DNA from: Bacteroidota bacterium | GTDB lineage: Bacteria > Bacteroidota > Bacteroidia > Chitinophagales > LD1 | Reading direction: 5' to 3' | DNA length: 64,000 nt | Assembly (NCBI GenBank): GCA_016715625.1 | Contig: JADJZU010000012.1 | Location: 20,287-84,286, forward strand | Part shown: positions 1 through 64,000 of the stretch, piece after piece | How the letters are laid out: every line of letters starts with the position of its first letter | Numbering within the stretch: position 1 is the stretch's first letter | The notes under the pieces: model-generated | What the model was told of the DNA's origin: nothing | The model's database searches: none | What the model saw: the letters and a program-made list of their open reading frames with translations, nothing else | Position numbers and translations under genes: made by a program

Positions 1-697
1 CGCTAATCCATGCTGCAATGTTGGTGCAAACTGCACCGCTGGTACTCTGCGAAAAAGAGCCCCCCACATACATTACCTGTGAAATGGTGTCCGTTATTAT
101 CACATTTACGGTTCCATTCAACCCGCCATCTAAATCGTAGCAAGGCGTAGTTGGTGGATAGCCCGGCTGTATCCAAGCTAACTCATCGATTGTAAACCCG
201 TGTTCTCCTGCCCACTCCTCAACCCCGTCCGTTTTTATTTCATCTACATAAGCAAATTTTTCGTGGGCATCAATCTCCCTCGCCAGAGATTCGTGTCCGC
301 TTTTCATCATTAAGTAACCTACGGCACAGTGCGTTCCTCTTCTATCTATGAATATTGGATTCTGATATGGCAAATAATCATTTATCGGGAAGATGCCGGC
401 TTTGGCATAAGCACTCAGGGCATCGAGTAATTGCGCCCGGTTTTTTCTTTGTGAAGCAGAAAGGTATTGTGTATTTCGCTGGCGAAGGGTTTGCTCCACC
501 AGTGAAAGGTGCGCAGCTATCCAGCCATTAAAATTATTGGGTGTATTTTGAAGAACTATGTTTTGTATGTCTGTCTGCTTTTGCCATTCGGCATTTACCT
601 GCATAAGTTGTTGTAACATTTGATCGGAGGTTGGCAAAGCCAGCGTTGGTTTACTCAAGGTAACCAAACATGCCAACAGGAAGAAAATAACACGCAT
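1..697 (-). CDS. hypothetical secreted protein; 3' end cut by the window edge
   Basis: The minus-strand frame is open from ATG at 697 (complement of cat 695-697) to base 1. It is absent from the ORF track because no stop lies in the window. The translation starts MRVIFFLLACLVTLSKPTLALP, which is signal-peptide-like. No family recognised. Confidence 0.5.
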   Translation of the reverse strand, partial: MRVIFFLLACLVTLSKPTLALPTSDQMLQQLMQVNAEWQKQTDIQNIVLQNTPNNFNGWIAAHLSLVEQTLRQRNTQYLSASQRKNRAQLLDALSAYAKAGIFPINDYLPYQNPIFIDRRGTHCAVGYLMMKSGHESLAREIDAHEKFAYVDEIKTDGVEEWAGEHGFTIDELAWIQPGYPPTTPCYDLDGGLNGTVNVIITDTISQVMYVGGSFSQSTSGAVCTNIAAWIS

Positions 698-802
698 AGG
701 ATGTGATTTATGTTTAAAGATATAATCATAACGCACACCGGGCAAGATGCGTTGCCTCTTCAGTTTATTTTCAAACTTTACTTTTACCCAAAACAATTCA
801 GG

Positions 803-1594
803 ATGAAATATTTCAACGCACTCCTCTGCTGGCTATGTGCTGCCTTACACCTCCAAAGCCAAACATCCATGCAAATGTGTGGCACAGATGAGTATAGTTT
901 TGAACTCTATCGCTCTCACCCGGAGCTACAAACAATGATGGAGCACAACCGAGCTTATCTGAAAGACTTTACAGCACAATACATTGCCAACGAGTCATCG
1001 CGTGGAAGCACCGATTCGTTGTACATCATTCCGGTGGTGTTTCATATAGTGCATATGTATGGCACAGAAAACGTAAGCGATGCGCAGGTGCTAAGTGGCC
1101 TGGAAGTATTGAATCGCAATTTCAGAAAACAGCATCCCGACACCGGCAGCATTCCTACTGCTTTTAAAGCCATAGCTGCCGACTGCGACATTGAATTCAG
1201 GCTGGCGCACAAAGACCCGAACGGCAACTGTACCGATGGAATCAACCGTATTCCGTCCTTGCTAACAAAAGTGGGGGACCACCGTGTAAAGGACCTGATT
1301 CACTGGGAGCCGTCCGCCTATTTAAACGTGTATGTGGTAAAGAGTATCGCCAATCTGGCCGGGCATTGCCTTATGCCTGATCAGGCCGCAGCCAAGCCGG
1401 AATGGGATGGAATCGTTATTGATGACAGTTACCTAGGAAACATCGGTACATCAAGCGAACAAACATCGGTGGTTATGGCGCATGAAGCGGGACACTACCT
1501 GAATCTGTTTCACATCTGGGGTGGAAATAATGTGCCGGGATATTTCTATCAGCCGGTGGGGCAGCCGGCAATTGTGCTATTGGCGATGATGTGA
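803..1594 (+). CDS. M43 (cytophagalysin/pappalysin-like) zinc metalloprotease, N-terminal fragment; frame breaks before the end
   Basis: The likely start is ATG 803 (MKYFNALLCWLCAALHLQSQ, signal peptide) rather than the track start at 710. HEAGHYLNLFH is the HExxHxxxxxH zinc site. The last ~15 residues (…QPAIVLLAMM) look out of frame. Confidence 0.8.
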   Translation: MKYFNALLCWLCAALHLQSQTSMQMCGTDEYSFELYRSHPELQTMMEHNRAYLKDFTAQYIANESSRGSTDSLYIIPVVFHIVHMYGTENVSDAQVLSGLEVLNRNFRKQHPDTGSIPTAFKAIAADCDIEFRLAHKDPNGNCTDGINRIPSLLTKVGDHRVKDLIHWEPSAYLNVYVVKSIANLAGHCLMPDQAAAKPEWDGIVIDDSYLGNIGTSSEQTSVVMAHEAGHYLNLFHIWGGNNVPGYFYQPVGQPAIVLLAMM

Positions 1595-2859
1595 CCGATA
1601 CACCACCCACCACCGGTTGGAGTAATTGCAACCTGAGTGCAGCATCGTGTGGTAATACGATTGATAATGTGCAAAACGCTATGGATTACAGCTATTGCAA
1701 TTTTATGTTTACACAAGGGCAGCGCCAGCGTATGCGCGCAGCCTTAAATTCACCCATCGCCAGCCGCAATAATCTCATAACCGATGCGAATCACCTGGCC
1801 ACCGGTATTGATTTGAACAGCTTGTGTCGGGTAGATTTTAAACCCGACCGGGCAATTACCTGTATGCTTGATACGGTATCCTTCAAGGATAAAAGTATGG
1901 CCACACCCGATAGCTGGCTCTGGAATTTTGGCGATGGTGAAACGTCTACACTGCAAAACCCTACGCATATTTATTATGCAGCAGGCGCTTATCCGGTTAC
2001 GTTACTTGCCACTAAAGGAGCTGACACTATCAGCAGCGCGGTTCAAACCATTTATGTGAGTGATATAAATCCGGTGGCCGCTTATGTGCAGCCTTTCGAT
2101 AGCCTTAACAACTTCAGCGATGCCGCATTGCTCCAGGAAACGGACAATGCTCTACTGGAATTTGAAATTTCGAATGCTAACTCGGGATATAACAGCGCCC
2201 GTGCAGCATGGATACATACTGCAGACACCACCGATGCCTACTCGGGCAGAAGCACGCTTACTTCATCTGCCATACAGCTGGGCGGGCAGGTGAATCCCAC
2301 TTTCAGCTTGCAGTATGCGTGTGCACAGCGCGAGTTAAACAGTGATGATCAGCTAGAGGTATTAATCAGCAATGATTGCGGCCACACCTGGCTCAGTATG
2401 GGCAAGCGCAAAGGGCCCAATCTGCGAACCAATTCTGCAGCCTATAACAATCCGTGGTGGACACCAGCCGATAGCACGGAGTGGAGAGCCTACAGCTTTA
2501 CTATTCCGGCAGCTTATTGTGTGAGTAATTTCATGTTCAGGATAGAAGCCACTGCTTTTCGTTTAAACTCTCTGTATATAGATAACATCAACGTAAATGC
2601 AGACGACTACACGGCCATCGTTGAACCGAAGTTGCCGGTGATGAGCGTCCACCCCAATCCGGCTCATGATCAAATCCATGTGGTAACAGAAGAGCCCGGG
2701 ATATTGACTATCCGCGATGCCCTGGGCAGGGTGGTGATTGAGACGGCTACGCAGACCGGTGTATTGAATATAGGATGTGCCGAATGGAGTGCCGGTATCT
2801 ATGTCCTCTGTTTTAAAGCCAACAACACACAGGTGATGGAGAAGGTATTCGTGTATTAA
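1591..2859 (+). CDS. M43 metalloprotease, C-terminal fragment, with a PKD domain and a T9SS type A C-terminal sorting domain
   Basis: This frame is open from 1531 and reads …GNCAIGDDVTDTPPT…NAMDYSYCNFMFTQGQRQRM, the conserved M43 core downstream of the zinc site. A PKD-like segment follows (WLWNFGDGETSTLQNPTHIY). The last ~75 aa (HPNPAHDQIHV…IYVLCF…KVFVY) look like a Por-type CTD. Confidence 0.8.
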   Translation: MTDTPPTTGWSNCNLSAASCGNTIDNVQNAMDYSYCNFMFTQGQRQRMRAALNSPIASRNNLITDANHLATGIDLNSLCRVDFKPDRAITCMLDTVSFKDKSMATPDSWLWNFGDGETSTLQNPTHIYYAAGAYPVTLLATKGADTISSAVQTIYVSDINPVAAYVQPFDSLNNFSDAALLQETDNALLEFEISNANSGYNSARAAWIHTADTTDAYSGRSTLTSSAIQLGGQVNPTFSLQYACAQRELNSDDQLEVLISNDCGHTWLSMGKRKGPNLRTNSAAYNNPWWTPADSTEWRAYSFTIPAAYCVSNFMFRIEATAFRLNSLYIDNINVNADDYTAIVEPKLPVMSVHPNPAHDQIHVVTEEPGILTIRDALGRVVIETATQTGVLNIGCAEWSAGIYVLCFKANNTQVMEKVFVY

Positions 2860-2893
2860 TCAAGCAACCTCCCAAAGGAATGATTTAAAGATG

Positions 2894-3259
2894 CTATTCC
2901 TCATTTCGTATTACGAGCATATACCAGTCGTTTTCTATAGGCAAATAGCCGTGCTCGTAACAGAAATAGTAAGTGCGACCGGCTTTTGTGTGCAACACGC
3001 TGGTCATGTAGTCAAACGAAAAACCCTTCTGCAGCAGCTTGGCTTTAGATACTTTTGTTTTGCCGCTGCTGTCGGTATTCGATTCTTCCAGAATGCGCCT
3101 GTTTCTTCGTAAAATATTATTGACGTTGCGCACATAATTATTGGCATCGCTGTTTTGTGAATTATTGTAGGTATTCCGGCATTGATCATCACAGAATTTC
3201 TTATCGGCACGACCTTTAATTTCCGCACCACACGAAAGGCATTTTCTATTATCTGTCAT
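2894..3259 (-). CDS. hypothetical protein with an N-terminal zinc ribbon
   Basis: 121-aa ORF. CLSCG…(13 aa)…CDDQC gives a four-Cys motif, followed by a basic segment. Divergent from ssb. Confidence 0.55.
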   Translation of the reverse strand: MTDNRKCLSCGAEIKGRADKKFCDDQCRNTYNNSQNSDANNYVRNVNNILRRNRRILEESNTDSSGKTKVSKAKLLQKGFSFDYMTSVLHTKAGRTYYFCYEHGYLPIENDWYMLVIRNEE

Positions 3260-3300
3260 GCTCCTGAATTATGTATTAAAGGTAGTTAATTCCCGTTTAC

Positions 3301-3369
3301 AAACGACTACAAGCGAAAATTAAACGACTATAAACAATTATTATCCGACTAACGCTGCTACCCCGACTC
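3301..3369. promoter_or_regulatory. phased direct repeats (CGACTA core) in the divergent zinc-ribbon/ssb intergenic region
   Basis: CGACTA occurs at 3304-3309, 3325-3330 and 3346-3351, exactly 21 nt apart. The first two copies share AAACGACTAyAA. A weaker CGACTC lies at 3364-3369. Confidence 0.35.
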
Positions 3370-3429
3370 ATGTTTGCACCATCAATTTTTTTAACCGCTG
3401 TTACATACTACAGCACAAAAACAAACAAC

Positions 3430-3768
3430 ATGAGCAATTTAAAAAACAGTGTTCGCCTGATTGGCAACCTGGGCAATGCGCCCGAAGTAAAAACCGTTAC
3501 TGATTCCAAAAAACTGGCAAAATTCAGTATGGCCACCAACGAAACCTATAAAAACGAAAAAGGTGAAAAGGTGACCGAAACCTATTGGCACAATATAGTG
3601 GTGTGGGGTAAGCTAGCCGGCATAGCAGAAAAGTATTTGCAAAAGGGCAGCGAAGTAGCCATTGAGGGAAAGCTGACCAACCACAGTTACACCGATAAAG
3701 ATGGCAACAAGCGATTTGTGACAGAAATAATCGCGAGCGAAATTTTAATGATGGGCAGCAAAAGCTAA
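3430..3768 (+). CDS. ssb: single-stranded DNA-binding protein, short form with no acidic C-terminal tail
   Basis: The SSB OB-fold signature is present (VRLIGNLGNAPEVK…WHNIVVWGKLAEIA-like…VAIEGKL…R). The start is taken at ATG 3430 (MSNLKNS) rather than 3370. The protein ends …ILMMGSKS with no D-D-[IL]-P-F tip. Confidence 0.85.
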   Translation: MSNLKNSVRLIGNLGNAPEVKTVTDSKKLAKFSMATNETYKNEKGEKVTETYWHNIVVWGKLAGIAEKYLQKGSEVAIEGKLTNHSYTDKDGNKRFVTEIIASEILMMGSKS

Positions 3769-3782
3769 GCGTGCTAAAACCG

Positions 3783-3813
3783 AACACCCCGCCAATAGGT
3801 GCGGGGTGTTTTA
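3783..3813 (+). terminator. stem-loop after ssb
   Basis: aacaccccgc (3783-3792), loop caataggt, gcggggtgtt (3801-3810), then tta. This is a 10-bp GC-rich stem with a weak U tail. Confidence 0.5.
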
Positions 3814-3851
3814 TGTCGTCAGATTAAAGTACTATTGTAAAAAAATACGAC

Positions 3852-4214
3852 ATGGATATCAGCGGAAAACTCATTCAGATTTTACCGGCACAAACCGGAA
3901 CAGGCAAAAACGGACCCTGGAAGAAATGCGATTTTGTTATTGAAACAAGCGACAAATTCCCCAAAAAAGTATGTATTAGTGCCTGGAACGACCAATGTTC
4001 TCAGATAGAAAAAATAGCGATTGGAAGCGATTTGAAAGTAAGCTTTGACATCAGCAGCCGCGAGTACAACAGCCGCTGGTACACCGATGTAAAGGCATGG
4101 AAAATTGCTGTAGAAGGAAGCGCGCCCCAGCAAAACAGCAACGAGGATGAAGTAGTGCAATACAACAAAGCCGATTTTGAAAACGAGCAACCCGCAGATG
4201 ATTTGCCGTTTTAG
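3852..4214 (+). CDS. DUF3127-family protein ending in an SSB-like acidic tip
   Basis: MDISGKLIQILPAQTGTGKNGPWKKCDFVIET… matches my memory of the DUF3127 N-terminus. The C-terminus reads …ENEQPADDLPF. Confidence 0.7.
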   Translation: MDISGKLIQILPAQTGTGKNGPWKKCDFVIETSDKFPKKVCISAWNDQCSQIEKIAIGSDLKVSFDISSREYNSRWYTDVKAWKIAVEGSAPQQNSNEDEVVQYNKADFENEQPADDLPF

Positions 4215-4278
4215 ATTACAAGGTTGCCACTGAGGGACGGAGATTTTCTTCGAGCCCCGGCAAATTGTGGCCATAAAA

Positions 4279-5643
4279 TTATCCTCTTAAATGCAGTCCC
4301 TTTGGTTTGGTGAAAGCCCGCAAGCCTACATGTGAAAGTGTAGAGCCGAAACCAGAATGCTTCCTTCCGCTCCAGGGCAATGCAGCACTTACCCGGTCGC
4401 AGCAATTCCAGTAACCGGAGCCGCTGTTGGTTTGAGCCAGCAATTTTTCTGCGCGCGATTTTGAGGAAGTATATACCGCAGCCGTTAACCCGTATTCGGT
4501 ATCATTCATTAACTGCAGTGCTTCTTCATCGCTCTTCACTTTCTGTATTCCTATAACAGGTCCGAAGCTTTCCTCGCGCATCAATTTCATTTTGTGGTTT
4601 ACGTTGACCAAAACGGTTGGCTCGTAGAAGTTCCCTTTGCCGCTTCGTTTCTTTCCACCCGTCAGCACTTTCGCTCCTTTCTTCACGGCATCCTTTACCT
4701 GTGCCTCTACTACCCGTAACTGTGCTTCGCGGGTAAGGGCACCGATGTACACTCCATCTTCGGTGGGTTCGCCAACTTTGTAGCCCTTCACTTCTTTTAA
4801 AAACTCTTCCACGTATTTGTTGTAAACCTTTTCGTGCACGTAAATGCGCTCCACACTGCAGCAGCTTTGTCCGTTGTTGTAGAACGCGCCATCGGCAGTT
4901 CCGGCAGCTATGCTCTTTATATCCTTTACATCAGCAGCTACATACAGCGGGTCTTTGCCGCCAAGTTCTAAACCACACGGAACCATTTTAGGAGCAACCT
5001 TCTCATAAATGAACTTACCAGTAGCATAAGAACCGGTGAAGAAATAGCCGTCAAAATTCAAGTCTAATAATGCTGCGCCTACTTCGCGCGCACCTACAGC
5101 CACCTGAAACACATCATCGGGCACTCCGGCTTTTTTCAAAAACTTTTCAATCTCTAAACCAGTAAGGGTAGAAAATTCAGATGGTTTGTACAAAACAGAA
5201 TTACCGGCTAACAATGCAGGAACAAAAACATTCGTTCCAACCAGATAAGGATAATTCCATGCGCTGATGTTGCACACCACCCCGAGTGGTTCGTAGGTAA
5301 TTACTTCTTTGGTGTTACCGTCATCGCCCATTACTTCATCACTCAAATATTTATCGGCATTAGCGGTTAACCAGGCAATACGATTGCGCGCACCGTTTAC
5401 TTCGTTCCGACTTTGTTGTAATGGTTTCCCTACTTCGCTGGTAAGCACACGCGCACATTCTTCGATGTTTTCCTTCAACAGCTCTGCGAACTTTTGAAGA
5501 ACAGCGATGCGCTTTTTCAATGGCACAGCACTCCATTTCGGCTGCCCTTTGCGCAGGGTTTCCAGTTTTTTCTTCAGCGAAGAATTGTTGTCTTCTTTTA
5601 GGTTGGCGAGCACTTGCTCGGTTGCAGGATTAATAATTTTCAT
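4279..5643 (-). CDS. NAD(P)-dependent aldehyde dehydrogenase
   Basis: 454 aa. Carries the ALDH catalytic motifs LELGGKDP (Glu) and NNGQSCCSVER (Cys). Confidence 0.9.
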   Translation of the reverse strand: MKIINPATEQVLANLKEDNNSSLKKKLETLRKGQPKWSAVPLKKRIAVLQKFAELLKENIEECARVLTSEVGKPLQQSRNEVNGARNRIAWLTANADKYLSDEVMGDDGNTKEVITYEPLGVVCNISAWNYPYLVGTNVFVPALLAGNSVLYKPSEFSTLTGLEIEKFLKKAGVPDDVFQVAVGAREVGAALLDLNFDGYFFTGSYATGKFIYEKVAPKMVPCGLELGGKDPLYVAADVKDIKSIAAGTADGAFYNNGQSCCSVERIYVHEKVYNKYVEEFLKEVKGYKVGEPTEDGVYIGALTREAQLRVVEAQVKDAVKKGAKVLTGGKKRSGKGNFYEPTVLVNVNHKMKLMREESFGPVIGIQKVKSDEEALQLMNDTEYGLTAAVYTSSKSRAEKLLAQTNSGSGYWNCCDRVSAALPWSGRKHSGFGSTLSHVGLRAFTKPKGLHLRG

Positions 5644-5654
5644 AATTTGATAGT

Positions 5655-5720
5655 AACCATTAAGGGCACTAAGTTCATTAAGAAATTCAGAACTTTATGC
5701 TCTTAATGTATTTAATGGTT
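5655..5720. repeat. intergenic palindromic repeat, copy A
   Basis: The left arm is aaCCATTAAGggCACTAAGttCATTAAG. The right arm cttaatgtatttaatggtt is its imperfect reverse complement and overlaps the last codons and stop of the 5712-6413 gene. Confidence 0.6.
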
Positions 5721-6413
5721 AATCTGAACTTGGTGTAAAAAGGCTTCTCTGATATTTTTTGAACACACTTCATCTTGCTTCATTCTCTCCGGATGCCATT
5801 GCACACAAAGCATCCAGGGCTCATCGATTTTGTCTTTCCACTCTACGGCTTCAATCACCCCATCTTCCGAAAGGGCTGTTGCAATCAGTTCATCGCTCAA
5901 TCTTGCTATGGCCTGATGGTGTGCACCATTGATATTCGCAGTTGTGTTTCCAATAACTTCTTTCAATAAGGAATTTTCAGAAATAGAAATGCTGTGCTCA
6001 TCATCCATATCATTCATTCGTCTATGGTTTTTCTTGCAGGCCTCTTCCAAGTCCTGTATTAAATCGCCACCCAGTGCCACATTTACTAACTGCAAGCCAC
6101 GGCATATAGCCAACACCGGCAATTTTAAATTCATGGCAGTTTCAAAGACATGCATTTCAAACTCATCTCGATCTTCGTTAAACTTTCCATCGCCATTCGG
6201 AAACTCCAATCGTTCATTTTCATAAAAGCGGGGATGAATATCTACGCCACCGGTCAGCACAATCCCATCGCAATCTTCTACCAAATCCCACACTTCATCC
6301 TTATGGTGTTTCTCCCAATGCAATTCAACAATCTCAATGTTGTCGTCATCGCCTTTTATCCATTTGGGATAATTCTCCCAGCGCGATTCGGTGAAGGTGA
6401 GTCCTATTTTCAT
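5712..6413 (-). CDS. gamma-glutamyl hydrolase, PuuD-like (peptidase C26, class I glutamine-amidotransferase fold)
   Basis: AICRGLQLVNVALGG carries the nucleophile Cys and VQWHPE the His. 233 aa. Confidence 0.8.
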   Translation of the reverse strand: MKIGLTFTESRWENYPKWIKGDDDNIEIVELHWEKHHKDEVWDLVEDCDGIVLTGGVDIHPRFYENERLEFPNGDGKFNEDRDEFEMHVFETAMNLKLPVLAICRGLQLVNVALGGDLIQDLEEACKKNHRRMNDMDDEHSISISENSLLKEVIGNTTANINGAHHQAIARLSDELIATALSEDGVIEAVEWKDKIDEPWMLCVQWHPERMKQDEVCSKNIREAFLHQVQINH

Positions 6414-6423
6414 TTTTATTATT

Positions 6424-6494
6424 TACCACTAAGGACAATCAGTTCAGTGAGAATACCAAATTCAATTTTAATATTCTTAATGTGTTTAGCGGTT
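6424..6494. repeat. intergenic palindromic repeat, copy B
   Basis: ttACCACTAAGgaCAATCAGttCAGTGAG … cttaatgtgtttagcggtt. Same architecture as copies A and C. Confidence 0.55.
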
Positions 6495-6503
6495 ATTTGT
6501 CTT

Positions 6504-6926
6504 CTATTCTTTCGGCAAATCAGCAAACTTTTCGGTTACAAAATGTTTAGCACTTGCCTTATCAGTAATTTGTGTAGTGTTAAAATTTATTAGAATTCCC
6601 TTGTAGCTATCAGTTAGTTTCAGATAGCTGATTATTTGTGCTTCATGAATAGGTGACAAGGATTCAACTGCTTTTAACTCCAATACTATTTCATCTTCCA
6701 CCAAAACATCAATAAACAAATGTCCACCCAAATCAATTCCTTTATACAGAATAGGAACGCGTACTTGCGATTGCACTCGCAGTCCGTGCCGCTCTAATTC
6801 ATACATTAAACACAACTCATAAACAGATTCAAGTAAACCCGGACCACAATGTTTGTTTACCTCAATGGCACAGCCCATTACTTCGTAGGCAATTTGATTG
6901 AGGTATTTCTGTGTTAAGTAAACCAT
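6504..6926 (-). CDS. GxxExxY protein (PD-(D/E)XK-like family)
   Basis: 140 aa. The family-defining segment GLLESVYELCL (GxxExxY) is present, followed by …ELKAVESL…. Confidence 0.8.
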   Translation of the reverse strand: MVYLTQKYLNQIAYEVMGCAIEVNKHCGPGLLESVYELCLMYELERHGLRVQSQVRVPILYKGIDLGGHLFIDVLVEDEIVLELKAVESLSPIHEAQIISYLKLTDSYKGILINFNTTQITDKASAKHFVTEKFADLPKE

Positions 6927-6936
6927 ATAAATGTTT

Positions 6937-7002
6937 TACCACTAAAAACATTAAGTCCATTCAGAAAAACAAGCCTTAATAGATCTTAGTGACCTTAATG
7001 GT
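6937..7002. repeat. intergenic palindromic repeat, copy C
   Basis: ttACCACTAAAaaCATTAAGtcCATTCAG … cttagtgaccttaatggtt. The reverse complement of the right arm (aaccattaaggtcactaag) is nearly identical to the copy A left arm. Confidence 0.6.
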
Positions 7003-7008
7003 TGCTTT

Positions 7009-8148
7009 TTAAAGTGCTTCACCATAAAGCGCTCTGAAATCAGCGCGGCTTACAGGTTTAGGATTGTTCGGGTGTGCAAAGTCGGCAAACGCCAAATCAG
7101 CCAGTGTTTCTAAGTGTTCTTCTTTCACTCCTACTTCGCGTAGTTTGTGCGGAATGCCGATACGCGAATTCAAATCAAACAGATAATTCACCACACCATC
7201 GCCACTCTCCTCTTCCAAATCAAGCGCGCGAGCCATTCTACGGAAACGGTCTTCAAAACCCGCTATATTGAACTTCATTCCATAAGGAATGTTTACTGCA
7301 TTCGCCAAGCCATGGTGTGTATCCAACAAGCTGCTCATAGGATGCGCCAATGAGTGAACAACACCTAATCCTTTTTGGAAAGCGATAGCGCCCATCATAC
7401 TGCCCAGCAACATATTGGAACGGCTTTCTACATCAGGGCTATTTGTGGCTTTCTCCAACGAAAGTGAAATCAAGCGCATACCCTCTAATGCAATACCATC
7501 GCAAATCGGATGATAGTTTTTGGCTAAAAAGGCTTCCATGTTGTGGGTCAATGCATCCATACCGGTAGCAGCCGTAATAAAAGCTGGTAATTCCATTGTA
7601 AGCATCGGATCAGCAAAAACAATTTTGGCCAGCAGCTTGGGCGAGAAAAGAATTTTCTTCTGATGCGTTACATCATCGGCAATAATGGCACTCCGACCAA
7701 CTTCGCTGCCTGTGCCGGCTGTAGTGGGCACTGTTACAAAGTGCGGAACATCATTCGTTACATACACATCGCCACCAATCAGGTCGTCATACTTAAACAA
7801 ATCTTCGCGGTGGTTAATGCGAAGCAGAATGGCGCGAGCCACATCGAGTCCTGCACCTCCGCCTATTCCTACAATGCAATCGCCTTTGTGTGCATCATAT
7901 GCATCGGTACCAGCATACACATCGCTTTTAACAGGGTTCTTGTGTATGTTGCTGAAAACTTCGGCTGCAAATCCTTTCGCCTTTAAGTCTTCAACAATGG
8001 CTTTGAAGAAACCAAGCTGCGCCACATTAGGGTCGGTAACTACCAGCGGGCGGCTAATGTTGTTCTTCTTTAAATAATCGGGAAGCTCTTTTACTACCCC
8101 TGCTCCGAAACGGATGGTGGTTGGAAAGTTAAATTGGGAGATAGACAT
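7009..8148 (-). CDS. iron-containing (group III) alcohol dehydrogenase
   Basis: 379 aa. Motifs GIGGGAGLDVARA and the His cluster HSLAHPMSSLLDTHHGLANA are present. Confidence 0.85.
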   Translation of the reverse strand: MSISQFNFPTTIRFGAGVVKELPDYLKKNNISRPLVVTDPNVAQLGFFKAIVEDLKAKGFAAEVFSNIHKNPVKSDVYAGTDAYDAHKGDCIVGIGGGAGLDVARAILLRINHREDLFKYDDLIGGDVYVTNDVPHFVTVPTTAGTGSEVGRSAIIADDVTHQKKILFSPKLLAKIVFADPMLTMELPAFITAATGMDALTHNMEAFLAKNYHPICDGIALEGMRLISLSLEKATNSPDVESRSNMLLGSMMGAIAFQKGLGVVHSLAHPMSSLLDTHHGLANAVNIPYGMKFNIAGFEDRFRRMARALDLEEESGDGVVNYLFDLNSRIGIPHKLREVGVKEEHLETLADLAFADFAHPNNPKPVSRADFRALYGEAL

Positions 8149-8232
8149 CTGAAAGCGTATTTATATTTTAATGGAGATATGAAAAAACATACACAAACTT
8201 ACTTGAGCCGACATGAAATGCAAACCAACTTT

Positions 8233-8688
8233 TTACTGCACTACCCGATCGTTGATGAAAATATATAGTCGCTCTACCATCCATACAAAAAAAAGCCAGG
8301 CAGGGAAATAGTCCAGTTGAATAAAACCCATAACATGCCAACCTGTTTTATACTCCCAGGGGCAACTACCCGTGATGGTCTGCAGCAAATACCCCGACAC
8401 AAACTCTACTGTATACAGGAGCACAACATAGAATGGCAGCCGCACCCAAAACTTCCAATGAGCCACGTTGTGATGAAACAAAACTCCAAGAATGGGAATT
8501 AAACCATAGATAAAAGCCATCCACACATAGGTATGACCGGTCATGCTGGCCAATGGTTTATCACAAAATGGCTTTTGGTGTGCAAGTGCCAAAAAAGCAG
8601 TAAAGAACACTTCGGTGGTAATGCCAAGACACACAAAAAAGATAATCATGAAGAATGTGTGGCCCCTGCGGTGTTGGCTAAACGGCAT
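8233..8688 (-). CDS. small polytopic membrane protein, possibly of the 'putative ABC-transporter type IV' (PF06541-like) family
   Basis: 151 aa with about four hydrophobic spans. The GSCPWEYKTGW motif resembles the G-x-CPWDY signature as I recall it. Confidence 0.5.
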   Translation of the reverse strand: MPFSQHRRGHTFFMIIFFVCLGITTEVFFTAFLALAHQKPFCDKPLASMTGHTYVWMAFIYGLIPILGVLFHHNVAHWKFWVRLPFYVVLLYTVEFVSGYLLQTITGSCPWEYKTGWHVMGFIQLDYFPAWLFFVWMVERLYIFINDRVVQ

Positions 8689-8880
8689 AATTCAAATAAT
8701 TATTGAATGTGAAACGAAATTTCATAGATCAAACAATTGTCTACTTTAGTAAAAATCACTACACATGAAACTAATTCAAGCGCTGCTTTCGGTTCTATTG
8801 CTACCACTTAGAATCATTCAAAAAATTTCTCCCAAACAAAAGAACAACGACCCTAACAAACAGCCCCGCAAATAAAAAGG

Positions 8881-10443
8881 CTAATAGGTGCGCTCCAATA
8901 CAAACCAGCTAAATGCACGAAGATTCAGCTTTACCATGCTATCGCGCAACAGCGGGTCGACTTTTTTCCAAGCCCTTTCTAAAATACTTTTGGCTTCGCG
9001 CTCGCACAGTTCTATCACCTTATACTTGTCCAGGAGTGCTACCGCCTCTGTTAGTAAAGCAATGTCATTCGTTTTCATACTCACAATTTGCCAGAGCCGC
9101 GCGCGGTCTTTCTTATTGAGCATAGACATGGCTTTGGCAATGGGATAAGTAATTTTACCTGCAGTAATGTCCTCCGCTTTTGTTTTCAGATGATCTTTGA
9201 ACCCTTTCAGGTTTAATGTATCGTCTATAATCTGGAAAGAAATGCCCAATGCTTCAAAATACTCCCCCATGGCATTTTGCTGTTCCTTAGTACCGGTTCC
9301 CAGCAGTACGCCTATGCGTGCCAAATAACTTGCCGGTGCAGCAGATTTCAGGCGATGGGTAGCAATCACCCGCACTGGTAATTGTTTTGCTACTTTATCA
9401 TCCAACAAAGCCTGTGGCATCATATAATCCAGCCCATAAATATCCATAGCCTGGCCACTATGTGAAGCGCGCATAGCTTCAAAGTAGCAGTTGTAGATTT
9501 CTACCTTTTCTTCAAAAGATTTATCAACGTTATAAATACAATACTGGCCAATGAAATAGGCCGCTGTTCCGCTGTTGATGGCAATGGCATCCCCGTGTAC
9601 GGTGTGAGCCGATGGCCCTCCACGCCTCACCACCGATTTATCCTGCACATCATCCACCATCAAAGAGCCCACGTGCATTAACTCGGGCAGCGCCAGCCAG
9701 TCTATCGCAATTTGAGAATCGCCACCCACTGCATCGCAGCAAGCAATAGTGGCATAGCTTCTCCAACTCTTACCGCCCCGGTCAGTAATCTCGCGTATTG
9801 GTTTTATCAATTTGTCTACGTAGGCCTGCTTATCGAGCCCTTGTGTGAAATGTTTATTCCCTTTCTTGGAAACCAGTTCTTCAAACTTCTCCTGAGTGAG
9901 CGCCAGTGGCAAAATGTGATGCACCGATTGCAGTGTAGCCTTGGAAACAGCCTTCAAAAACTCCTTCATATTGTTGCTGTTCACAAACCCGTGGCGCTCA
10001 ATGTAGGCATGGCCGGTAATGGTCTTTCCTTTTTGTTTGCCACTGATGTTCATTCTCCCTTCCCAAAATGCCGGCTTTGAAATTACGGTAGCAAACTCCT
10101 GATTGGGGAAAGCAGCCTCGGCCTTTACCCGCAACCCAAACTCCGGAGCGTCTAATTCCCACATTGTAGGATACTCGTTAAAAGTTCGTGTGCTGGTCCA
10201 GCTTGTGCCAATAGGTTTTAAGGAAAACTTTTGCGAATAGTGTCGCTTCCCTTTTTCGTCTATCCATATCACGAAGGAGCCGCAATCTTCTCCGGTTTTC
10301 AAATCTATTAAATCGTACGCTGTGAGTTCACTTCCGTTACTTAGCTGCATGGCAATCCAGTTCCACGACACATCTTTTTTCATGTCGTCTTTCTTACCTC
10401 CTCCTTTTGGCATGACATCCAAACTCGTGATCGTACCAGCCAC
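8881..10443 (-). CDS. C-terminal fragment of an AttH/CrtC-like::polyprenyl synthase fusion
   Basis: The track start is a GTG inside the overlap. The first ~170 aa continue the AttH-like domain (SWNWIAMQLSNGSELTAYDL…). The rest is a trans-isoprenyl diphosphate synthase with both Asp-rich motifs (LMVDDVQDKSVVRRG and FQIIDDTLNL). Confidence 0.8.
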   Translation of the reverse strand: MAGTITSLDVMPKGGGKKDDMKKDVSWNWIAMQLSNGSELTAYDLIDLKTGEDCGSFVIWIDEKGKRHYSQKFSLKPIGTSWTSTRTFNEYPTMWELDAPEFGLRVKAEAAFPNQEFATVISKPAFWEGRMNISGKQKGKTITGHAYIERHGFVNSNNMKEFLKAVSKATLQSVHHILPLALTQEKFEELVSKKGNKHFTQGLDKQAYVDKLIKPIREITDRGGKSWRSYATIACCDAVGGDSQIAIDWLALPELMHVGSLMVDDVQDKSVVRRGGPSAHTVHGDAIAINSGTAAYFIGQYCIYNVDKSFEEKVEIYNCYFEAMRASHSGQAMDIYGLDYMMPQALLDDKVAKQLPVRVIATHRLKSAAPASYLARIGVLLGTGTKEQQNAMGEYFEALGISFQIIDDTLNLKGFKDHLKTKAEDITAGKITYPIAKAMSMLNKKDRARLWQIVSMKTNDIALLTEAVALLDKYKVIELCEREAKSILERAWKKVDPLLRDSMVKLNLRAFSWFVLERTY

Positions 10444-11128
10444 TACCCTTTGTAATAGCCAGTTTTTCTTTTTTGATTTTTACGCTGCCGGTTACTTTGT
10501 TACGCGGTATAAAATAGTAGAACATATCCTCGGCACTTACCCCACGCACCACTCCATTATCGCCATGTCGTGTGGGTGGTTTTTGAGGGTAAAAGCGAAG
10601 GTCCGCAGACAGTTCCAGTTCCTGATGTTGCAAGTGCAGCACATAGGAACCATCTTTCATTTTCTTAAACGTGTTACCGTCATAGTCAAGCGAAAGCGTT
10701 TTTTTGGCAATGACAGGGGTCTTCCGGAGTAATTCATCGGGATAAGGCATCACCCCTTTGCTCAGCATTTCGATAGCCGCCCGTTTTATGTAAGGGTCTT
10801 TCACCAACTCTCCTTTTTTCAATCGCTCCAAGCCAAGCTTAGGAGCCCGTTTATCGACCAGTGAAACGGTATGATATTTCTTATTGTCTATGTCCGAAAT
10901 TCCCCAAATGACAGAATACGCGTAATCGGGTTTGTTTGTCTTCTTGTTAAACGAAATAGCATGCACAAAAAAGGAAGCAAAGAGCGATAGCTTTCTTCCA
11001 CCTTTTGCTTCCAGATGCGTATTCATATACCACCACTCTGTACTGGAGGAAGCATGAGGCAAATCGTGTATGTTTAAATCAATGGGGCCGTCTTTGGGCC
11101 AATCGGCTGCGAAAAATTTTTCTGCCAC
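10394..11128 (-). CDS. N-terminal fragment of the same fusion: AttH / carotenoid-1,2-hydratase (CrtC)-like lipocalin domain
   Basis: …HASSSTEWWYMNTHLEAKGGRKLSLFASFF… and …GSGWYDHEFG are typical of AttH/CrtC-type domains. The ORF ends 10 codons after the latter motif, inside a 50-nt overlap with the next ORF in another frame. Confidence 0.7.
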   Translation of the reverse strand: MAEKFFAADWPKDGPIDLNIHDLPHASSSTEWWYMNTHLEAKGGRKLSLFASFFVHAISFNKKTNKPDYAYSVIWGISDIDNKKYHTVSLVDKRAPKLGLERLKKGELVKDPYIKRAAIEMLSKGVMPYPDELLRKTPVIAKKTLSLDYDGNTFKKMKDGSYVLHLQHQELELSADLRFYPQKPPTRHGDNGVVRGVSAEDMFYYFIPRNKVTGSVKIKKEKLAITKGSGWYDHEFGCHAKRRR

Positions 11129-11213
11129 GGGAAAGTTGTTAGATAGTAAAATGAGCCGCGATGATAAGAATAAAAGAATGTTGCAACGCTGATTGTACTC
11201 ACTTCACGTCCCA

Positions 11214-11972
11214 TCACTTTTTACATTCAATCATCCAGTCCCAGGGGTAGGGTTCTTGCATCCAGGAAGGTGGAGCCTGAAATTCGGTGGTCCAGGGGTA
11301 TTCCAGCTTTTCGATAGAGGTTACTTGAAAGCCGGCCTCGGCAAAGAGGCTAAGTAATTCCACGTGCAGATAATGTTTGGTTGGTTCCATGTCAATTCGA
11401 ATCAGCCCTTGCACCATTTCCAACTTAGATTTAGGAATATGTAAAAAATCGCTGTTCGAAATCTCTTCAGGCTTGGTGCCATCCTTACCATACCAATCAA
11501 TAAGGCGCTGTGTGGCAAAAATGCCAGACTCCAGCGAAGGCACTACAAAAACAGCATGGCCACCGGGCTTGAGTGTTTTGTAAATATTGGCGATGATCGC
11601 TTTGTTCTTATCCAGGGCAGGAAGCATTACCACATTAACACACACCGCAAAATCACAGGCCGGCAATTGCAGCTTTTTTCGGGATAGATCCATTCGCTTA
11701 AGCGATACATTCGCGTAGTTGTTTGCCTTCTTTAAGGCCGTAGAAGTTTGAATACAAACCTGCGATATGTCGAGTGCCAAAACTTTCTTAAACCCCGGGG
11801 AAAGAATGGAGAACGCTTTGCCTACACCACACCCAAAATCAATGGCTATATGATTTTTATTGGTGTGTTTTTGAAGATACTTCTGTAGTACCGCCCCCTT
11901 GTTGGTAGCATATACGTCAAAAATTTCGGACTCATAATTTACAGCAACTTTGTTCCAGTAGTTAATATCCAT
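11214..11972 (-). CDS. class I SAM-dependent methyltransferase
   Basis: 252 aa. Motif I is IDFGCGVGK, with a post-I acidic residue (LALDIS). Confidence 0.8.
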   Translation of the reverse strand: MDINYWNKVAVNYESEIFDVYATNKGAVLQKYLQKHTNKNHIAIDFGCGVGKAFSILSPGFKKVLALDISQVCIQTSTALKKANNYANVSLKRMDLSRKKLQLPACDFAVCVNVVMLPALDKNKAIIANIYKTLKPGGHAVFVVPSLESGIFATQRLIDWYGKDGTKPEEISNSDFLHIPKSKLEMVQGLIRIDMEPTKHYLHVELLSLFAEAGFQVTSIEKLEYPWTTEFQAPPSWMQEPYPWDWMIECKK

Positions 11973-11997
11973 GCGGGGGCTTATGTGTTTTATGCGC

Positions 11998-13356
11998 TTA
12001 AATAATTTCCATATATCGCTTCAATTCCCAATCCGTCACCACTCTGGAGAACTGCCTCCACTCCCACTCCCGTGTTTGCGTAAAATGTTGAACAAATTGG
12101 GCTCCAAACAACTCGTTGGCAATTTTTGAATCGCGCATAGCAAGGGTAGCATCATGCAGATTCTTAGGAAAGCGTCCGTTACTTTCGTCCCGGTATCCGT
12201 TGCCCAAAGTAGCGGGTTGCTTTAAGCTCAAATTCTTTTTAATGCCATACAGTCCGGCTGCTAAACAAGCGGCCATCGCCAGATAAGGATTAGAATCGCT
12301 ACCCACAACTCTGGTTTCTAAACGAGAAGACTTGCTGCCACCTGGCAAAGCACGCAGCGCTACCGTTCTGTTGTCTACGCTCCAGGTAACGGTAGTAGGC
12401 GCCCAGGCTCCTTCTACCAATCGCTTGTAAGAGTTGATAGTGGGTGCCACCATTGGCAAAATTTCGGGCAGGCATAGCAACTGCCCGGCCAGATAGCTTT
12501 TAAACAAGGTGCTCATCTTATTTTTATCCTTCTCGTCATGAAAAAGATTTTTGGTTGATTTTTTGTCCCACAAGCTCTGATGCACATGCCCCGAACAACC
12601 CGGCAGATTCTCCGAAATTTTAGCCATAAAAGTGGCTATAATCCCATGCTTGTAGGCAATCTCCTTAGCTGCGGTTTTAAACAATACCGCCCGGTCCGCA
12701 GCAAGCAGTGGAGCGGAGTAGGTGATAGCGGCTTCGTATACTCCGGGACCCGTTTCGGTATGCAACCCTTCAAGCGGCACATCAAACTTCTTCATACCAT
12801 CAAACAGCGCATTGAAAAAATCATTACGGTAAGTGCTGCGTAGAATAGAATAGCCAAACATACCGGGCGTAAGTGGACTCAGTTGAGTATAATTTTTCTG
12901 TTGAAGGGTTTGGGGTGTTTCTTCAAAGTTGAACCATTCAAACTCTTGACTGAAATAAGGAGCAAAACCTGCTTTATCGGCCTGTGCGAGTATCGTTTTC
13001 AAAAGCTGCCGGGGGCACACATGCAAGGGCTCTGTTTTTTTGTTTACAAAATCACCTAAAAAAAACGGTACATCATTCTCCCATGGAATTTTGCGGAACG
13101 TGCTAATATCTATTCGGGCCTTCGCATCGGGGTATCCGGTATGCCAGCCGGTATAGGTGGTATTGTCGTAGGCTATATCACCGGCATCCCAGCCAAAAAC
13201 AACATCGCAAAATCCAAAATCGGCATCCACCACAGACAAAAACTTTTCGGCACTCATATACTTACCGCGCAGCACTCCATCTATATCGGTTACAGCCACT
13301 TTTACTTTTTGTGATGGATGATTTTTTACGTAGTCCAGAATTTGTTTGTTGGTCAT
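11998..13356 (-). CDS. glutamine-synthetase-family gamma-glutamyl-amine ligase (PuuA/GlnA-like)
   Basis: 452 aa. GS motifs QEFEWFNF, HTETGPGVYE, GCSGHVHQSLW, NSYKRL and RLETRVVGSDSNPYL are present. Confidence 0.85.
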   Translation of the reverse strand: MTNKQILDYVKNHPSQKVKVAVTDIDGVLRGKYMSAEKFLSVVDADFGFCDVVFGWDAGDIAYDNTTYTGWHTGYPDAKARIDISTFRKIPWENDVPFFLGDFVNKKTEPLHVCPRQLLKTILAQADKAGFAPYFSQEFEWFNFEETPQTLQQKNYTQLSPLTPGMFGYSILRSTYRNDFFNALFDGMKKFDVPLEGLHTETGPGVYEAAITYSAPLLAADRAVLFKTAAKEIAYKHGIIATFMAKISENLPGCSGHVHQSLWDKKSTKNLFHDEKDKNKMSTLFKSYLAGQLLCLPEILPMVAPTINSYKRLVEGAWAPTTVTWSVDNRTVALRALPGGSKSSRLETRVVGSDSNPYLAMAACLAAGLYGIKKNLSLKQPATLGNGYRDESNGRFPKNLHDATLAMRDSKIANELFGAQFVQHFTQTREWEWRQFSRVVTDWELKRYMEII

Positions 13357-13427
13357 GATATATGTCGGGTTGATGATGAGCGAATATGCGATGAAAAAGG
13401 AAATAGTGAATGGAAGCTACCGTTCAT

Positions 13428-14522
13428 TTATCGGTTCAGGAGTTTAAATAAAACGAAACTCAGCACCATTACTCCAAAAAAAACGGCTGCTAAAAATGTG
13501 TTGTAATACGTCATGGCTAAGAGCGCTACTGATGCAATAACCAGCGCAATAATTGGAAAGTACGGAAAGAAGGGAACACGAAACGGGCGCTCCATATCGG
13601 GTTCTGTTTTGCGAAGCCGGAGAATAGCCAAGCAAGAAAATATGTATAAACAGATAGCGCCAAATACGGATACCGTAATAATATCTGCAGAGCGACCGGT
13701 GAACAACACGGCTATGCCGATAAGCATATTCAAAATCAAAGCCCAATGCGGTGTTTGAAAACGAGGATGCACTTGACCAAAAAGGACAGGAAAATGCTTT
13801 GTTCTGCCAAATTCATAGGTTGTTCGCCCTGCGGCTAACAATAGGCCATTGAAGGATGCCACAAATCCGAAAAGGCCAATGCTCACCAGCAAATGATACA
13901 TCACTCCACTATTTCCGGTAATCTGAGCCAGAGCGGCCGGCAAAGGCGAATCACCAATTTTTGCCTGACTTACATTCTCCCAACCACCCACCCCTACAGC
14001 GGCAAACAAGGTAACAAAAGCCAGTATGCCTAAAGTGGCCATACTGTAAGCAAAACCCTTTGTAATGTTTTTTTGTGGCTCTATCGTTTCCTCCGCCACA
14101 TTTGCCAAACCCTCCATACCCAGAAAAAACCAGATGGCAAAAGGGATTGCAGCAAAAATACCCTCTACCCCATTCGGCAAGGGGTTCACTCTCATATTAT
14201 CTAAATGAAAGTGGGGAAGCGTGAGTGCAGCGAACAGACTCAGTTCTGCCACGGCAATGATTGTAATAATGAGCTCAAAGGTGGCCGATATCTTGACTCC
14301 TAAAATATTGACCGTAGTAAAAAGAAAGTAAGCAATAACGGCAAACCAAAGTGCATCCACCCCGGCATCAACAAATGAAAATAAGAACCAATACCCAGAG
14401 CGATGGCGGGCGGAGCAAATACAAACTCTATCCATTGTGCCATGCCGGCCACAAATCCAAGGTCTTTGCCATAAGCACGACTCACATAATCGAACACACC
14501 ACCCGCCTTTGGAATAGCACAT
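13428..14522 (-). CDS. APC-family amine permease (ethanolamine-permease-like), C-terminal fragment
   Basis: Only the part from about 14375 downward looks like real permease sequence (…FVDAGVDALWFAVIAYFLFTTVNILGVK… plus about eight further TM spans). The first ~45 residues of the track ORF are out-of-frame read-through. Confidence 0.75.
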   Translation of the reverse strand: MCYSKGGWCVRLCESCLWQRPWICGRHGTMDRVCICSARHRSGYWFLFSFVDAGVDALWFAVIAYFLFTTVNILGVKISATFELIITIIAVAELSLFAALTLPHFHLDNMRVNPLPNGVEGIFAAIPFAIWFFLGMEGLANVAEETIEPQKNITKGFAYSMATLGILAFVTLFAAVGVGGWENVSQAKIGDSPLPAALAQITGNSGVMYHLLVSIGLFGFVASFNGLLLAAGRTTYEFGRTKHFPVLFGQVHPRFQTPHWALILNMLIGIAVLFTGRSADIITVSVFGAICLYIFSCLAILRLRKTEPDMERPFRVPFFPYFPIIALVIASVALLAMTYYNTFLAAVFFGVMVLSFVLFKLLNR

Positions 14523-14722
14523 GCCAGCTCGGAATAGGACAGTGAAAAGGTGATATACATGATTAAGATAAACACCGTAGCAATACCGAGCCCAAGTGTT
14601 CCGCCTTTATCCAAGCCTATATTCCAACCAAAATACATACCGCTGATAACATAGCCCACGCCCAAGCCCCACAACATGAGCGGAGTAAGCGTTTTTTGAA
14701 GCGCATTGCTGTTTTTCTCCAT
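14300..14722 (-). CDS. APC-family amine permease, N-terminal fragment
   Basis: MEKNSNALQKTLTPLMLWGLGVGYVISGMYFGWNIGL…KAGGVFDYVSRAYG matches the ethanolamine-permease-type N-terminus as I recall it. The frame is lost near 14373-14375. Confidence 0.75.
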   Translation of the reverse strand: MEKNSNALQKTLTPLMLWGLGVGYVISGMYFGWNIGLDKGGTLGLGIATVFILIMYITFSLSYSELACAIPKAGGVFDYVSRAYGKDLGFVAGMAQWIEFVFAPPAIALGIGSYFHLLMPGWMHFGLPLLLTFFLLRSIF

Positions 14723-14733
14723 AAGCGCAAGGT

Positions 14734-14745
14734 GGAAATATTTCC
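14734..14745. promoter_or_regulatory. perfect 12-bp palindrome GGAAATATTTCC between the divergent permease and ALDH genes
   Basis: Read directly from the sequence. It begins 12 nt upstream of the permease ATG (14722) and lies 59 nt upstream of the ALDH ATG (14804). Confidence 0.35.
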
Positions 14746-14803
14746 CGAAAATTGTTGTTATTCGTGCTTATCAATTATCTTCAACGTCCTAAATCGAAAT
14801 ATT

Positions 14804-16255
14804 ATGCAAGCCACCGCTAACGAAATTCAAAACCTGCATATTCCTATTACCCCGAATACCAAACTCGAGGAAATTCTGCGCATTTACAATGCACAACAGA
14901 AAAACCTGCTGACATTAAAAAACACTTCGATAGATGAGCGGCTGAAAAAAATTAAAGCCCTGGAGAAAGTGGTGCTCGCCAACCGAAAAAAAATTCAGGA
15001 GGCTTTGTTCAACGATTTCAAAAAAGGTGCTTTGCAAACCGATTTCAGCGAGATATATCCTGTAGTGGCGGAGGCCCGCTTATACAAAAACAAACTCCAC
15101 GAATGGGCTGCCACGCTGGAGGTGGATACACCACTTAGCTTTGTAGGTTCCAACGCTAAAATTGTATATGAACCCAAAGGGCGAGTGCTCATTCTTACGC
15201 CCTGGAACTACCCTTTTCAAATTCCGCTTAAAAACATGATTGCGGCAGTAGCTGCCGGTAATGCAGTCATTATAAAACCCAGCGAGTTTACTCCGCATAC
15301 GGCTGAAATGGTGGCGGAAATAGTGAAACAAGTATTTAGCGAAAATGAAGTAGCCGTAATTACAGGCGACCACTCTGTTTCACAGGAATTGCTGAACCTC
15401 CGCTTCGACCATATTCACTTTACAGGCAGCCCGGCTATCGGCAAAGTAATTATGAAAAAAGCAGCAGAAACTTTGACAGCCGTTACGCTCGAACTCGGAG
15501 GTAAATCACCCACTATTATTGACGAAACAGCCAACCTGAAAAAAGCAGCTCGTAATCTTATTTGGGCCAAATACCTGAACAGCGGACAAACATGCATCGC
15601 CTCTGATTATATCTACATCCACGCCAGTAAAAAGGACGAGTTCATTCAACAAATGAAAGAGCAAACCCAGAAAGCTTTTGGCCATAATCCGCAGCAAACC
15701 GATGCCTATTGCCGCATTGTAAATGCTAAACATTTTGCACGCGTAAAACGATTGCTGGATGATGCTGTAGCCAAAGGGGCTAAGATCGAAGACGGAGGGA
15801 AAAGCGATGCCAGCGATAACTATTTTGGACCTACCCTGCTCACCAACATTACAGAGGACATGGCACTGATGCAGGAAGAAATTTTTGGACCGGTTCTGCC
15901 TGTGCTCACCTATACCGATATTGATGAGGTAATTGCCTACATCAACAAAAACGAGAAGCCGCTTGCACTGTATATCTACAGCACCAAAAACAAAAACCAG
16001 GAGTATATCATCAACAATACCAGTTCGGGCGCAGTGGGTATTAATGAATCGCTGATTCAAAACAGCCACCCTGAACTTCCCTTTGGTGGAGTCAACAACT
16101 CCGGTATTGGCAAAAGCCACGGCCATTGGGGTTTTAAAGAGTTCAGCAACGAAAAACCGGTGGTAAAAGCATGGAACGCCCCAAGCGATTTATTGACACC
16201 TCCATTCGGCAAACTAAACCAAACGATAGTGGATGCCATGCTGAAGTTTTTATAA
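14804..16255 (+). CDS. aldehyde dehydrogenase (class-3-like)
   Basis: The start is taken at ATG 14804 (MQATANEIQ), because the track start at 14696 overlaps the permease gene. Catalytic motifs LELGGKSP and NSGQTCIASDY are present. Confidence 0.85.
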   Translation: MQATANEIQNLHIPITPNTKLEEILRIYNAQQKNLLTLKNTSIDERLKKIKALEKVVLANRKKIQEALFNDFKKGALQTDFSEIYPVVAEARLYKNKLHEWAATLEVDTPLSFVGSNAKIVYEPKGRVLILTPWNYPFQIPLKNMIAAVAAGNAVIIKPSEFTPHTAEMVAEIVKQVFSENEVAVITGDHSVSQELLNLRFDHIHFTGSPAIGKVIMKKAAETLTAVTLELGGKSPTIIDETANLKKAARNLIWAKYLNSGQTCIASDYIYIHASKKDEFIQQMKEQTQKAFGHNPQQTDAYCRIVNAKHFARVKRLLDDAVAKGAKIEDGGKSDASDNYFGPTLLTNITEDMALMQEEIFGPVLPVLTYTDIDEVIAYINKNEKPLALYIYSTKNKNQEYIINNTSSGAVGINESLIQNSHPELPFGGVNNSGIGKSHGHWGFKEFSNEKPVVKAWNAPSDLLTPPFGKLNQTIVDAMLKFL

Positions 16256-16296
16256 TCGCAGCTACTTATCAATCACACCCATCGTAAATCAAAAGC

Positions 16297-16770
16297 ATGA
16301 ATAAGAATTTTTTATCTGCATTTCTCATCGTAGCTGTTTTCGCGGCTGCAGTACTCAACAGTTGTAAAAAAGACGAAGACTCGTTACCGCTGGAGCCTAT
16401 CACAGTTTTGCTTCCGGATACGGCCATCACCCGATTATTTCCGGGCGATTCGCTGCCTATAAAAATCCAATTCACTACCGATCGCCCCATTAACTGGATA
16501 CTGGGGAAATACGATATTGATTCTGTAGATGTGGCTTATACCGCTACCTATCCTGATACGTTATTTTCAGTAAAGCTAGATACCATCGACCCGCGCGTTA
16601 ACCTATATGAATGGAGTGGAGTGTATTTTGTGCCTGATACGTTGGATCCATATGATGTAGTTCGTTTTCGAGTATCCTTCGAAGCCGGCAAATCTACATT
16701 CACCACCGGACAAAATTATCCGGCCGGCATAGTAAGTGCCAGCAAAGAGTTCAGGATTGATGTGCGCTAA
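16297..16770 (+). CDS. hypothetical lipoprotein
   Basis: The signal peptide has a lipobox (…AAAVLNSC|KKDEDS). 157 aa. No family recognised. Confidence 0.6.
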   Translation: MNKNFLSAFLIVAVFAAAVLNSCKKDEDSLPLEPITVLLPDTAITRLFPGDSLPIKIQFTTDRPINWILGKYDIDSVDVAYTATYPDTLFSVKLDTIDPRVNLYEWSGVYFVPDTLDPYDVVRFRVSFEAGKSTFTTGQNYPAGIVSASKEFRIDVR

Positions 16771-16792
16771 TTCTCCGGCAATTCGATAACCG

Positions 16793-16830
16793 AAAAGCTT
16801 CTGAGCAAAATCAAACTCAGAAGCTTTTTC
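16793..16830 (+). terminator. Rho-independent terminator after the lipoprotein gene
   Basis: aaaagcttctgag (16793-16805), a 10-nt loop, ctcagaagctttt (16816-16828), then a T-rich tail. Confidence 0.7.
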
Positions 16831-16862
16831 ATTTTGTAGCTTTGCTATCAAATATTTGAGCC

Positions 16863-17501
16863 ATGCCCATTTCGCAAGACTTGCACCACCACAGGCGCAA
16901 CTACACCAAACATGAATTGACCGAACATAAAATTTCGCCCAACCCCTATGAGCAATTTGGATGGTGGCTACAGGATGCCGGAGAGGCAAAAATTATGGAG
17001 CCCAACGCCATGACCCTTTCTACTGCTACGAAAGAAGGACATCCCTCTTCAAGGATTGTATTACTAAAAGCATTTAATGAAAATGGGTTTGTATTTTACA
17101 CGAACTACCACAGCCGAAAAGGAAAAGAAATTTCAGAAAATCCTTATGCGGCACTCCTGTTCTTTTGGGATGATTTAGAACGACAGGTGCGCATAGAAGG
17201 CACACTTGAAAAAGTGGAGGCGCATTTATCGGAAAAGTATTTTTCTGAGAGACCTTACGAGAGCAGGCTGAGTGCAATTGTAAGCGAACAGAGCGAGGAA
17301 ATTCCTTCGCGCGAATATCTGGAGGACAAATTAGAAGAGCTGAAAAAAGCCGGAGAAACTAAGCGCCCCGAAAACTGGGGGGGCGATGTATTGAAAGCTG
17401 ACTACTTTGAATTTTGGCAAGGCAGAGCTAGCCGCCTTCACGACCGTATAGTGTATGAAAAGGAGCAAGGCGCCTGGAAAATCAAACGCCTTGCCCCTTA
17501 A
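16863..17501 (+). CDS. pdxH: pyridoxamine 5'-phosphate oxidase
   Basis: 212 aa. …SRIVLLKAFNENGFVFYTNYHSRKG… and the C-terminal FWQGRASRLHDRIVY…WKIKRLAP are classic PdxH sequence. Confidence 0.9.
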   Translation: MPISQDLHHHRRNYTKHELTEHKISPNPYEQFGWWLQDAGEAKIMEPNAMTLSTATKEGHPSSRIVLLKAFNENGFVFYTNYHSRKGKEISENPYAALLFFWDDLERQVRIEGTLEKVEAHLSEKYFSERPYESRLSAIVSEQSEEIPSREYLEDKLEELKKAGETKRPENWGGDVLKADYFEFWQGRASRLHDRIVYEKEQGAWKIKRLAP

Positions 17502-19373
17502 TTATTCCACCACTAGTTTTTGTATTGTGCCTCCCGCTTGCACCAGGTAGACATCTGCCGATAGATTCAGGTCTTTCAGTTTTGTTTGCAGAGCAGTAAT
17601 TGGTTTACTAACCAAAACTCTTCCGTTCAAATCTACGATAGAAAGCATTTCGCCTACTTGTGATGGACTGCACTGTAGCCACAAAGTGCCATCTTCCGGC
17701 AAAGGATTGGGATACATCACCAATCCACCCACTGGTGAAATATCTTCTAGTCCAATGATTGTAAAATTCACGGGTTGCGAACTGCCAACGCATCCATTCA
17801 CATCACTCACCACGACCGAATAATTACCAGAGCTCGTAACAACCGGTATAGACTGTGCGGTCTCGTTAGGCAATAAATTTCCGTTGAAATACCACTGATA
17901 GCTAACAGCATTAGTGGTACAGGTTACTCCATTGCCCTGTACCACGGCCACGGGTTGCGGGGTATCTACCACGGCAATGGGCTGCTGGAACTGTGCAGAG
18001 CCACAAGCATTATAAACAGTCAATGAAATATTTCCCGAGGAGTTTACATTAATAATGGGAGTAGAAGTATTTTGATTGGCTCCAACAAAACTCCAATTGC
18101 CGGGCACAGACCATGCAAAACTGTCAACATTCGTGGTGATTGCCGCATAATAAATACCGGCACCACTTCCTTCGCACACATTTTCTGTGCCGTTGATGGC
18201 GCTGATAGTTGGTAATGGAAGTGCAGTGATATTCTGTGCAGCAGGCGAACTATTTCCACAGCCATTCACAGCAACAACACTCAAAGAGCCTCCCGTGGCA
18301 CCCGATGTTATAAGAATGGCCGTAGAGTCAAGCGGAGCACCTGACCAGCCCTGTGGTAGCGACCAATTATAGGTATCGGCACCTGACACAGCCGGTATAG
18401 AATACCAACCAGAAGTGCCCGGGCAAATACTACCAGAGCCTGTAATAGCCGAAGGTGTTCCCAGATTAGAAGGTACTACTACAATCCCTTTTTGTGATGA
18501 TGTAGTTGTGCCGCAATCGTTTTGTGCTGTTACAGACACTTGCCCCCCTGCATTGCCGGAAGTTACGACAATGACATTGGTACCAGTGCCCGAGTTAATG
18601 CTCCAGCCGTTGGGCAGAGTCCAGTTGAAGGTGACACCACTTTGATTCACCACAGATAAGTTAATATTAGAGATGCCGGAGCATACGGTGTCGTTCCCCG
18701 TAATGGACGAAGGGAGAAATGGTGGAAAGTTTTCGGATACGGAAACAGAAACAGAAGGAAGCAGACAAGTGCCATTGCCCACTACCAGCGAGTAGGCTCC
18801 GGCTGTAGAAGCAGATATCGTGGAAGCGGTTGAATTATCGTTCCAGGTGTAATTAAAGCCGGCAGGCGATGCCGAAAGCGTTGTGCTGCTACCGTTGCAG
18901 AAAAAATTATCGCCTGTGATGGCTGCGGATGAAGGGGTAATGTTTGAACAGGATGAAGCTTTCGAGTTTACAACATCTGAGTTATATGTACTTTCAAACT
19001 CAGTCCAAGCCGAACAATCACTCTTTAAATAGTAGCGTAAAAAAGGTAGAAGATACTTAAATACCTGCCGTTGTTGCTGGACAATTGAAAGAGGTGTATT
19101 ACTACAAAAAGATAAGCCTTCACCAGCATAACACAATGTTGCCCCTGGGTCTGAGAATTGACAATGTGTTCCATCTAAAATATTAATGTAGTATTTGCAT
19201 GCTGACGTTGCACTGTCATACATAGGTCGTTGGTTCGTAGCAGGAGCTGCGACACAATCTCTTGAACCTGCAAAGGCAAGATATGGCTTGTTTAGAAATT
19301 TTGCTGCTGCTATCGATGATGGATTTGTATTTGCGGCAGCAAAAGTAAAGTAACAGGTTGCAGGAGTACCATA
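17502..19373 (-). CDS. alpha/beta-hydrolase (cutinase/dienelactone-hydrolase-like) cargo protein, portion downstream of an in-frame TAA; PKD-like repeats plus a T9SS type A CTD
   Basis: The frame is open from 19373, although the track ORF starts at ATG 19223. It holds the putative catalytic Asp (AGSRDCVA) and His (DGTHCQF). Four ~75-aa Cys-containing repeats follow (ITG..VC.G….(Y/F)NW(S/T)LP.GWS). The last ~75 aa (MYPNPLPEDGTLWLQ…VYLVQAGGTIQKLVVE) are a Por-type CTD. Confidence 0.75.
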   Translation of the reverse strand, partial: YGTPATCYFTFAAANTNPSSIAAAKFLNKPYLAFAGSRDCVAAPATNQRPMYDSATSACKYYINILDGTHCQFSDPGATLCYAGEGLSFCSNTPLSIVQQQRQVFKYLLPFLRYYLKSDCSAWTEFESTYNSDVVNSKASSCSNITPSSAAITGDNFFCNGSSTTLSASPAGFNYTWNDNSTASTISASTAGAYSLVVGNGTCLLPSVSVSVSENFPPFLPSSITGNDTVCSGISNINLSVVNQSGVTFNWTLPNGWSINSGTGTNVIVVTSGNAGGQVSVTAQNDCGTTTSSQKGIVVVPSNLGTPSAITGSGSICPGTSGWYSIPAVSGADTYNWSLPQGWSGAPLDSTAILITSGATGGSLSVVAVNGCGNSSPAAQNITALPLPTISAINGTENVCEGSGAGIYYAAITTNVDSFAWSVPGNWSFVGANQNTSTPIINVNSSGNISLTVYNACGSAQFQQPIAVVDTPQPVAVVQGNGVTCTTNAVSYQWYFNGNLLPNETAQSIPVVTSSGNYSVVVSDVNGCVGSSQPVNFTIIGLEDISPVGGLVMYPNPLPEDGTLWLQCSPSQVGEMLSIVDLNGRVLVSKPITALQTKLKDLNLSADVYLVQAGGTIQKLVVE

Positions 19374-19844
19374 TTAAGCTGACAGTACAGTAGCGCCACC
19401 ACCCATGCTATGTCCTCCAATTGCTCCCTTTGATACCACCTTTTGGTAAAACGGAGAAGCTGCATTTGAAGCACTTTCCTGAATTAATTTATCATAAATA
19501 AAAATGAAATCTTGAGCATAATTTGAGTGACTTGGACTTAAACTTCCCTCTGTTGTAGGCAACGCAACTATATAACCAAGTTTTGCTAAAGTGTCACTGT
19601 AGGCAGGGTATGAACTAGCATTTATTTGAAAACCATGACCTAATATCACAAATGGAAAGGTTCCATTTGCTACAGAGGTATTACTACCGGCCGAAACTGC
19701 GGGGTAGTAGAATAAAACACCTACTGAACGGTTGCTTCTAGCGGGATCTGTCCATGTTATAGTTCGAGTTCCCACAGGAAAAACCTGAGCTGAAAGAGCA
19801 ATGCTTAGGCCAGTAACAAATAGGGTTATAACGTATCTTAGCAT
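19374..19844 (-). CDS. the same alpha/beta-hydrolase, portion upstream of the in-frame TAA
   Basis: It has a signal peptide (MLRYVITLFVTGLSIALSAQ), an oxyanion-region segment (FVILGHGF) and the nucleophile elbow GGHSMGGG. TAA at 19374-19376 is in the same frame as the downstream part. Confidence 0.75.
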   Translation of the reverse strand: MLRYVITLFVTGLSIALSAQVFPVGTRTITWTDPARSNRSVGVLFYYPAVSAGSNTSVANGTFPFVILGHGFQINASSYPAYSDTLAKLGYIVALPTTEGSLSPSHSNYAQDFIFIYDKLIQESASNAASPFYQKVVSKGAIGGHSMGGGATVLSA

Positions 19845-19974
19845 AGGTTGAAATTTTTTAATATTCAGTTATCTACAAACAAACCTAACCAATTTCAGTT
19901 TTCGAACAAGCGTTCGAATTTTTTGGCTTTTGTTAAAATTTGTCCATTCTAAATCGGGGCTTATTATTGTATAT

Positions 19975-20484
19975 ATGAACAAAATACTGGTGTCGGTCCT
20001 ATTATCCTTTTTACTTTTTCAGGTAAATGCTCAGGTAGACGCGCGAAAAAACATCGTTGGAAAATGGAAAGTGTCGGCCATGGAAGCCGATGGTGAACGT
20101 TTTGATTTTTCGAATCCCGAAAAATTTGCTGAATCAATGTATGCCAATGACCTAAGAAAAGACTCTACAAAAGTTTTTACGCAGGAAGACAGTTCTGCGG
20201 TGGCCTTTGCAGCCGCCATTCTCTATGTCATTTTCAGAGACATGCAATTTGAATTTAAGTCAAATGGCAAATTCAGCATGATCCTATCAGCAGAACTTGG
20301 AGGAGAAAAAAAGACAGAAAAATCGGAAGGTAAATACGCTATTAAAGGCTCCGCTATTGAAATGACTGAAGCCAAAAAGAAAGAGAAGCAATCTGTAGAT
20401 TTTACCATGCCCGATAAGCGCACCCTTATCCTGTCAAAATTCAGAAAGACAGACAATATGAATCTGGTGCTGGTAAAATACTAA
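19975..20484 (+). CDS. hypothetical secreted protein
   Basis: The start is taken at ATG 19975 (MNKILVSVLLSFLLFQVNAQ, signal peptide). About 170 aa and Lys/Glu-rich. No family recognised. Confidence 0.55.
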   Translation: MNKILVSVLLSFLLFQVNAQVDARKNIVGKWKVSAMEADGERFDFSNPEKFAESMYANDLRKDSTKVFTQEDSSAVAFAAAILYVIFRDMQFEFKSNGKFSMILSAELGGEKKTEKSEGKYAIKGSAIEMTEAKKKEKQSVDFTMPDKRTLILSKFRKTDNMNLVLVKY

Positions 20485-20485
20485 G

Positions 20486-21145
20486 CTAGGCAGCAAAGAA
20501 AAATTCCCGATTCAAAAACGGATTCGATTTTCGCTCATGAGCTACGGTAGTTTCGGGACCATGTCCGCTGTAAATTTTTACATCATCGGGTAAGGTCATC
20601 AGTTTCTGTGTGATGGTTTCAAAAAGGGTTTTGCCATCGGCACCCGGCAAATCATAACGCCCCACACTGCCTCTGAAAATCACATCTCCGGCTATTAAAA
20701 TTTTATCGGCTTCGCTGTAAAATGAAATGCTTCCGGGCGAATGGCCGGGCGTAAAAAATACTTTCAGTGTGGTATTGCCAAACTTTACTTCATCAGCTTC
20801 CTCCAGATAGTTCGCAGGCTCGGGCGAAGCCTCCAAAGTAAACCCGAACAGCCCTTGATAATCAAGCGCGCGATACATTACTTCCAACTCCAACCGGTGA
20901 AACTGTGGCAACAAGCCATAGGTGTCACAGATAAATTTATTGCCCGGAAAATGGTCTATATGACAATGTGTGTTGAGCAAAAGCACAGGGCTTAATCCAT
21001 GTGCGGTAATGGTTTGCACCAATTCATGTCGCTCTACCTCGTTATTGCACCCGGGATCAATGATGGCGCACTGACGGGTTTCATCGGCTAATACATAAGT
21101 ATTTTCGGAAAATGGATTGAATGTATGTTTGTAAATCTTGAGCAT
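20486..21145 (-). CDS. MBL-fold metallo-hydrolase (glyoxalase II-like)
   Basis: The HCHIDH metal motif and …FTPGHSPGS… are present. The start is taken at the internal Met (MLKIYKH) rather than 21187. Confidence 0.8.
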   Translation of the reverse strand: MLKIYKHTFNPFSENTYVLADETRQCAIIDPGCNNEVERHELVQTITAHGLSPVLLLNTHCHIDHFPGNKFICDTYGLLPQFHRLELEVMYRALDYQGLFGFTLEASPEPANYLEEADEVKFGNTTLKVFFTPGHSPGSISFYSEADKILIAGDVIFRGSVGRYDLPGADGKTLFETITQKLMTLPDDVKIYSGHGPETTVAHERKSNPFLNREFFFAA

Positions 21146-21270
21146 GAATGCAATTTGTTTATGTTTAGACCTAAGTAACAAGAACACGTCAAGCGCTCAG
21201 AAGTTCGCCTTGGCAATGGTAGCTTGTTGCCACAAAACAAATATTCTTTCGATACGTTTTCAGATAGTTC

Positions 21271-21459
21271 ATGAACCGGGTGAAAATTGCATTTAGAGGC
21301 TGTTTGCTTTTGCTGGTTTTGCTTTTGCAAATCGCAGCACAAGCACAAACAAACACCGTTACCTTTGGGCAAAACCGGTACAATACAAGGATTTCACCTT
21401 TCAATATTACGAGAGCGATAATTTTATTACCCATTTTTATCAGGGAGGACAGGACGTAG
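21271..21459 (+). CDS. N-terminal fragment (signal peptide) of the large outer-membrane protein below
   Basis: MNRVKIAFRGCLLLLVLLLQIAAQAQTNTVTFGQNR is followed by out-of-frame residues. The frame changes at about 21377. Confidence 0.6.
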   Translation: MNRVKIAFRGCLLLLVLLLQIAAQAQTNTVTFGQNRYNTRISPFNITRAIILLPIFIREDRT

Positions 21460-24400
21460 CCAAATACACGATTAAAACGGCCGAAGATGTAAGTGATGAA
21501 ATTGCAACGCTGCTCGATTTTAAATACCGCAGAAAGATTGACATCATCGTTTACAATACCATCAACGAACTGAACCAAACTAATATTGGTATCTACGAAC
21601 AGGGGCAGGTACCGGGTGGCACCACCAAACTGCCCGAAAACAAAATGTTTGTGTATTTCAATGGCGACCATCGCCATCTCGACAAGCAAATACGCGAAGG
21701 CATTGCCAAAATTTATCTGGAGAAAATGGTATTGGGGAGCAACTTTGCCGAGGTTGTACAGAACGCAGTCCTGCTTAATTTGCCCGACTGGTATAAGCAG
21801 GGGCTCATTAAATATATTGGCGAAGGGTGGAACAGCGATACCGAAGACCGCCTGCGCGATGGCATATTGAGCGGCCGGTTTAAAAGGTTGCAAAAGCTAC
21901 AACCCGAAGAGGCTCTGTTTGTAGGCCATAGTATTTGGCATTACGTAGAAGAAGTGCATGGCAAGAGTGCCGTGAGCAACATCATTTATCTAACCAGAAT
22001 AAACCGCAGTGTAGACAACGGTTTTTTGTTTGTGTTAGGCACCAATCTGGAAGAAACACTGCGCAACTGGTATGTGTATTATTACAACCGCTTTAATGCT
22101 GAAAAGAAAATCACTCAACTGCCCTTCGACAATTCGTTGGTGAAAGCGCGAATAAGAAATAATATAGACTATTATCAGCCGCGCATGAGTGCCGATGGTA
22201 AGCAAGTAGCATATGTTTCCAACGAAATGGGGCGTTGCAAAATTCATTTGCTGAATACAGAAACGGGTAAGAAAAAAATCATTCATCGCGTAGGATTCAG
22301 AACCAATACAATATTTACTGACCAATCGGTTCCGCTGTTGGCTTGGGAGCCATCGGGCAAAAAGCTGGCATTCATTTCAGAAAAGCGCGCTCAAATTTTT
22401 CTTCGCTTGTATAACCTGGAAACCGGCAAAACAGAAAAGTTTCCGGTAAGAAAGTTTCAGAAAGTAGTCAGCTTTAACTTTGTGGATGCTAAGCAGTTGG
22501 TGATGAGCGCTGTCAACAACGGTCAGTCAGATATTTACCTCTACAATATTGCCAGCACCACCACCCGAAAATTAACGGATGATTATTTTGATGATTTATA
22601 TCCGGCCTATATTCAGGCGGATAGTGCTGAAGGAATCTTATTCAGCAGTAACCGACCGGACGATACGCTGCGCAACGGGCGCTACGAAAGCCAAAACATG
22701 CTGAAAACACATGATTTGTTTTTCTATGACTTAAGCCAAAGCGCACTCTACCGAATCACCAATACACCACTCGCAAACGAAACCTATCCGCAACCTTTCT
22801 CAGAGCAGGATTTTTGCTTTTTAAGCGAGCAGAACGGTACCCGAAACCGTTTTATCGGGCATTTTGAAAAAGTGTTTTCGCACAACGAAACAACCTATCA
22901 ATATACCTATCGCGAAAGTGGCGAAATTGATTCGGTAAAAGTTCGCGAAGGCATACCCTTTGAGTCGGTGAGTGATAAAAATGCCGTAAGCCTGAAGAAA
23001 ACCACCAGCGAAAAAATTTATAGCACCGGGGGTGTTACTGCTCCTTACACCAATTTCACCTATAACATCCGCGAGCAATGTGTGGTGCCACAAAAAAATC
23101 TGACCTTGGATTTAATGAAGAAAAACGGCAAGCCCGTTTTTTATAAATATGACTACCCAACGGCAGCCAGTGGTGCTACCGTTTCGGAATACATGCAAAA
23201 ACTTCTGGCCAAAAACCTGGAAGAAAAAAAACCGAAAGAAACAGCGAAGGAAGTAGATAAACAGGTAACTGTTTTTGAACAAAAATATGATTCGAGTGGA
23301 GCGGTTATTGGAAGCCGACCCTACGATTTTCAAAGCGAGTTTGACTATGGCATCAAGCTCTTTGACTGGGATTCTGCCTCTTCTTCAAGAATTGAAAATG
23401 CACAGGAAGGTTATGTGTTTCGATTCTCGCGAGTGCGACCCTATTTTGTTCGCTTTGCCATAGACAAAGTCATTACGCAGGTAGACAACAATATTTTGAT
23501 GACGCGCTACCAGCCGTTTAATCCGTCCAATCCACAGTTTGATTTGAATCCTGTGAGTTTCATGTTCAAGTTTGGCATTACCGATTTGTTGGAAAACCAC
23601 AAAGTGTATGGTGGCATCCGCTTGCCTTTCGTAGGACTGAACAGCACCAGCGAATATTTTATCACCTACGAAAACCTGACCAAACGGCTGGACGTGCGCT
23701 ACACTTTTTACAGGCGCAGCCAGGGCGACAAAGCTTTTGACCGACTGCCTTTCAGCGATGTAACACTCCCTCCGGGTTACTCAGTAGACTACAGCATAAA
23801 AACCAACTATGCCGAAATAGAAATGCGCTACCCGATAGATGTGCTCAACCGCGTTTCGCTGGGTATTGCATTTCGCAACGACAAAGTGGTATACAAAGCA
23901 GCAGATACCCTCAGCCTGAATTTGCCCAGCAATTCCGACAACTGGCTATTTGCCAGAGGAGAATATGTGTTTGACAACTGTTTGGAAGTAATGACCAACA
24001 TTCGCTACGGAACACGCTTCAAAGTATTTGGAGAAATTCACAAGCAGTTTCCTACACAGAATAAAGTATTGTTCGACCGCGTTGACTTTCCGGTAGTTCA
24101 ATTCAATAATAAATATCTGGGGGTCGTTGGGTTTGATTTGCGGCACTACCAGAAAATCTATAAACAGATTATCTGGGCCAACCGGTTAGCATTTGGCGCA
24201 TCGCTGGGTACCTCGCGGTTGATTTACTATTTGGGCGGATTGGACAACTGGATTGGTGCTCCGCGCTTACCAAAATTTGACCCTACCACCCCCGTTAACC
24301 GAAACAACAATTACGCTTTTCAGACATTAGCGACACCCCTGCGGGGTTATGCGCAAAATGCACGCAATGGCGATAAATATATTGTGCTCAACTCTGAACT

Positions 24401-24746
24401 TCGAGTTCCGCTTTTTGCTGCACTCATGAAATCGCCTATCCGTTCCGAATTGATAAAGAACTTTCAGGTAGTTGGATTTTTGGATGTGGGCACGGCTTGG
24501 GAAGGGGCTTCCCCTTTTGCCGACAGCAATCCGCTGTTTACCGAAGAAATACCAAATGCAGAGCAAAACCCATCCGTAATTGTAAAAGTAAAACGTTACA
24601 AAACGCCCATTGTCATGGGCTTTGGTCCCGGATTGCGCACCAGTTTTCTGGGCTTCTTCCTGCGATTTGATGCCGCCTGGAGCTACGATACGGGTGAGGT
24701 GAGCAAAAAGCCTTTGTATTATTTCTCTTTTGGCCTTGATTTCTAA
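21378..24746 (+). CDS. large outer-membrane protein with TolB-like beta-propeller repeats and a C-terminal beta-barrel
   Basis: The frame is open from 21297 and reads VQYKDFTFQYYESDNFITHFYQGG… from 21378; the track ORF starts at ATG 21645. WD40/TolB-like segments are present (PRMSADGKQVAYVSNEMGRCKIHLLN, WEPSGKKLAFISEKR). The C-terminal third has alternating beta-strand character and ends …YYFSFGLDF, a terminal aromatic typical of outer-membrane barrels. Confidence 0.6.
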   Translation, partial: VQYKDFTFQYYESDNFITHFYQGGQDVAKYTIKTAEDVSDEIATLLDFKYRRKIDIIVYNTINELNQTNIGIYEQGQVPGGTTKLPENKMFVYFNGDHRHLDKQIREGIAKIYLEKMVLGSNFAEVVQNAVLLNLPDWYKQGLIKYIGEGWNSDTEDRLRDGILSGRFKRLQKLQPEEALFVGHSIWHYVEEVHGKSAVSNIIYLTRINRSVDNGFLFVLGTNLEETLRNWYVYYYNRFNAEKKITQLPFDNSLVKARIRNNIDYYQPRMSADGKQVAYVSNEMGRCKIHLLNTETGKKKIIHRVGFRTNTIFTDQSVPLLAWEPSGKKLAFISEKRAQIFLRLYNLETGKTEKFPVRKFQKVVSFNFVDAKQLVMSAVNNGQSDIYLYNIASTTTRKLTDDYFDDLYPAYIQADSAEGILFSSNRPDDTLRNGRYESQNMLKTHDLFFYDLSQSALYRITNTPLANETYPQPFSEQDFCFLSEQNGTRNRFIGHFEKVFSHNETTYQYTYRESGEIDSVKVREGIPFESVSDKNAVSLKKTTSEKIYSTGGVTAPYTNFTYNIREQCVVPQKNLTLDLMKKNGKPVFYKYDYPTAASGATVSEYMQKLLAKNLEEKKPKETAKEVDKQVTVFEQKYDSSGAVIGSRPYDFQSEFDYGIKLFDWDSASSSRIENAQEGYVFRFSRVRPYFVRFAIDKVITQVDNNILMTRYQPFNPSNPQFDLNPVSFMFKFGITDLLENHKVYGGIRLPFVGLNSTSEYFITYENLTKRLDVRYTFYRRSQGDKAFDRLPFSDVTLPPGYSVDYSIKTNYAEIEMRYPIDVLNRVSLGIAFRNDKVVYKAADTLSLNLPSNSDNWLFARGEYVFDNCLEVMTNIRYGTRFKVFGEIHKQFPTQNKVLFDRVDFPVVQFNNKYLGVVGFDLRHYQKIYKQIIWANRLAFGASLGTSRLIYYLGGLDNWIGAPRLPKFDPTTPVNRNNNYAFQTLATPLRGYAQNARNGDKYIVLNSELRVPLFAALMKSPIRSELIKNFQVVGFLDVGTAWEGASPFADSNPLFTEEIPNAEQNPSVIVKVKRYKTPIVMGFGPGLRTSFLGFFLRFDAAWSYDTGEVSKKPLYYFSFGLDF

Positions 24747-24773
24747 ACTCCGAAGTACAAAACAAACGAAGCT

Positions 24774-25919
24774 ATGTTGCAATTGCGTTCCGAACACCTG
24801 GTAAAAGTATACCGCAACCGTGCCGTGGTGAATGATGTATCGGTGGAGGTAAATCAAGGTGAAATTGTTGGCCTGCTGGGCCCGAACGGTGCCGGAAAAA
24901 CAACTTCGTTTTATCAAATTGTAGGGTTGATCCCGCCTGACAGCGGTAAAATATTTTTGGGCAATAAAGAAATTACCGACCTGCCTATGTATCAGCGCTC
25001 GCAGTTGGGTGTTGGGTATTTGCCGCAGGAAGCATCCGTTTTCAGGCACCTGTCGGTAGAAGACAACATTGCAGCCGTGCTCGAAATGACCTCGCTGAGC
25101 AAGTCTGCGCAAAAAGAGCGATTAGAGCTTTTGCTCTCCGAGTTTGGATTGAACCGAGTGCGGAAAAGTATGGGAAATGTATTGAGCGGTGGCGAACGCA
25201 GAAGAACTGAAATTGCCAGAGCATTAGCGACCGATCCTAAATTTATTTTGCTCGATGAGCCATTTGCCGGCATCGACCCCATAGCCGTGGAGGATATTCA
25301 GCGCATCGTGATGAAGCTGAAAGAAAAAAATATTGGGGTGCTTATTACCGACCACAACGTGCAGGAAACGCTCTCCATTACCGACCGGGCCTATCTGCTG
25401 TTTGAAGGAAAGATACTGAAAGCGGGCACTGCGGAAGAGCTGGCCAGCGATGAGCAGGTGCGTAAAGTATACCTGGGGCAAAATTTTGTATTACACCGTA
25501 AGGCCATTACACTGCAAAATCAAAGCAGAGAAAAACCAGTGCTAAACGCAGCTTCATTAGCCCGCTATACCAAAGATATGCTGCGCGAAACTGACCGGTT
25601 TAATGAAATACTGAACAGTGGCGATTTGCGAATGCCCTATACGGCCCTGCAAACAGCAGGCTTTGCAGATTTTTTATCCTCTCTGCGTGAGTATAAAGGC
25701 ATGCTGCAAGACTTTGCAAAAAATCAAAATCTGAACGAACTCGGAGGTGCTGTAGAAGCCTTGACCGTAATGGAAGACAGCACCACCACCGGCAATTATC
25801 TCCGCTTTATTACCGATAATTTTTTCAAGCGCGGTAAATACTCCGACTATCTGCTCAACACAAAAAGTGTCTTGAATCAGATTTCAGCGCAGCTGCTGCT
25901 GATTGGTGCCGAAGTATAA
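24774..25919 (+). CDS. lptB: LPS export ABC transporter ATP-binding protein LptB with a ~141-aa C-terminal extension
   Basis: It carries Walker A (GPNGAGKTT), the signature LSGGERRR and Walker B ([11 protein letters not shown]). The canonical LptB end …[12 protein letters not shown] falls at aa 240, but the ORF continues to aa 381. Confidence 0.85.
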
Positions 25920-25944
25920 CAGCTACTTACCCATTGTTCGCTTT

Positions 25945-27450
25945 ATGAATCTTCTGAACCCTTTGATGCGCCAATACCTGCGGGCACGAATGCCGCGTAT
26001 TCGGCATATGATAGAGCATCCGCAGGAAGGTCAGCAGCAGGAATTTAAACAGTTGATACAAGCTGCAGCCCATACCCAATGGGGCCGGCAACATCGCTAT
26101 TCATCCCTTCGCAGTATTCAGGAGTTTCAAAACAACCTTCCCGTTCAGGACTACAACACACTGCAACCCTATTTTCAACGAATGCTGCTTGGCGAACAGA
26201 ATGTTTTGTGGCCTTCGCCTGTTCGATGGTTTTCTAAAAGCAGCGGCACAACACACCACAGCAGTAAACTGATTCCGGTGAGCCGGGAAGCTATTTACGA
26301 CAACCATGTAAAAACGGGTAAGGATTTAATGGCTATACATTATCACCGCTTTCCCCAATCAAAAGTCTTTGACGGGAAAAGCATGCTGATAGGCGGTAGC
26401 CTGCAAGCGCATGTAGACAATACCCAAATGCAAGTGGGGGATGTGTCGGCAGTGCTTATTCACCAGCTACCCGAATGGCTACAGTTTTATCGCGAACCGG
26501 CCAGGAATATTGTTTTGATGCAGGATTGGGAAAAGAAGGTAGAAGCAATTGTAAAAACAGTAGCACGAGCAAACATCACAACGCTATCCGGAGTGCCCAC
26601 CTGGATGCTGATGATACTGCAGCGCCTGTTGGAATATACGGGAGCCACTTCGGTAGCCGAGGTGTGGCCACAAATAGAATTGTTTGTGCATGGGGGTATC
26701 AGTTTTGTTCCTTACCGACAACAGTATGAAAGAATTATGGGACGGTCCATTTGTTACACAGACGCCTATAACGCCAGCGAAGGTTTTTTTGCCTTTCAGA
26801 TGGATGAACAGGAAGACATGTTGTTACACACCGGCAATGGTATTTTTTATGAGTTTATTCCGCAGGAAGAATGGGATAAAGAGTATCCTAAAACGGTTTG
26901 GCTGCAGGATGTGGAGCTACATAAAAACTATGCCTTGGTTATTTCTACCAATGCCGGCTTGTGGCGCTACCGCATAGGCGATGTGGTTCGCTTTACCTCG
27001 CTGCAGCCACACAAAATCATGATAGCCGGAAGAACAGCACAATACATCAATGTGTTTGGAGAAGAGGTAATGGCTCACAATACAGATAAAGCGCTACAGC
27101 TTACCTGCCATTCATTGGATTGTTCAGTGAAAGAATATACCGTGGCTCCGGTTTGGAGTGCAAGTGGTGCAGGTGGCTCTCACGAGTGGTTAATTGAATT
27201 TGACACTGCACCGGCAAGCATGAAATCATTCTGTGCGTTACTCGATAAAAATCTGCAGCTATTAAACTCCGACTATGCGGCTAAGCGAGCGGGTGATTTA
27301 TTAATGCAGGCTCCGATAATTAAAACCTTACCGAACGGCACTTTTTATAAATGGATGGAAACAAGGAAAAAACTGGGCGGACAAAACAAAGTGCCCCGGC
27401 TTGCTAATGACAGAAAATACGTGGAAGAACTTTTAAACCGGGTGGAATGA
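25945..27450 (+). CDS. GH3-family (acyl-acid amido synthetase-like) protein
   Basis: The start is taken at ATG 25945 (MNLLNPLMRQY). FSKSSGTTHHSSKLIPVS is the adenylation P-loop-like motif typical of GH3-domain proteins. About 500 aa. Confidence 0.75.
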   Translation: MNLLNPLMRQYLRARMPRIRHMIEHPQEGQQQEFKQLIQAAAHTQWGRQHRYSSLRSIQEFQNNLPVQDYNTLQPYFQRMLLGEQNVLWPSPVRWFSKSSGTTHHSSKLIPVSREAIYDNHVKTGKDLMAIHYHRFPQSKVFDGKSMLIGGSLQAHVDNTQMQVGDVSAVLIHQLPEWLQFYREPARNIVLMQDWEKKVEAIVKTVARANITTLSGVPTWMLMILQRLLEYTGATSVAEVWPQIELFVHGGISFVPYRQQYERIMGRSICYTDAYNASEGFFAFQMDEQEDMLLHTGNGIFYEFIPQEEWDKEYPKTVWLQDVELHKNYALVISTNAGLWRYRIGDVVRFTSLQPHKIMIAGRTAQYINVFGEEVMAHNTDKALQLTCHSLDCSVKEYTVAPVWSASGAGGSHEWLIEFDTAPASMKSFCALLDKNLQLLNSDYAAKRAGDLLMQAPIIKTLPNGTFYKWMETRKKLGGQNKVPRLANDRKYVEELLNRVE

Positions 27451-27456
27451 AGATGA

Positions 27457-28146
27457 TTAATCTTCCATCAGTTCACCAATAACGGTAATACCGCCTTTCA
27501 CCTTCTGATTAAGTTTTACATCAATCTTTGTTCCCAATGGCAGAAACAAATCTACGCGCGAACCAAATTTTATAAACCCTAACTCCGCGTTCTGCTGCAC
27601 CTCATCCCCTTCGTTTAAATACCACTTTATCTTGCGGGCCAACTTGCCTGCAATCTGACGAATAAGAATTTCAGCATCCGTTTCGTCATGCTCTATCACC
27701 ATCGTGTTGCGTTCGTTTTTTTCGGATGATTTGGGATGCCAGGCCACCAGATATTTGCCGGGGTGATATTTCTGATATTTCACTAAGCCACTGATAGGTG
27801 AGCGATTAACATGCACATTGGCCGGGCTCATAAAAATGGAAACCTGAATGCGCTTATCGTTAAAGTATTCAGTTTCATGTACCTCTTCAATAACCACCAC
27901 ACGCCCATCGGCCGGGGCCACAATGTGGTCATCGCTGCTGAAAAAATTACGGTAAGGGATTCGGAAAAAAGAAGCAAAAGCAAGGATGATAACCAAAGAC
28001 ACTCCCGAAGTAATGTAGTAAGCAGTGATGTTTCTGAAATAGAAGGCAACTAATGCGTTCAGCAATAGCAGCACCATCAAAGTGACCAGCAGTATCTTCT
28101 TTCCCTCTCTGTGAATTTTGATTTTTCTCTTCATGACAATTTTCAA
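27457..28146 (-). CDS. psd: phosphatidylserine decarboxylase family protein
   Basis: 229 aa. An N-terminal TM segment is present, and GFIKFGSRVDLFLP holds the G-S self-cleavage site. It lies downstream of cdsA. Confidence 0.8.
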   Translation of the reverse strand: MKIVMKRKIKIHREGKKILLVTLMVLLLLNALVAFYFRNITAYYITSGVSLVIILAFASFFRIPYRNFFSSDDHIVAPADGRVVVIEEVHETEYFNDKRIQVSIFMSPANVHVNRSPISGLVKYQKYHPGKYLVAWHPKSSEKNERNTMVIEHDETDAEILIRQIAGKLARKIKWYLNEGDEVQQNAELGFIKFGSRVDLFLPLGTKIDVKLNQKVKGGITVIGELMED

Positions 28147-28216
28147 AAAGCGGGCAAACGTAACCCAAATCTATAAAAATGAAACCCGGACCTGAAAACA
28201 ACCCATCTCAACCAAC

Positions 28217-29143
28217 TTAACCCACAAAGTCCATCAAAAGTTGTAAACCGCGCACCTGAGTAAACACCCACATAATGAACACGACAAAAGGAACCGCCAG
28301 AAAATAGGCATCAAACCTATCCAGAAAGCCACCATGCCCGGGCATGATATTTCCGGAGTCTTTAATATTCAGGCTGCGCTTCAAGAGCGACTCTACCAAA
28401 TCGCCAAACGTAGCAGCAAAAATAATGACAGCCGCCAGCACTATCCACTCCGCGCGGTGCAACATATTCAACCAGGGAACCAATGGGAGAAAATAGGCAG
28501 CGACCAAAGTGAGGACTACACCACCTGCCAGTCCTTCCCAGGTTTTTTTGGGAGATATGCGGGCAAACATCGGATGCTTGCCAAAGAGCGAGCCGGACAC
28601 ATAACAGGCTGAATCATAAAACCAGATAATGCAGAAGACCGCTATCAGAAAAATTCCGCCTTGCTCAAAAAACAACTTGGTTGTAAGCATCAGCGGCAAC
28701 AAAATCCAGACGGCCGCCAACACATTCCAACCCAAATTGGCAAATGGGTTTTCGTGCCCGGTAAATAACTCAATAATGAAGAGCGAAAACAGCAACATAG
28801 GAAATAGGGCGGTGTAAGAAATATCCGCATCGCGCTGCATCATCACTGCCTGAAACAGTAAGCTCAGCAAATTGCTACCACTCGGCAATGCCCTTACCGG
28901 TGGCGACAGCAATAGATAAGAGAACAGAAAAGTAAACACAAACAAGAACGCGATTAAGCCATTGCCCGAGAAGCGCGAACCACTCTCCCGCTTGGAAGAG
29001 GTAATAATAAAGTATTCGCGTACCGAGCCGCCCAATATCAGCAGCATAACACCCATAAAGGTAAAAGGGGTCCACAGAATGCCGCCTATCATAATGATGG
29101 CGAACACCAAGCCCGATGCTGCTCTTACAACTAAATTGTTCAT
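28217..29143 (-). CDS. cdsA: phosphatidate cytidylyltransferase
   Basis: It is polytopic and carries the CDS signature SLLKRSLNIKDSGNIMPGHGGFLDRFDA. Confidence 0.85.
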   Translation of the reverse strand: MNNLVVRAASGLVFAIIMIGGILWTPFTFMGVMLLILGGSVREYFIITSSKRESGSRFSGNGLIAFLFVFTFLFSYLLLSPPVRALPSGSNLLSLLFQAVMMQRDADISYTALFPMLLFSLFIIELFTGHENPFANLGWNVLAAVWILLPLMLTTKLFFEQGGIFLIAVFCIIWFYDSACYVSGSLFGKHPMFARISPKKTWEGLAGGVVLTLVAAYFLPLVPWLNMLHRAEWIVLAAVIIFAATFGDLVESLLKRSLNIKDSGNIMPGHGGFLDRFDAYFLAVPFVVFIMWVFTQVRGLQLLMDFVG

Positions 29144-29160
29144 GGCTTAATTTTATTGAC

Positions 29161-30108
29161 TTATAGTTCCGTGTCATCCACCTCCGTGGCAGGCAACTCC
29201 GGTTTTTTAAATGAACGAATGAGATAAACTAAAGCTAAAAACACGAGCCCTCCTGCCACGCTAAGCCAAACCGGGGTTTCCCCCTCGGCCAGTTCGGGGC
29301 CTATCACTCCAAGGTTCACTAAGTACCGCGCCAGCACAGCAAAAAAATTATTAATGAAATGGGCTGCCACGCATAACCATAAACTGCCGCTGATGTAATA
29401 AAGATAGCCCAGAAAAATCCCCAGCACACCAATGGCCAGAAAATTATGAAACTCAAAATGCACCAGCGAAAAAATAACTCCGGATATAAGGATGGAGCTG
29501 ACCGGTTTCATTCCCGAACGGAGCATATCGCCCATAAGCAGACCGCGAAAAAAGAGTTCCTCCGCAATAGCCGGCACCACCGCCATCACTACTGCCGCTA
29601 TTAAAAACTGTGGCAGTGTGGTAAATGAGGTAGCTGCCTCCAGCATGGCATCTATGCGCTTTTCCATTTGCAGCACCGCTTCCGGTGCCGGTAATAGCTC
29701 ATTCAATTTTACCAGCGACTCTACAAAAAACTGTGCCGCCAGCACGGCCAGCAACACCATACCCAACAACTGAAGCGAAGGAAAGCGGACAAGCCCCAAA
29801 TGCAGTTTAAAATTTCCGGCTTCCAGATAGGAGAATACTACAGCAGTTAACCCAAAGCCAATGAGCGATGCGGTTCCCTGCAAAAACATAAAACCCAGCC
29901 AGTCGGTCCGGTTAGCCAATATCCCTTCCTGAATTCGGGCGGTATCGGCTCCTAATACCTGATAAGTGAACAGGGTGCCCAGCGACAAGGCCACCGATTG
30001 AAAAATAATGAACATGGAGATAATCATCCCCATGCGGGGAATAATGTGCAGGTCTTTCAATCGTAAATCCATTTCCGCCAAACATAACAAGGCAAAGGGG
30101 AGTTTCAA
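29161..30108 (-). CDS. CPBP-family (CAAX-type) intramembrane metalloprotease
   Basis: EELFFRGLL (EExxxR) and SLVHFEFHNF motifs are present. Polytopic. Confidence 0.75.
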   Translation of the reverse strand: MKLPFALLCLAEMDLRLKDLHIIPRMGMIISMFIIFQSVALSLGTLFTYQVLGADTARIQEGILANRTDWLGFMFLQGTASLIGFGLTAVVFSYLEAGNFKLHLGLVRFPSLQLLGMVLLAVLAAQFFVESLVKLNELLPAPEAVLQMEKRIDAMLEAATSFTTLPQFLIAAVVMAVVPAIAEELFFRGLLMGDMLRSGMKPVSSILISGVIFSLVHFEFHNFLAIGVLGIFLGYLYYISGSLWLCVAAHFINNFFAVLARYLVNLGVIGPELAEGETPVWLSVAGGLVFLALVYLIRSFKKPELPATEVDDTEL

Positions 30109-30319
30109 AAAGTGTTACTTCTGGGCTCATTGATTTGCCAAAATCCACCGGTAACACTTACCCCAAAAACGATATGCACAAGTACTGCATTTTGTTGAAA
30201 AAATAGCGCGCATTCACCACGGTTTCCTTGCCCCTAAAACTATATTCGTGCTCCCCTGAATGAGGGGGTATAAAAAGCCCGAAAAGACCTTTAAAAGACA
30301 GTAAAGAAAACAGCAGAAT

Positions 30320-32893
30320 ATGAGTGATGAATTGAACAACCCACCGGTAGGAAACGAAGAACGCCCGCGGATTATCCCTATCAATATTGAAGAGGAAATG
30401 AAAACCGCCTACATAGATTATTCTATGTCGGTGATTGTGAGCCGCGCCATACCCGATGTGCGCGATGGACTGAAGCCCGTGCACCGCAGAGTGCTCTATG
30501 CCATGAACGAACTGGGCCTGAGCCCCGGCAAACCGCACAAAAAAAGTGCGCGTATTGTGGGGGAAGTGCTGGGTAAATATCACCCGCATGGCGATGGCTC
30601 GGTGTACGATGCCATGGTGCGTATGGCGCAGGACTGGAGCCTCCGCTACCCGCTGGTAGATGGTCAGGGTAACTTCGGAAGTATTGACGATGACCCTCCG
30701 GCAGCGATGCGTTATACCGAAGCTCGCCTGCGCAAAATATCAGAAGAGTTGTTGGCCGACATTGAAAAGGAAACGGTAGACATGCGGTTGAATTTTGACG
30801 ATAGCCTGGAAGAGCCTTCGGTGCTGCCCGCAAAAATTCCCAACCTGCTGGTAAACGGTGCCTCGGGTATTGCGGTAGGGATGGCTACTAATATGCTGCC
30901 CCACAACCTCAGCGAATGTCTCGATGGCGTTATCCGCTATATCGATAACAAGGATATTACCATCGAAGAACTGATTCAGGTTATTAAAGGACCCGATTTC
31001 CCGACTGCCGGCACCATATACGGATACGAAGGGGTGCGTCAGGCTTTGATGACCGGCCGCGGACGCGTAGTGCTGCGCGGCAAGGCAGAAATTGAAACGC
31101 TCGAAAACGGACGCGAACAAATTATCATTACCGAGATACCGTATCAGGTAGTAAAATCTAACCTGCATCAGAAAATTGCCGACCTGGTCATCGATAAAAA
31201 GATTGAAGGCATCTCCAATATCTGGGACGAATCGGACAAGAAGAGCGGAATCCGCCTTGTGGTGGAGCTGAAAAAAGATGCCATGAGCAATGTGGTGCTC
31301 AATCAGCTTTTCGCCATGACCGATTTGCAGACGTCTTTTGGTGTCAACAACGTGGCCATCGTAAAAGGCGTGCCGCAGTTGCTGAACGTAAAGGACCTTA
31401 TCCGTCACTTTGTAGAGCATCGTCACGAGGTGGTGATTCGCAGAACGAAATTTGAACTGCGCAAAGCCGAAGAACGCGCACATATTTTAGAAGGCTTACT
31501 GATTGCGCTTGATCATCTGGATGAGGTGATTGCGCTGATTCGTGCAGCCGCAGATACCGATGTAGCCAAAGTCGGATTGATGGAGAAATTCGGGCTGAGC
31601 GAAATTCAGGCAAAAGCCATTTTGGAAATGCGCCTCTCACGCCTCACCGGTCTGGAAAGAGATAAGATAAGAGCCGAGTACGATGAGTTAATGAAAACCA
31701 TCACCTGGCTAAAACGGGTATTGGACGAAGAGCCTTTGAGAATGCAGATTATCAAAGACGAAACGTTGGAAATGAAGGAGAAATATGGTGATGAGCGCAG
31801 GACAAATATTGAATATGCCGCAGGCGATTTCAACATGGAAGACCTCATCGCCAACGATGAAGTAGTAGTTACCATTTCGCACCTTGGTTATATCAAGCGC
31901 ACCCTGTCTACCGAATATAAAACACAGAACCGCGGAGGACGCGGCAGCAAAGGAAGCAGCGCCCGCGATGAGGATTTCATTGAACACATGTTTCTGGCTA
32001 CCAATCACAATTACATCCTGTTCTTTACCGAGCTGGGGCGTTGTTACTGGTTAAAAGTGTATGAGATACCGGAAGGTGAAAAAACCGGAAAAGGACGCGC
32101 CATTCAAAACCTTATCAATATTCCAAAAGACGATAAGATTATGGCCTACATCCCCGTGCTTAATCTCACAGACGATGAATATCTGGACAGCAACTTTGTA
32201 ACCTTCTGCACCAAGCGGGGCACGATTAAGAAAACGACACTGAAAGCGTATAGCAATGTTCGCCAGGGCGGTGTAAATGCCATCGAAATTCGCGAAGGTG
32301 ATGAGCTGGTGCAGGTATGCCTCACGAGTGGCAAAAGCGAAATTGTCATCGCAACCAAACAAGGCAAGGCTATTCGCTTTAATGATGATGCCGTGCGTTC
32401 CATGGGCAGAACGGCCACCGGTGTGCGTGGCGTATCGCTGGAAGATGAAAAGGATATGGTGGTAGGTATGATTACCGTGAACCCGGAAAGTAAAGAGGAA
32501 ACCATTATGGTGCTTTCCGAAAAAGGGTATGGTAAACGAAGCTATTTAACCGACCCTGAAACCGGTGAAGATATCTATCGCATCACTAACCGTGGGGGTA
32601 AGGGAGTTAAAACGCTGAACACCACCGAGAAAACCGGCAACCTCATCAGCATACTGAATGTTACCGATAACGACCATGTGATGATTATCAATAAGAGTGG
32701 TGTCGCCATTCGTATTGCAGTGGAACAGTTGCGTGTAATGGGGCGTGCAGCCCAAGGCGTTCGTATTATCCGACTGGACGCGAAAGACGAAATAGCCGCT
32801 ATTGCAAAAATTGTAAACGGCAAACTGAATTACAATGCCGAAGAAGATGGTGAACTGGGTTCTGCGGATATTTCCGGAGAAGTGGCCGATTAA
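30320..32893 (+). CDS. gyrA: DNA gyrase subunit A
   Basis: 857 aa. …[16 protein letters not shown]…, the active-site region [10 protein letters not shown] and C-terminal beta-pinwheel repeats are present. Confidence 0.97.
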
Positions 32894-32910
32894 TCTTAAA
32901 TCTGTATTTA

Positions 32911-32942
32911 AAAAGCCTGCAGTTCCTGCAGGCTTTTTTTTT
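32911..32942. terminator. bidirectional Rho-independent terminator between convergent gyrA and the OmpA-family gene
   Basis: aaaaaGCCTGCAG-ttc-CTGCAGGCttttttttt. The 8-bp stem is perfect (32915-32922 / 32926-32933) and is flanked by A and T runs. Confidence 0.85.
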
Positions 32943-33013
32943 CCTTCCCCTTAGCTTCAAAAAAAATGCCCCGCTTTGCAGCAGGGCATTCCAATGTAGA
33001 TATTAACTTATCC

Positions 33014-35236
33014 TTAGAACTTCAGAATCTTGAACTCTGTTCTTCTGTTTTCCTGATGTTGTTCATCGGTGCAAGGCACTACAGATGTTCCTTCGCACTG
33101 GCACTTATTTACCAGTCGGCTTTCACCGTATCCGGCTGCTATCATTCTGCGACCTTCTACACCCTGCGAAGCAATATAGTTTACCGCACTTTCAGCACGC
33201 TTGCTCGATAACTGCATGTTATACTTTGCAGTAGCACGGCAGTCTGTATGGGAACTCAACTCAATTTCCATGGTTGGGTTATCCTTCATGATTTTCACCA
33301 GCTTATCCAACTCTTTGGCAGCATCCGGTCTAATGAACCACTTATCCAGGTCGTAGTAAATGTTCTCAATTTTGATGGCCACACCTTTTCTCACTTTTTC
33401 AAGCTCAAGCGTTTGGTATAACGTGGCCGGTGCTTTTTTGCCGATAGTGGAAACGGTAGCAGTCACCGTCAAATATTTTGTATCCGGCTCACCGGTCTCT
33501 TTAGAACCTTCTAATCCATAATTGGTATTCGGTTCCAAAGTGAACACACACTTACCATCCTTATTGGTGGTGCAAACCTCATCTTTCTTGGTAGTCAGGT
33601 TAGTTACTTTAACCTTGGCACTTTCCAAAGGATCTTTCGTTTTTCTGTCAATCACGGTTACTTCAAGTGTGATGCCTCCTTCAGCCACCATGGGTATTTT
33701 AACCAACTCCGGCTTTTCTTTTACATCTGCAGTTACCTCAGCCGGCAAATAGCCGGGCATGGTAGCATAGAACTTATACTTGCGCCCTGGAGTAGCCGGA
33801 AAGGTGAAGTCGCCTTCTTTTCCTGCATCGGCTTTTCCTTTCTCCACATCTTCTTCTTTCATCACCACCTTTGCTCCCGGCAATGGAAGACCGGTAGCTG
33901 CATCAAACACCACACCATTCAAAATGATTCCCTTCTTCACAAAGCTGTAGATGTCATCGTCCCCTTGTCCATTAGCACGGTTACTGCAGAAATATCCTTT
34001 TTTGTTATCGGCATTAATTACATAACCAAAATCGTCAGCATTGGTATTGATTGGGTAAGCCAGATTTTCCGGATCGGTCCATGTTGTAATCTTATTACCG
34101 GTTTTAACGCTGCTGGTGCTATAGATGTCTAATCCACCTAAACCCACGTGGCCTGTAGAGGCAAAATACAACACACCATCGTTAGCTATATGCGGGAACA
34201 TTTCATCGCCAGAAGTATTAATCTTTGGTCCTAAGTTTACAGGCGTAGACCAGTTGCCGCCTATTTCGCGGGTGGTGTAATAAATATCCACTCCGCCATA
34301 GCCACCCGGTTTGTCGCTGGCAAAGTAAAGTGTCTTAGCGTCTTTGGATAAGGATGGATGCCCTACCGAATATTCTTTGTCGTTGAACGGCACAGCTTCA
34401 ATCAACTCATCGCCCCAACGGCTTTGGTCAGGCAAATAAACGATGCGATATATCTTCAACTTCACTGTTTTGTCCGCAGAGGGGAAAGCCCTTTTGCCGT
34501 TATAGTTGCTGCGGTCTATATACAACTCATCCATTTTCTGGTTGTAGGTAGAAGTGCCCTCGTGAAATTTCTTGTTGGGTTCTCTACCGCGCATCATATC
34601 GCATTTGCTGATTTTTCCGGTAGAGTCGTCCTTAAAGGCCTGATAAATTTGAAGAAACGAATTATGAGTCCAGTTGTCCACCCGCTTTACGTAAGCATCC
34701 GGGAAGCGGTTACTGCAAAAGAAAATACCGGTGTCTTTGTATAATGAAACACCAAAATCAGAGTAGGGTGAGTTAATCGAGCTCATGTTCTGCACTTCAT
34801 AGAATCCCTTGTCCTTACTGAGTTCTTCAACCTGGTCAATTCCTTTCAATCTTGCCTTTACGCTGGCATCGTTCGGAACCGCATCTATATATTGTTTGTA
34901 ATACACTTTTGCCTCCGCATATTTTTGGTTCGCACGAAGCGATTCAGCATAGTAAAGTTTATTAATCACGTTAGCATTGTCCTTGCTGGCCAGTTCTGCG
35001 TAATATCCCTCCGCTTTTTCAGCATTGTTTATCAAACGATAACTGTCCGCCAGCTTCTGAAGCACATATACATTCTTGGCGTCTTTTTGCAATGCTCTCT
35101 CGTAGTATAAAATGGCCTTTTGATAATCAAACTGCTTAAAATACCAATCACCTACTTTCACTATTGGGCTTTCGGCAAAAGCAGCATTGCTTAAAACAGC
35201 CACCAGCAGGGTTATCAGGGTTTTCTTAAAAATCAT
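33014..35236 (-). CDS. OmpA-family outer-membrane protein (TPR, TolB-like repeats, OmpA C-terminal peptidoglycan-binding domain)
   Basis: It has a signal peptide, TPR-like helices and repeats of the type KTLYFASDKPGGYGGVDIYY. The OmpA_C domain reads …IYYDLDKWFIRPDAAKELD…SSHTDCRATAKYNMQLSSKRAESAVNY…NRRTEFKIL. Confidence 0.85.
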   Translation of the reverse strand: MIFKKTLITLLVAVLSNAAFAESPIVKVGDWYFKQFDYQKAILYYERALQKDAKNVYVLQKLADSYRLINNAEKAEGYYAELASKDNANVINKLYYAESLRANQKYAEAKVYYKQYIDAVPNDASVKARLKGIDQVEELSKDKGFYEVQNMSSINSPYSDFGVSLYKDTGIFFCSNRFPDAYVKRVDNWTHNSFLQIYQAFKDDSTGKISKCDMMRGREPNKKFHEGTSTYNQKMDELYIDRSNYNGKRAFPSADKTVKLKIYRIVYLPDQSRWGDELIEAVPFNDKEYSVGHPSLSKDAKTLYFASDKPGGYGGVDIYYTTREIGGNWSTPVNLGPKINTSGDEMFPHIANDGVLYFASTGHVGLGGLDIYSTSSVKTGNKITTWTDPENLAYPINTNADDFGYVINADNKKGYFCSNRANGQGDDDIYSFVKKGIILNGVVFDAATGLPLPGAKVVMKEEDVEKGKADAGKEGDFTFPATPGRKYKFYATMPGYLPAEVTADVKEKPELVKIPMVAEGGITLEVTVIDRKTKDPLESAKVKVTNLTTKKDEVCTTNKDGKCVFTLEPNTNYGLEGSKETGEPDTKYLTVTATVSTIGKKAPATLYQTLELEKVRKGVAIKIENIYYDLDKWFIRPDAAKELDKLVKIMKDNPTMEIELSSHTDCRATAKYNMQLSSKRAESAVNYIASQGVEGRRMIAAGYGESRLVNKCQCEGTSVVPCTDEQHQENRRTEFKILKF

Positions 35237-35274
35237 AGTCTTAGTTTTATTGAAATACAGGGGCTAAATCTTTG

Positions 35275-36249
35275 TTAGAAGTATTTTACGTATCGTGGTG
35301 TAACAAAGCGCTTCTTGTTATACCAGAAATCGTAACCAATCATAATCTCGTGTGTGCCGGAAGTATACTTTCTCAAGCGCGTTAACTCCACATCATAAGC
35401 ATATCCGATTTGTAATTGAGGGGTGCATTTAAATGCTGCGAATACAATTACAGATTGTCCAAAGTATTTTGCATCACCGGCTGTGCGATATCCTGCTCCT
35501 AACCATATTCTATCAATGAATAGTAAGGCAAGGTTTACATCAAACTGAGGGATGTTTTTGATAAGTCCCTTTTGCCACTTCATTAATAAAGTAGGTCTGA
35601 ATTTTACGATAGATGCTTCCTTCCCAAACAAATAACCGGCTGAGAACAAGTAGTGGTTATAAAGGCGGGCAATGGTTTGGTCGTATTTGGAAACACCTGT
35701 TTTGTCGCGCAAAGTGGAAGGCAATAAGTGCGGAACTGAGAAACCCGCAAACCATCTTTTACCGTATGCATACACACCAAATCCAAAGTTAGGAACAAAT
35801 AGATTTTCGTTAAGAGTAAATGCCTGGTCAGCGATAGGTGAAGTCAGATTCGCATTACCATTATTCTGGTAGAAGTAGGCAAAAGAAGCCTGCACACCAA
35901 AGGCTAAGCGAATATCATTCTTAAAACGGAGGCGATAAGCGAAAGAAGGAGTCACGTTGAAATTATTGGACAAGCCCAAACGATCATTGCTCATCGTAAG
36001 ACCAAGTGCATACTGATCCTTACGTAAAGGACTATGCACACTGATATTCGCTGTTTTAGGTGCGCCTTCCAAACCAGCCCATTGATGTCTGTAAATGCCC
36101 ATCACGCTGATCACTTCCTGACTTCCTGCGTAGGCAGGATTCAGAAACAGGCCGTTGAACATATACATGCTATACTCCGGGTCTTGTTGTGCTTTCAGTC
36201 CGGTTAAAGCCGTCACTGTAACTAAAGCTGCTAGAAAAATCTTTTTCAT
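35275..36249 (-). CDS. PorP/SprF-family type IX secretion system membrane protein
   Basis: 324 aa. The N-terminus …KAQQDPEYSMYMFNGLFLNPAYAGS… is the family hallmark. The position immediately after a type B CTD cargo gene fits. Confidence 0.9.
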   Translation of the reverse strand: MKKIFLAALVTVTALTGLKAQQDPEYSMYMFNGLFLNPAYAGSQEVISVMGIYRHQWAGLEGAPKTANISVHSPLRKDQYALGLTMSNDRLGLSNNFNVTPSFAYRLRFKNDIRLAFGVQASFAYFYQNNGNANLTSPIADQAFTLNENLFVPNFGFGVYAYGKRWFAGFSVPHLLPSTLRDKTGVSKYDQTIARLYNHYLFSAGYLFGKEASIVKFRPTLLMKWQKGLIKNIPQFDVNLALLFIDRIWLGAGYRTAGDAKYFGQSVIVFAAFKCTPQLQIGYAYDVELTRLRKYTSGTHEIMIGYDFWYNKKRFVTPRYVKYF

Positions 36250-36279
36250 ATCCTTTCTTTTAATCAGGGTTAATGTTTT

Positions 36280-36321
36280 AAAAACCCTGTCTCCTCTCCT
36301 GGTTTGTTAAGGAGACAGGGG
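36280..36321 (-). terminator. strong stem-loop plus U-run directly after the giant adhesin gene, 30 nt before the porP/sprF-like start
   Basis: On the minus strand: CCCTGTCTCCT (complement of 36310-36320), a 14-nt loop, AGGAGACAGGG (complement of 36285-36295), then TTTTT (complement of 36280-36284). Confidence 0.6.
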
Positions 36322-36331
36322 TAATTGAATC

Positions 36332-39300
36332 TTATCGGTGAATCACTACAAACTTAGCGTCCACATCTCCTGTTCCATCATTGTGATAATACAGGAAGTA
36401 GTAAGTGCCGTCTGGTAATGGAACCCCTTGCATGTTCTTACCTTCAAAATTGTTCTGGTAAGGACCTTCGCTGTTCCACACCTCTACGCCCCATCTGTTA
36501 TAAACTATCAGAGAAGCATCCGGGTATTCAGTGCCACATGGAATTTCAAAGGCATCGTTCACACCATCACCGTTTGGTGAGAATCCATTCGGCAGGAAGC
36601 ATTCCACAGAATCTTTTACAACCACACACACCACAGCAGTATCGCAGAAAGTATAGCTGCCTGTGGTTACACATACTTCGTAGCTGAACGAGATGTTTCC
36701 GGAGTAATCGGTAGCAGGTGTTACGGTGATAGTGTTATCACTGTTTACGACTGCAGTTGCATTATCCACCGGTTGCAATACAGCAACAGTGGTGTCGGCA
36801 CCGAACGGTAAATCATCGTTCTCTAACACACGCAGGGTGATTGGTGTGTTCTTGCTGGTAGAGTCAAACTCGCAAGGCTCATCCACTGCAATAATGGTAG
36901 GATCCAGCACCGTAATAATCACCGGAGTTGTATCACAGTTTCCGAACGTATCGCAAACAACCAAACAGAACGTATCGTTTCCAACGTAGTTCAATGCCGG
37001 TGTGTAAACGAAGCATGTATCGCCCGACAATACTTCCACTGTTCCGTTTTGCGGATTACAGAGCGAAGTAATGCTCCAAGGAGTACTGCTGGTTACCAAA
37101 CCATCGAGACAGATTGTATCCGGCACATTTACAAACGTGGTATCGAAGATAGTATCCACCTGTATTGGAGTGCAGGCGATAATATTTAACACCACGGTAT
37201 TGGTATCGCAGTAGCTTGGTATTCCATTATCACAAATGAAGTAGGTAAATGTTGCAGTGCCTGGCAATGCAAGCGATGTAAACTGCACCGATGTTGCATT
37301 CTGTGCAGTAATACCACCCAAAGTTCCCGGTTGCGCTACAGATGTTCCGGTAATGAATATCACGTTACTGTTGCTGTCTGTGTCATTTGCTAACAGCGAC
37401 AGCTCAGAGACGGTGTTCGTGCAAATAGTGAATGTATCTGCATTAGCTACCGGAGGAACGTTGCAGTAGGTTTCAATTACAACGATGGCTGTATCGAAGC
37501 CGCAACGGGTTTCTATAAAGTACTCAATGGTATCAAAACCACACCATCCGGCATCCGGAGTATAGAACAATGTTCGGGCGGTATCCAGTGTTGCTGTTCC
37601 ATGACTTGGTGCACCATTTTGCGTAAAGTCTACAGTCAATGATGGATCATTATCTGTTGTATCATTCGCTAGTATAACTACGGAAATTTGACTTTCCGGA
37701 ATAGTAACGGCAGCATCATTTACTGCCACAGGACGTGGACAGCAAATAACATCTACACATACAGTCACTGTATCGGTAGCTCCCTGCACATCTGTAATTA
37801 CATACTGGAATGAATCCACAAATCCGCAAGTATCCTGGTCCGGCACATAAGTGATGGTTCCATCATTGTTCAATGTTACCGCACCAATGGTAATTGGCAT
37901 TGGAATAACACTGGTCACACTGAAAGAATCTCCCTCCGGATCAAAATCGTTGCCTGCTACATCAAATGTTACCGGGTGTAAACTACCGGTGGTTGCACAC
38001 TCAGGAACACCCTGCACGGAATTGTTGATGTAAACAACGACTACTGCTGTATCGCACAATGTTGGGATTGCCACATCACAGATTACATAGCAGAAAGTAT
38101 CCGGCTGATTAGCATTTGCCAAAGGACCCGGAGTATAAATTACAGTTCCGCCAGGACCCTGAGTTGTGGTTCCGAATTGCGGAGGACAAGGCACGTTGAT
38201 AGGACCTACTACCAAGGTATTGCCATCCGGATCACTATCATTCTTAGTTAAATCGATTGTGATTGGTGTCAGATAATCCGTTGTAGTGAAATCATCGGTT
38301 GCCAATGGCGGATGATTGTTGTTCACCGTAGAGTCCACATAGATGGTGATGCAAGCGGTGTCGCATAAGCCATCCGGATCACAGATGCTGTAGCAAACAA
38401 CATCTACCCCTACCACAGGCGAATTGTAGTTAATAGTTCCATCCGGATTAAGCGTAGCGGTAGCTCCCGGCAAGGATGGACCACTAATAATGGTAACATT
38501 CAGCGGATCGCCATCCGGATCATTGTCGTTAGCCAACTCATTAATCACGATTGGAGTAGATACTGTGGTAACCACAGCATCATCATTAGCCACTGGAGGA
38601 TTGTTTAATGAATCACAAGTAACCACCACTACCACGATTAACTGTGTATCACACAATGAAAACTGTGGTATGTTGCTTGTGTCGCATACGGTGTAAGGAA
38701 TAGTATATACACCGGCTGTGTCTGCATTAAACACCACTGTTCCGTTTCCGGTAACCTGGAAGGCGTAATTAGCGCCAACCGGAGCACCAAATACAGGTCC
38801 ATAGTTGTAAGTAAGTAAATCGCCATCCGGATCACTGCAAGCAGCTCCTACGTTGATACCAATAGCGGTGTTTTCACACACTACCACATTTATCTTCTGT
38901 GCAATCGGAGCGTTATTTATTGGCAATACCACAATAGTGATAGTGCTGGTATCACAAGCGCCCGATGTATCACAAACCGATACACACAAAATCTGTGTTC
39001 CGGTCCAGCCCGGAGTAGGTATAAAGGTTACGCAGGTATCATTCTCTGACACTGTTCCATTTAATGGAGTACAAGAGAAGTAATCCATAGCGTAAGAATC
39101 TCCTGCATCCACATCGGTAACTACAGGGCATACAATCGATGTATCGTTTTCATAAATGGTATCTACCGGATTGTCAACAACAGGAGTGTCGTTGATTGGG
39201 CATATACTTATAAACACATCTGCCGTATCGCAAGCGTTCGAGCAATTGCTGTTGCAAACCTGGTAGGTAATGCTGGCTGTGCCGTTGTAATTTACAGTAG

Positions 39301-42300
39301 GCACAAATGTAATTACACCGCTATTCACTGAAGCTACTCCATTGGTAGCGGACAATACCGTCACAACACCACCATCTCCTTCTGGGTCTGTATCATTACC
39401 CAATACAGCAATCTGCACGGCTTCCTCTTCGCAGGTGTTCGCAGTATCCGCATTGGCCACCGGAGCCTGATTGATGTGAAGGCAGATAGTGTCACTTGTC
39501 TGACAGCCATTTGGTGTATTCACCGCTGTAGCCACCACACAGAAGTCCACCGCAGTAGGATCGATCGCTGAAGGATTGATAGAAATTGGACCAAAGCCGG
39601 ACGTAATCACTGCTCCGCCCAATCTTCTCCAAACGATGTTAAATACATCCAAACTATAGGTAGCACTTAAGGTAGTAGACTGTCCTGCACATACTGTATC
39701 TGCAGAAGCGGAAATAGTCAACAACGGGTTGTCTTTCACATTAATCACCACTGTGGCTGAATTTCCACAACCCGCAATAGAGTCGAAATAAGTGTAGGTA
39801 ATCGTGTTGTTGCCAACAAGGGCTAACAACGGATTAAACTCATTACCGTTCTGTATACCAGGCCCGCTGAACACACCACCTGCTGGTGTTCCTGTAAGTA
39901 TTTGCACATCACTGTTACTACATACACTTGGATTTTGACCGCTAATACTAACTACCGGCAGAGGATTAACCGTAATGCAAACTACTGTATCATCAATACA
40001 TCCGGTAGAAGGATCCTGGTAGGTGTAGCGAATACACCACAACCCTGGACCAGCTGAATTTGTCTGGAAAATATTTCCTGTTACAAATGGTCCGCTGAAA
40101 ATACCACCTGCTGGCACTCCGGTTAATGTAATGTTACCTGCATTTGCGCAGTAAGAAGTGTTTAAGCCACTAATACCTGCTACTGGCGGAGCATTCACCG
40201 TAACCACTGTAGTGTCGGAAGATGCGCAACCATTTGCATCCGTAACTAACAGCGTGTAGGCTGTTGTGGTATCCGGACAAGCTTGAGTGTTTAAGGTAGT
40301 TGGGCTTGTTAAAGGACCACCACTCCATAAGTAATTGAATGGAGCTACACCAGTTCCAGTTACAATACCATTCAAGTTCACACATCCACCCGAATTAGAA
40401 CATAATGAAGAGTTGGCCCCGGCATTTACAAAAATAGATGGCGGGTTGGCTGTCAAATTCATACAATCTGGTAATGATTGACATCCAAACGCATCTCTCA
40501 CAACTACACAGTATACCTGATTATTGCCCACGTTGGTCAACACAGGATTAGCATCTGTAATACTGTTAAGACCTGTTGGGTTATTCCACAGATATGTATA
40601 CGGCTGTTGCGTTCCGGAACCAGTTGGTGTGCCTCCTAAAACTGCACTGTCTGAAGAGCAGGCAAAGATAGTTGCATCCGGCCCTGCATCCGCAACCGGA
40701 CGGGCACGAAGCACAACATCAACAGCATCTGTAGCAGAACATCCCAGTGAATCGGTTACTGTTACGCTATAAGTAGTGTTAACCAACGGAGATACAGATG
40801 GATTAGCTGCAGAAGTTGGGAAAGCGCCTGCACTCCAATTGTAAGTAAGAGGACCTGTTCCGCCTGTGCCTGTTGGACTTCCACCTAAATTGATGGTAGA
40901 ACCGGTGCACAAGAATGAATCCAATCCTGCATTCACTGTAACCAATGGGCTTACAACCACATTCATAGAGTCAACCGCTACACAACCATTTGCATCGGTA
41001 ACTGTCAACATGTATTTAGTAGTTGAAAGCGGATTTGCACATGGGTTTGCAATTGTAGGATCACTTAATCCTCCAATTGGAGACCACTGATAAATGTATG
41101 GGAACTGACCTCCTTGAGCCGTAGGACTTCCACCCACCTGCACACATGAAGAACTGTTCAGACAGTATACTATATCGGCTCCGGCATCCACCACCAAAGT
41201 GGTAGGCACCACAGTAATTAGCACGCTATCTGTTCCAAAACATCCTGTAGTGTTATCCGTAACGGTAAGTGTAAAGACGGTAGACTGAGTCAAACCAGTC
41301 AAAATAGGGTTTGGAATAGTAAGACCGTTCAACACTTTAATGCCCCCTACGCTATCCGGAGACCAGGCATAGCTGTAATTTCCTGTTCCACCACTTCCGG
41401 AAGGAGAACCGCCCAGTGTATGGAATGAACCACCACATGATACTAGTGTAGTCGGATTTCCGGCATCGGCTATTACTCCCGGGTTCACCAGAATTTGCTG
41501 ACAAGCCGAAGACGAGCAACCTACTGCATCGGTAACGGTAACACAATAAACCGTAGACACACTAGGTGATGCCGCAGGGTTGGAAATATTTGGACTGGAA
41601 AGGAGTCCTACGGTTGGGTTCCAGCTATAGGTAAATGGAGCAGTTCCTCCATCTGCAGTGTTTGGCGTTCCACCTAAATTGGCTACTCCACCAGCGCAGA
41701 TGGCTGTATCTGGATTCATGATGGCTGTAACTGCTGGATTTGCATACAACACCATTGAGTCTATTGCTATACATCCCAACGCATCTTCCACTAACAATAC
41801 ATAAGTCGTAGTGTCAGTCGGATTCACCGTTGGATTTGGAACGTTATTAAAGTCACAGATACCGGCTACCGGACTCCAGTCAATGATATATGGACCGGTT
41901 CCTCCGCTTACGGCACTTGCTCCTCCAATGGATACACAACCTGACTGACCAGCACAAATACTCTTATCAGGTCCTGCATCTGCTGTCAAATCTGAAACAG
42001 ATACGTTAACTGCTGAGTTTGCAGAAGCAGTGCAACCGTTGACATCGGTTACTGTCAGTGAATAGGTGATGCTCTGTGAAAGATTACAAGCTGCCGGATT
42101 CGCAAGTCCGGTGTTGTTTAATCCAGCACCCGGAGCCCATGCATACAAGTATGGTGCTGTGCCACCCGTAGCTGTTGGAACTCCACCGATAATTACGCAA
42201 GCATCCGGACATGCAACCACGTTGAATGGTCCCCCTCCGTTTGCTGTAGGATTTTGATTGACCCTAATAGTCACGTTGGAAGAATTGCTACAGCCGAGAG

Positions 42301-45300
42301 AGTCAGTAGCCGTTACCTGCCATGTTAAAGTTCCGCTTGGCGTGGCAATTGGATTAGACACAGAAGGCGAACTTAAGAACAAAGTAGGGGTCCAGCTATA
42401 AGTATAAGTAGAACCGGTGCCGCCTGATGCAGTTGGTTGACCGCCTAAAGAAACGCTGGCACCAACACAAATAGTGTCAGATACTCCGGCACTTACAATC
42501 GGACGAGGGTTGATAGTAATTCTTACCGAGTCAAAAGCTGAGCATCCATTGGCATCAATTACATCCACATAGTATGTAGTAGAAGCAGCAGGGCTTACTG
42601 TCGGGTTTGGTGAACTACTAGTAAATCCGGATGGATTAGAAGACCACACGTAAGTATAAGGTGGGGTAGTGCCTTGTGCTGTTGGGCTACCACCTAAAGT
42701 GATGGATACAGCTGCACCCGCACAGAATGCTACATCATTGCCAGCCTCTGCCTGTAAAGTTGGATTATTTACCACAACAGTTACCTGGTCGTTGTCAAAA
42801 CAACCATTGGCGTCTGTGACAATCAGATTATAGTTAGTTGTAGAACCAATTCCTACCACCCATGGGTTTGCGATGGAGTCATCGTTCAAGCCTCCGGCAG
42901 GAACCCACGCATAAATATATGGCGCAGAACCACCGGTTGCGGTTGGAGAACCTCCGATTTGGACGCTATCCGATGAGCAAGCTGTGAGCGTTTGATCTAA
43001 TCCCGCATCCGCATTTGGGTTCTGATTCACCGTCACCAGTTTACTATCGGTGCCGGTGCATCCATTGGCATCAGTAACAGTAACTGTAAAGATGGTTGTA
43101 TTCGTTACACCCACTAATGGGTTTGTAGCGGTAGATCCATTAGACCACAAATAAGTGTATGGTGATGTTCCGCCAGTTGCTGTTTGTAAGCAACCGAGAT
43201 AAACTTTAGCACCGGAACAAATAGCTGTGTCAGATCCTGCACAAGCAACCGGTACAGGATTTACAGTAATCGTTACAGAGTCAATGGCCACACATCCTTT
43301 ACCATCTGTAACCGTTACAAAATACTTGGTAGTAGCAATCGGTGTAGCTACAGGGTTTGCAGAAGTGGCAGAACTCAAGGTGGCCGATGGCGACCATGCA
43401 TAAGTATAAGGAGCACTTCCGCCTTGTGCAGTTGGTGCACCTCCAATTGCTGCACTTGAGCTACCACCAGCACAAACTGCGCTGCCAGCACCCGCTTCTG
43501 CGGTCAAGGTACTTGGAGTAATTGTTACCAGGACAGCATCTTCGGCACGACATCCATTTACATCTGTTACCACTAAGGTATACAACTGTGAAGTAGTAAT
43601 GCCGGTTACAAATGGATTGCACAAGGTAGTGCTGTTTAATCCTGTAGCTGGTGACCATGTGCATGTTAATGCTCCTGTTCCACCACTGCTCGCAGGAGTG
43701 CCGCCTATGGTAACTGTATCACCAGAACAACTTACAAGACTCTTATCTGCTCCTGCATTTGCCACAGGAAGAGGACGAACTTCTACCAGCACTTGATCAG
43801 TAGATACACATCCGTTTGAATCTGTAACCTGTAATACGTAAGTGGTTGTTGTCAGCGGACATGCTATAGGATTTGGAATATTGTTCGCATTCAATCCGAT
43901 TGTCGGTGTCCATGAATATTCTAATGGTGAAGTTCCACCACTACCAGCAGGAGAACCACCAATTACAGCACACAGTCCCTGACAAAGGGCAGTGTCTGTA
44001 CCGGCATTCACTGATGGAGCGGCATTGACATTCACAAGAATAGAATCTACCGATGAACATCCCTTACTGTCTGTAACAGTAACATAATAAGTGGTAGATA
44101 CTAACGGTAGCACAGTTGGATTAGCCAGCGCACTGCTGAAGCCAGCCGGTGAAGAAGCCCAAGCAAAAGTGTATGGCGAAGTTCCGCCCACAGCTGTTGG
44201 CACACCGCCAATACTCACTTGAGACCCTGCACTTGCGCATATATTTGAATTGGTTCCTGCATCCGCTTGTAATGTGCTAGGTGTAACGTTTACAATTACA
44301 AAATCAACTCCCTGACAACCATAAATGTCCGTAGCCACCACCTGGTAAGATGTTGTTGCAGCTAAACCAGTCACAAATGGATTTTGAATGGTATCACTAC
44401 TCAATGCGATAGCAGGTGTCCAGTTGAAATTGTATGGACCAGTTCCGCTGCTCACATTTACCAGCATAAAGGCTGTATCAGCAGCACATGCTACAATGGA
44501 CTTATCGCTACCGGCATCCACCACTGGGGTAGGACGAGGAGTTACCACCACATCATCAAAACTGCTACAGCCCTTACTATCGGTTACTAACACTGTATAA
44601 GTGGTAGATACGATTGGTGCAGCAGCCGGATTAGCTACTACTGCCGAACTTAAACCTAACGTAGGTGTCCAGGCATATGTATATCCAGGAGTGCCTGATG
44701 TAGCAGTTGGTGAACCACCAATAGCAACTACGTTACCAGCACAAACGGTGGTATCAGGTCCTGCATTAGAAACAGGATTTGGATTAACCGTTACGGTTGC
44801 AGAACTGGAAGCCGTGCAACCATTTGCATCAGATACTATTACTACGTAGTTTGTAGTGGTAGTAGGATTGGCAACCGGATTAGATACCGTTGAATCGTTG
44901 AGCGATGTTCCATTATTCCAATCATATGCATATGGTGCTGTACCACCGGTGAGAGTTGGGAAGTTGCCCAACTGCACGGTGTTACCAAAACAGATTTGTC
45001 TGTTTAGACCCGCATTAGCTGTTAAATTGTTTGGTCTGACATTTACTGTAACGGCATCGGTAGCGCTGCATCCGTTTGCATCTGTTACCTGTAGCACGTA
45101 AGTTTGAGCAGTGGCAAGACCTTTGACTACAGGATTGGCTACCGATGTAGAGGTGACGATGCCGGTGGCTGGAGACCATGCATAACTATAAGGAGCAAGA
45201 CCACCTGTTGCTGCCGGAATATCACCAATAATTACACTGTCACCAGGACACAAATAAAGGTCTTTATCAACCCCTGCAAATGCAGTAGGATTAGGACGAA

Positions 45301-45481
45301 CAGTAATAGTCATAAAATCGCTGGCAGTACATCCGTTACCATCTGTTGCTGTTACGAAATAGGTGACATTGCCGGAAGGATTAGCACTTGGGTTAGCTGC
45401 TGTTCCGGTATTTAAGAATGTAGATGGACTCCACTGGTAAAGTGTAAGTGCCACTTCCACCAGTAGCTGTTGGGTTGCCAC
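36332..45481 (-). CDS. giant T9SS adhesin, fragment 3 of 3 (C-terminal; carries the type B CTD)
   Basis: The track start is a GTG inside the overlap and there is no signal peptide. Contents are ~85-aa repeats, then Ig/cadherin-like domains. The last ~90 aa (CFLPNGFSPNGDGVNDAFEI…VYNRWGVEVW…DGTYYF…FVVIHR) form the gliding-motility-associated C-terminal domain (T9SS type B). Confidence 0.9.
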   Translation of the reverse strand: MATQQLLVEVALTLYQWSPSTFLNTGTAANPSANPSGNVTYFVTATDGNGCTASDFMTITVRPNPTAFAGVDKDLYLCPGDSVIIGDIPAATGGLAPYSYAWSPATGIVTSTSVANPVVKGLATAQTYVLQVTDANGCSATDAVTVNVRPNNLTANAGLNRQICFGNTVQLGNFPTLTGGTAPYAYDWNNGTSLNDSTVSNPVANPTTTTNYVVIVSDANGCTASSSATVTVNPNPVSNAGPDTTVCAGNVVAIGGSPTATSGTPGYTYAWTPTLGLSSAVVANPAAAPIVSTTYTVLVTDSKGCSSFDDVVVTPRPTPVVDAGSDKSIVACAADTAFMLVNVSSGTGPYNFNWTPAIALSSDTIQNPFVTGLAATTSYQVVATDIYGCQGVDFVIVNVTPSTLQADAGTNSNICASAGSQVSIGGVPTAVGGTSPYTFAWASSPAGFSSALANPTVLPLVSTTYYVTVTDSKGCSSVDSILVNVNAAPSVNAGTDTALCQGLCAVIGGSPAGSGGTSPLEYSWTPTIGLNANNIPNPIACPLTTTTYVLQVTDSNGCVSTDQVLVEVRPLPVANAGADKSLVSCSGDTVTIGGTPASSGGTGALTCTWSPATGLNSTTLCNPFVTGITTSQLYTLVVTDVNGCRAEDAVLVTITPSTLTAEAGAGSAVCAGGSSSAAIGGAPTAQGGSAPYTYAWSPSATLSSATSANPVATPIATTKYFVTVTDGKGCVAIDSVTITVNPVPVACAGSDTAICSGAKVYLGCLQTATGGTSPYTYLWSNGSTATNPLVGVTNTTIFTVTVTDANGCTGTDSKLVTVNQNPNADAGLDQTLTACSSDSVQIGGSPTATGGSAPYIYAWVPAGGLNDDSIANPWVVGIGSTTNYNLIVTDANGCFDNDQVTVVVNNPTLQAEAGNDVAFCAGAAVSITLGGSPTAQGTTPPYTYVWSSNPSGFTSSSPNPTVSPAASTTYYVDVIDANGCSAFDSVRITINPRPIVSAGVSDTICVGASVSLGGQPTASGGTGSTYTYSWTPTLFLSSPSVSNPIATPSGTLTWQVTATDSLGCSNSSNVTIRVNQNPTANGGGPFNVVACPDACVIIGGVPTATGGTAPYLYAWAPGAGLNNTGLANPAACNLSQSITYSLTVTDVNGCTASANSAVNVSVSDLTADAGPDKSICAGQSGCVSIGGASAVSGGTGPYIIDWSPVAGICDFNNVPNPTVNPTDTTTYVLLVEDALGCIAIDSMVLYANPAVTAIMNPDTAICAGGVANLGGTPNTADGGTAPFTYSWNPTVGLLSSPNISNPAASPSVSTVYCVTVTDAVGCSSSACQQILVNPGVIADAGNPTTLVSCGGSFHTLGGSPSGSGGTGNYSYAWSPDSVGGIKVLNGLTIPNPILTGLTQSTVFTLTVTDNTTGCFGTDSVLITVVPTTLVVDAGADIVYCLNSSSCVQVGGSPTAQGGQFPYIYQWSPIGGLSDPTIANPCANPLSTTKYMLTVTDANGCVAVDSMNVVVSPLVTVNAGLDSFLCTGSTINLGGSPTGTGGTGPLTYNWSAGAFPTSAANPSVSPLVNTTYSVTVTDSLGCSATDAVDVVLRARPVADAGPDATIFACSSDSAVLGGTPTGSGTQQPYTYLWNNPTGLNSITDANPVLTNVGNNQVYCVVVRDAFGCQSLPDCMNLTANPPSIFVNAGANSSLCSNSGGCVNLNGIVTGTGVAPFNYLWSGGPLTSPTTLNTQACPDTTTAYTLLVTDANGCASSDTTVVTVNAPPVAGISGLNTSYCANAGNITLTGVPAGGIFSGPFVTGNIFQTNSAGPGLWCIRYTYQDPSTGCIDDTVVCITVNPLPVVSISGQNPSVCSNSDVQILTGTPAGGVFSGPGIQNGNEFNPLLALVGNNTITYTYFDSIAGCGNSATVVINVKDNPLLTISASADTVCAGQSTTLSATYSLDVFNIVWRRLGGAVITSGFGPISINPSAIDPTAVDFCVVATAVNTPNGCQTSDTICLHINQAPVANADTANTCEEEAVQIAVLGNDTDPEGDGGVVTVLSATNGVASVNSGVITFVPTVNYNGTASITYQVCNSNCSNACDTADVFISICPINDTPVVDNPVDTIYENDTSIVCPVVTDVDAGDSYAMDYFSCTPLNGTVSENDTCVTFIPTPGWTGTQILCVSVCDTSGACDTSTITIVVLPINNAPIAQKINVVVCENTAIGINVGAACSDPDGDLLTYNYGPVFGAPVGANYAFQVTGNGTVVFNADTAGVYTIPYTVCDTSNIPQFSLCDTQLIVVVVVTCDSLNNPPVANDDAVVTTVSTPIVINELANDNDPDGDPLNVTIISGPSLPGATATLNPDGTINYNSPVVGVDVVCYSICDPDGLCDTACITIYVDSTVNNNHPPLATDDFTTTDYLTPITIDLTKNDSDPDGNTLVVGPINVPCPPQFGTTTQGPGGTVIYTPGPLANANQPDTFCYVICDVAIPTLCDTAVVVVYINNSVQGVPECATTGSLHPVTFDVAGNDFDPEGDSFSVTSVIPMPITIGAVTLNNDGTITYVPDQDTCGFVDSFQYVITDVQGATDTVTVCVDVICCPRPVAVNDAAVTIPESQISVVILANDTTDNDPSLTVDFTQNGAPSHGTATLDTARTLFYTPDAGWCGFDTIEYFIETRCGFDTAIVVIETYCNVPPVANADTFTICTNTVSELSLLANDTDSNSNVIFITGTSVAQPGTLGGITAQNATSVQFTSLALPGTATFTYFICDNGIPSYCDTNTVVLNIIACTPIQVDTIFDTTFVNVPDTICLDGLVTSSTPWSITSLCNPQNGTVEVLSGDTCFVYTPALNYVGNDTFCLVVCDTFGNCDTTPVIITVLDPTIIAVDEPCEFDSTSKNTPITLRVLENDDLPFGADTTVAVLQPVDNATAVVNSDNTITVTPATDYSGNISFSYEVCVTTGSYTFCDTAVVCVVVKDSVECFLPNGFSPNGDGVNDAFEIPCGTEYPDASLIVYNRWGVEVWNSEGPYQNNFEGKNMQGVPLPDGTYYFLYYHNDGTGDVDAKFVVIHR

Positions 45482-46060
45482 CTATCACTACCACCTGACC
45501 GTTACAGATAGTGGTATCTAAACCGGCATCGGTTGTCATAGGTTGGTTAACAAATACAGTAGCAGAATCTACTGATGTGCAACCAAGCTGATCTGTTACA
45601 GTAACAAAATACTTCGTAGTAGATGTTGGTTTAGCAGATGGGTTGGCCAGGTTGGTCAGATTCAAACCACTCAGCGGAGACCAAGTGTAGCTATACGGAG
45701 CATTGCCCCCCACAGCTGTTGGAATACCGCCCAACTGTATACTATCTCCATTACCACAGATTGCTCCACCGGCACCGGCTTCTGCAGTTAAGCTGCTTGG
45801 TGTGATGGTGATTGTTGCCTGATCACTGGAAGAACAGTTAAATGCGTCTGTTACCACTACAGTGTATGTGGTAGTAGATGGAAGATTACATGCTTGAGGA
45901 TTTGCTGTAGTAGTATCGCTAAGTCCGGTTGCCGGACTCCATGCATACGTCAGCGTGCCTTGACCACCGGTTCCGGTTGGAGAGCCCCCCAGCGTTACGC
46001 AACTTCCTGAACAAGAAACGGCATTCTGATCATTGCCGGCATTTGACACAACAGCAGGAC
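40200..46060 (-). repeat. about 23 tandem ~85-aa coding repeats spanning the fragment 2/3 junction
   Basis: The consensus is x-AG-x-D-xxx-C-x-G-…-(I/L)GG-x-PTA-x-GG-(T/S)-x-PY-x-Y-x-W-(S/T)-P-…-NP-…-TT-x-Y-x-(V/L)-x-VTD-x-x-GC-…-D-x-V-x-V. Counted by hand from the translations. Confidence 0.8.
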
Positions 46061-49000
46061 GAATGGTAACCGTTGCGCTCACATTATTCGCAGGACATCC
46101 GTTAAATGAACCGTTTACATTATAGGTAACCACAATAGGGGCTGCACTAGGATTTACAGGACTATCATTGATAGGCGAAGTATTTCCACTGCTGCTGTTG
46201 CTACCAGTCCAGTTAAAGGTAGTGCCAGGTATGCTCGTTCCAATTGCAATAGAGATTGGAGTTCCGCTGCAAACTGTTTGAGTAGCAGGATTCACGGTAA
46301 GCACCGGTTTCGGTTTCACCACCACAGCCACGCTCAAGGTATCGCCTGAGCAACCAGCCGCCAACGGAACAATGGAGTAAGTAACCGTAATGTTTGCGGT
46401 CCCGTTGTTTACCGGGTTATCAGATATAATACTACCCGTTCCACCAGCACCCAGCGAACTACTCCATGAGTAAGTTGAACTGATAACATTTGAAGTTATG
46501 TTTATAACAACGTTTTCGCCTGAGCAGAAAATAGTGCCATTCGCATTAAACGTTGCAACCGGTTCAGGGTTGATGGTTACAGGTATAGTAACGGTTGTGC
46601 TTCCACAGCCCCCCGGTGCCACACCTACAACATTGTAAGTTACGTTTTGAGGGCCCGAAGTAACATTCAACAGTGAAACAGCAATATTACCAATACCGGA
46701 GGTGCCATTTGTCGCTGACCAGGTAATGACTGTTCCAGGTATGTTTGAAGTAAATGAAATATTCAAGCTGTCTCCGCTGCAAATGGCAGCAGATGCCACC
46801 GATGGTGTTATGACTGGATTACCAAACACCTGAATAACTGCAACGGCCGTATCACACAATGAAGGCGCTCCGTTATCACATACTCGGTAAATCAAAGTAT
46901 CAAAACCATTGAATCCGTTATTTGGATCGTAGAGGTAAACACCCAGTGAGCCAAGTGTCAGCGTTCCATTGTTTACGTTATCAATAATAGAAACACTGGT
47001 GAGGGCATCCCCGTTCGGGTCGCTGTCATTCAGTAACAAACGGAGTGTTGTAGTAGCATCGCTACAGATAAATGCAAAGTCATCAACTGCTACCGGTGGA
47101 TCGTTCGGAATCGAAATAGGATCACGAGAGATAGAGATTACAATAAACGCATTATCGCAAAGCGGCTTAGGATTGTTTACGGCTGTTGGGTCACAGATAG
47201 TATAGTAAATGGTATCGAAACCATAGTAACCACCAAACGGAGTGTAATTAACCGAACCGTTAGCATTCAGGGTAATACTACCATGTGACGGACCTCCTGT
47301 AATCGTTACAGCTAATGCATCGCCATCTACATCATAATCGTTAGCTAATTGATTTATCACCACAGGATTATTCATCGGTGTGGTTACATAATCATTGTTC
47401 GCAATAGGTGCGTGATTAACCAAGGTATCTCCGGCAGGTAGTACAGTAACAATAACTGCTGCATTATCGCAAAGCACATTTACCAGATATGGACTGTTGT
47501 CACAAACTTGGGTAGGAATAGTAAATACGCCTGTAAATCCATTAGCAGGCACCACAACAATGGCACCGTTTCCGGTCACAGCATATGTTCCACCTCCCGG
47601 TGTAACTGCACCGTAGGTGAACGTAAGTGGATCGCCTTCCAAATCACCGGCAGCTGCTGATACATTCACACCGATAGGTTGATTTTCGAAGGTAACAACA
47701 TAGATGGTATCTATATAAGGTGGATCATTAACGGGTGTTACAGTAATTGGAACATCCAAGGTATCGCACAACGAAGGAACACCATTATCACATACCACTA
47801 TACACATGCTATCAGCACCGAAGGTGTTAGTGAAAGGAGTATAAGTGAAGCAAAGCTGATTAATTACGCCACCCTGAACAATCTGTATATTGGAAACAGC
47901 TCCCGCTGTAGGATTGCAAAGAACCACAGCTGTATGAATGTCGATGGTGTCATTATCGCTAAACGGAGTGCATACGGTAATAGGACAATCTTCGCAAGTT
48001 ACGATAGGGGTATCTATTACAACCGGAGGATCATTTACCTGGTTGATAGTAATATAGGCCACAGCGGTATCGCATAACGATGGAAGTGGTGTTCCATTAT
48101 CACAAACGCTATAGCAGAACGAATCCAAACCAAAGTAACCGGTATTTGGAACATAGGTAAATGAACCGTTTGAGTTTAGGGTTAATGAACCATTAAACGG
48201 ACCACAACCAACTGATGGTGTAATCGTCAAAGAAGTAACCGGATTGCCGTCAAGGTTATCGTTATCGTTTGCACGAACCCCGGTTCCGACAGGCACGTTG
48301 AGAGTCACATCTTCAGTAGTGGAATAATTATCGTTTACAGCTATTGGCGGGTCATTCACCGGATTAACCGTAATGGTAATTTTGGTTGTATCACAAAGAA
48401 CAGGAGATCCGTTGTCACATACTACCAAGCAAATAGAATCCAGGCCATTAAAGTTGGCTTGCGAAGTGTAGGTCACGCACAAAGTATTAACTACAAGACT
48501 CACATTGGCAGTTCCTGAATTAGGACCACAATATTGAGCGGCTACGCTTACGGTTTGTCCGGCATCCGGATTCAGCACTGGAATACATACCGTGATAGGT
48601 CCGCAATCTTCACAAGTCACAATCGGAGTATCAATTACAACCGGTGGATCATTTATTCCGACAACGGTAATATAAGCTGTTGCAGTATCACACAATGAAG
48701 GCAGTGGCGTTCCATTATCGCAAACACTATACTGGAATGAATCGATGCCAGAAAAATTCACGTTTGGAGCATAAGTAAACGAGCCATTGGAATTTAGTGT
48801 AAGTGTTCCGTTGCTTACGTTAATAATTGGTGTAGTGGTAACGGTCAAAGATGAATTTGGATTGCCATCCGCATTGTCGTTGTCGTTATTTCTAACACCT
48901 GTTCCCACAGGAACGTTTAATGTCACGTCCTCATTAGTGGTGTAATTATCGTTCAAAGCAACCGGTGGATCATTGACCGGAGTAACATTAATACGAATCG

Positions 49001-52000
49001 TAGTGGTATCACAACGGGATGGTATTCCATTGTCGCAAATCACAAAACATAATGAATCGGCACCGTTGAAATTCAATACTCCGGTGTATGTGAAACACAA
49101 CTGGTCTGTAATATTGCTAAGTGTTACACTGGTTACAGAACCATTCACCGGGTTGCATAACTGTGCATACGAATGCAAGTCAGTTACATCCGAATCAGTG
49201 AATGGAATACAAATGGTAATCGGACAATCTTCACAGGTAGTAACGGTAGTGTCCGGAATAAACGGAGGATCATTCACACCCGTTACAGTAATATAAGCTG
49301 TTGCGGTGTCGCACAATGACGGCAACGGAGTGCCATTATCGCACACCACATAAACGAATGAATCTAATCCGCTGAAGCTAGCGCCCGGTGTGTAAGTAAA
49401 TGAACCGTTTCCGGCAATTACTCCACCTGACAATGTTCCGTTAGATGGACCGGTGAGTGGTGTAGCAGTTACCGTCAGCGAACTTACCGGATTTCCGTCT
49501 GCGTTATCGTTATCATTAGCTCTAACACCTGTGCCAACCGGAACGGTTAAGGCAACATCCTCTTGCGTGCTATAATTATCATTTAGTGCAATTGGAGGAT
49601 CATTAACCGGTGTAATATTAATTCGGATGGTCGTTGTATCACATCTACTTGGTGTTCCATTATCACAAATTACGATGCAGAGACTATCCGCTCCATTGTA
49701 GTTTGTCACACCGGTGTAGGTAAAGCAAATTTGATCGGTAACATCGCTTACCGTTACGTTGCTCAATGCACCGTGCAATGGATTGCAAAGGACTGCTATA
49801 GAATGAACATCTGAAGCTTCTTCATCCGTAAACGGTATGCACACAGTTATAGGACAATCTTCGCAGGTAGTGACAGTAGTGTCAGTTACCACCGGAGGAT
49901 CATTTACACTACCGATATTAATGTATGCAACACCGGTATCGCATAGGGATGGCAGCGGAGTGCCTGCATCACATACCACATAGCAGAAAGAATCAATACC
50001 ACTAAAGCCGGATGCCGGAGTGTAAGTAAATGAACCGTTGGCATTAAGCGTTAAGGCTCCTGTCACAGGTCCACATAATGGTGTTGTGGTAATCGTAAGT
50101 GAACTGGTAGGATTGTTATCGGCAGCATCATTATCGTTGGCGCGAACTCCTGTGCCCACCGGGATATTGATAGCAACATCTTCAATGGTAGAATAGTTAT
50201 CGTTTACAGCTACCGGAGGATCATTCACCGGTGTTACTGTAATACGGATGGTAGTTGTGTCGCAGCGAGTAGGAACTCCATTGTCACAAACCACTACACA
50301 AATAGAATCCGAGCCATTAAAATTGAGGTTGCCGGTGTAAGTGAGGCACAACAAATCCGTAATGTTATTGATGCTCACATTTGACACGGTTCCATTGGAT
50401 GCATTACATAACACTGCGTATGCATGTACATCGGTCACGTCAGCGTCTGTAAATGGAATACAAATATTGATTGGACAATCTTCACAGGTTGTTACGGTAG
50501 TGTCCGGAATAAACGGAGGGTCGTTCACACCCGTTACGGTAATGTAGGCAGTGGCTGTATCACACAGAGATGGAAGTGGTGTTCCATTATCACATACCAC
50601 ATAAACAAATGAATCGAGTCCACTGAAATTAGAAGCTGGGGTATAAGTAAATGCACCATTTCCGGCAATCACACCTCCGGTTAAGGTTCCGTTAGCAGGG
50701 CCAGTAAGCGGTGTGGCTGTCACAGTCAGAGAACTTACCGGGTTACCATCGGCAGCATCATTATCGTTGGCTCTTACACCGGTTGCTGCAGGCACTGTTA
50801 AAACAACATCCTCCGAAGTAGTGTAATTGTCATTCAAAGCTACAGGCGGATCGTTTTTCGGAGTAATTACAATGGTGATTGTTGTCGTGTCACATAGAGA
50901 AGGGACTCCGTTGTCACACACAATCAAACATAAACTGTCCGTTCCGTTGGCGTTCGTGTTAGGAGTATAAGATACACATAACACATGCGAAAGATTATTC
51001 ACGGAATTGGTAGCAGTTCCCAGCACAGGAGCTCCACAACTTGTGGTAAAGTGGAACTGAGTAGCATTTTCTGGGTCACTGATAGGAACACAAATAGTTA
51101 CCACTGTAGTATCTTCCGGTATGGTAACTGTAGCATTTGGCACTACAGGCGGATCGTTTACCGGAACCACTGTAATGTAAGCTGTAGCTGTATCGCACAG
51201 ATTTGGAGTTCCTCCATCGCAATCGCTGTATACAAAAGAGTCTAATCCTGCAAAGTTAGGTGCAGGGGTGTAGGTGAAGCCTCCATTTGCATTCAAAGTC
51301 AATGTGCCATTAGTCGTAGTAGTAACAATAGTAGATGTTTCCGTTGGGCCATCTACATCATTATCGTTATTCAACACACCAGGAGCAGCTATCGTTAACG
51401 GCTGGTCTTCGTTGGTGGTATAGTTATCATTTTGAGCCACTGGAGGATCGTTCACCGGATTCACGTTCACGTATACTATTCCTGTATCGCACTTCGTAGG
51501 AACACCATTGTCGCAAACAATCAAACAGAAACTATCTACACCCCCAAAGTTTGCACCAGGTGTGTAAGTAACACAAACAGCATGCGGATTCGAAACGTTG
51601 TCTACACTTAAAGCACTCAAAGCTCCGTTGGTTGGGAAACAACCCACCGCAGCCACATGCAAATCAATCAGGTCAATCTCTGTAATTGGAATACAAACGG
51701 TGATGGCAGTATCTTCTGAAGTAGTGATAGTAGTATCTGGGATAAATGGTTTGTCATTCACCGGTGTAACCGTAATGTATGCTGTCGCTGTGTCACATTT
51801 TACAGGTGAGCCTGCATCACAAACAGCATATACAAATGAATCCGGACCGAAGTAGTTAGTCGTAGGAACGTAGGTAAATGTTCCATCACTATTCAAGGTT
51901 AAAGTTCCGTTTGTGGTATTCACTAAAGGAGTGGTGTTATAGTTGAGCACTACACCATCCGGATCACTATCGTTTCCGGATACAGTTGCGTTAAGTGTCT

Positions 52001-55000
52001 GGTCCTCCGGAGTGGTAAAAATATCGTTACCGGCAATAGGCGGAACGTTTACACAACGGTAATCAAGCACGACTACTCCGGTATCACAACGGTTTGGAGA
52101 ACCACCATCGCAGATAATATAAGCGAAGGAGTCCATACCGATAAAACCAGGAGTTGGAGTGTAAGTGAAATTACCCAAAGGCTGTAGAGCCGTTAATGTT
52201 CCGAAGAATGGACCAGCACCAAATACAGTTCCCTGCACAGTCACATTCGGACCGTCAATATCCGAATCATTAATCAATACATTTTTGGTCACGGCCGTAT
52301 CTACACAAGATACATAGTAATCATCCACAGCTACCGGTTTATCATTTACAGGTGTTACTGTAATACTGATTTTTGCCGTGTCGCACCCTTGAGGTGATCC
52401 GTTATCGCAAATCACAACACAGATAGAGTCACTGCCATTGAAATTTGCAGTAGGTTGGTAGGTGATGCAAACGGTGTGAGGGTTAGATAGATTATTAACG
52501 ATGCTGGAAGTAATGATACCATTATTGGGTCCGCAGAATACTTCAGATACAAAGTGCGTTTGAGTTGCACTCTCTGAATCAGTAATTGGCAAACATACCG
52601 TCAGTGGAACATCTTCCGGAGTAGTGACCGTAGTATCGCGAACTACTGGTGGATCGTTTACATCCTGCACGGTAATATAGGCTACTGCTGTATCGCATAG
52701 GGATGGTAGTGGAGTTCCGCTATCGCAAACTCGGTAAACAAATGAATCAACCCCGTTGAAATTGGTAGCCGGAGTATAGGTAAACGAGCCATTTGTGTTC
52801 AAGGTCAGTGTACCATTATTAGGGCCGGAAATCGGTGAGGTCGTTACTGTAAGTGAAGTAACAGGATTTCCATCAGCAGCATCGTTATCATTATTTCTAA
52901 CACCGGTTACAGCAGAAGTAGTGAGCGCAACATCTTCATTTGTAGTGTAGAAATCATTTACCGCTACCGGAGGATCGTTCACCGGAATTACGCTGATACT
53001 GATTTTTGCTGTATCGCATAGAACAGGAGAACCGTTATCGCAAATAATAACGCAGATAGAATCCGAGCCATTAAAATTCAGAGCCGGTGCATAAGTAACG
53101 CATACTACATGGGGGTTAGATGTATTGTTAACGGAAGTTCCGGTAATGGTCCCACTATTCGGTCCACAGTAGGTTCCAAACAATATGTGTGTTTGAGAAG
53201 CTGACTCCGGATCTGCAATTGGCAAGCAAACTGTAAATGGAACATCTTCAGGAGTCGATACAGTGGTATCGCTTACAACCGGTGGATCATTCGCTGGCGT
53301 TACGTTAATGGTTACGCAAGCAGTATCGCAGGCAGCAGGAATTTCGTTATCGCAAACTCGGTAACAGAAGTTATCTGTTCCGGTAAAATTCGAATTTGGA
53401 ATATAAGTAAACGATCCGTTTGCATTCAGCGTAAGTGAGCCATTGTTTGGTCCACTACCGCTTATTGTTCCTGTAACCGTTAGCGGTTGCTGTGGATTAG
53501 CCGGATCGTTGTCGTTGGCTAACACTCCTGGAGCTGGTATGGTTAATGTTACATCTTCGGGAGTAGTATAATTATCATCCACGGCTACTGGTGGACAAGA
53601 AGTTACAGAAACAGTAATGGATGCAGGAGCAGAGACGCAACCATTAACAGTGTCAGTTACTGTATACACACCACTCATGGCTGGTATAGCAAGCGCACGT
53701 GCAATGTTTTGTGTATTGGCTGTAAATCCGGATGGACCTGTCCATCCGTAAGTGGCACCCGGAATATTAGATGCAAATATTTTTAAAGTATCTCCATAGC
53801 AGCGCGGACTATTGCTGGTGAGTACAGGCGCTGGTGGATTTACCGGATCTGTTAAACTAACAGGCCCTCCGAAAATGCCCGAGGTACACCCTGACAGGGA
53901 AGCTGTAAAGTTGGAATAGTTACCAGCAGTAAGTCCGGTAAGGATTACCTGTCCACTGGCATTAGCTAACAAGGTTCTTGGTGTTTGAGGATTACCGTTC
54001 AAGCTAAAGTTAATAGTATAAGTCTGTCCGGCTATCAATCCGCTCAAGGTAACAGAACCTTGCGCTCCACCGCAGGTAGTTGGGTTACTGCCGGTTGCAG
54101 TCGTAATTGATGGCGTAACGTTCACTACAACAGTAACAGTAGCTGCTGGAGAGACACAACCAAAAACAGTTTGAGTCACAGAGTAAACACCCGCCATAGC
54201 AATACCCACATTAGTTCTCACAATTGGAGATCCGGTAGCGGTAGGACCATCGGGGAACTGCCAAGATAAATTGGAGCCGGTGGCTGATAGCGTCAAAGTT
54301 CCTCCTGTGCACACAGGGTTTGGAGTTGCTGTTACGTTTGTTGGAGCAGATGGATTTGAAGGGTCTGATAATATAACCGGTCCCGCGAATGGAGCCGAGC
54401 TGCAGCCATTTATTGAAACTGTAAAGTCAGCATAAGTTCCGGCATTAAGCCCCGTAATGGTCAATTGACCACTTCCGTTAGTTGAAAACGCAAATGGACC
54501 TTGTGGAACTGTATTGCGGGTGTAAGATACTTGATAAAGTGATGATGGAACTAATCCGCTCAATGTGATAGAACCACTTGATCCACCACAAGTTGTTGGA
54601 TCTGAACCAATAGCTGAAACAATAGATGGCGTTTGATTGATAGTTACATTAACTGTAGCTGGTGGCGACACACACAATGCAATGGTTTGTGTAACTGAAT
54701 AAACACCGGCCATTGCAGTCGTTACATTGTTTCTGGTTACCGGTGAGCCAGAGGCAGTAGGCCCGTCAGGATATGTCCAGGATAAATTGCTGCCTACAGC
54801 CGACAAAGTAAGTGTATTGCCTGAACAAATTGGATTTGGATTAGCTGTAACACCAGTTGGAGCTGATGGTATAGCCGGATCATTCAGCACAATTGGCCCT
54901 AATACCGGTGCAGAAGTACATCCGTTCAAGGTCAGTGTAATGCTGCTGTAACTAGCCTGGTTCAATCCGGTTATAATTAGATTTCCGGCCCCATTCGTTG

Positions 55001-58000
55001 AAATGTTAACCGGGCCTACAGATGAACCGTTTCTTAGATAAGATACTGCATAAACAGTATTCGGATTTAAAACACCGAGTGTGATAGTACCATTACTTCC
55101 ACCGCAGGTAGTTGGATTGGTACTGCTTGTGGTCGTAACGATTGGTGTTTCATTGACGGTTACCGTTACCGTAGCAGGAACAGAAGTACAACCCGCAACC
55201 GTTTGAGTTACGTTATAAACACCACCCATAGCAGTAGTTACCGGAGTTCTTACTACTGGAGAACCGGCAGCTGTTCCACCACCGTTAGGGAAAGTCCAAC
55301 TGAGGTTGGCACCCGTTGCAGTAAGCGTTAATGTACCTCCTGTGCATACCGGATTTGGTGAAGCAGCTACATTCGTAGGTGCTCCGGGGGTTGATGGATC
55401 TGTAAGTAATACCGGACCGGCAAAAGCTGCTGAAGGACACCCGTTTAAGCTTACAATAAAGTTGGTATAAGAACCTGCATTTAATCCCGATATAGTGATT
55501 TGTCCACTTCCGTTACTGGTCAGGTTAAATGGTCCTTGCGCAACTCCGTTGCGAGAATACAGCACATTGTAAGTTGTATTATTCGCAAGTCCGCTCAGTG
55601 TAATAGTGCCTTCAAAACCACCACAGGTAGTAGGACCGCTACCGGTTGCATTGGTGATTATTGGAGTAGGATTGACATTTAACGTTACGCAAGTTTGAGG
55701 AGATGTACATCCCAATACAGTTTGTGTCACACAATAAGAGCCGGCCATATTTGTGGCAGTAATATTTCTGGTAGGATCTTCGAGAGCACTCACAAAAGTT
55801 TGCGGACCAGTCCATGACCAAATAGCCCCTGCTTGCCCTGTAGCATTAAACTGTACCGTATTGCCAACACAGGCAGGATTTGGAGATACAGAAACTAGAG
55901 TAGGAGCTGCTGGTGTAGCCGGATCAGATAAAATTACCGGTCCTGCAAACGGTGCAGATGTGCAACCGGATACCGAAACGGTAATATTGGAATAGCTTCC
56001 TGCATTCAAATTTATAATGGTGAGCACACCACTGCCGTTTGTTGTTCTGCTTACAGGTGTTGCGGCAGATAAATTTCTTGAATAATTAACGGTATAGGTT
56101 GTGTTGGCGGCTAAGCCAGTAACTGTTATAAATCCGTTTGTTCCGGAGCAAGTGGTAGGGTCAGTGCCAACTGCGCTCGCTATAGATGGAGTAGTATTTA
56201 CGACAACAGAAACGGTGGCAGGTGAAGATGTACAGTTAGCTACCGTTTGGGTAACAGAATAAACACCGGCCATAGCCAAGGTCACATTCGCTCTGGTGAC
56301 AGGTGAGCCAGAAGCTCCACCACCATCAGGATAAGTCCAAACTAATCCGGTTCCTGTAGCACTCAAAGTCAGCGTATTACCGGTGCAAATAGGATTTGGA
56401 GATGCGGTCACATTAGTAGGTGCACCTGGGGTGCTTGGATCAGTCAAAACAATTGGACCGGCAAATGGTGCAGAGGTACATCCGCTTAATGAAACAGTGA
56501 TAGCGGCATAAGAACCGGCAGTTAATCCCGGAATTACCAACTGTCCACTTCCATTCGAAGTACCACTTCCACTTTGTGCAGTTCCGTTTCTGGTGTAGTT
56601 AAAAGAGTAACTGGTATTGTTTAGCAGACCGGTAATCGTAATAAACCCGTTACTACCACTACAGGTTGTTGGATTAGTACCAGTTGCTCCGGCAATGGAT
56701 GGAGTTGCGTTAACCACTAATGTGACACAAGCTTGTGGAGATACACAACCTGCCACTGTTTGAGTTACACAGTAAGAACCACCCATATTGGTTGCTGTTA
56801 TACTTCTGGTCGGATCCTCCAATGCACTTACAAAAGTTTGTGGGCCTGTCCATGACCAGGTTGCCCCCGCTTGACCGGTTGCATTAAACTGTACCGTGTT
56901 GCCGGTACAAATTGGATTGGGTGTAGCAGAAACGGCAGTTGGTGCGCTTGGAGCGGCTGGATCTACCAACAAAATAGGGCCTGCAAAAGGTAAAGAGGTA
57001 CATCCACTTGCAGTCACAGTTATGTTGGTGTAGTTACCGGCATTCAAATTGATAATCGTCAACACACCCGAAGCATTCGTAGTGCGACTCACTGGAGTAG
57101 CCGGTGTACCATTTCTGGAATAGTTTACCGTATAGGTTGTACTGGCAGCAAGACCACTTACCGTAATAAATCCTTCCGTACCGTTACAGGTAGTAGGACT
57201 GGTGCCCACTGCATTAAGAATACTTGGAGTTTGATTAACTGTTACTGATATTGTAGCAGCGCTGGAAGTACAATTATTAACCACCTGCACCACAGAATAC
57301 AAACCGGACATAGCGGTAGTAGCATTCAATCGGCTAACGGTGCAACCGCTATTGAAACAGCTATCCAAGAAACTGGCAGGACCCGACCATCTGAACTTAG
57401 CGGTAGCGTTACCGGAAGCTGAGAGATTTAAAGTTTGACCGGAGCAAAGCGGTGTATTGGCTGTCAAATTAGTTGGTGCAGCCGGGTTCGTTGGATCAGA
57501 TAAAACAACCGGTCCCGCAAACAAAGCTGAGTTACATCCATTTAAAGACACCATGAAGTTGGAATAGGACCCTGCATTTAAGCCGGTGATAACCAGTTGT
57601 CCCGCTCCATTTGTTGTGAACGTAGGTGCCGGAGGTGAAATAGGTGTTCCATTTCTGGAGTAAGTCACTGTATAAGTAGTGTTGGCAGAAAGTCCTCCTA
57701 AAGTGATGGTACCATTCACTCCACCACAGGTAGTAGGTCCTGCTCCTACGGCTGACCCAATAACAGGAAGTGGGTTAACTACCACGTTTATCGTAGCCGG
57801 ATTGGATTGACATCCGTTTACTGATTGAGTAACAGAGTAGGTACCAGCCATTGCCAATGTTACCGGAGAACGAACAATAGGTGAGTTAGGGGCCGTACCT
57901 CCACCGGGGAATGTCCAAGTCAAGTTACTGCCGGTTGCGGAAAGTGTCAAAGAGCCTCCCACACAAACAGGATTTGGTGATGCTGATATACTTCCCGGTG

Positions 58001-60320
58001 GTGGGGTAGATGGATCGATAAGTACCAGAGGTCCTACCAAAGTATCACCACACAGAGGATTTGTTGGGTGGAAAATCTGCATGGTGGTATAAGATCCCGC
58101 ATTCAGATTTGGAATCACCAATGTTCCGTTATTCTGTGTGGTCAAATTGAATGGGCCTTGTGCAGCCCCACCATTATAAGAGTAATAAACAGTATACGTC
58201 ACATTCGGCAACATATTGCTGTTCGCAATCGTAATGGAACCGTTTGGAGTAACACAGTTAGTTGGACTTTGAGTGGTTATGTTTGCACCTGTTAGATCGA
58301 CACAGTGATAAATGATGACCAAATGATCTTCCACCTCTCCACTGCTGGCATTAGCATTCGGTGATGGGTTAGCCACGTTAAACCCGGGATCAGATGTAAT
58401 ACGCAAACGAACATAGGTGGTATCATCGGCAGAGAAGTTTACCGAAAATCCACTCCAGTTAAAGGTAGCTGTTGTGGCTCCGTTTGCTAACCGTACGGTA
58501 TCCACCTCTGCATTATCAAAAGCCAGGTTTCCGTTAAAGTCAATCCAGGCCATAGCGGTGGTATTGGCACCGGTGGTATTGGTTACTGGTACTGAGAATG
58601 TATAGCTAGTGGCAGAATCGCGTAAGAGCAATTGTGTGCCCGGAATAGATTCTTCATCATCCGGTGTGGTTCCATTTGTATCATCACCATTTGCCCGATT
58701 AGAATAAAACGGAAAGTCTTCGCGGTCAATGTTCGCAGTCCCTAATTTCAAACTGTTGAAAATAACGTGGTTGGGGTTGCCATAAGCCAACGGAGCATCG
58801 CCATAGTCAAAGTTCAGGAGAATACCAATTCTCCATTTAAAAATCAAGTGCTTGTCGTCACTTCCGGTGGAGTTAGCAATGTCAAAAACACCGGCTGGCC
58901 CCAAAACGGTTGGTTCCAGGGTAGTGCTATGCGTAGTAGTTCCGAGACACACCAATGAGTCGCCCTCTACCACAAAGTGGTTACTACCGTGTGGTGTACC
59001 CGTTTGGCCCAAATAGTCATTCTGTCCACCACCCACATAAGTAGCATAGTAATGGGTGGTAAGGTCTGAACCTAACACAAACCAAAAGATATCCCAGGTT
59101 CCACCGTTATAAGTGTCATCATAGAAAGTACCACCATCCGATAAATTCTTAGTGGGGAAACTTCCGGTTCCTGAACCTGTTTCACCAAATACCATTAAGG
59201 CATAAGGAGTATAATTCCGCAGGGTGTTACCTCTGTCATTTCCGCTACCACCAAAGTATGTGGCAGCCCAAGGGTCAGTGGCACCTGTTCTTCCGGTTCT
59301 GGGTAATTTACCAATAAATCCATCCTGACTACCGTTATGTGTAATATCAAAACGGGTAGTTGCCGAAGCACCGGGTCCTAATGGGAATCCTGAACCAACA
59401 AAACCTGTTACAAATAGTGTATCGAATGCTCCTATAGATATTCCATAAAACTCATCATCATTAGTTCCACCAATTCTGCTTAACATACTAAAGGAGCCTC
59501 CGTTTGCTGGAATAACTCCAATTACACCATCCAAATCTCCATCTACCCCCGTTGATGCAGCATTTACTAAACCGGGGAATGTGGCAGTGGAGCTTACAGT
59601 AGAACCGGTAAATGCAATTGCACCATCCGAAAAAATGGTTAAGTCATTTAGTTGGTCATCTCCATTTCCCCCTACGTAGGTACCAAATGCCAACGTATTA
59701 AAAGAGGTAAACTTGGCAATGTACATCTCCTCACCATTGGAGTAAGTAGCATCGTAAGCACTGGTAATATAGTTAGGTGTAGTAGTTGGCAAGGCTGCGG
59801 TAACTGTTCCTCCTACCACAAAACTGTTGTTCGATAAACCCCGAATGGTCACCATTTCTTCACCTGTACCAGTTCCGGCACCACCAATGTAGGTAGCGTA
59901 CTGCAAAGTATTCATGGAAGAGGCATTAAATACAGCCACCCATCCATCATTACTAGTCCTGGTATTATCAAAAGCTGTAGCCAGCGTACCGTTTACAGGC
60001 ACATCTCCTGCGGTTGTTCCACAAGCATATAGTACGGAGTTATCGGGGGATAGTCCCAAACCATAGACCTCATCTGCACCTGTGCCTCCGTAGTAGGTAA
60101 TAGCCAAAATAGCTGTGCCGGCACTATTTAGTTTATAAATAATTCCATCTACAGCTCCCGCGTAGGAGTTGTCGTAACCGAACAAAGAAGCCGGGTTAAT
60201 ATAGTTACCGGCACCAGTGGTAATGGCCATATTCGTGGCACCACCGCAGAATACATTTCCCTGATTATCTACTTGTACTGGCAAATAGATATTCATCAAA
60301 ACTATCGTTTCCGTTATCAA
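45393..60320 (-). CDS. giant T9SS adhesin, fragment 2 of 3
   Basis: The track start is a TTG inside the overlap. There is no signal peptide and no CTD. Contents in order: SBBP-type beta-propeller repeats, a GEVED-like segment (SSGEVEDHLV), Ig-like di-domain units, ~22 cadherin/tandem-95-like domains, PKD-like domains, then ~85-aa repeats. Confidence 0.9.
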   Translation of the reverse strand: MITETIVLMNIYLPVQVDNQGNVFCGGATNMAITTGAGNYINPASLFGYDNSYAGAVDGIIYKLNSAGTAILAITYYGGTGADEVYGLGLSPDNSVLYACGTTAGDVPVNGTLATAFDNTRTSNDGWVAVFNASSMNTLQYATYIGGAGTGTGEEMVTIRGLSNNSFVVGGTVTAALPTTTPNYITSAYDATYSNGEEMYIAKFTSFNTLAFGTYVGGNGDDQLNDLTIFSDGAIAFTGSTVSSTATFPGLVNAASTGVDGDLDGVIGVIPANGGSFSMLSRIGGTNDDEFYGISIGAFDTLFVTGFVGSGFPLGPGASATTRFDITHNGSQDGFIGKLPRTGRTGATDPWAATYFGGSGNDRGNTLRNYTPYALMVFGETGSGTGSFPTKNLSDGGTFYDDTYNGGTWDIFWFVLGSDLTTHYYATYVGGGQNDYLGQTGTPHGSNHFVVEGDSLVCLGTTTHSTTLEPTVLGPAGVFDIANSTGSDDKHLIFKWRIGILLNFDYGDAPLAYGNPNHVIFNSLKLGTANIDREDFPFYSNRANGDDTNGTTPDDEESIPGTQLLLRDSATSYTFSVPVTNTTGANTTAMAWIDFNGNLAFDNAEVDTVRLANGATTATFNWSGFSVNFSADDTTYVRLRITSDPGFNVANPSPNANASSGEVEDHLVIIYHCVDLTGANITTQSPTNCVTPNGSITIANSNMLPNVTYTVYYSYNGGAAQGPFNLTTQNNGTLVIPNLNAGSYTTMQIFHPTNPLCGDTLVGPLVLIDPSTPPPGSISASPNPVCVGGSLTLSATGSNLTWTFPGGGTAPNSPIVRSPVTLAMAGTYSVTQSVNGCQSNPATINVVVNPLPVIGSAVGAGPTTCGGVNGTITLGGLSANTTYTVTYSRNGTPISPPAPTFTTNGAGQLVITGLNAGSYSNFMVSLNGCNSALFAGPVVLSDPTNPAAPTNLTANTPLCSGQTLNLSASGNATAKFRWSGPASFLDSCFNSGCTVSRLNATTAMSGLYSVVQVVNNCTSSAATISVTVNQTPSILNAVGTSPTTCNGTEGFITVSGLAASTTYTVNYSRNGTPATPVSRTTNASGVLTIINLNAGNYTNITVTASGCTSLPFAGPILLVDPAAPSAPTAVSATPNPICTGNTVQFNATGQAGATWSWTGPQTFVSALEDPTRSITATNMGGSYCVTQTVAGCVSPQACVTLVVNATPSIAGATGTNPTTCSGSNGFITITGLLNNTSYSFNYTRNGTAQSGSGTSNGSGQLVIPGLTAGSYAAITVSLSGCTSAPFAGPIVLTDPSTPGAPTNVTASPNPICTGNTLTLSATGTGLVWTYPDGGGASGSPVTRANVTLAMAGVYSVTQTVANCTSSPATVSVVVNTTPSIASAVGTDPTTCSGTNGFITVTGLAANTTYTVNYSRNLSAATPVSRTTNGSGVLTIINLNAGSYSNITVSVSGCTSAPFAGPVILSDPATPAAPTLVSVSPNPACVGNTVQFNATGQAGAIWSWTGPQTFVSALEDPTRNITATNMAGSYCVTQTVLGCTSPQTCVTLNVNPTPIITNATGSGPTTCGGFEGTITLSGLANNTTYNVLYSRNGVAQGPFNLTSNGSGQITISGLNAGSYTNFIVSLNGCPSAAFAGPVLLTDPSTPGAPTNVAASPNPVCTGGTLTLTATGANLSWTFPNGGGTAAGSPVVRTPVTTAMGGVYNVTQTVAGCTSVPATVTVTVNETPIVTTTSSTNPTTCGGSNGTITLGVLNPNTVYAVSYLRNGSSVGPVNISTNGAGNLIITGLNQASYSSITLTLNGCTSAPVLGPIVLNDPAIPSAPTGVTANPNPICSGNTLTLSAVGSNLSWTYPDGPTASGSPVTRNNVTTAMAGVYSVTQTIALCVSPPATVNVTINQTPSIVSAIGSDPTTCGGSSGSITLSGLVPSSLYQVSYTRNTVPQGPFAFSTNGSGQLTITGLNAGTYADFTVSINGCSSAPFAGPVILSDPSNPSAPTNVTATPNPVCTGGTLTLSATGSNLSWQFPDGPTATGSPIVRTNVGIAMAGVYSVTQTVFGCVSPAATVTVVVNVTPSITTATGSNPTTCGGAQGSVTLSGLIAGQTYTINFSLNGNPQTPRTLLANASGQVILTGLTAGNYSNFTASLSGCTSGIFGGPVSLTDPVNPPAPVLTSNSPRCYGDTLKIFASNIPGATYGWTGPSGFTANTQNIARALAIPAMSGVYTVTDTVNGCVSAPASITVSVTSCPPVAVDDNYTTPEDVTLTIPAPGVLANDNDPANPQQPLTVTGTISGSGPNNGSLTLNANGSFTYIPNSNFTGTDNFCYRVCDNEIPAACDTACVTINVTPANDPPVVSDTTVSTPEDVPFTVCLPIADPESASQTHILFGTYCGPNSGTITGTSVNNTSNPHVVCVTYAPALNFNGSDSICVIICDNGSPVLCDTAKISISVIPVNDPPVAVNDFYTTNEDVALTTSAVTGVRNNDNDAADGNPVTSLTVTTSPISGPNNGTLTLNTNGSFTYTPATNFNGVDSFVYRVCDSGTPLPSLCDTAVAYITVQDVNDPPVVRDTTVTTPEDVPLTVCLPITDSESATQTHFVSEVFCGPNNGIITSSIVNNLSNPHTVCITYQPTANFNGSDSICVVICDNGSPQGCDTAKISITVTPVNDKPVAVDDYYVSCVDTAVTKNVLINDSDIDGPNVTVQGTVFGAGPFFGTLTALQPLGNFTYTPTPGFIGMDSFAYIICDGGSPNRCDTGVVVLDYRCVNVPPIAGNDIFTTPEDQTLNATVSGNDSDPDGVVLNYNTTPLVNTTNGTLTLNSDGTFTYVPTTNYFGPDSFVYAVCDAGSPVKCDTATAYITVTPVNDKPFIPDTTITTSEDTAITVCIPITEIDLIDLHVAAVGCFPTNGALSALSVDNVSNPHAVCVTYTPGANFGGVDSFCLIVCDNGVPTKCDTGIVYVNVNPVNDPPVAQNDNYTTNEDQPLTIAAPGVLNNDNDVDGPTETSTIVTTTTNGTLTLNANGGFTYTPAPNFAGLDSFVYSDCDGGTPNLCDTATAYITVVPVNDPPVVPNATVTIPEDTTVVTICVPISDPENATQFHFTTSCGAPVLGTATNSVNNLSHVLCVSYTPNTNANGTDSLCLIVCDNGVPSLCDTTTITIVITPKNDPPVALNDNYTTSEDVVLTVPAATGVRANDNDAADGNPVSSLTVTATPLTGPANGTLTGGVIAGNGAFTYTPASNFSGLDSFVYVVCDNGTPLPSLCDTATAYITVTGVNDPPFIPDTTVTTCEDCPINICIPFTDADVTDVHAYAVLCNASNGTVSNVSINNITDLLCLTYTGNLNFNGSDSICVVVCDNGVPTRCDTTTIRITVTPVNDPPVAVNDNYSTIEDVAINIPVGTGVRANDNDAADNNPTSSLTITTTPLCGPVTGALTLNANGSFTYTPASGFSGIDSFCYVVCDAGTPLPSLCDTGVAYINIGSVNDPPVVTDTTVTTCEDCPITVCIPFTDEEASDVHSIAVLCNPLHGALSNVTVSDVTDQICFTYTGVTNYNGADSLCIVICDNGTPSRCDTTTIRINITPVNDPPIALNDNYSTQEDVALTVPVGTGVRANDNDNADGNPVSSLTVTATPLTGPSNGTLSGGVIAGNGSFTYTPGASFSGLDSFVYVVCDNGTPLPSLCDTATAYITVTGVNDPPFIPDTTVTTCEDCPITICIPFTDSDVTDLHSYAQLCNPVNGSVTSVTLSNITDQLCFTYTGVLNFNGADSLCFVICDNGIPSRCDTTTIRINVTPVNDPPVALNDNYTTNEDVTLNVPVGTGVRNNDNDNADGNPNSSLTVTTTPIINVSNGTLTLNSNGSFTYAPNVNFSGIDSFQYSVCDNGTPLPSLCDTATAYITVVGINDPPVVIDTPIVTCEDCGPITVCIPVLNPDAGQTVSVAAQYCGPNSGTANVSLVVNTLCVTYTSQANFNGLDSICLVVCDNGSPVLCDTTKITITVNPVNDPPIAVNDNYSTTEDVTLNVPVGTGVRANDNDNLDGNPVTSLTITPSVGCGPFNGSLTLNSNGSFTYVPNTGYFGLDSFCYSVCDNGTPLPSLCDTAVAYITINQVNDPPVVIDTPIVTCEDCPITVCTPFSDNDTIDIHTAVVLCNPTAGAVSNIQIVQGGVINQLCFTYTPFTNTFGADSMCIVVCDNGVPSLCDTLDVPITVTPVNDPPYIDTIYVVTFENQPIGVNVSAAAGDLEGDPLTFTYGAVTPGGGTYAVTGNGAIVVVPANGFTGVFTIPTQVCDNSPYLVNVLCDNAAVIVTVLPAGDTLVNHAPIANNDYVTTPMNNPVVINQLANDYDVDGDALAVTITGGPSHGSITLNANGSVNYTPFGGYYGFDTIYYTICDPTAVNNPKPLCDNAFIVISISRDPISIPNDPPVAVDDFAFICSDATTTLRLLLNDSDPNGDALTSVSIIDNVNNGTLTLGSLGVYLYDPNNGFNGFDTLIYRVCDNGAPSLCDTAVAVIQVFGNPVITPSVASAAICSGDSLNISFTSNIPGTVITWSATNGTSGIGNIAVSLLNVTSGPQNVTYNVVGVAPGGCGSTTVTIPVTINPEPVATFNANGTIFCSGENVVINITSNVISSTYSWSSSLGAGGTGSIISDNPVNNGTANITVTYSIVPLAAGCSGDTLSVAVVVKPKPVLTVNPATQTVCSGTPISIAIGTSIPGTTFNWTGSNSSSGNTSPINDSPVNPSAAPIVVTYNVNGSFNGCPANNVSATVTIRPAVVSNAGNDQNAVSCSGSCVTLGGSPTGTGGQGTLTYAWSPATGLSDTTTANPQACNLPSTTTYTVVVTDAFNCSSSDQATITITPSSLTAEAGAGGAICGNGDSIQLGGIPTAVGGNAPYSYTWSPLSGLNLTNLANPSAKPTSTTKYFVTVTDQLGCTSVDSATVFVNQPMTTDAGLDTTICNGQVVVIGGNPTATGGSGTYTLPVESIYILKYRNSS
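46830..53600 (-). repeat. about 22 ~100-aa cadherin/'tandem-95'-like domains in mostly alternating A/B order
   Basis: Type A: VNDPP(V/I)AxNDxYTTxED…NDND…NG(T/S)LTLNxNGSFTYTP…F(S/N)G.DSF.Y.VCD.G.P….LCDTA.AYITV. Type B: DTTVTTxEDxP.T.C.P…C.P.NG…C.TYT…NFNG.DS.C.V.CDNG.P..CDT. Some copies about 1.25 kb apart are roughly 85% identical at DNA level by eye (e.g. 49201-49380 vs 50455-50635). Confidence 0.8.
53600..58310 (-). repeat. nine ~172-aa Ig-like di-domain units
   Basis: Each unit reads …(S/T)(A/P)NP(V/I)C.G..L.L.ATG..L.W..P.G…GSPV.R..VT.AMAG(V/T)YSVTQTV.GC.S.PATV.V.VN.TP.I….G..PTTCGG..G.ITL.GL…..Y.V.Y.RNG…….NG.GQL.I.GLNAG.Y….V.L.GC.SA.FAGP(V/I).L.DP. Protein-level conservation is high, while the DNA copies I compared are clearly diverged. 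Confidence 0.8.
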
Positions 60321-61191
60321 AGAAAGTACCCCATTTTAAACTAGGGTCAATAACCAACGGATAGTTGTTATCAATATGGCTAAGCGCCTTGAAAGTTGCC
60401 AGGTCATTTTCTACTTCGAAGGCCATTTCTACCGGCACTTTCTTGCCATCTATAATCTGATAGGCTTCCGGAATATCCAGTTTCACTTCCTGAAAATGCA
60501 ATTTTACACTCAGGTTACCCTTCTCATCAATACGCAAACCATCATTCCCTTTAAAGCGCATTTTAATCTTATTGAAATCGGCACCGGCATTCACCATCCA
60601 GTCAAACTCCAGCAATTGCTTATCCTGGCTATAAATACGCAGGTCAATGCCTTCATATATATTGTTCAATTCAAACTCCCCGTATGTCTTTGCATCGCTG
60701 GCATGGAAGGATGGGTTAGAGCCTAAGAAGTAGTTGTGTTTGGTAACCAACTCATTTCGCTTGCTCACAGTAGCTTGCGGATTATAACCATCCAGCATAA
60801 TGGCCCAGCCATGCACTTCAAAAGTTTCGTGTTCTTCTTCTTCCTCTTCTTCTGCTTCCGCATGAGCCTCTCCGGGGGCCTGCGACAAGAAATACAGCAT
60901 GTCGCGTTTTACAACCATGCCCCCAATGTTGGAATGTCCAACACCGATAACATCTCCACCCCATTGGCCCTTATTTTCAATAAAGGAAATGGTATTGCGG
61001 CTTTCGCGAATCAACTCCTGCATTTGCTTTTTGGAGTAATCGGACGGTTTGCTGTTCTGTGCATAAAGTGTGCTAAAAGACAACACACAAAGTGTAAGCA
61101 TGCTAAAAGCACGGAGGAATAAGGAGTTAAAACTCATCATATTGGACTTTTTAGAAATCGAAACGGAGGGGGTAAAATTTCTCATAATCAA
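60265..61191 (-). CDS. giant T9SS adhesin, fragment 1 of 3 (N-terminal; signal peptide)
   Basis: The likely true start is Met18/19 (about 61140/61137): MMSFNSLFLRAFSMLTLCVLSFSTLYAQ. It contains an acidic run (AEAEEEEEEEHE). It ends …PLVIDPSLKWGTFFDNGNDSFDEYLF, which is the beginning of the first SBBP-type repeat. Confidence 0.85.
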   Translation of the reverse strand: MIMRNFTPSVSISKKSNMMSFNSLFLRAFSMLTLCVLSFSTLYAQNSKPSDYSKKQMQELIRESRNTISFIENKGQWGGDVIGVGHSNIGGMVVKRDMLYFLSQAPGEAHAEAEEEEEEEHETFEVHGWAIMLDGYNPQATVSKRNELVTKHNYFLGSNPSFHASDAKTYGEFELNNIYEGIDLRIYSQDKQLLEFDWMVNAGADFNKIKMRFKGNDGLRIDEKGNLSVKLHFQEVKLDIPEAYQIIDGKKVPVEMAFEVENDLATFKALSHIDNNYPLVIDPSLKWGTFFDNGNDSFDEYLFASTSR

Positions 61192-61510
61192 TGATTATTT
61201 AGACGCAAGGCGGAACAAACACCTCAAAGAAGTGCTGGTCTTTAAGAGACCTGAATAGTTATATAGATAGTTACAATTCATTCAAATAGTTAACCACGGC
61301 CAATCGGTCGTATTAACATTTATTTGCGCGAATATACTTTTGCATTTTTGATGTGTCAATAGGTCTGTGTGTTTTTCTGGTTAAATTATTGTTGACTGTC
61401 CTAAAATGTAGAGGTTTTGGCTCAAAATCAATGATTTATTAGCTTTTTAAGTGGTTTTGGCAGCCATTTTTTTTTCTGAAAATAGATTCCGGAGTTATGA
61501 CTTTTATCGT

Positions 61511-61540
61511 TTTGACAAGTAAAGGAATCGTTTAGGTTTG
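61511..61540 (+). promoter_or_regulatory. candidate Bacteroidota-type promoter for pckA
   Basis: TTTG lies at 61511-61514 and TAGGTTTG (TAnnTTTG, the -7 element) at 61533-61540, separated by an 18-nt spacer and 23 nt upstream of the pckA ATG. A second TAnnTTTG match (TACTTTTG, 61335-61342) exists further upstream. Confidence 0.4.
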
Positions 61541-61562
61541 CTGCCCTAAAAATTTCCACTCC

Positions 61563-63176
61563 ATGACAATTGAAGGCGACAAAAATCCTCATGCCAATCT
61601 TGAATCATTAGGCATAAAAAATACTGGAACGCAATATTGGAATCTTAGTCCCGAGGCACTGGTGCAGGCTACTTTGGACAGAAATCAGGGAACTTTGTCG
61701 GACACAGGGGCCTTAGCAGTGGATACAGGGGAATTTACGGGGCGCGCACCTAAAGACAAATTCATTGTAAAAGATGACTACACCAAAGACAGCGTGGATT
61801 GGGGTGGATTCAACCTGCCCGTAAGCGCAGAGGTTTTCGATAAATTGTACGATAAAGTCGTTCACTATTTCGCTGGCAAAGAGGTGTTTGTTCGCGATTG
61901 CTATGCCTGTGCAGATGATAGCTTCCGACTCAACGTACGGGTGATTAACGAATATCCGTGGGCCAATTTGTTTGCCTATAACATGTTTTTGCGCCCAACT
62001 GCCGAGGAAATCAAAAATATTTCACCGGATTGGCTGGTGATTCAGGCTCCGGGCCTCAAATGCGATGGAGAAACAGATGGCGTGCGCCAGGGAAACTTCG
62101 CCATCCTCAATTTTACCAAAAAAATTGCCATCATCGGTGGCACTGCCTATACCGGAGAGATTAAGAAGGGGATTTTTACCGTACTCAACATGGTACTGCC
62201 GCATGAGCATAAAGTAATGGCCATGCACTGCTCAGCTAACGTGGGTAAAGAGGGTGATGTAGCACTATTCTTCGGGCTAAGCGGCACCGGCAAAACGACC
62301 TTGAGTGCTGACCCCAACCGTCCACTCATTGGTGATGATGAACATGGCTGGACAGAAACAGGCGTGTTTAATTTTGAAGGGGGTTGCTATGCCAAAGTAA
62401 TTGACCTGAGCCCTGAAAAAGAACCTGATATTTATAAAGCTATCCGTCCGGGGGCTATTTTAGAAAACATCGGCTACCTGCCGGGCACAAAAACAGTTGA
62501 TTTTGCATACAAGGCAAAGACAGAAAATACACGGGTTAGCTATCCTATACACTACATTGATAATGCCTTGGAGAAAAGTGTTGGTGGCCAGCCCAAAAAC
62601 ATCTTCTTTTTGACTTATGACGCTTTTGGTGTACTGCCTCCCATTTCTAAACTAACAGTTGGTCAGGCGATGTATTTTTTCCTGTCCGGATTCACCTCCA
62701 AAGTGGCCGGTACCGAAGCGGGAGTTACTGAACCGCAAACTACTTTCAGCGCCTGCTTTGGAGCTCCATTTTTACCCTTGCACCCAACGGCATACGCCTC
62801 CTTGCTGGGGGAAAAATTGAGAAACTCTGACATTAAAGTATGGTTGCTCAATACCGGATATACCGGAGGCCCTTATGGAGTAGGGAAGAGAATGAGCTTA
62901 CCACACACCCGTGCATTGATTACCGCTGCGCTGAACGGTGAATTGGACAAATCAAACTTTGAACCGCATCCGATTTTTGGAGTGAATATGCCTACCAGTT
63001 GCCCGAACGTACCTTCTGAGGTATTGAACCCAAGAAACACCTGGAGCAGTAAAGAGAATTATGATGCCAAGGCCAATGAATTAGCAGAAGCATTCAATAA
63101 AAACTTCCGGAAATTTTCAGATAAGGCCGAGAAGGAAATTTTGGATGCTGCCCCTAAAGCCACTCAATCAGCGTAG
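61563..63176 (+). CDS. pckA: phosphoenolpyruvate carboxykinase (ATP)
   Basis: 537 aa. The kinase-1a loop GLSGTGKTTLS, …IGDDEHGW… and …NTGYTGGPYGVGKRMSL… are present. Confidence 0.95.
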   Translation: MTIEGDKNPHANLESLGIKNTGTQYWNLSPEALVQATLDRNQGTLSDTGALAVDTGEFTGRAPKDKFIVKDDYTKDSVDWGGFNLPVSAEVFDKLYDKVVHYFAGKEVFVRDCYACADDSFRLNVRVINEYPWANLFAYNMFLRPTAEEIKNISPDWLVIQAPGLKCDGETDGVRQGNFAILNFTKKIAIIGGTAYTGEIKKGIFTVLNMVLPHEHKVMAMHCSANVGKEGDVALFFGLSGTGKTTLSADPNRPLIGDDEHGWTETGVFNFEGGCYAKVIDLSPEKEPDIYKAIRPGAILENIGYLPGTKTVDFAYKAKTENTRVSYPIHYIDNALEKSVGGQPKNIFFLTYDAFGVLPPISKLTVGQAMYFFLSGFTSKVAGTEAGVTEPQTTFSACFGAPFLPLHPTAYASLLGEKLRNSDIKVWLLNTGYTGGPYGVGKRMSLPHTRALITAALNGELDKSNFEPHPIFGVNMPTSCPNVPSEVLNPRNTWSSKENYDAKANELAEAFNKNFRKFSDKAEKEILDAAPKATQSA

Positions 63177-64000
63177 TTTTTCCAGTATCAAAAACCGGAT
63201 ACTATCCAGTTGAAATTTGAATCGCCTGAACAGGCTTTTGCCCTCCAGTTCCACTAGTTGGTGCGTCCGGAAGCTTGGATTGAGCATCCACTTCAACATA
63301 CGCTTTGGCCAGGGCAATTGACTATAGGGAAACTTCTCCAGTACTAACAAGTGTTTAATGGCCGGGTAAATATCCCGTTCGTAGCTGGTGCGGTTGTGTT
63401 GATAGTATTCGGGATTCAGCGGTGGCATCACTTCTTTCCCCCTATGGAAAGTAAGGTGTAAATCATCTATCAACTTAAGGTTTTGAGCGAATGCTATGAA
63501 GTTGTGAACCATGGCCACCTCACTAAAGGACACGCCCAAACAGATGTTAGTTAAAATGAATCGGGGAAACAACTCCCGTTTGAATACAAAACAATCGAAG
63601 CCCGGGTGTGGGCTACCCATATCGGCATACATTAAAGGGAGTTGCTCCGGGCTTGTATATTTTTCGCTTAGGCCCCTGCGGTTTACCAGCAGCGCATCGT
63701 GTTGGCCGGAGCTAATGACCTGAGCGATGGCTTTGTAAAAACCAGGCATCAGTGCGATATCCATGTTCGTATAAATCAGATAATCTGCCGGGTCTGCATC
63801 ATATACGGCCTTTAATACATCGCCCAGAAGGGGATATTTTTTGTTTCCTGTAAATTTACCTACATCCTGTACGGAACGATGCAGATAAGGCAGCATGGTG
63901 AAATATTCAGGAATCATAGCCCGGTCTTCCGGATAGCCAACTGCATACAATGCCACTTCGGGCTCGTTCTCCGCAAAATTCCTGGCTACGCGTATGCTTT
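63168..64000 (-). CDS. hypothetical protein, possibly GT-A-like glycosyltransferase; 5' end beyond the window
   Basis: The track start at 63956 is a GTG, and the frame stays open to base 64000 (…SIRVARNFAENEPEVALYAVGYPED…). YLIYTNMDIAL is a weak DxD-like segment. It overlaps the pckA stop by 9 nt, convergently. Confidence 0.45.
   Translation of the reverse strand, partial: SIRVARNFAENEPEVALYAVGYPEDRAMIPEYFTMLPYLHRSVQDVGKFTGNKKYPLLGDVLKAVYDADPADYLIYTNMDIALMPGFYKAIAQVISSGQHDALLVNRRGLSEKYTSPEQLPLMYADMGSPHPGFDCFVFKRELFPRFILTNICLGVSFSEVAMVHNFIAFAQNLKLIDDLHLTFHRGKEVMPPLNPEYYQHNRTSYERDIYPAIKHLLVLEKFPYSQLPWPKRMLKWMLNPSFRTHQLVELEGKSLFRRFKFQLDSIRFLILEKLR

Follow-up and report, generated by a model that had tools for sequence, protein, structure and literature searches.

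The interval from 36332 to 61185 on the minus strand of the window (the whole 64,000-nucleotide stretch that was analysed) is very probably a single gene for a cell-surface protein of ~8,283 aa, the two breaks that divide it being spurious single bases and not biological features. The preliminary description had read three consecutive ORFs here as one gene for a ~8,280-aa T9SS type B substrate with two frameshifts, and direct comparison with a sister MAG and other relatives supports this; the coordinates, strand, lengths and TTG/GTG pseudo-starts within the overlaps are all exact as it gave them. The gene, the ORFs and the junctions are:

36332-61185, minus strand: repaired giant-adhesin gene (ATG at 61185, stop at 36332-36334)
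60265-61191, minus strand: ORF fragment 1, 308 aa
45393-60320, minus strand: ORF fragment 2, 4975 aa
36332-45481, minus strand: ORF fragment 3, 3049 aa
60279-60280, minus strand: junction 1, one extra base (an extra C on the coding strand, ~60280)
45439-45441, minus strand: junction 2, one extra T in a T-run

Fragments 1 and 2 overlap by 56 nt and fragments 2 and 3 by 89 nt. When the sister-MAG alleles are put in at 45439 and 60280, one open frame of 8,286 codons results, encoding 8,283 aa from the ATG. The shift is in the same direction at both junctions (one base skipped), the product after repair is seamless, and across each junction one domain or repeat unit begun in one ORF is completed in the next, as had been proposed. 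The signal-peptide-like N-terminus (judged by inspection) and the C-terminal sorting domain (CTD) then share one ORF.

The sister MAG (GCA_016707905.1) has 99.4–99.7% nucleotide identity (~99.5%) with the window and lacks both extra bases. Its product is split into 5,747 aa and 2,558 aa, and the 5,747-aa part passes through both junctions; the split is caused by a private 1-nt insertion of its own, an extra C at window position ~43974. In other assemblies the fragment boundaries lie at a different position each time and none share those of the window. In none of the relatives compared is the orthologous locus divided into three genes with a start and sorting signals for each.

At junction 1, frame A ends with '...FDNGNDSFDEYLFA' and frame B continues with 'VQVDNQGNVFCGG', and in the relative P0001 (91% identical) this stretch is a single frame, 'FDEYLFAVQVDNQGNVFCGG'. 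The letters on the minus strand of the window are TTTGCCAGTAC, compared with TTTGC-AGTAC in the sister MAG and TTTGCC-GTAC in Logan contig L165, which has 99.36% identity and represents a slightly different strain; all three relatives are uninterrupted at this point. The GCCAGTA of the window has the appearance of two population variants, GCAGTA and GCCGTA, run together; these differ in synonymous alanine codons, GCA and GCC. The position lies inside a predicted beta-strand (E303-306 in the AF2 model of P0001), and the family consensus is continuous through it. On either side, pN is 0.04–0.06 and pS 0.75–0.83, values given without dS (against L001) because synonymous sites are saturated upstream of junction 1; they indicate strong purifying selection on both flanks.

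At junction 2 the window has ACACTTTACCAG where the sister MAG has ACACTT-ACCAG. With '...GGSGTYT' joined to 'YQWSPSTF...', unit 3 in an array of 23 repeats of ~85 aa becomes whole; left out of the profile used to score it, this unit reaches 92.5 bits, with the other 22 units at 79–110 bits. Five metagenome (JGI) relatives, ~90% identical, are gap-free over the position: P0286 (7,171 aa), P0294 (6,549 aa), P0284, P0285 and P0287. These orthologs came from an exact-sequence cluster look-up and not from searches with the junction-2 region; scans of GTDB genomes and JGI metagenomes with that region found no ortholog, only distant repeat-family matches (best 41% and 46%), and the homologous-protein search found no close match (best 51%). 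The peptides of the continuous product that span the junctions are '...FDEYLFAVQVDNQGN...' and '...GGSGTYTYQWSPSTF...'.

Breaks of this kind are not confined to the giant gene. The window and the sister MAG (~99.5% identical) differ by 15 single-base indels over ~53 kb, at a density of ~1 per 10 kb in the giant gene and ~1.2–1.5 per 10 kb in the rest of the window. Three or more unrelated genes have also lost their frame to indels private to the window, among them an M43/PKD gene, an amino-acid permease and an AttH-polyprenyl synthase gene. Indels private to the sister MAG interrupt an MBL gene and, again, the permease. Since unrelated genes are broken too and the indel density of the giant gene is no higher, the breaks are most likely consensus errors. 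An exact-protein look-up gave no match for window ORFs 11998-13356 and 17502-19223, probably because their start codons differ from those of the called genes.

The extra bases most likely arose during consensus-building from a mixed-strain population, probably with error-prone long reads, although this is not the most typical context for long-read errors, since they sit in CC and TTT with no long homopolymer. The source MAG, which NCBI calls a 'Bacteroidetes bacterium', may belong to the Nanopore activated-sludge project PRJNA629478, as its accession and locus-tag style would suggest; literature searches with the assembly and run accessions returned no paper. Close relatives of this uncultured Bacteroidota bacterium bear the name Chitinophagales.

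Several other readings of the breaks were weighed. One is recent pseudogenisation, with the MAG strain truly carrying two inactivating 1-nt insertions and the sister population an independent third, perhaps under selection for the loss of a surface fibre that is costly or a target of phages or predators. In keeping with it, two near-identical assemblies have between them three independent frame-breaking insertions in one gene, a giant gene offers a large mutational target, and the insertions sit in short runs, not long homopolymers. We nonetheless regard it as unlikely. The permease, AttH-polyprenyl synthase, M43 peptidase and MBL genes are broken at an equal or higher density, so that nothing singles out the giant gene; the frames downstream of the breaks stay open over 15 kb and 9 kb with no stops, and therefore no decay is seen; pN is far below pS on either side of junction 1; and junction 1 itself resembles merged synonymous variants.

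A related proposal is that the frameshifts are real and that co-existing activated-sludge strains of this Bacteroidota lineage have independently inactivated the same 25-kb adhesin gene, one population at 304 and 5250 and another at ~5740. We consider this very unlikely; if true, it would mean recurrent selection—by phage, predators or floc dynamics, for example—against displaying a giant PorE-anchored fibre.

Programmed +1 ribosomal frameshifting or transcriptional slippage could in principle unite the three ORFs on expression, and the common direction of the shifts and the seamless repaired product would suit such a mechanism. The sites are, however, in frame in the sister MAG, the five ~90% relatives, P0001 and L165, and inspection found no slippery heptamer, A-site stop or rare codon, or long homopolymer at either junction; because the shift sites are not conserved, this reading is effectively refuted. 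Phase variation through long homopolymers was also discarded, as the break points are not conserved and have no long-repeat context. That there are truly three genes making three proteins, as the separate NCBI entries for fragments 2 and 3 might imply, is refuted by the sister MAG and the relatives, none of which has these boundaries. Fragments 2 and 3 also lack a signal peptide and start mid-domain at non-ATG codons within overlaps, and a CTD is missing from fragments 1 and 2.

Read as one gene with two consensus errors, the repaired protein has the order signal peptide, DUF7948, beta-propeller, GEVED, ~9 Ig-like di-domains, ~22 cadherin-like domains, Ig_7/PKD_5, 23 repeats of 85 aa, ~10 cadherin-like domains and a type B T9SS CTD. 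The features are:

61060-61185, minus strand: predicted Sec signal peptide of ~42 aa, MRNFT...LSFSTLYA|QNS (inspection and hydropathy)
60343-60984, minus strand: DUF7948 (Pfam PF25778, 186 bits, full length 1-213/214)
58551-60278, minus strand: beta-propeller region, merged residues ~305-880, assigned at fold level
58317-58550, minus strand: GEVED (PF20009, 38.4 bits, cut-off 24.4)
53400-58016, minus strand: Ig-like di-domains of ~177 aa, 8 full and 1 partial, merged 1059-2597
46821-53624, minus strand: first cadherin-like/Big_9 (tandem-95-type) block, ~22 domains
46044-46808, minus strand: Ig_7 (CHU_C-associated Ig) and PKD_5, 3 stretches each (PKD_5 64.8 bits, Ig_7 41.1 bits)
40181-46043, minus strand: 23 tandem ~85-aa repeats, merged 5050-7003 (self-profile 79–110 bits per unit)
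36620-39472, minus strand: second cadherin-like/Big_9 block, ~10 domains
36335-36595, minus strand: type B T9SS CTD (PF13585 CHU_C, 74 bits, cut-off 27; TIGR04131, 39.1, cut-off 35)

The signal-peptide-like N-terminus, found only on fragment 1 by inspection and a crude hydropathy score, has a basic n-region, a 12-aa hydrophobic core and 'LYA|Q', with the hydropathy (KD) maximum of 2.09 at residues 25-36; the start of P0001 agrees with the ATG at 61185. Of the N-terminal layout described earlier the GEVED segment was confirmed, but DUF7948 is also present and had gone unnamed. The segment once called an SBBP-type propeller has a predicted beta-propeller fold: the AF2 model of P0001 (pLDDT 82.7) is all-beta past residue 300, and its top Foldseek matches in the PDB are the CylK propeller (E ~1e-15) followed by WD40/DDB1 propellers. 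SBBP (PF06739) is present in more distant homologs, and P0004 is annotated by NCBI as an 'SBBP repeat-containing protein', but in merged 305-877 Pfam gave no SBBP match even at E<=10 and NCBIfam gave none; because of this we claim only a beta-propeller and not SBBP membership.

The repeat blocks agree closely with the preliminary description. Its nine Ig-like di-domains correspond to 8 full and 2 partial units of ~177 aa, the second partial unit lying upstream at merged 898-1061; the full units score 194–308 bits against their own profile, the region holds 9 MAGxY motifs, and Pfam finds weak PKD/PKD_4 matches only. The cadherin/tandem-95-like blocks are matched by Big_9 and Cadherin_4/5 models in 22 and 10 stretches. 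The first has Big_9 in 22 stretches (726 bits), Cadherin_4 in 20 and Cadherin_5 in 12, and the second, in fragment 3, has Big_9 in 10, Cadherin_5 in 7 and Cadherin_4 in 7; the tandem-95 model NF012211 gives 66.5 bits over the last 422 aa, under its 90-bit cut-off. All 23 of the expected 85-aa repeats were counted, and the array matches the K319L-like PKD, Ig_7 and SprB-repeat models (Pfam PF22352, PF19081 and PF13573). By HMM search the type B CTD is present only in fragment 3, with no CTD in fragments 1 and 2; the CHU_C match is at merged 8199-8274 of 8285, the extreme C-terminus. The suggestion that the product would be among the largest bacterial proteins was overstated, since bacterial predictions go up to 85,804 aa (bioRxiv 10.1101/2023.11.21.568195); UniProtKB holds more than 41,000 proteins of >5,000 aa from all life, eukaryotic for the most part (PMC11573180).

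PorP/SprF and OmpA-domain genes follow downstream, as had been noted:

35275-36249, minus strand: PorP/SprF-family outer-membrane protein (PF11751, 239.5 bits; TIGR03519, 240 bits, cut-off 90.55)
33014-35236, minus strand: PorE-like protein with TPR, PD40 beta-propeller, CarboxypepD_reg and OmpA_C (Pfam)

The PorP/SprF-like gene begins 82 nt past the adhesin stop codon; its product, which has the same amino acid sequence in the sister MAG, is presumed to be the cognate shuttle or anchor of the adhesin. The second gene, formerly labelled simply an OmpA gene, does encode an OmpA domain, but its fuller architecture is that described for PorE. Its best NCBIfam matches are NF053607 CHU_0125_OmpA (503 bits, cut-off 620) and NF052230 T9SS_PorE (371, cut-off 600), and because both are under the curated cut-offs we call it PorE-like and not a certified PorE equivalog; it is presumed to be the peptidoglycan anchor. 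The gene upstream of the adhesin is a divergent PEPCK.

Domain families and gene order together suggest how the system may work. By analogy with these families, the Sec signal peptide would direct the protein to the periplasm, the PorP/SprF-like protein would keep the uncleaved substrate on the outer membrane, and the PorE-like product, with its TPR, beta-propeller, CarboxypepD_reg and OmpA_C domains, would link the complex to peptidoglycan. Such a complex would display a static and very long fibre, built from about 70 Ig/cadherin/PKD-like modules behind an N-terminal DUF7948/beta-propeller/GEVED head and putatively acting as an adhesin.

The annotation of this MAG divides one 8,283-aa T9SS substrate among three "proteins", of which two have no signal peptide and two no sorting domain; NCBI gives fragments 2 and 3 entries of their own (MBK8658792 and MBK8658791) as 'tandem-95 repeat proteins'. 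Users of gene catalogues, pseudogene counts and giant-protein surveys built on this or similar population-bin assemblies would be misled. Judged by its sequence, the repaired gene codes for a giant adhesin and is well conserved, with ~90% amino acid identity in several metagenomes and under strong purifying selection.

The protein is real, and an ordinary representative of a class already known. Operons of a type B substrate, a PorP-like and a PorE-like gene are described in the literature (PMC9143113, PMC12618676, PMC10202324), and such trios are proposed to form a static, cell-wall-anchored surface complex tethered to peptidoglycan (PMC9143113, PMC12618676). The order here is that of the Fjoh_3952/3951/3950 and PG1035/PorP/PorE type—type B substrate, PorP/SprF-family gene, gene of PorE architecture—but the passenger, at ~8,283 aa, has another domain composition than that of the Fjoh_3952-type trio, and the PorE-like protein scores under both the PorE and CHU_0125 cut-offs; the likeness to the F. 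johnsoniae and P. gingivalis trios is one of gene order and architecture. The locus adds a very large example to this class and leaves its anchoring model, which is still being tested, unchanged.

With SprB of Flavobacterium johnsoniae the adhesin shares its nature as a very large repetitive surface protein, the type B CTD and a PorP/SprF-family gene directly downstream; the SprB-repeat model PF13573 also matches the 85-aa array (52.7 bits, cut-off 28), a repeat common to many non-SprB proteins. SprB is not known to have a DUF7948/propeller/GEVED head or cadherin-like blocks. The SprB operon has the composition sprC-sprD-sprB-sprF, as given in the reference list of PMC10202324 and in PMC9143113, whereas no sprC or sprD lies upstream here. 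The layout had been called SprB/SprF-like, and a PorP/SprF gene does adjoin; the PorE-like gene that comes next is unlike sprB-sprF, which has no adjacent porE-like gene, mobile substrates being reported as unlinked to such genes (PMC9143113, PMC12618676).

The head of the protein resembles the DUF7948 and SBBP beta-propeller (some with GEVED) T9SS proteins of Bacteroidota, all of which are contiguous over the junction-1 position. Proteins of this group usually have ~1,000–1,500 aa and a CTD of type A or B. The N-terminal ~960 aa align to many of these over 90–100% of their length with 30–59% identity. Most such relatives are short (about 700–1,500 aa) and often have a type A CTD (PF18962), whereas the adhesin described here continues from its DUF7948/propeller head into ~7,300 aa of repeats (Ig-, cadherin- and PKD-like) and a type B CTD.

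The preliminary description read three consecutive ORFs as one gene, and all three positions were recovered exactly on re-checking:

60265-61191, minus strand: fragment 1, 308 aa
45393-60320, minus strand: fragment 2, 4,975 aa
36332-45481, minus strand: fragment 3, 3,049 aa

Fragments 1 and 2 overlap by 56 nt and fragments 2 and 3 by 89 nt, with fragments 2 and 3 starting at TTG/GTG codons within the overlaps with the preceding ORF. Three-frame translation confirms that domains run across both junctions: at the first (J1, ~60280) '...GNDSFDEYLFA' continues as 'VQVDNQGNVFCGG...', and at the second (J2, ~45439) '...NPTATGGSGTYT' continues as 'YQWSPSTFLNTGTAANP...', paralleled by '...GGNAPYSYTWSPLSGLNLTNLANP...' in the preceding repeat unit. 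The merged protein has 8,285 residues from TTG and 8,283 from the ATG at 61185. When the alleles of a sister MAG are put in at J1 and J2, the window becomes one open frame of 8,286 codons; this repair, with read-through in the sister MAG and relatives, supports the proposed single gene of ~8,280 aa.

The sister MAG (GCA_016707905.1, contig JADJGT010000004.1) has DNA 99.4-99.7% identical to the window, whose proteins include MBK8658788-94 in NCBI; the PorP and PEPCK proteins are identical in the two. Comparison of orthologous loci finds the sister MAG in frame at J1 and J2, five relatives at J2, and the relatives P0001 and L165 at J1. At base level, J2 reads ACACTTTACC in the window versus ACACTT-ACC in the sister, and J1 reads TTTGCCAGTAC in the window, TTTGC-AGTAC in the sister and TTTGCC-GTAC in Logan contig L165, whose N-terminus runs for 451 aa without interruption. 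The sister's gene is itself in two pieces (5,747 aa and 2,558 aa), broken by an additional C that only it carries, at window ~43974; the window is uninterrupted there.

P0001, on JGI contig Ga0558121_02738, is the top database match of the repaired N-terminus (91% amino acid and ~80% nucleotide identity) and reads 'FDEYLFAVQVDNQGNVFCGG' in a single frame at J1, the window having one additional C. The remaining homologs, down to ~25% identity, are all contiguous there, and the family consensus likewise reads through. Both flanks of J1 have a pN of 0.04-0.06 versus a pS of 0.75-0.83 (saturated). In an AlphaFold2 model of P0001 (pLDDT 82.7, pTM 0.80), J1 falls within beta-strand 303-306, where the all-beta region begins.

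For J2, a profile made from the ~85-aa repeats, with the J2-spanning unit left out, was run on the merged protein and matched 23 consecutive units (merged residues 5050-7003, 79-110 bits). The repaired unit (merged 5221-5301) reaches 92.5 bits across positions 2-84 of the profile, so the break lies within the third unit of a regular array of 23. The 90% cluster of fragment 3, reached by exact-sequence look-up, contains the gene as assembled elsewhere, with widely differing fragment sizes. Five relatives (~90% identical) cross J2 gap-free when mapped onto the repaired protein, all reading 'GGSGTYTYQWSPSTFL':

P0286: 7,171 aa, merged 1114-8285
P0294: 6,549 aa, merged 489-7015
P0284: 4,825 aa, merged 3464-8285
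P0285: 2,926 aa, merged 2588-5507
P0287: 3,860 aa, merged 2583-6432

Over ~53 kb aligned, the window and sister MAG differ by 15 single-base indels. These are no denser in the giant gene, at ~1 per 10 kb, than in the rest of the window, at ~1.2-1.5 per 10 kb. Three more genes (M43/PKD, AttH-lipocalin-polyprenyl-synthase and amino-acid permease) lose their frame to indels private to the window, and indels private to the sister interrupt the permease at a second position, a metallo-beta-lactamase-fold gene and the giant gene. Past the breaks, the two downstream frames contain no stop over 15 kb and 9 kb. At J1, GCCAGTA resembles a merge of GCAGTA and GCCGTA, two synonymous variants in the population. 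Because unrelated genes carry indels, density is not in excess, the frames are open and J1 resembles a merge, the breaks most likely arose as consensus or assembly errors in a bin of mixed strains, and the three-ORF split as an assembly and annotation artefact. In accession and locus-tag style the source MAG matches PRJNA629478 (Nanopore-plus-Illumina activated-sludge MAGs), a project to which it may belong. The MAGs of PRJNA629478 have been described as population bins, not strains (PMC9765116). Set against the same observations, genuine strain-level pseudogenisation of the giant gene, which would make the breaks biological, is very improbable. The lack of conservation of the break points effectively refutes both programmed frameshifting and a reading as three separate genes.

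Other variable features of the window are:

710-2859, plus strand: M43 peptidase/PKD/Por_Secre_tail (type A T9SS) gene, split into ORFs 710-1594 and 1591-2859, one base missing versus the sister at ~1563; repaired frame 442 to 717 codons
8881-11128, minus strand: AttH/CrtC-lipocalin, Lipocalin_9 and polyprenyl synthetase fusion, one 749-aa ORF in the sister, 244 + 520 aa in the window with two bases missing (10399, 10405); repair 532 to 774 codons
13428-14722, minus strand: amino-acid permease, indels at 13476, 13888 and 14360 (GGGG vs GGGGG at 14360); repaired in the window from 392 to 446 codons; in the sister the break lies elsewhere and no gene is called
17502-19844, minus strand: 792-aa hydrolase/PKD_6 protein, variable over its N-terminal third (~1 kb, 18924-19873)
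20486-21187, minus strand: metallo-beta-lactamase-fold gene, intact in the window, broken in the sister by an extra base at 20886
21378: indel near the start of a Tricorn-like gene (1,033-1,142 aa), of ambiguous effect (1,149 vs 1,159 open codons)
32931-32990 and 61460-61476: intergenic homopolymers (A8/A9, T8-T9) differing in length between window and sister

The permease, broken at different sites in each assembly, indicates private indel errors in both, and the A8/A9 and T8-T9 differences are classic homopolymer length uncertainty. An AttH-like lipocalin joined to a polyprenyl synthase is an unusual fusion in itself. The 18924-19873 segment is a cassette that varies between strains or has recombined, with only ~50-59% protein identity to the sister between flanks of ~99-100% identical DNA; in the window, an in-frame stop lies at 19374-19376. 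On Ga0558121_02738 (12000-13320) the giant gene lies in ORFs of 683, 199 and 204 aa, broken by indels near residue 669 (one an extra A in an A-run), and further JGI contigs break it at yet other positions, which points to common fragmentation across metagenome assemblies.

The repaired protein comprises, from N- to C-terminus:

signal-peptide-like N-terminus (by inspection and hydropathy only)
DUF7948 (186 bits)
beta-propeller (at fold level only)
GEVED (38 bits)
Ig-like di-domains of ~177 aa (8 full and 2 partial units)
Big_9/Cadherin_4/Cadherin_5 domains (~22)
Ig_7 and PKD_5 (3 stretches each)
85-aa repeats (23 units), matching K319L-like PKD, Ig_7 and SprB-repeat models
second cadherin-like group (~10 domains)
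type B CTD, the T9SS C-terminal sorting domain (CHU_C 74 bits; TIGR04131 39.1 bits, above its cut-off of 35)

Domain and profile searches bear out the order originally described for the GEVED, Ig-like, cadherin-like, PKD-like, 85-aa repeat and CTD parts. For the supposed SBBP propeller the fold stands, the best PDB matches of the P0001 model being the CylK beta-propeller (E ~1e-15) and then WD40/DDB1-type structures, but the region has no direct Pfam match to SBBP even at E<=10. This precise combination of domains has probably not been described before, but each module, and the three-gene layout, is already known. The Ig/cadherin/PKD-like repeat content suggests a putative adhesin. Its 8,283 aa are large, not exceptional, and a place among the largest bacterial proteins overstates the case: bacterial predictions reach 85,804 aa (bioRxiv 10.1101/2023.11.21.568195), and UniProtKB holds, across all life, >41,000 proteins over 5,000 aa, eukaryotic for the most part (PMC11573180).

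Directly downstream lies a PorP/SprF-family gene (TIGR03519, 240 bits), followed by a gene for a 740-aa protein with the TPR, PD40, CarboxypepD_reg and OmpA architecture of PorE, whose best NCBIfam matches (the CHU_0125 family and PorE) are each below cut-off. Type B substrates depend on a cognate PorP/SprF-like partner whose gene follows directly; this partner assists their secretion and anchors them uncleaved (PMC10202324, PMC9143113, PMC12618676). The PorP/SprF-like protein here would support secretion of the uncleaved giant protein and anchor it at the surface, and the PorE-like protein may tether the complex to peptidoglycan, leaving it static. Static peptidoglycan-tethered complexes have been proposed for operons with a PorE-like gene (Fjoh_3952/3951/3950, PG1035/PorP/PorE), whereas porE-like genes are reported not to accompany mobile substrates such as SprB (PMC9143113, PMC12618676). 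The SprB/SprF-like layout first proposed is therefore right as to the PorP/SprF gene, but the PorE-like neighbour, present here as in the Fjoh_3952 and PG1035 operons and unlike SprB/SprF, makes the static-anchor class the better fit.
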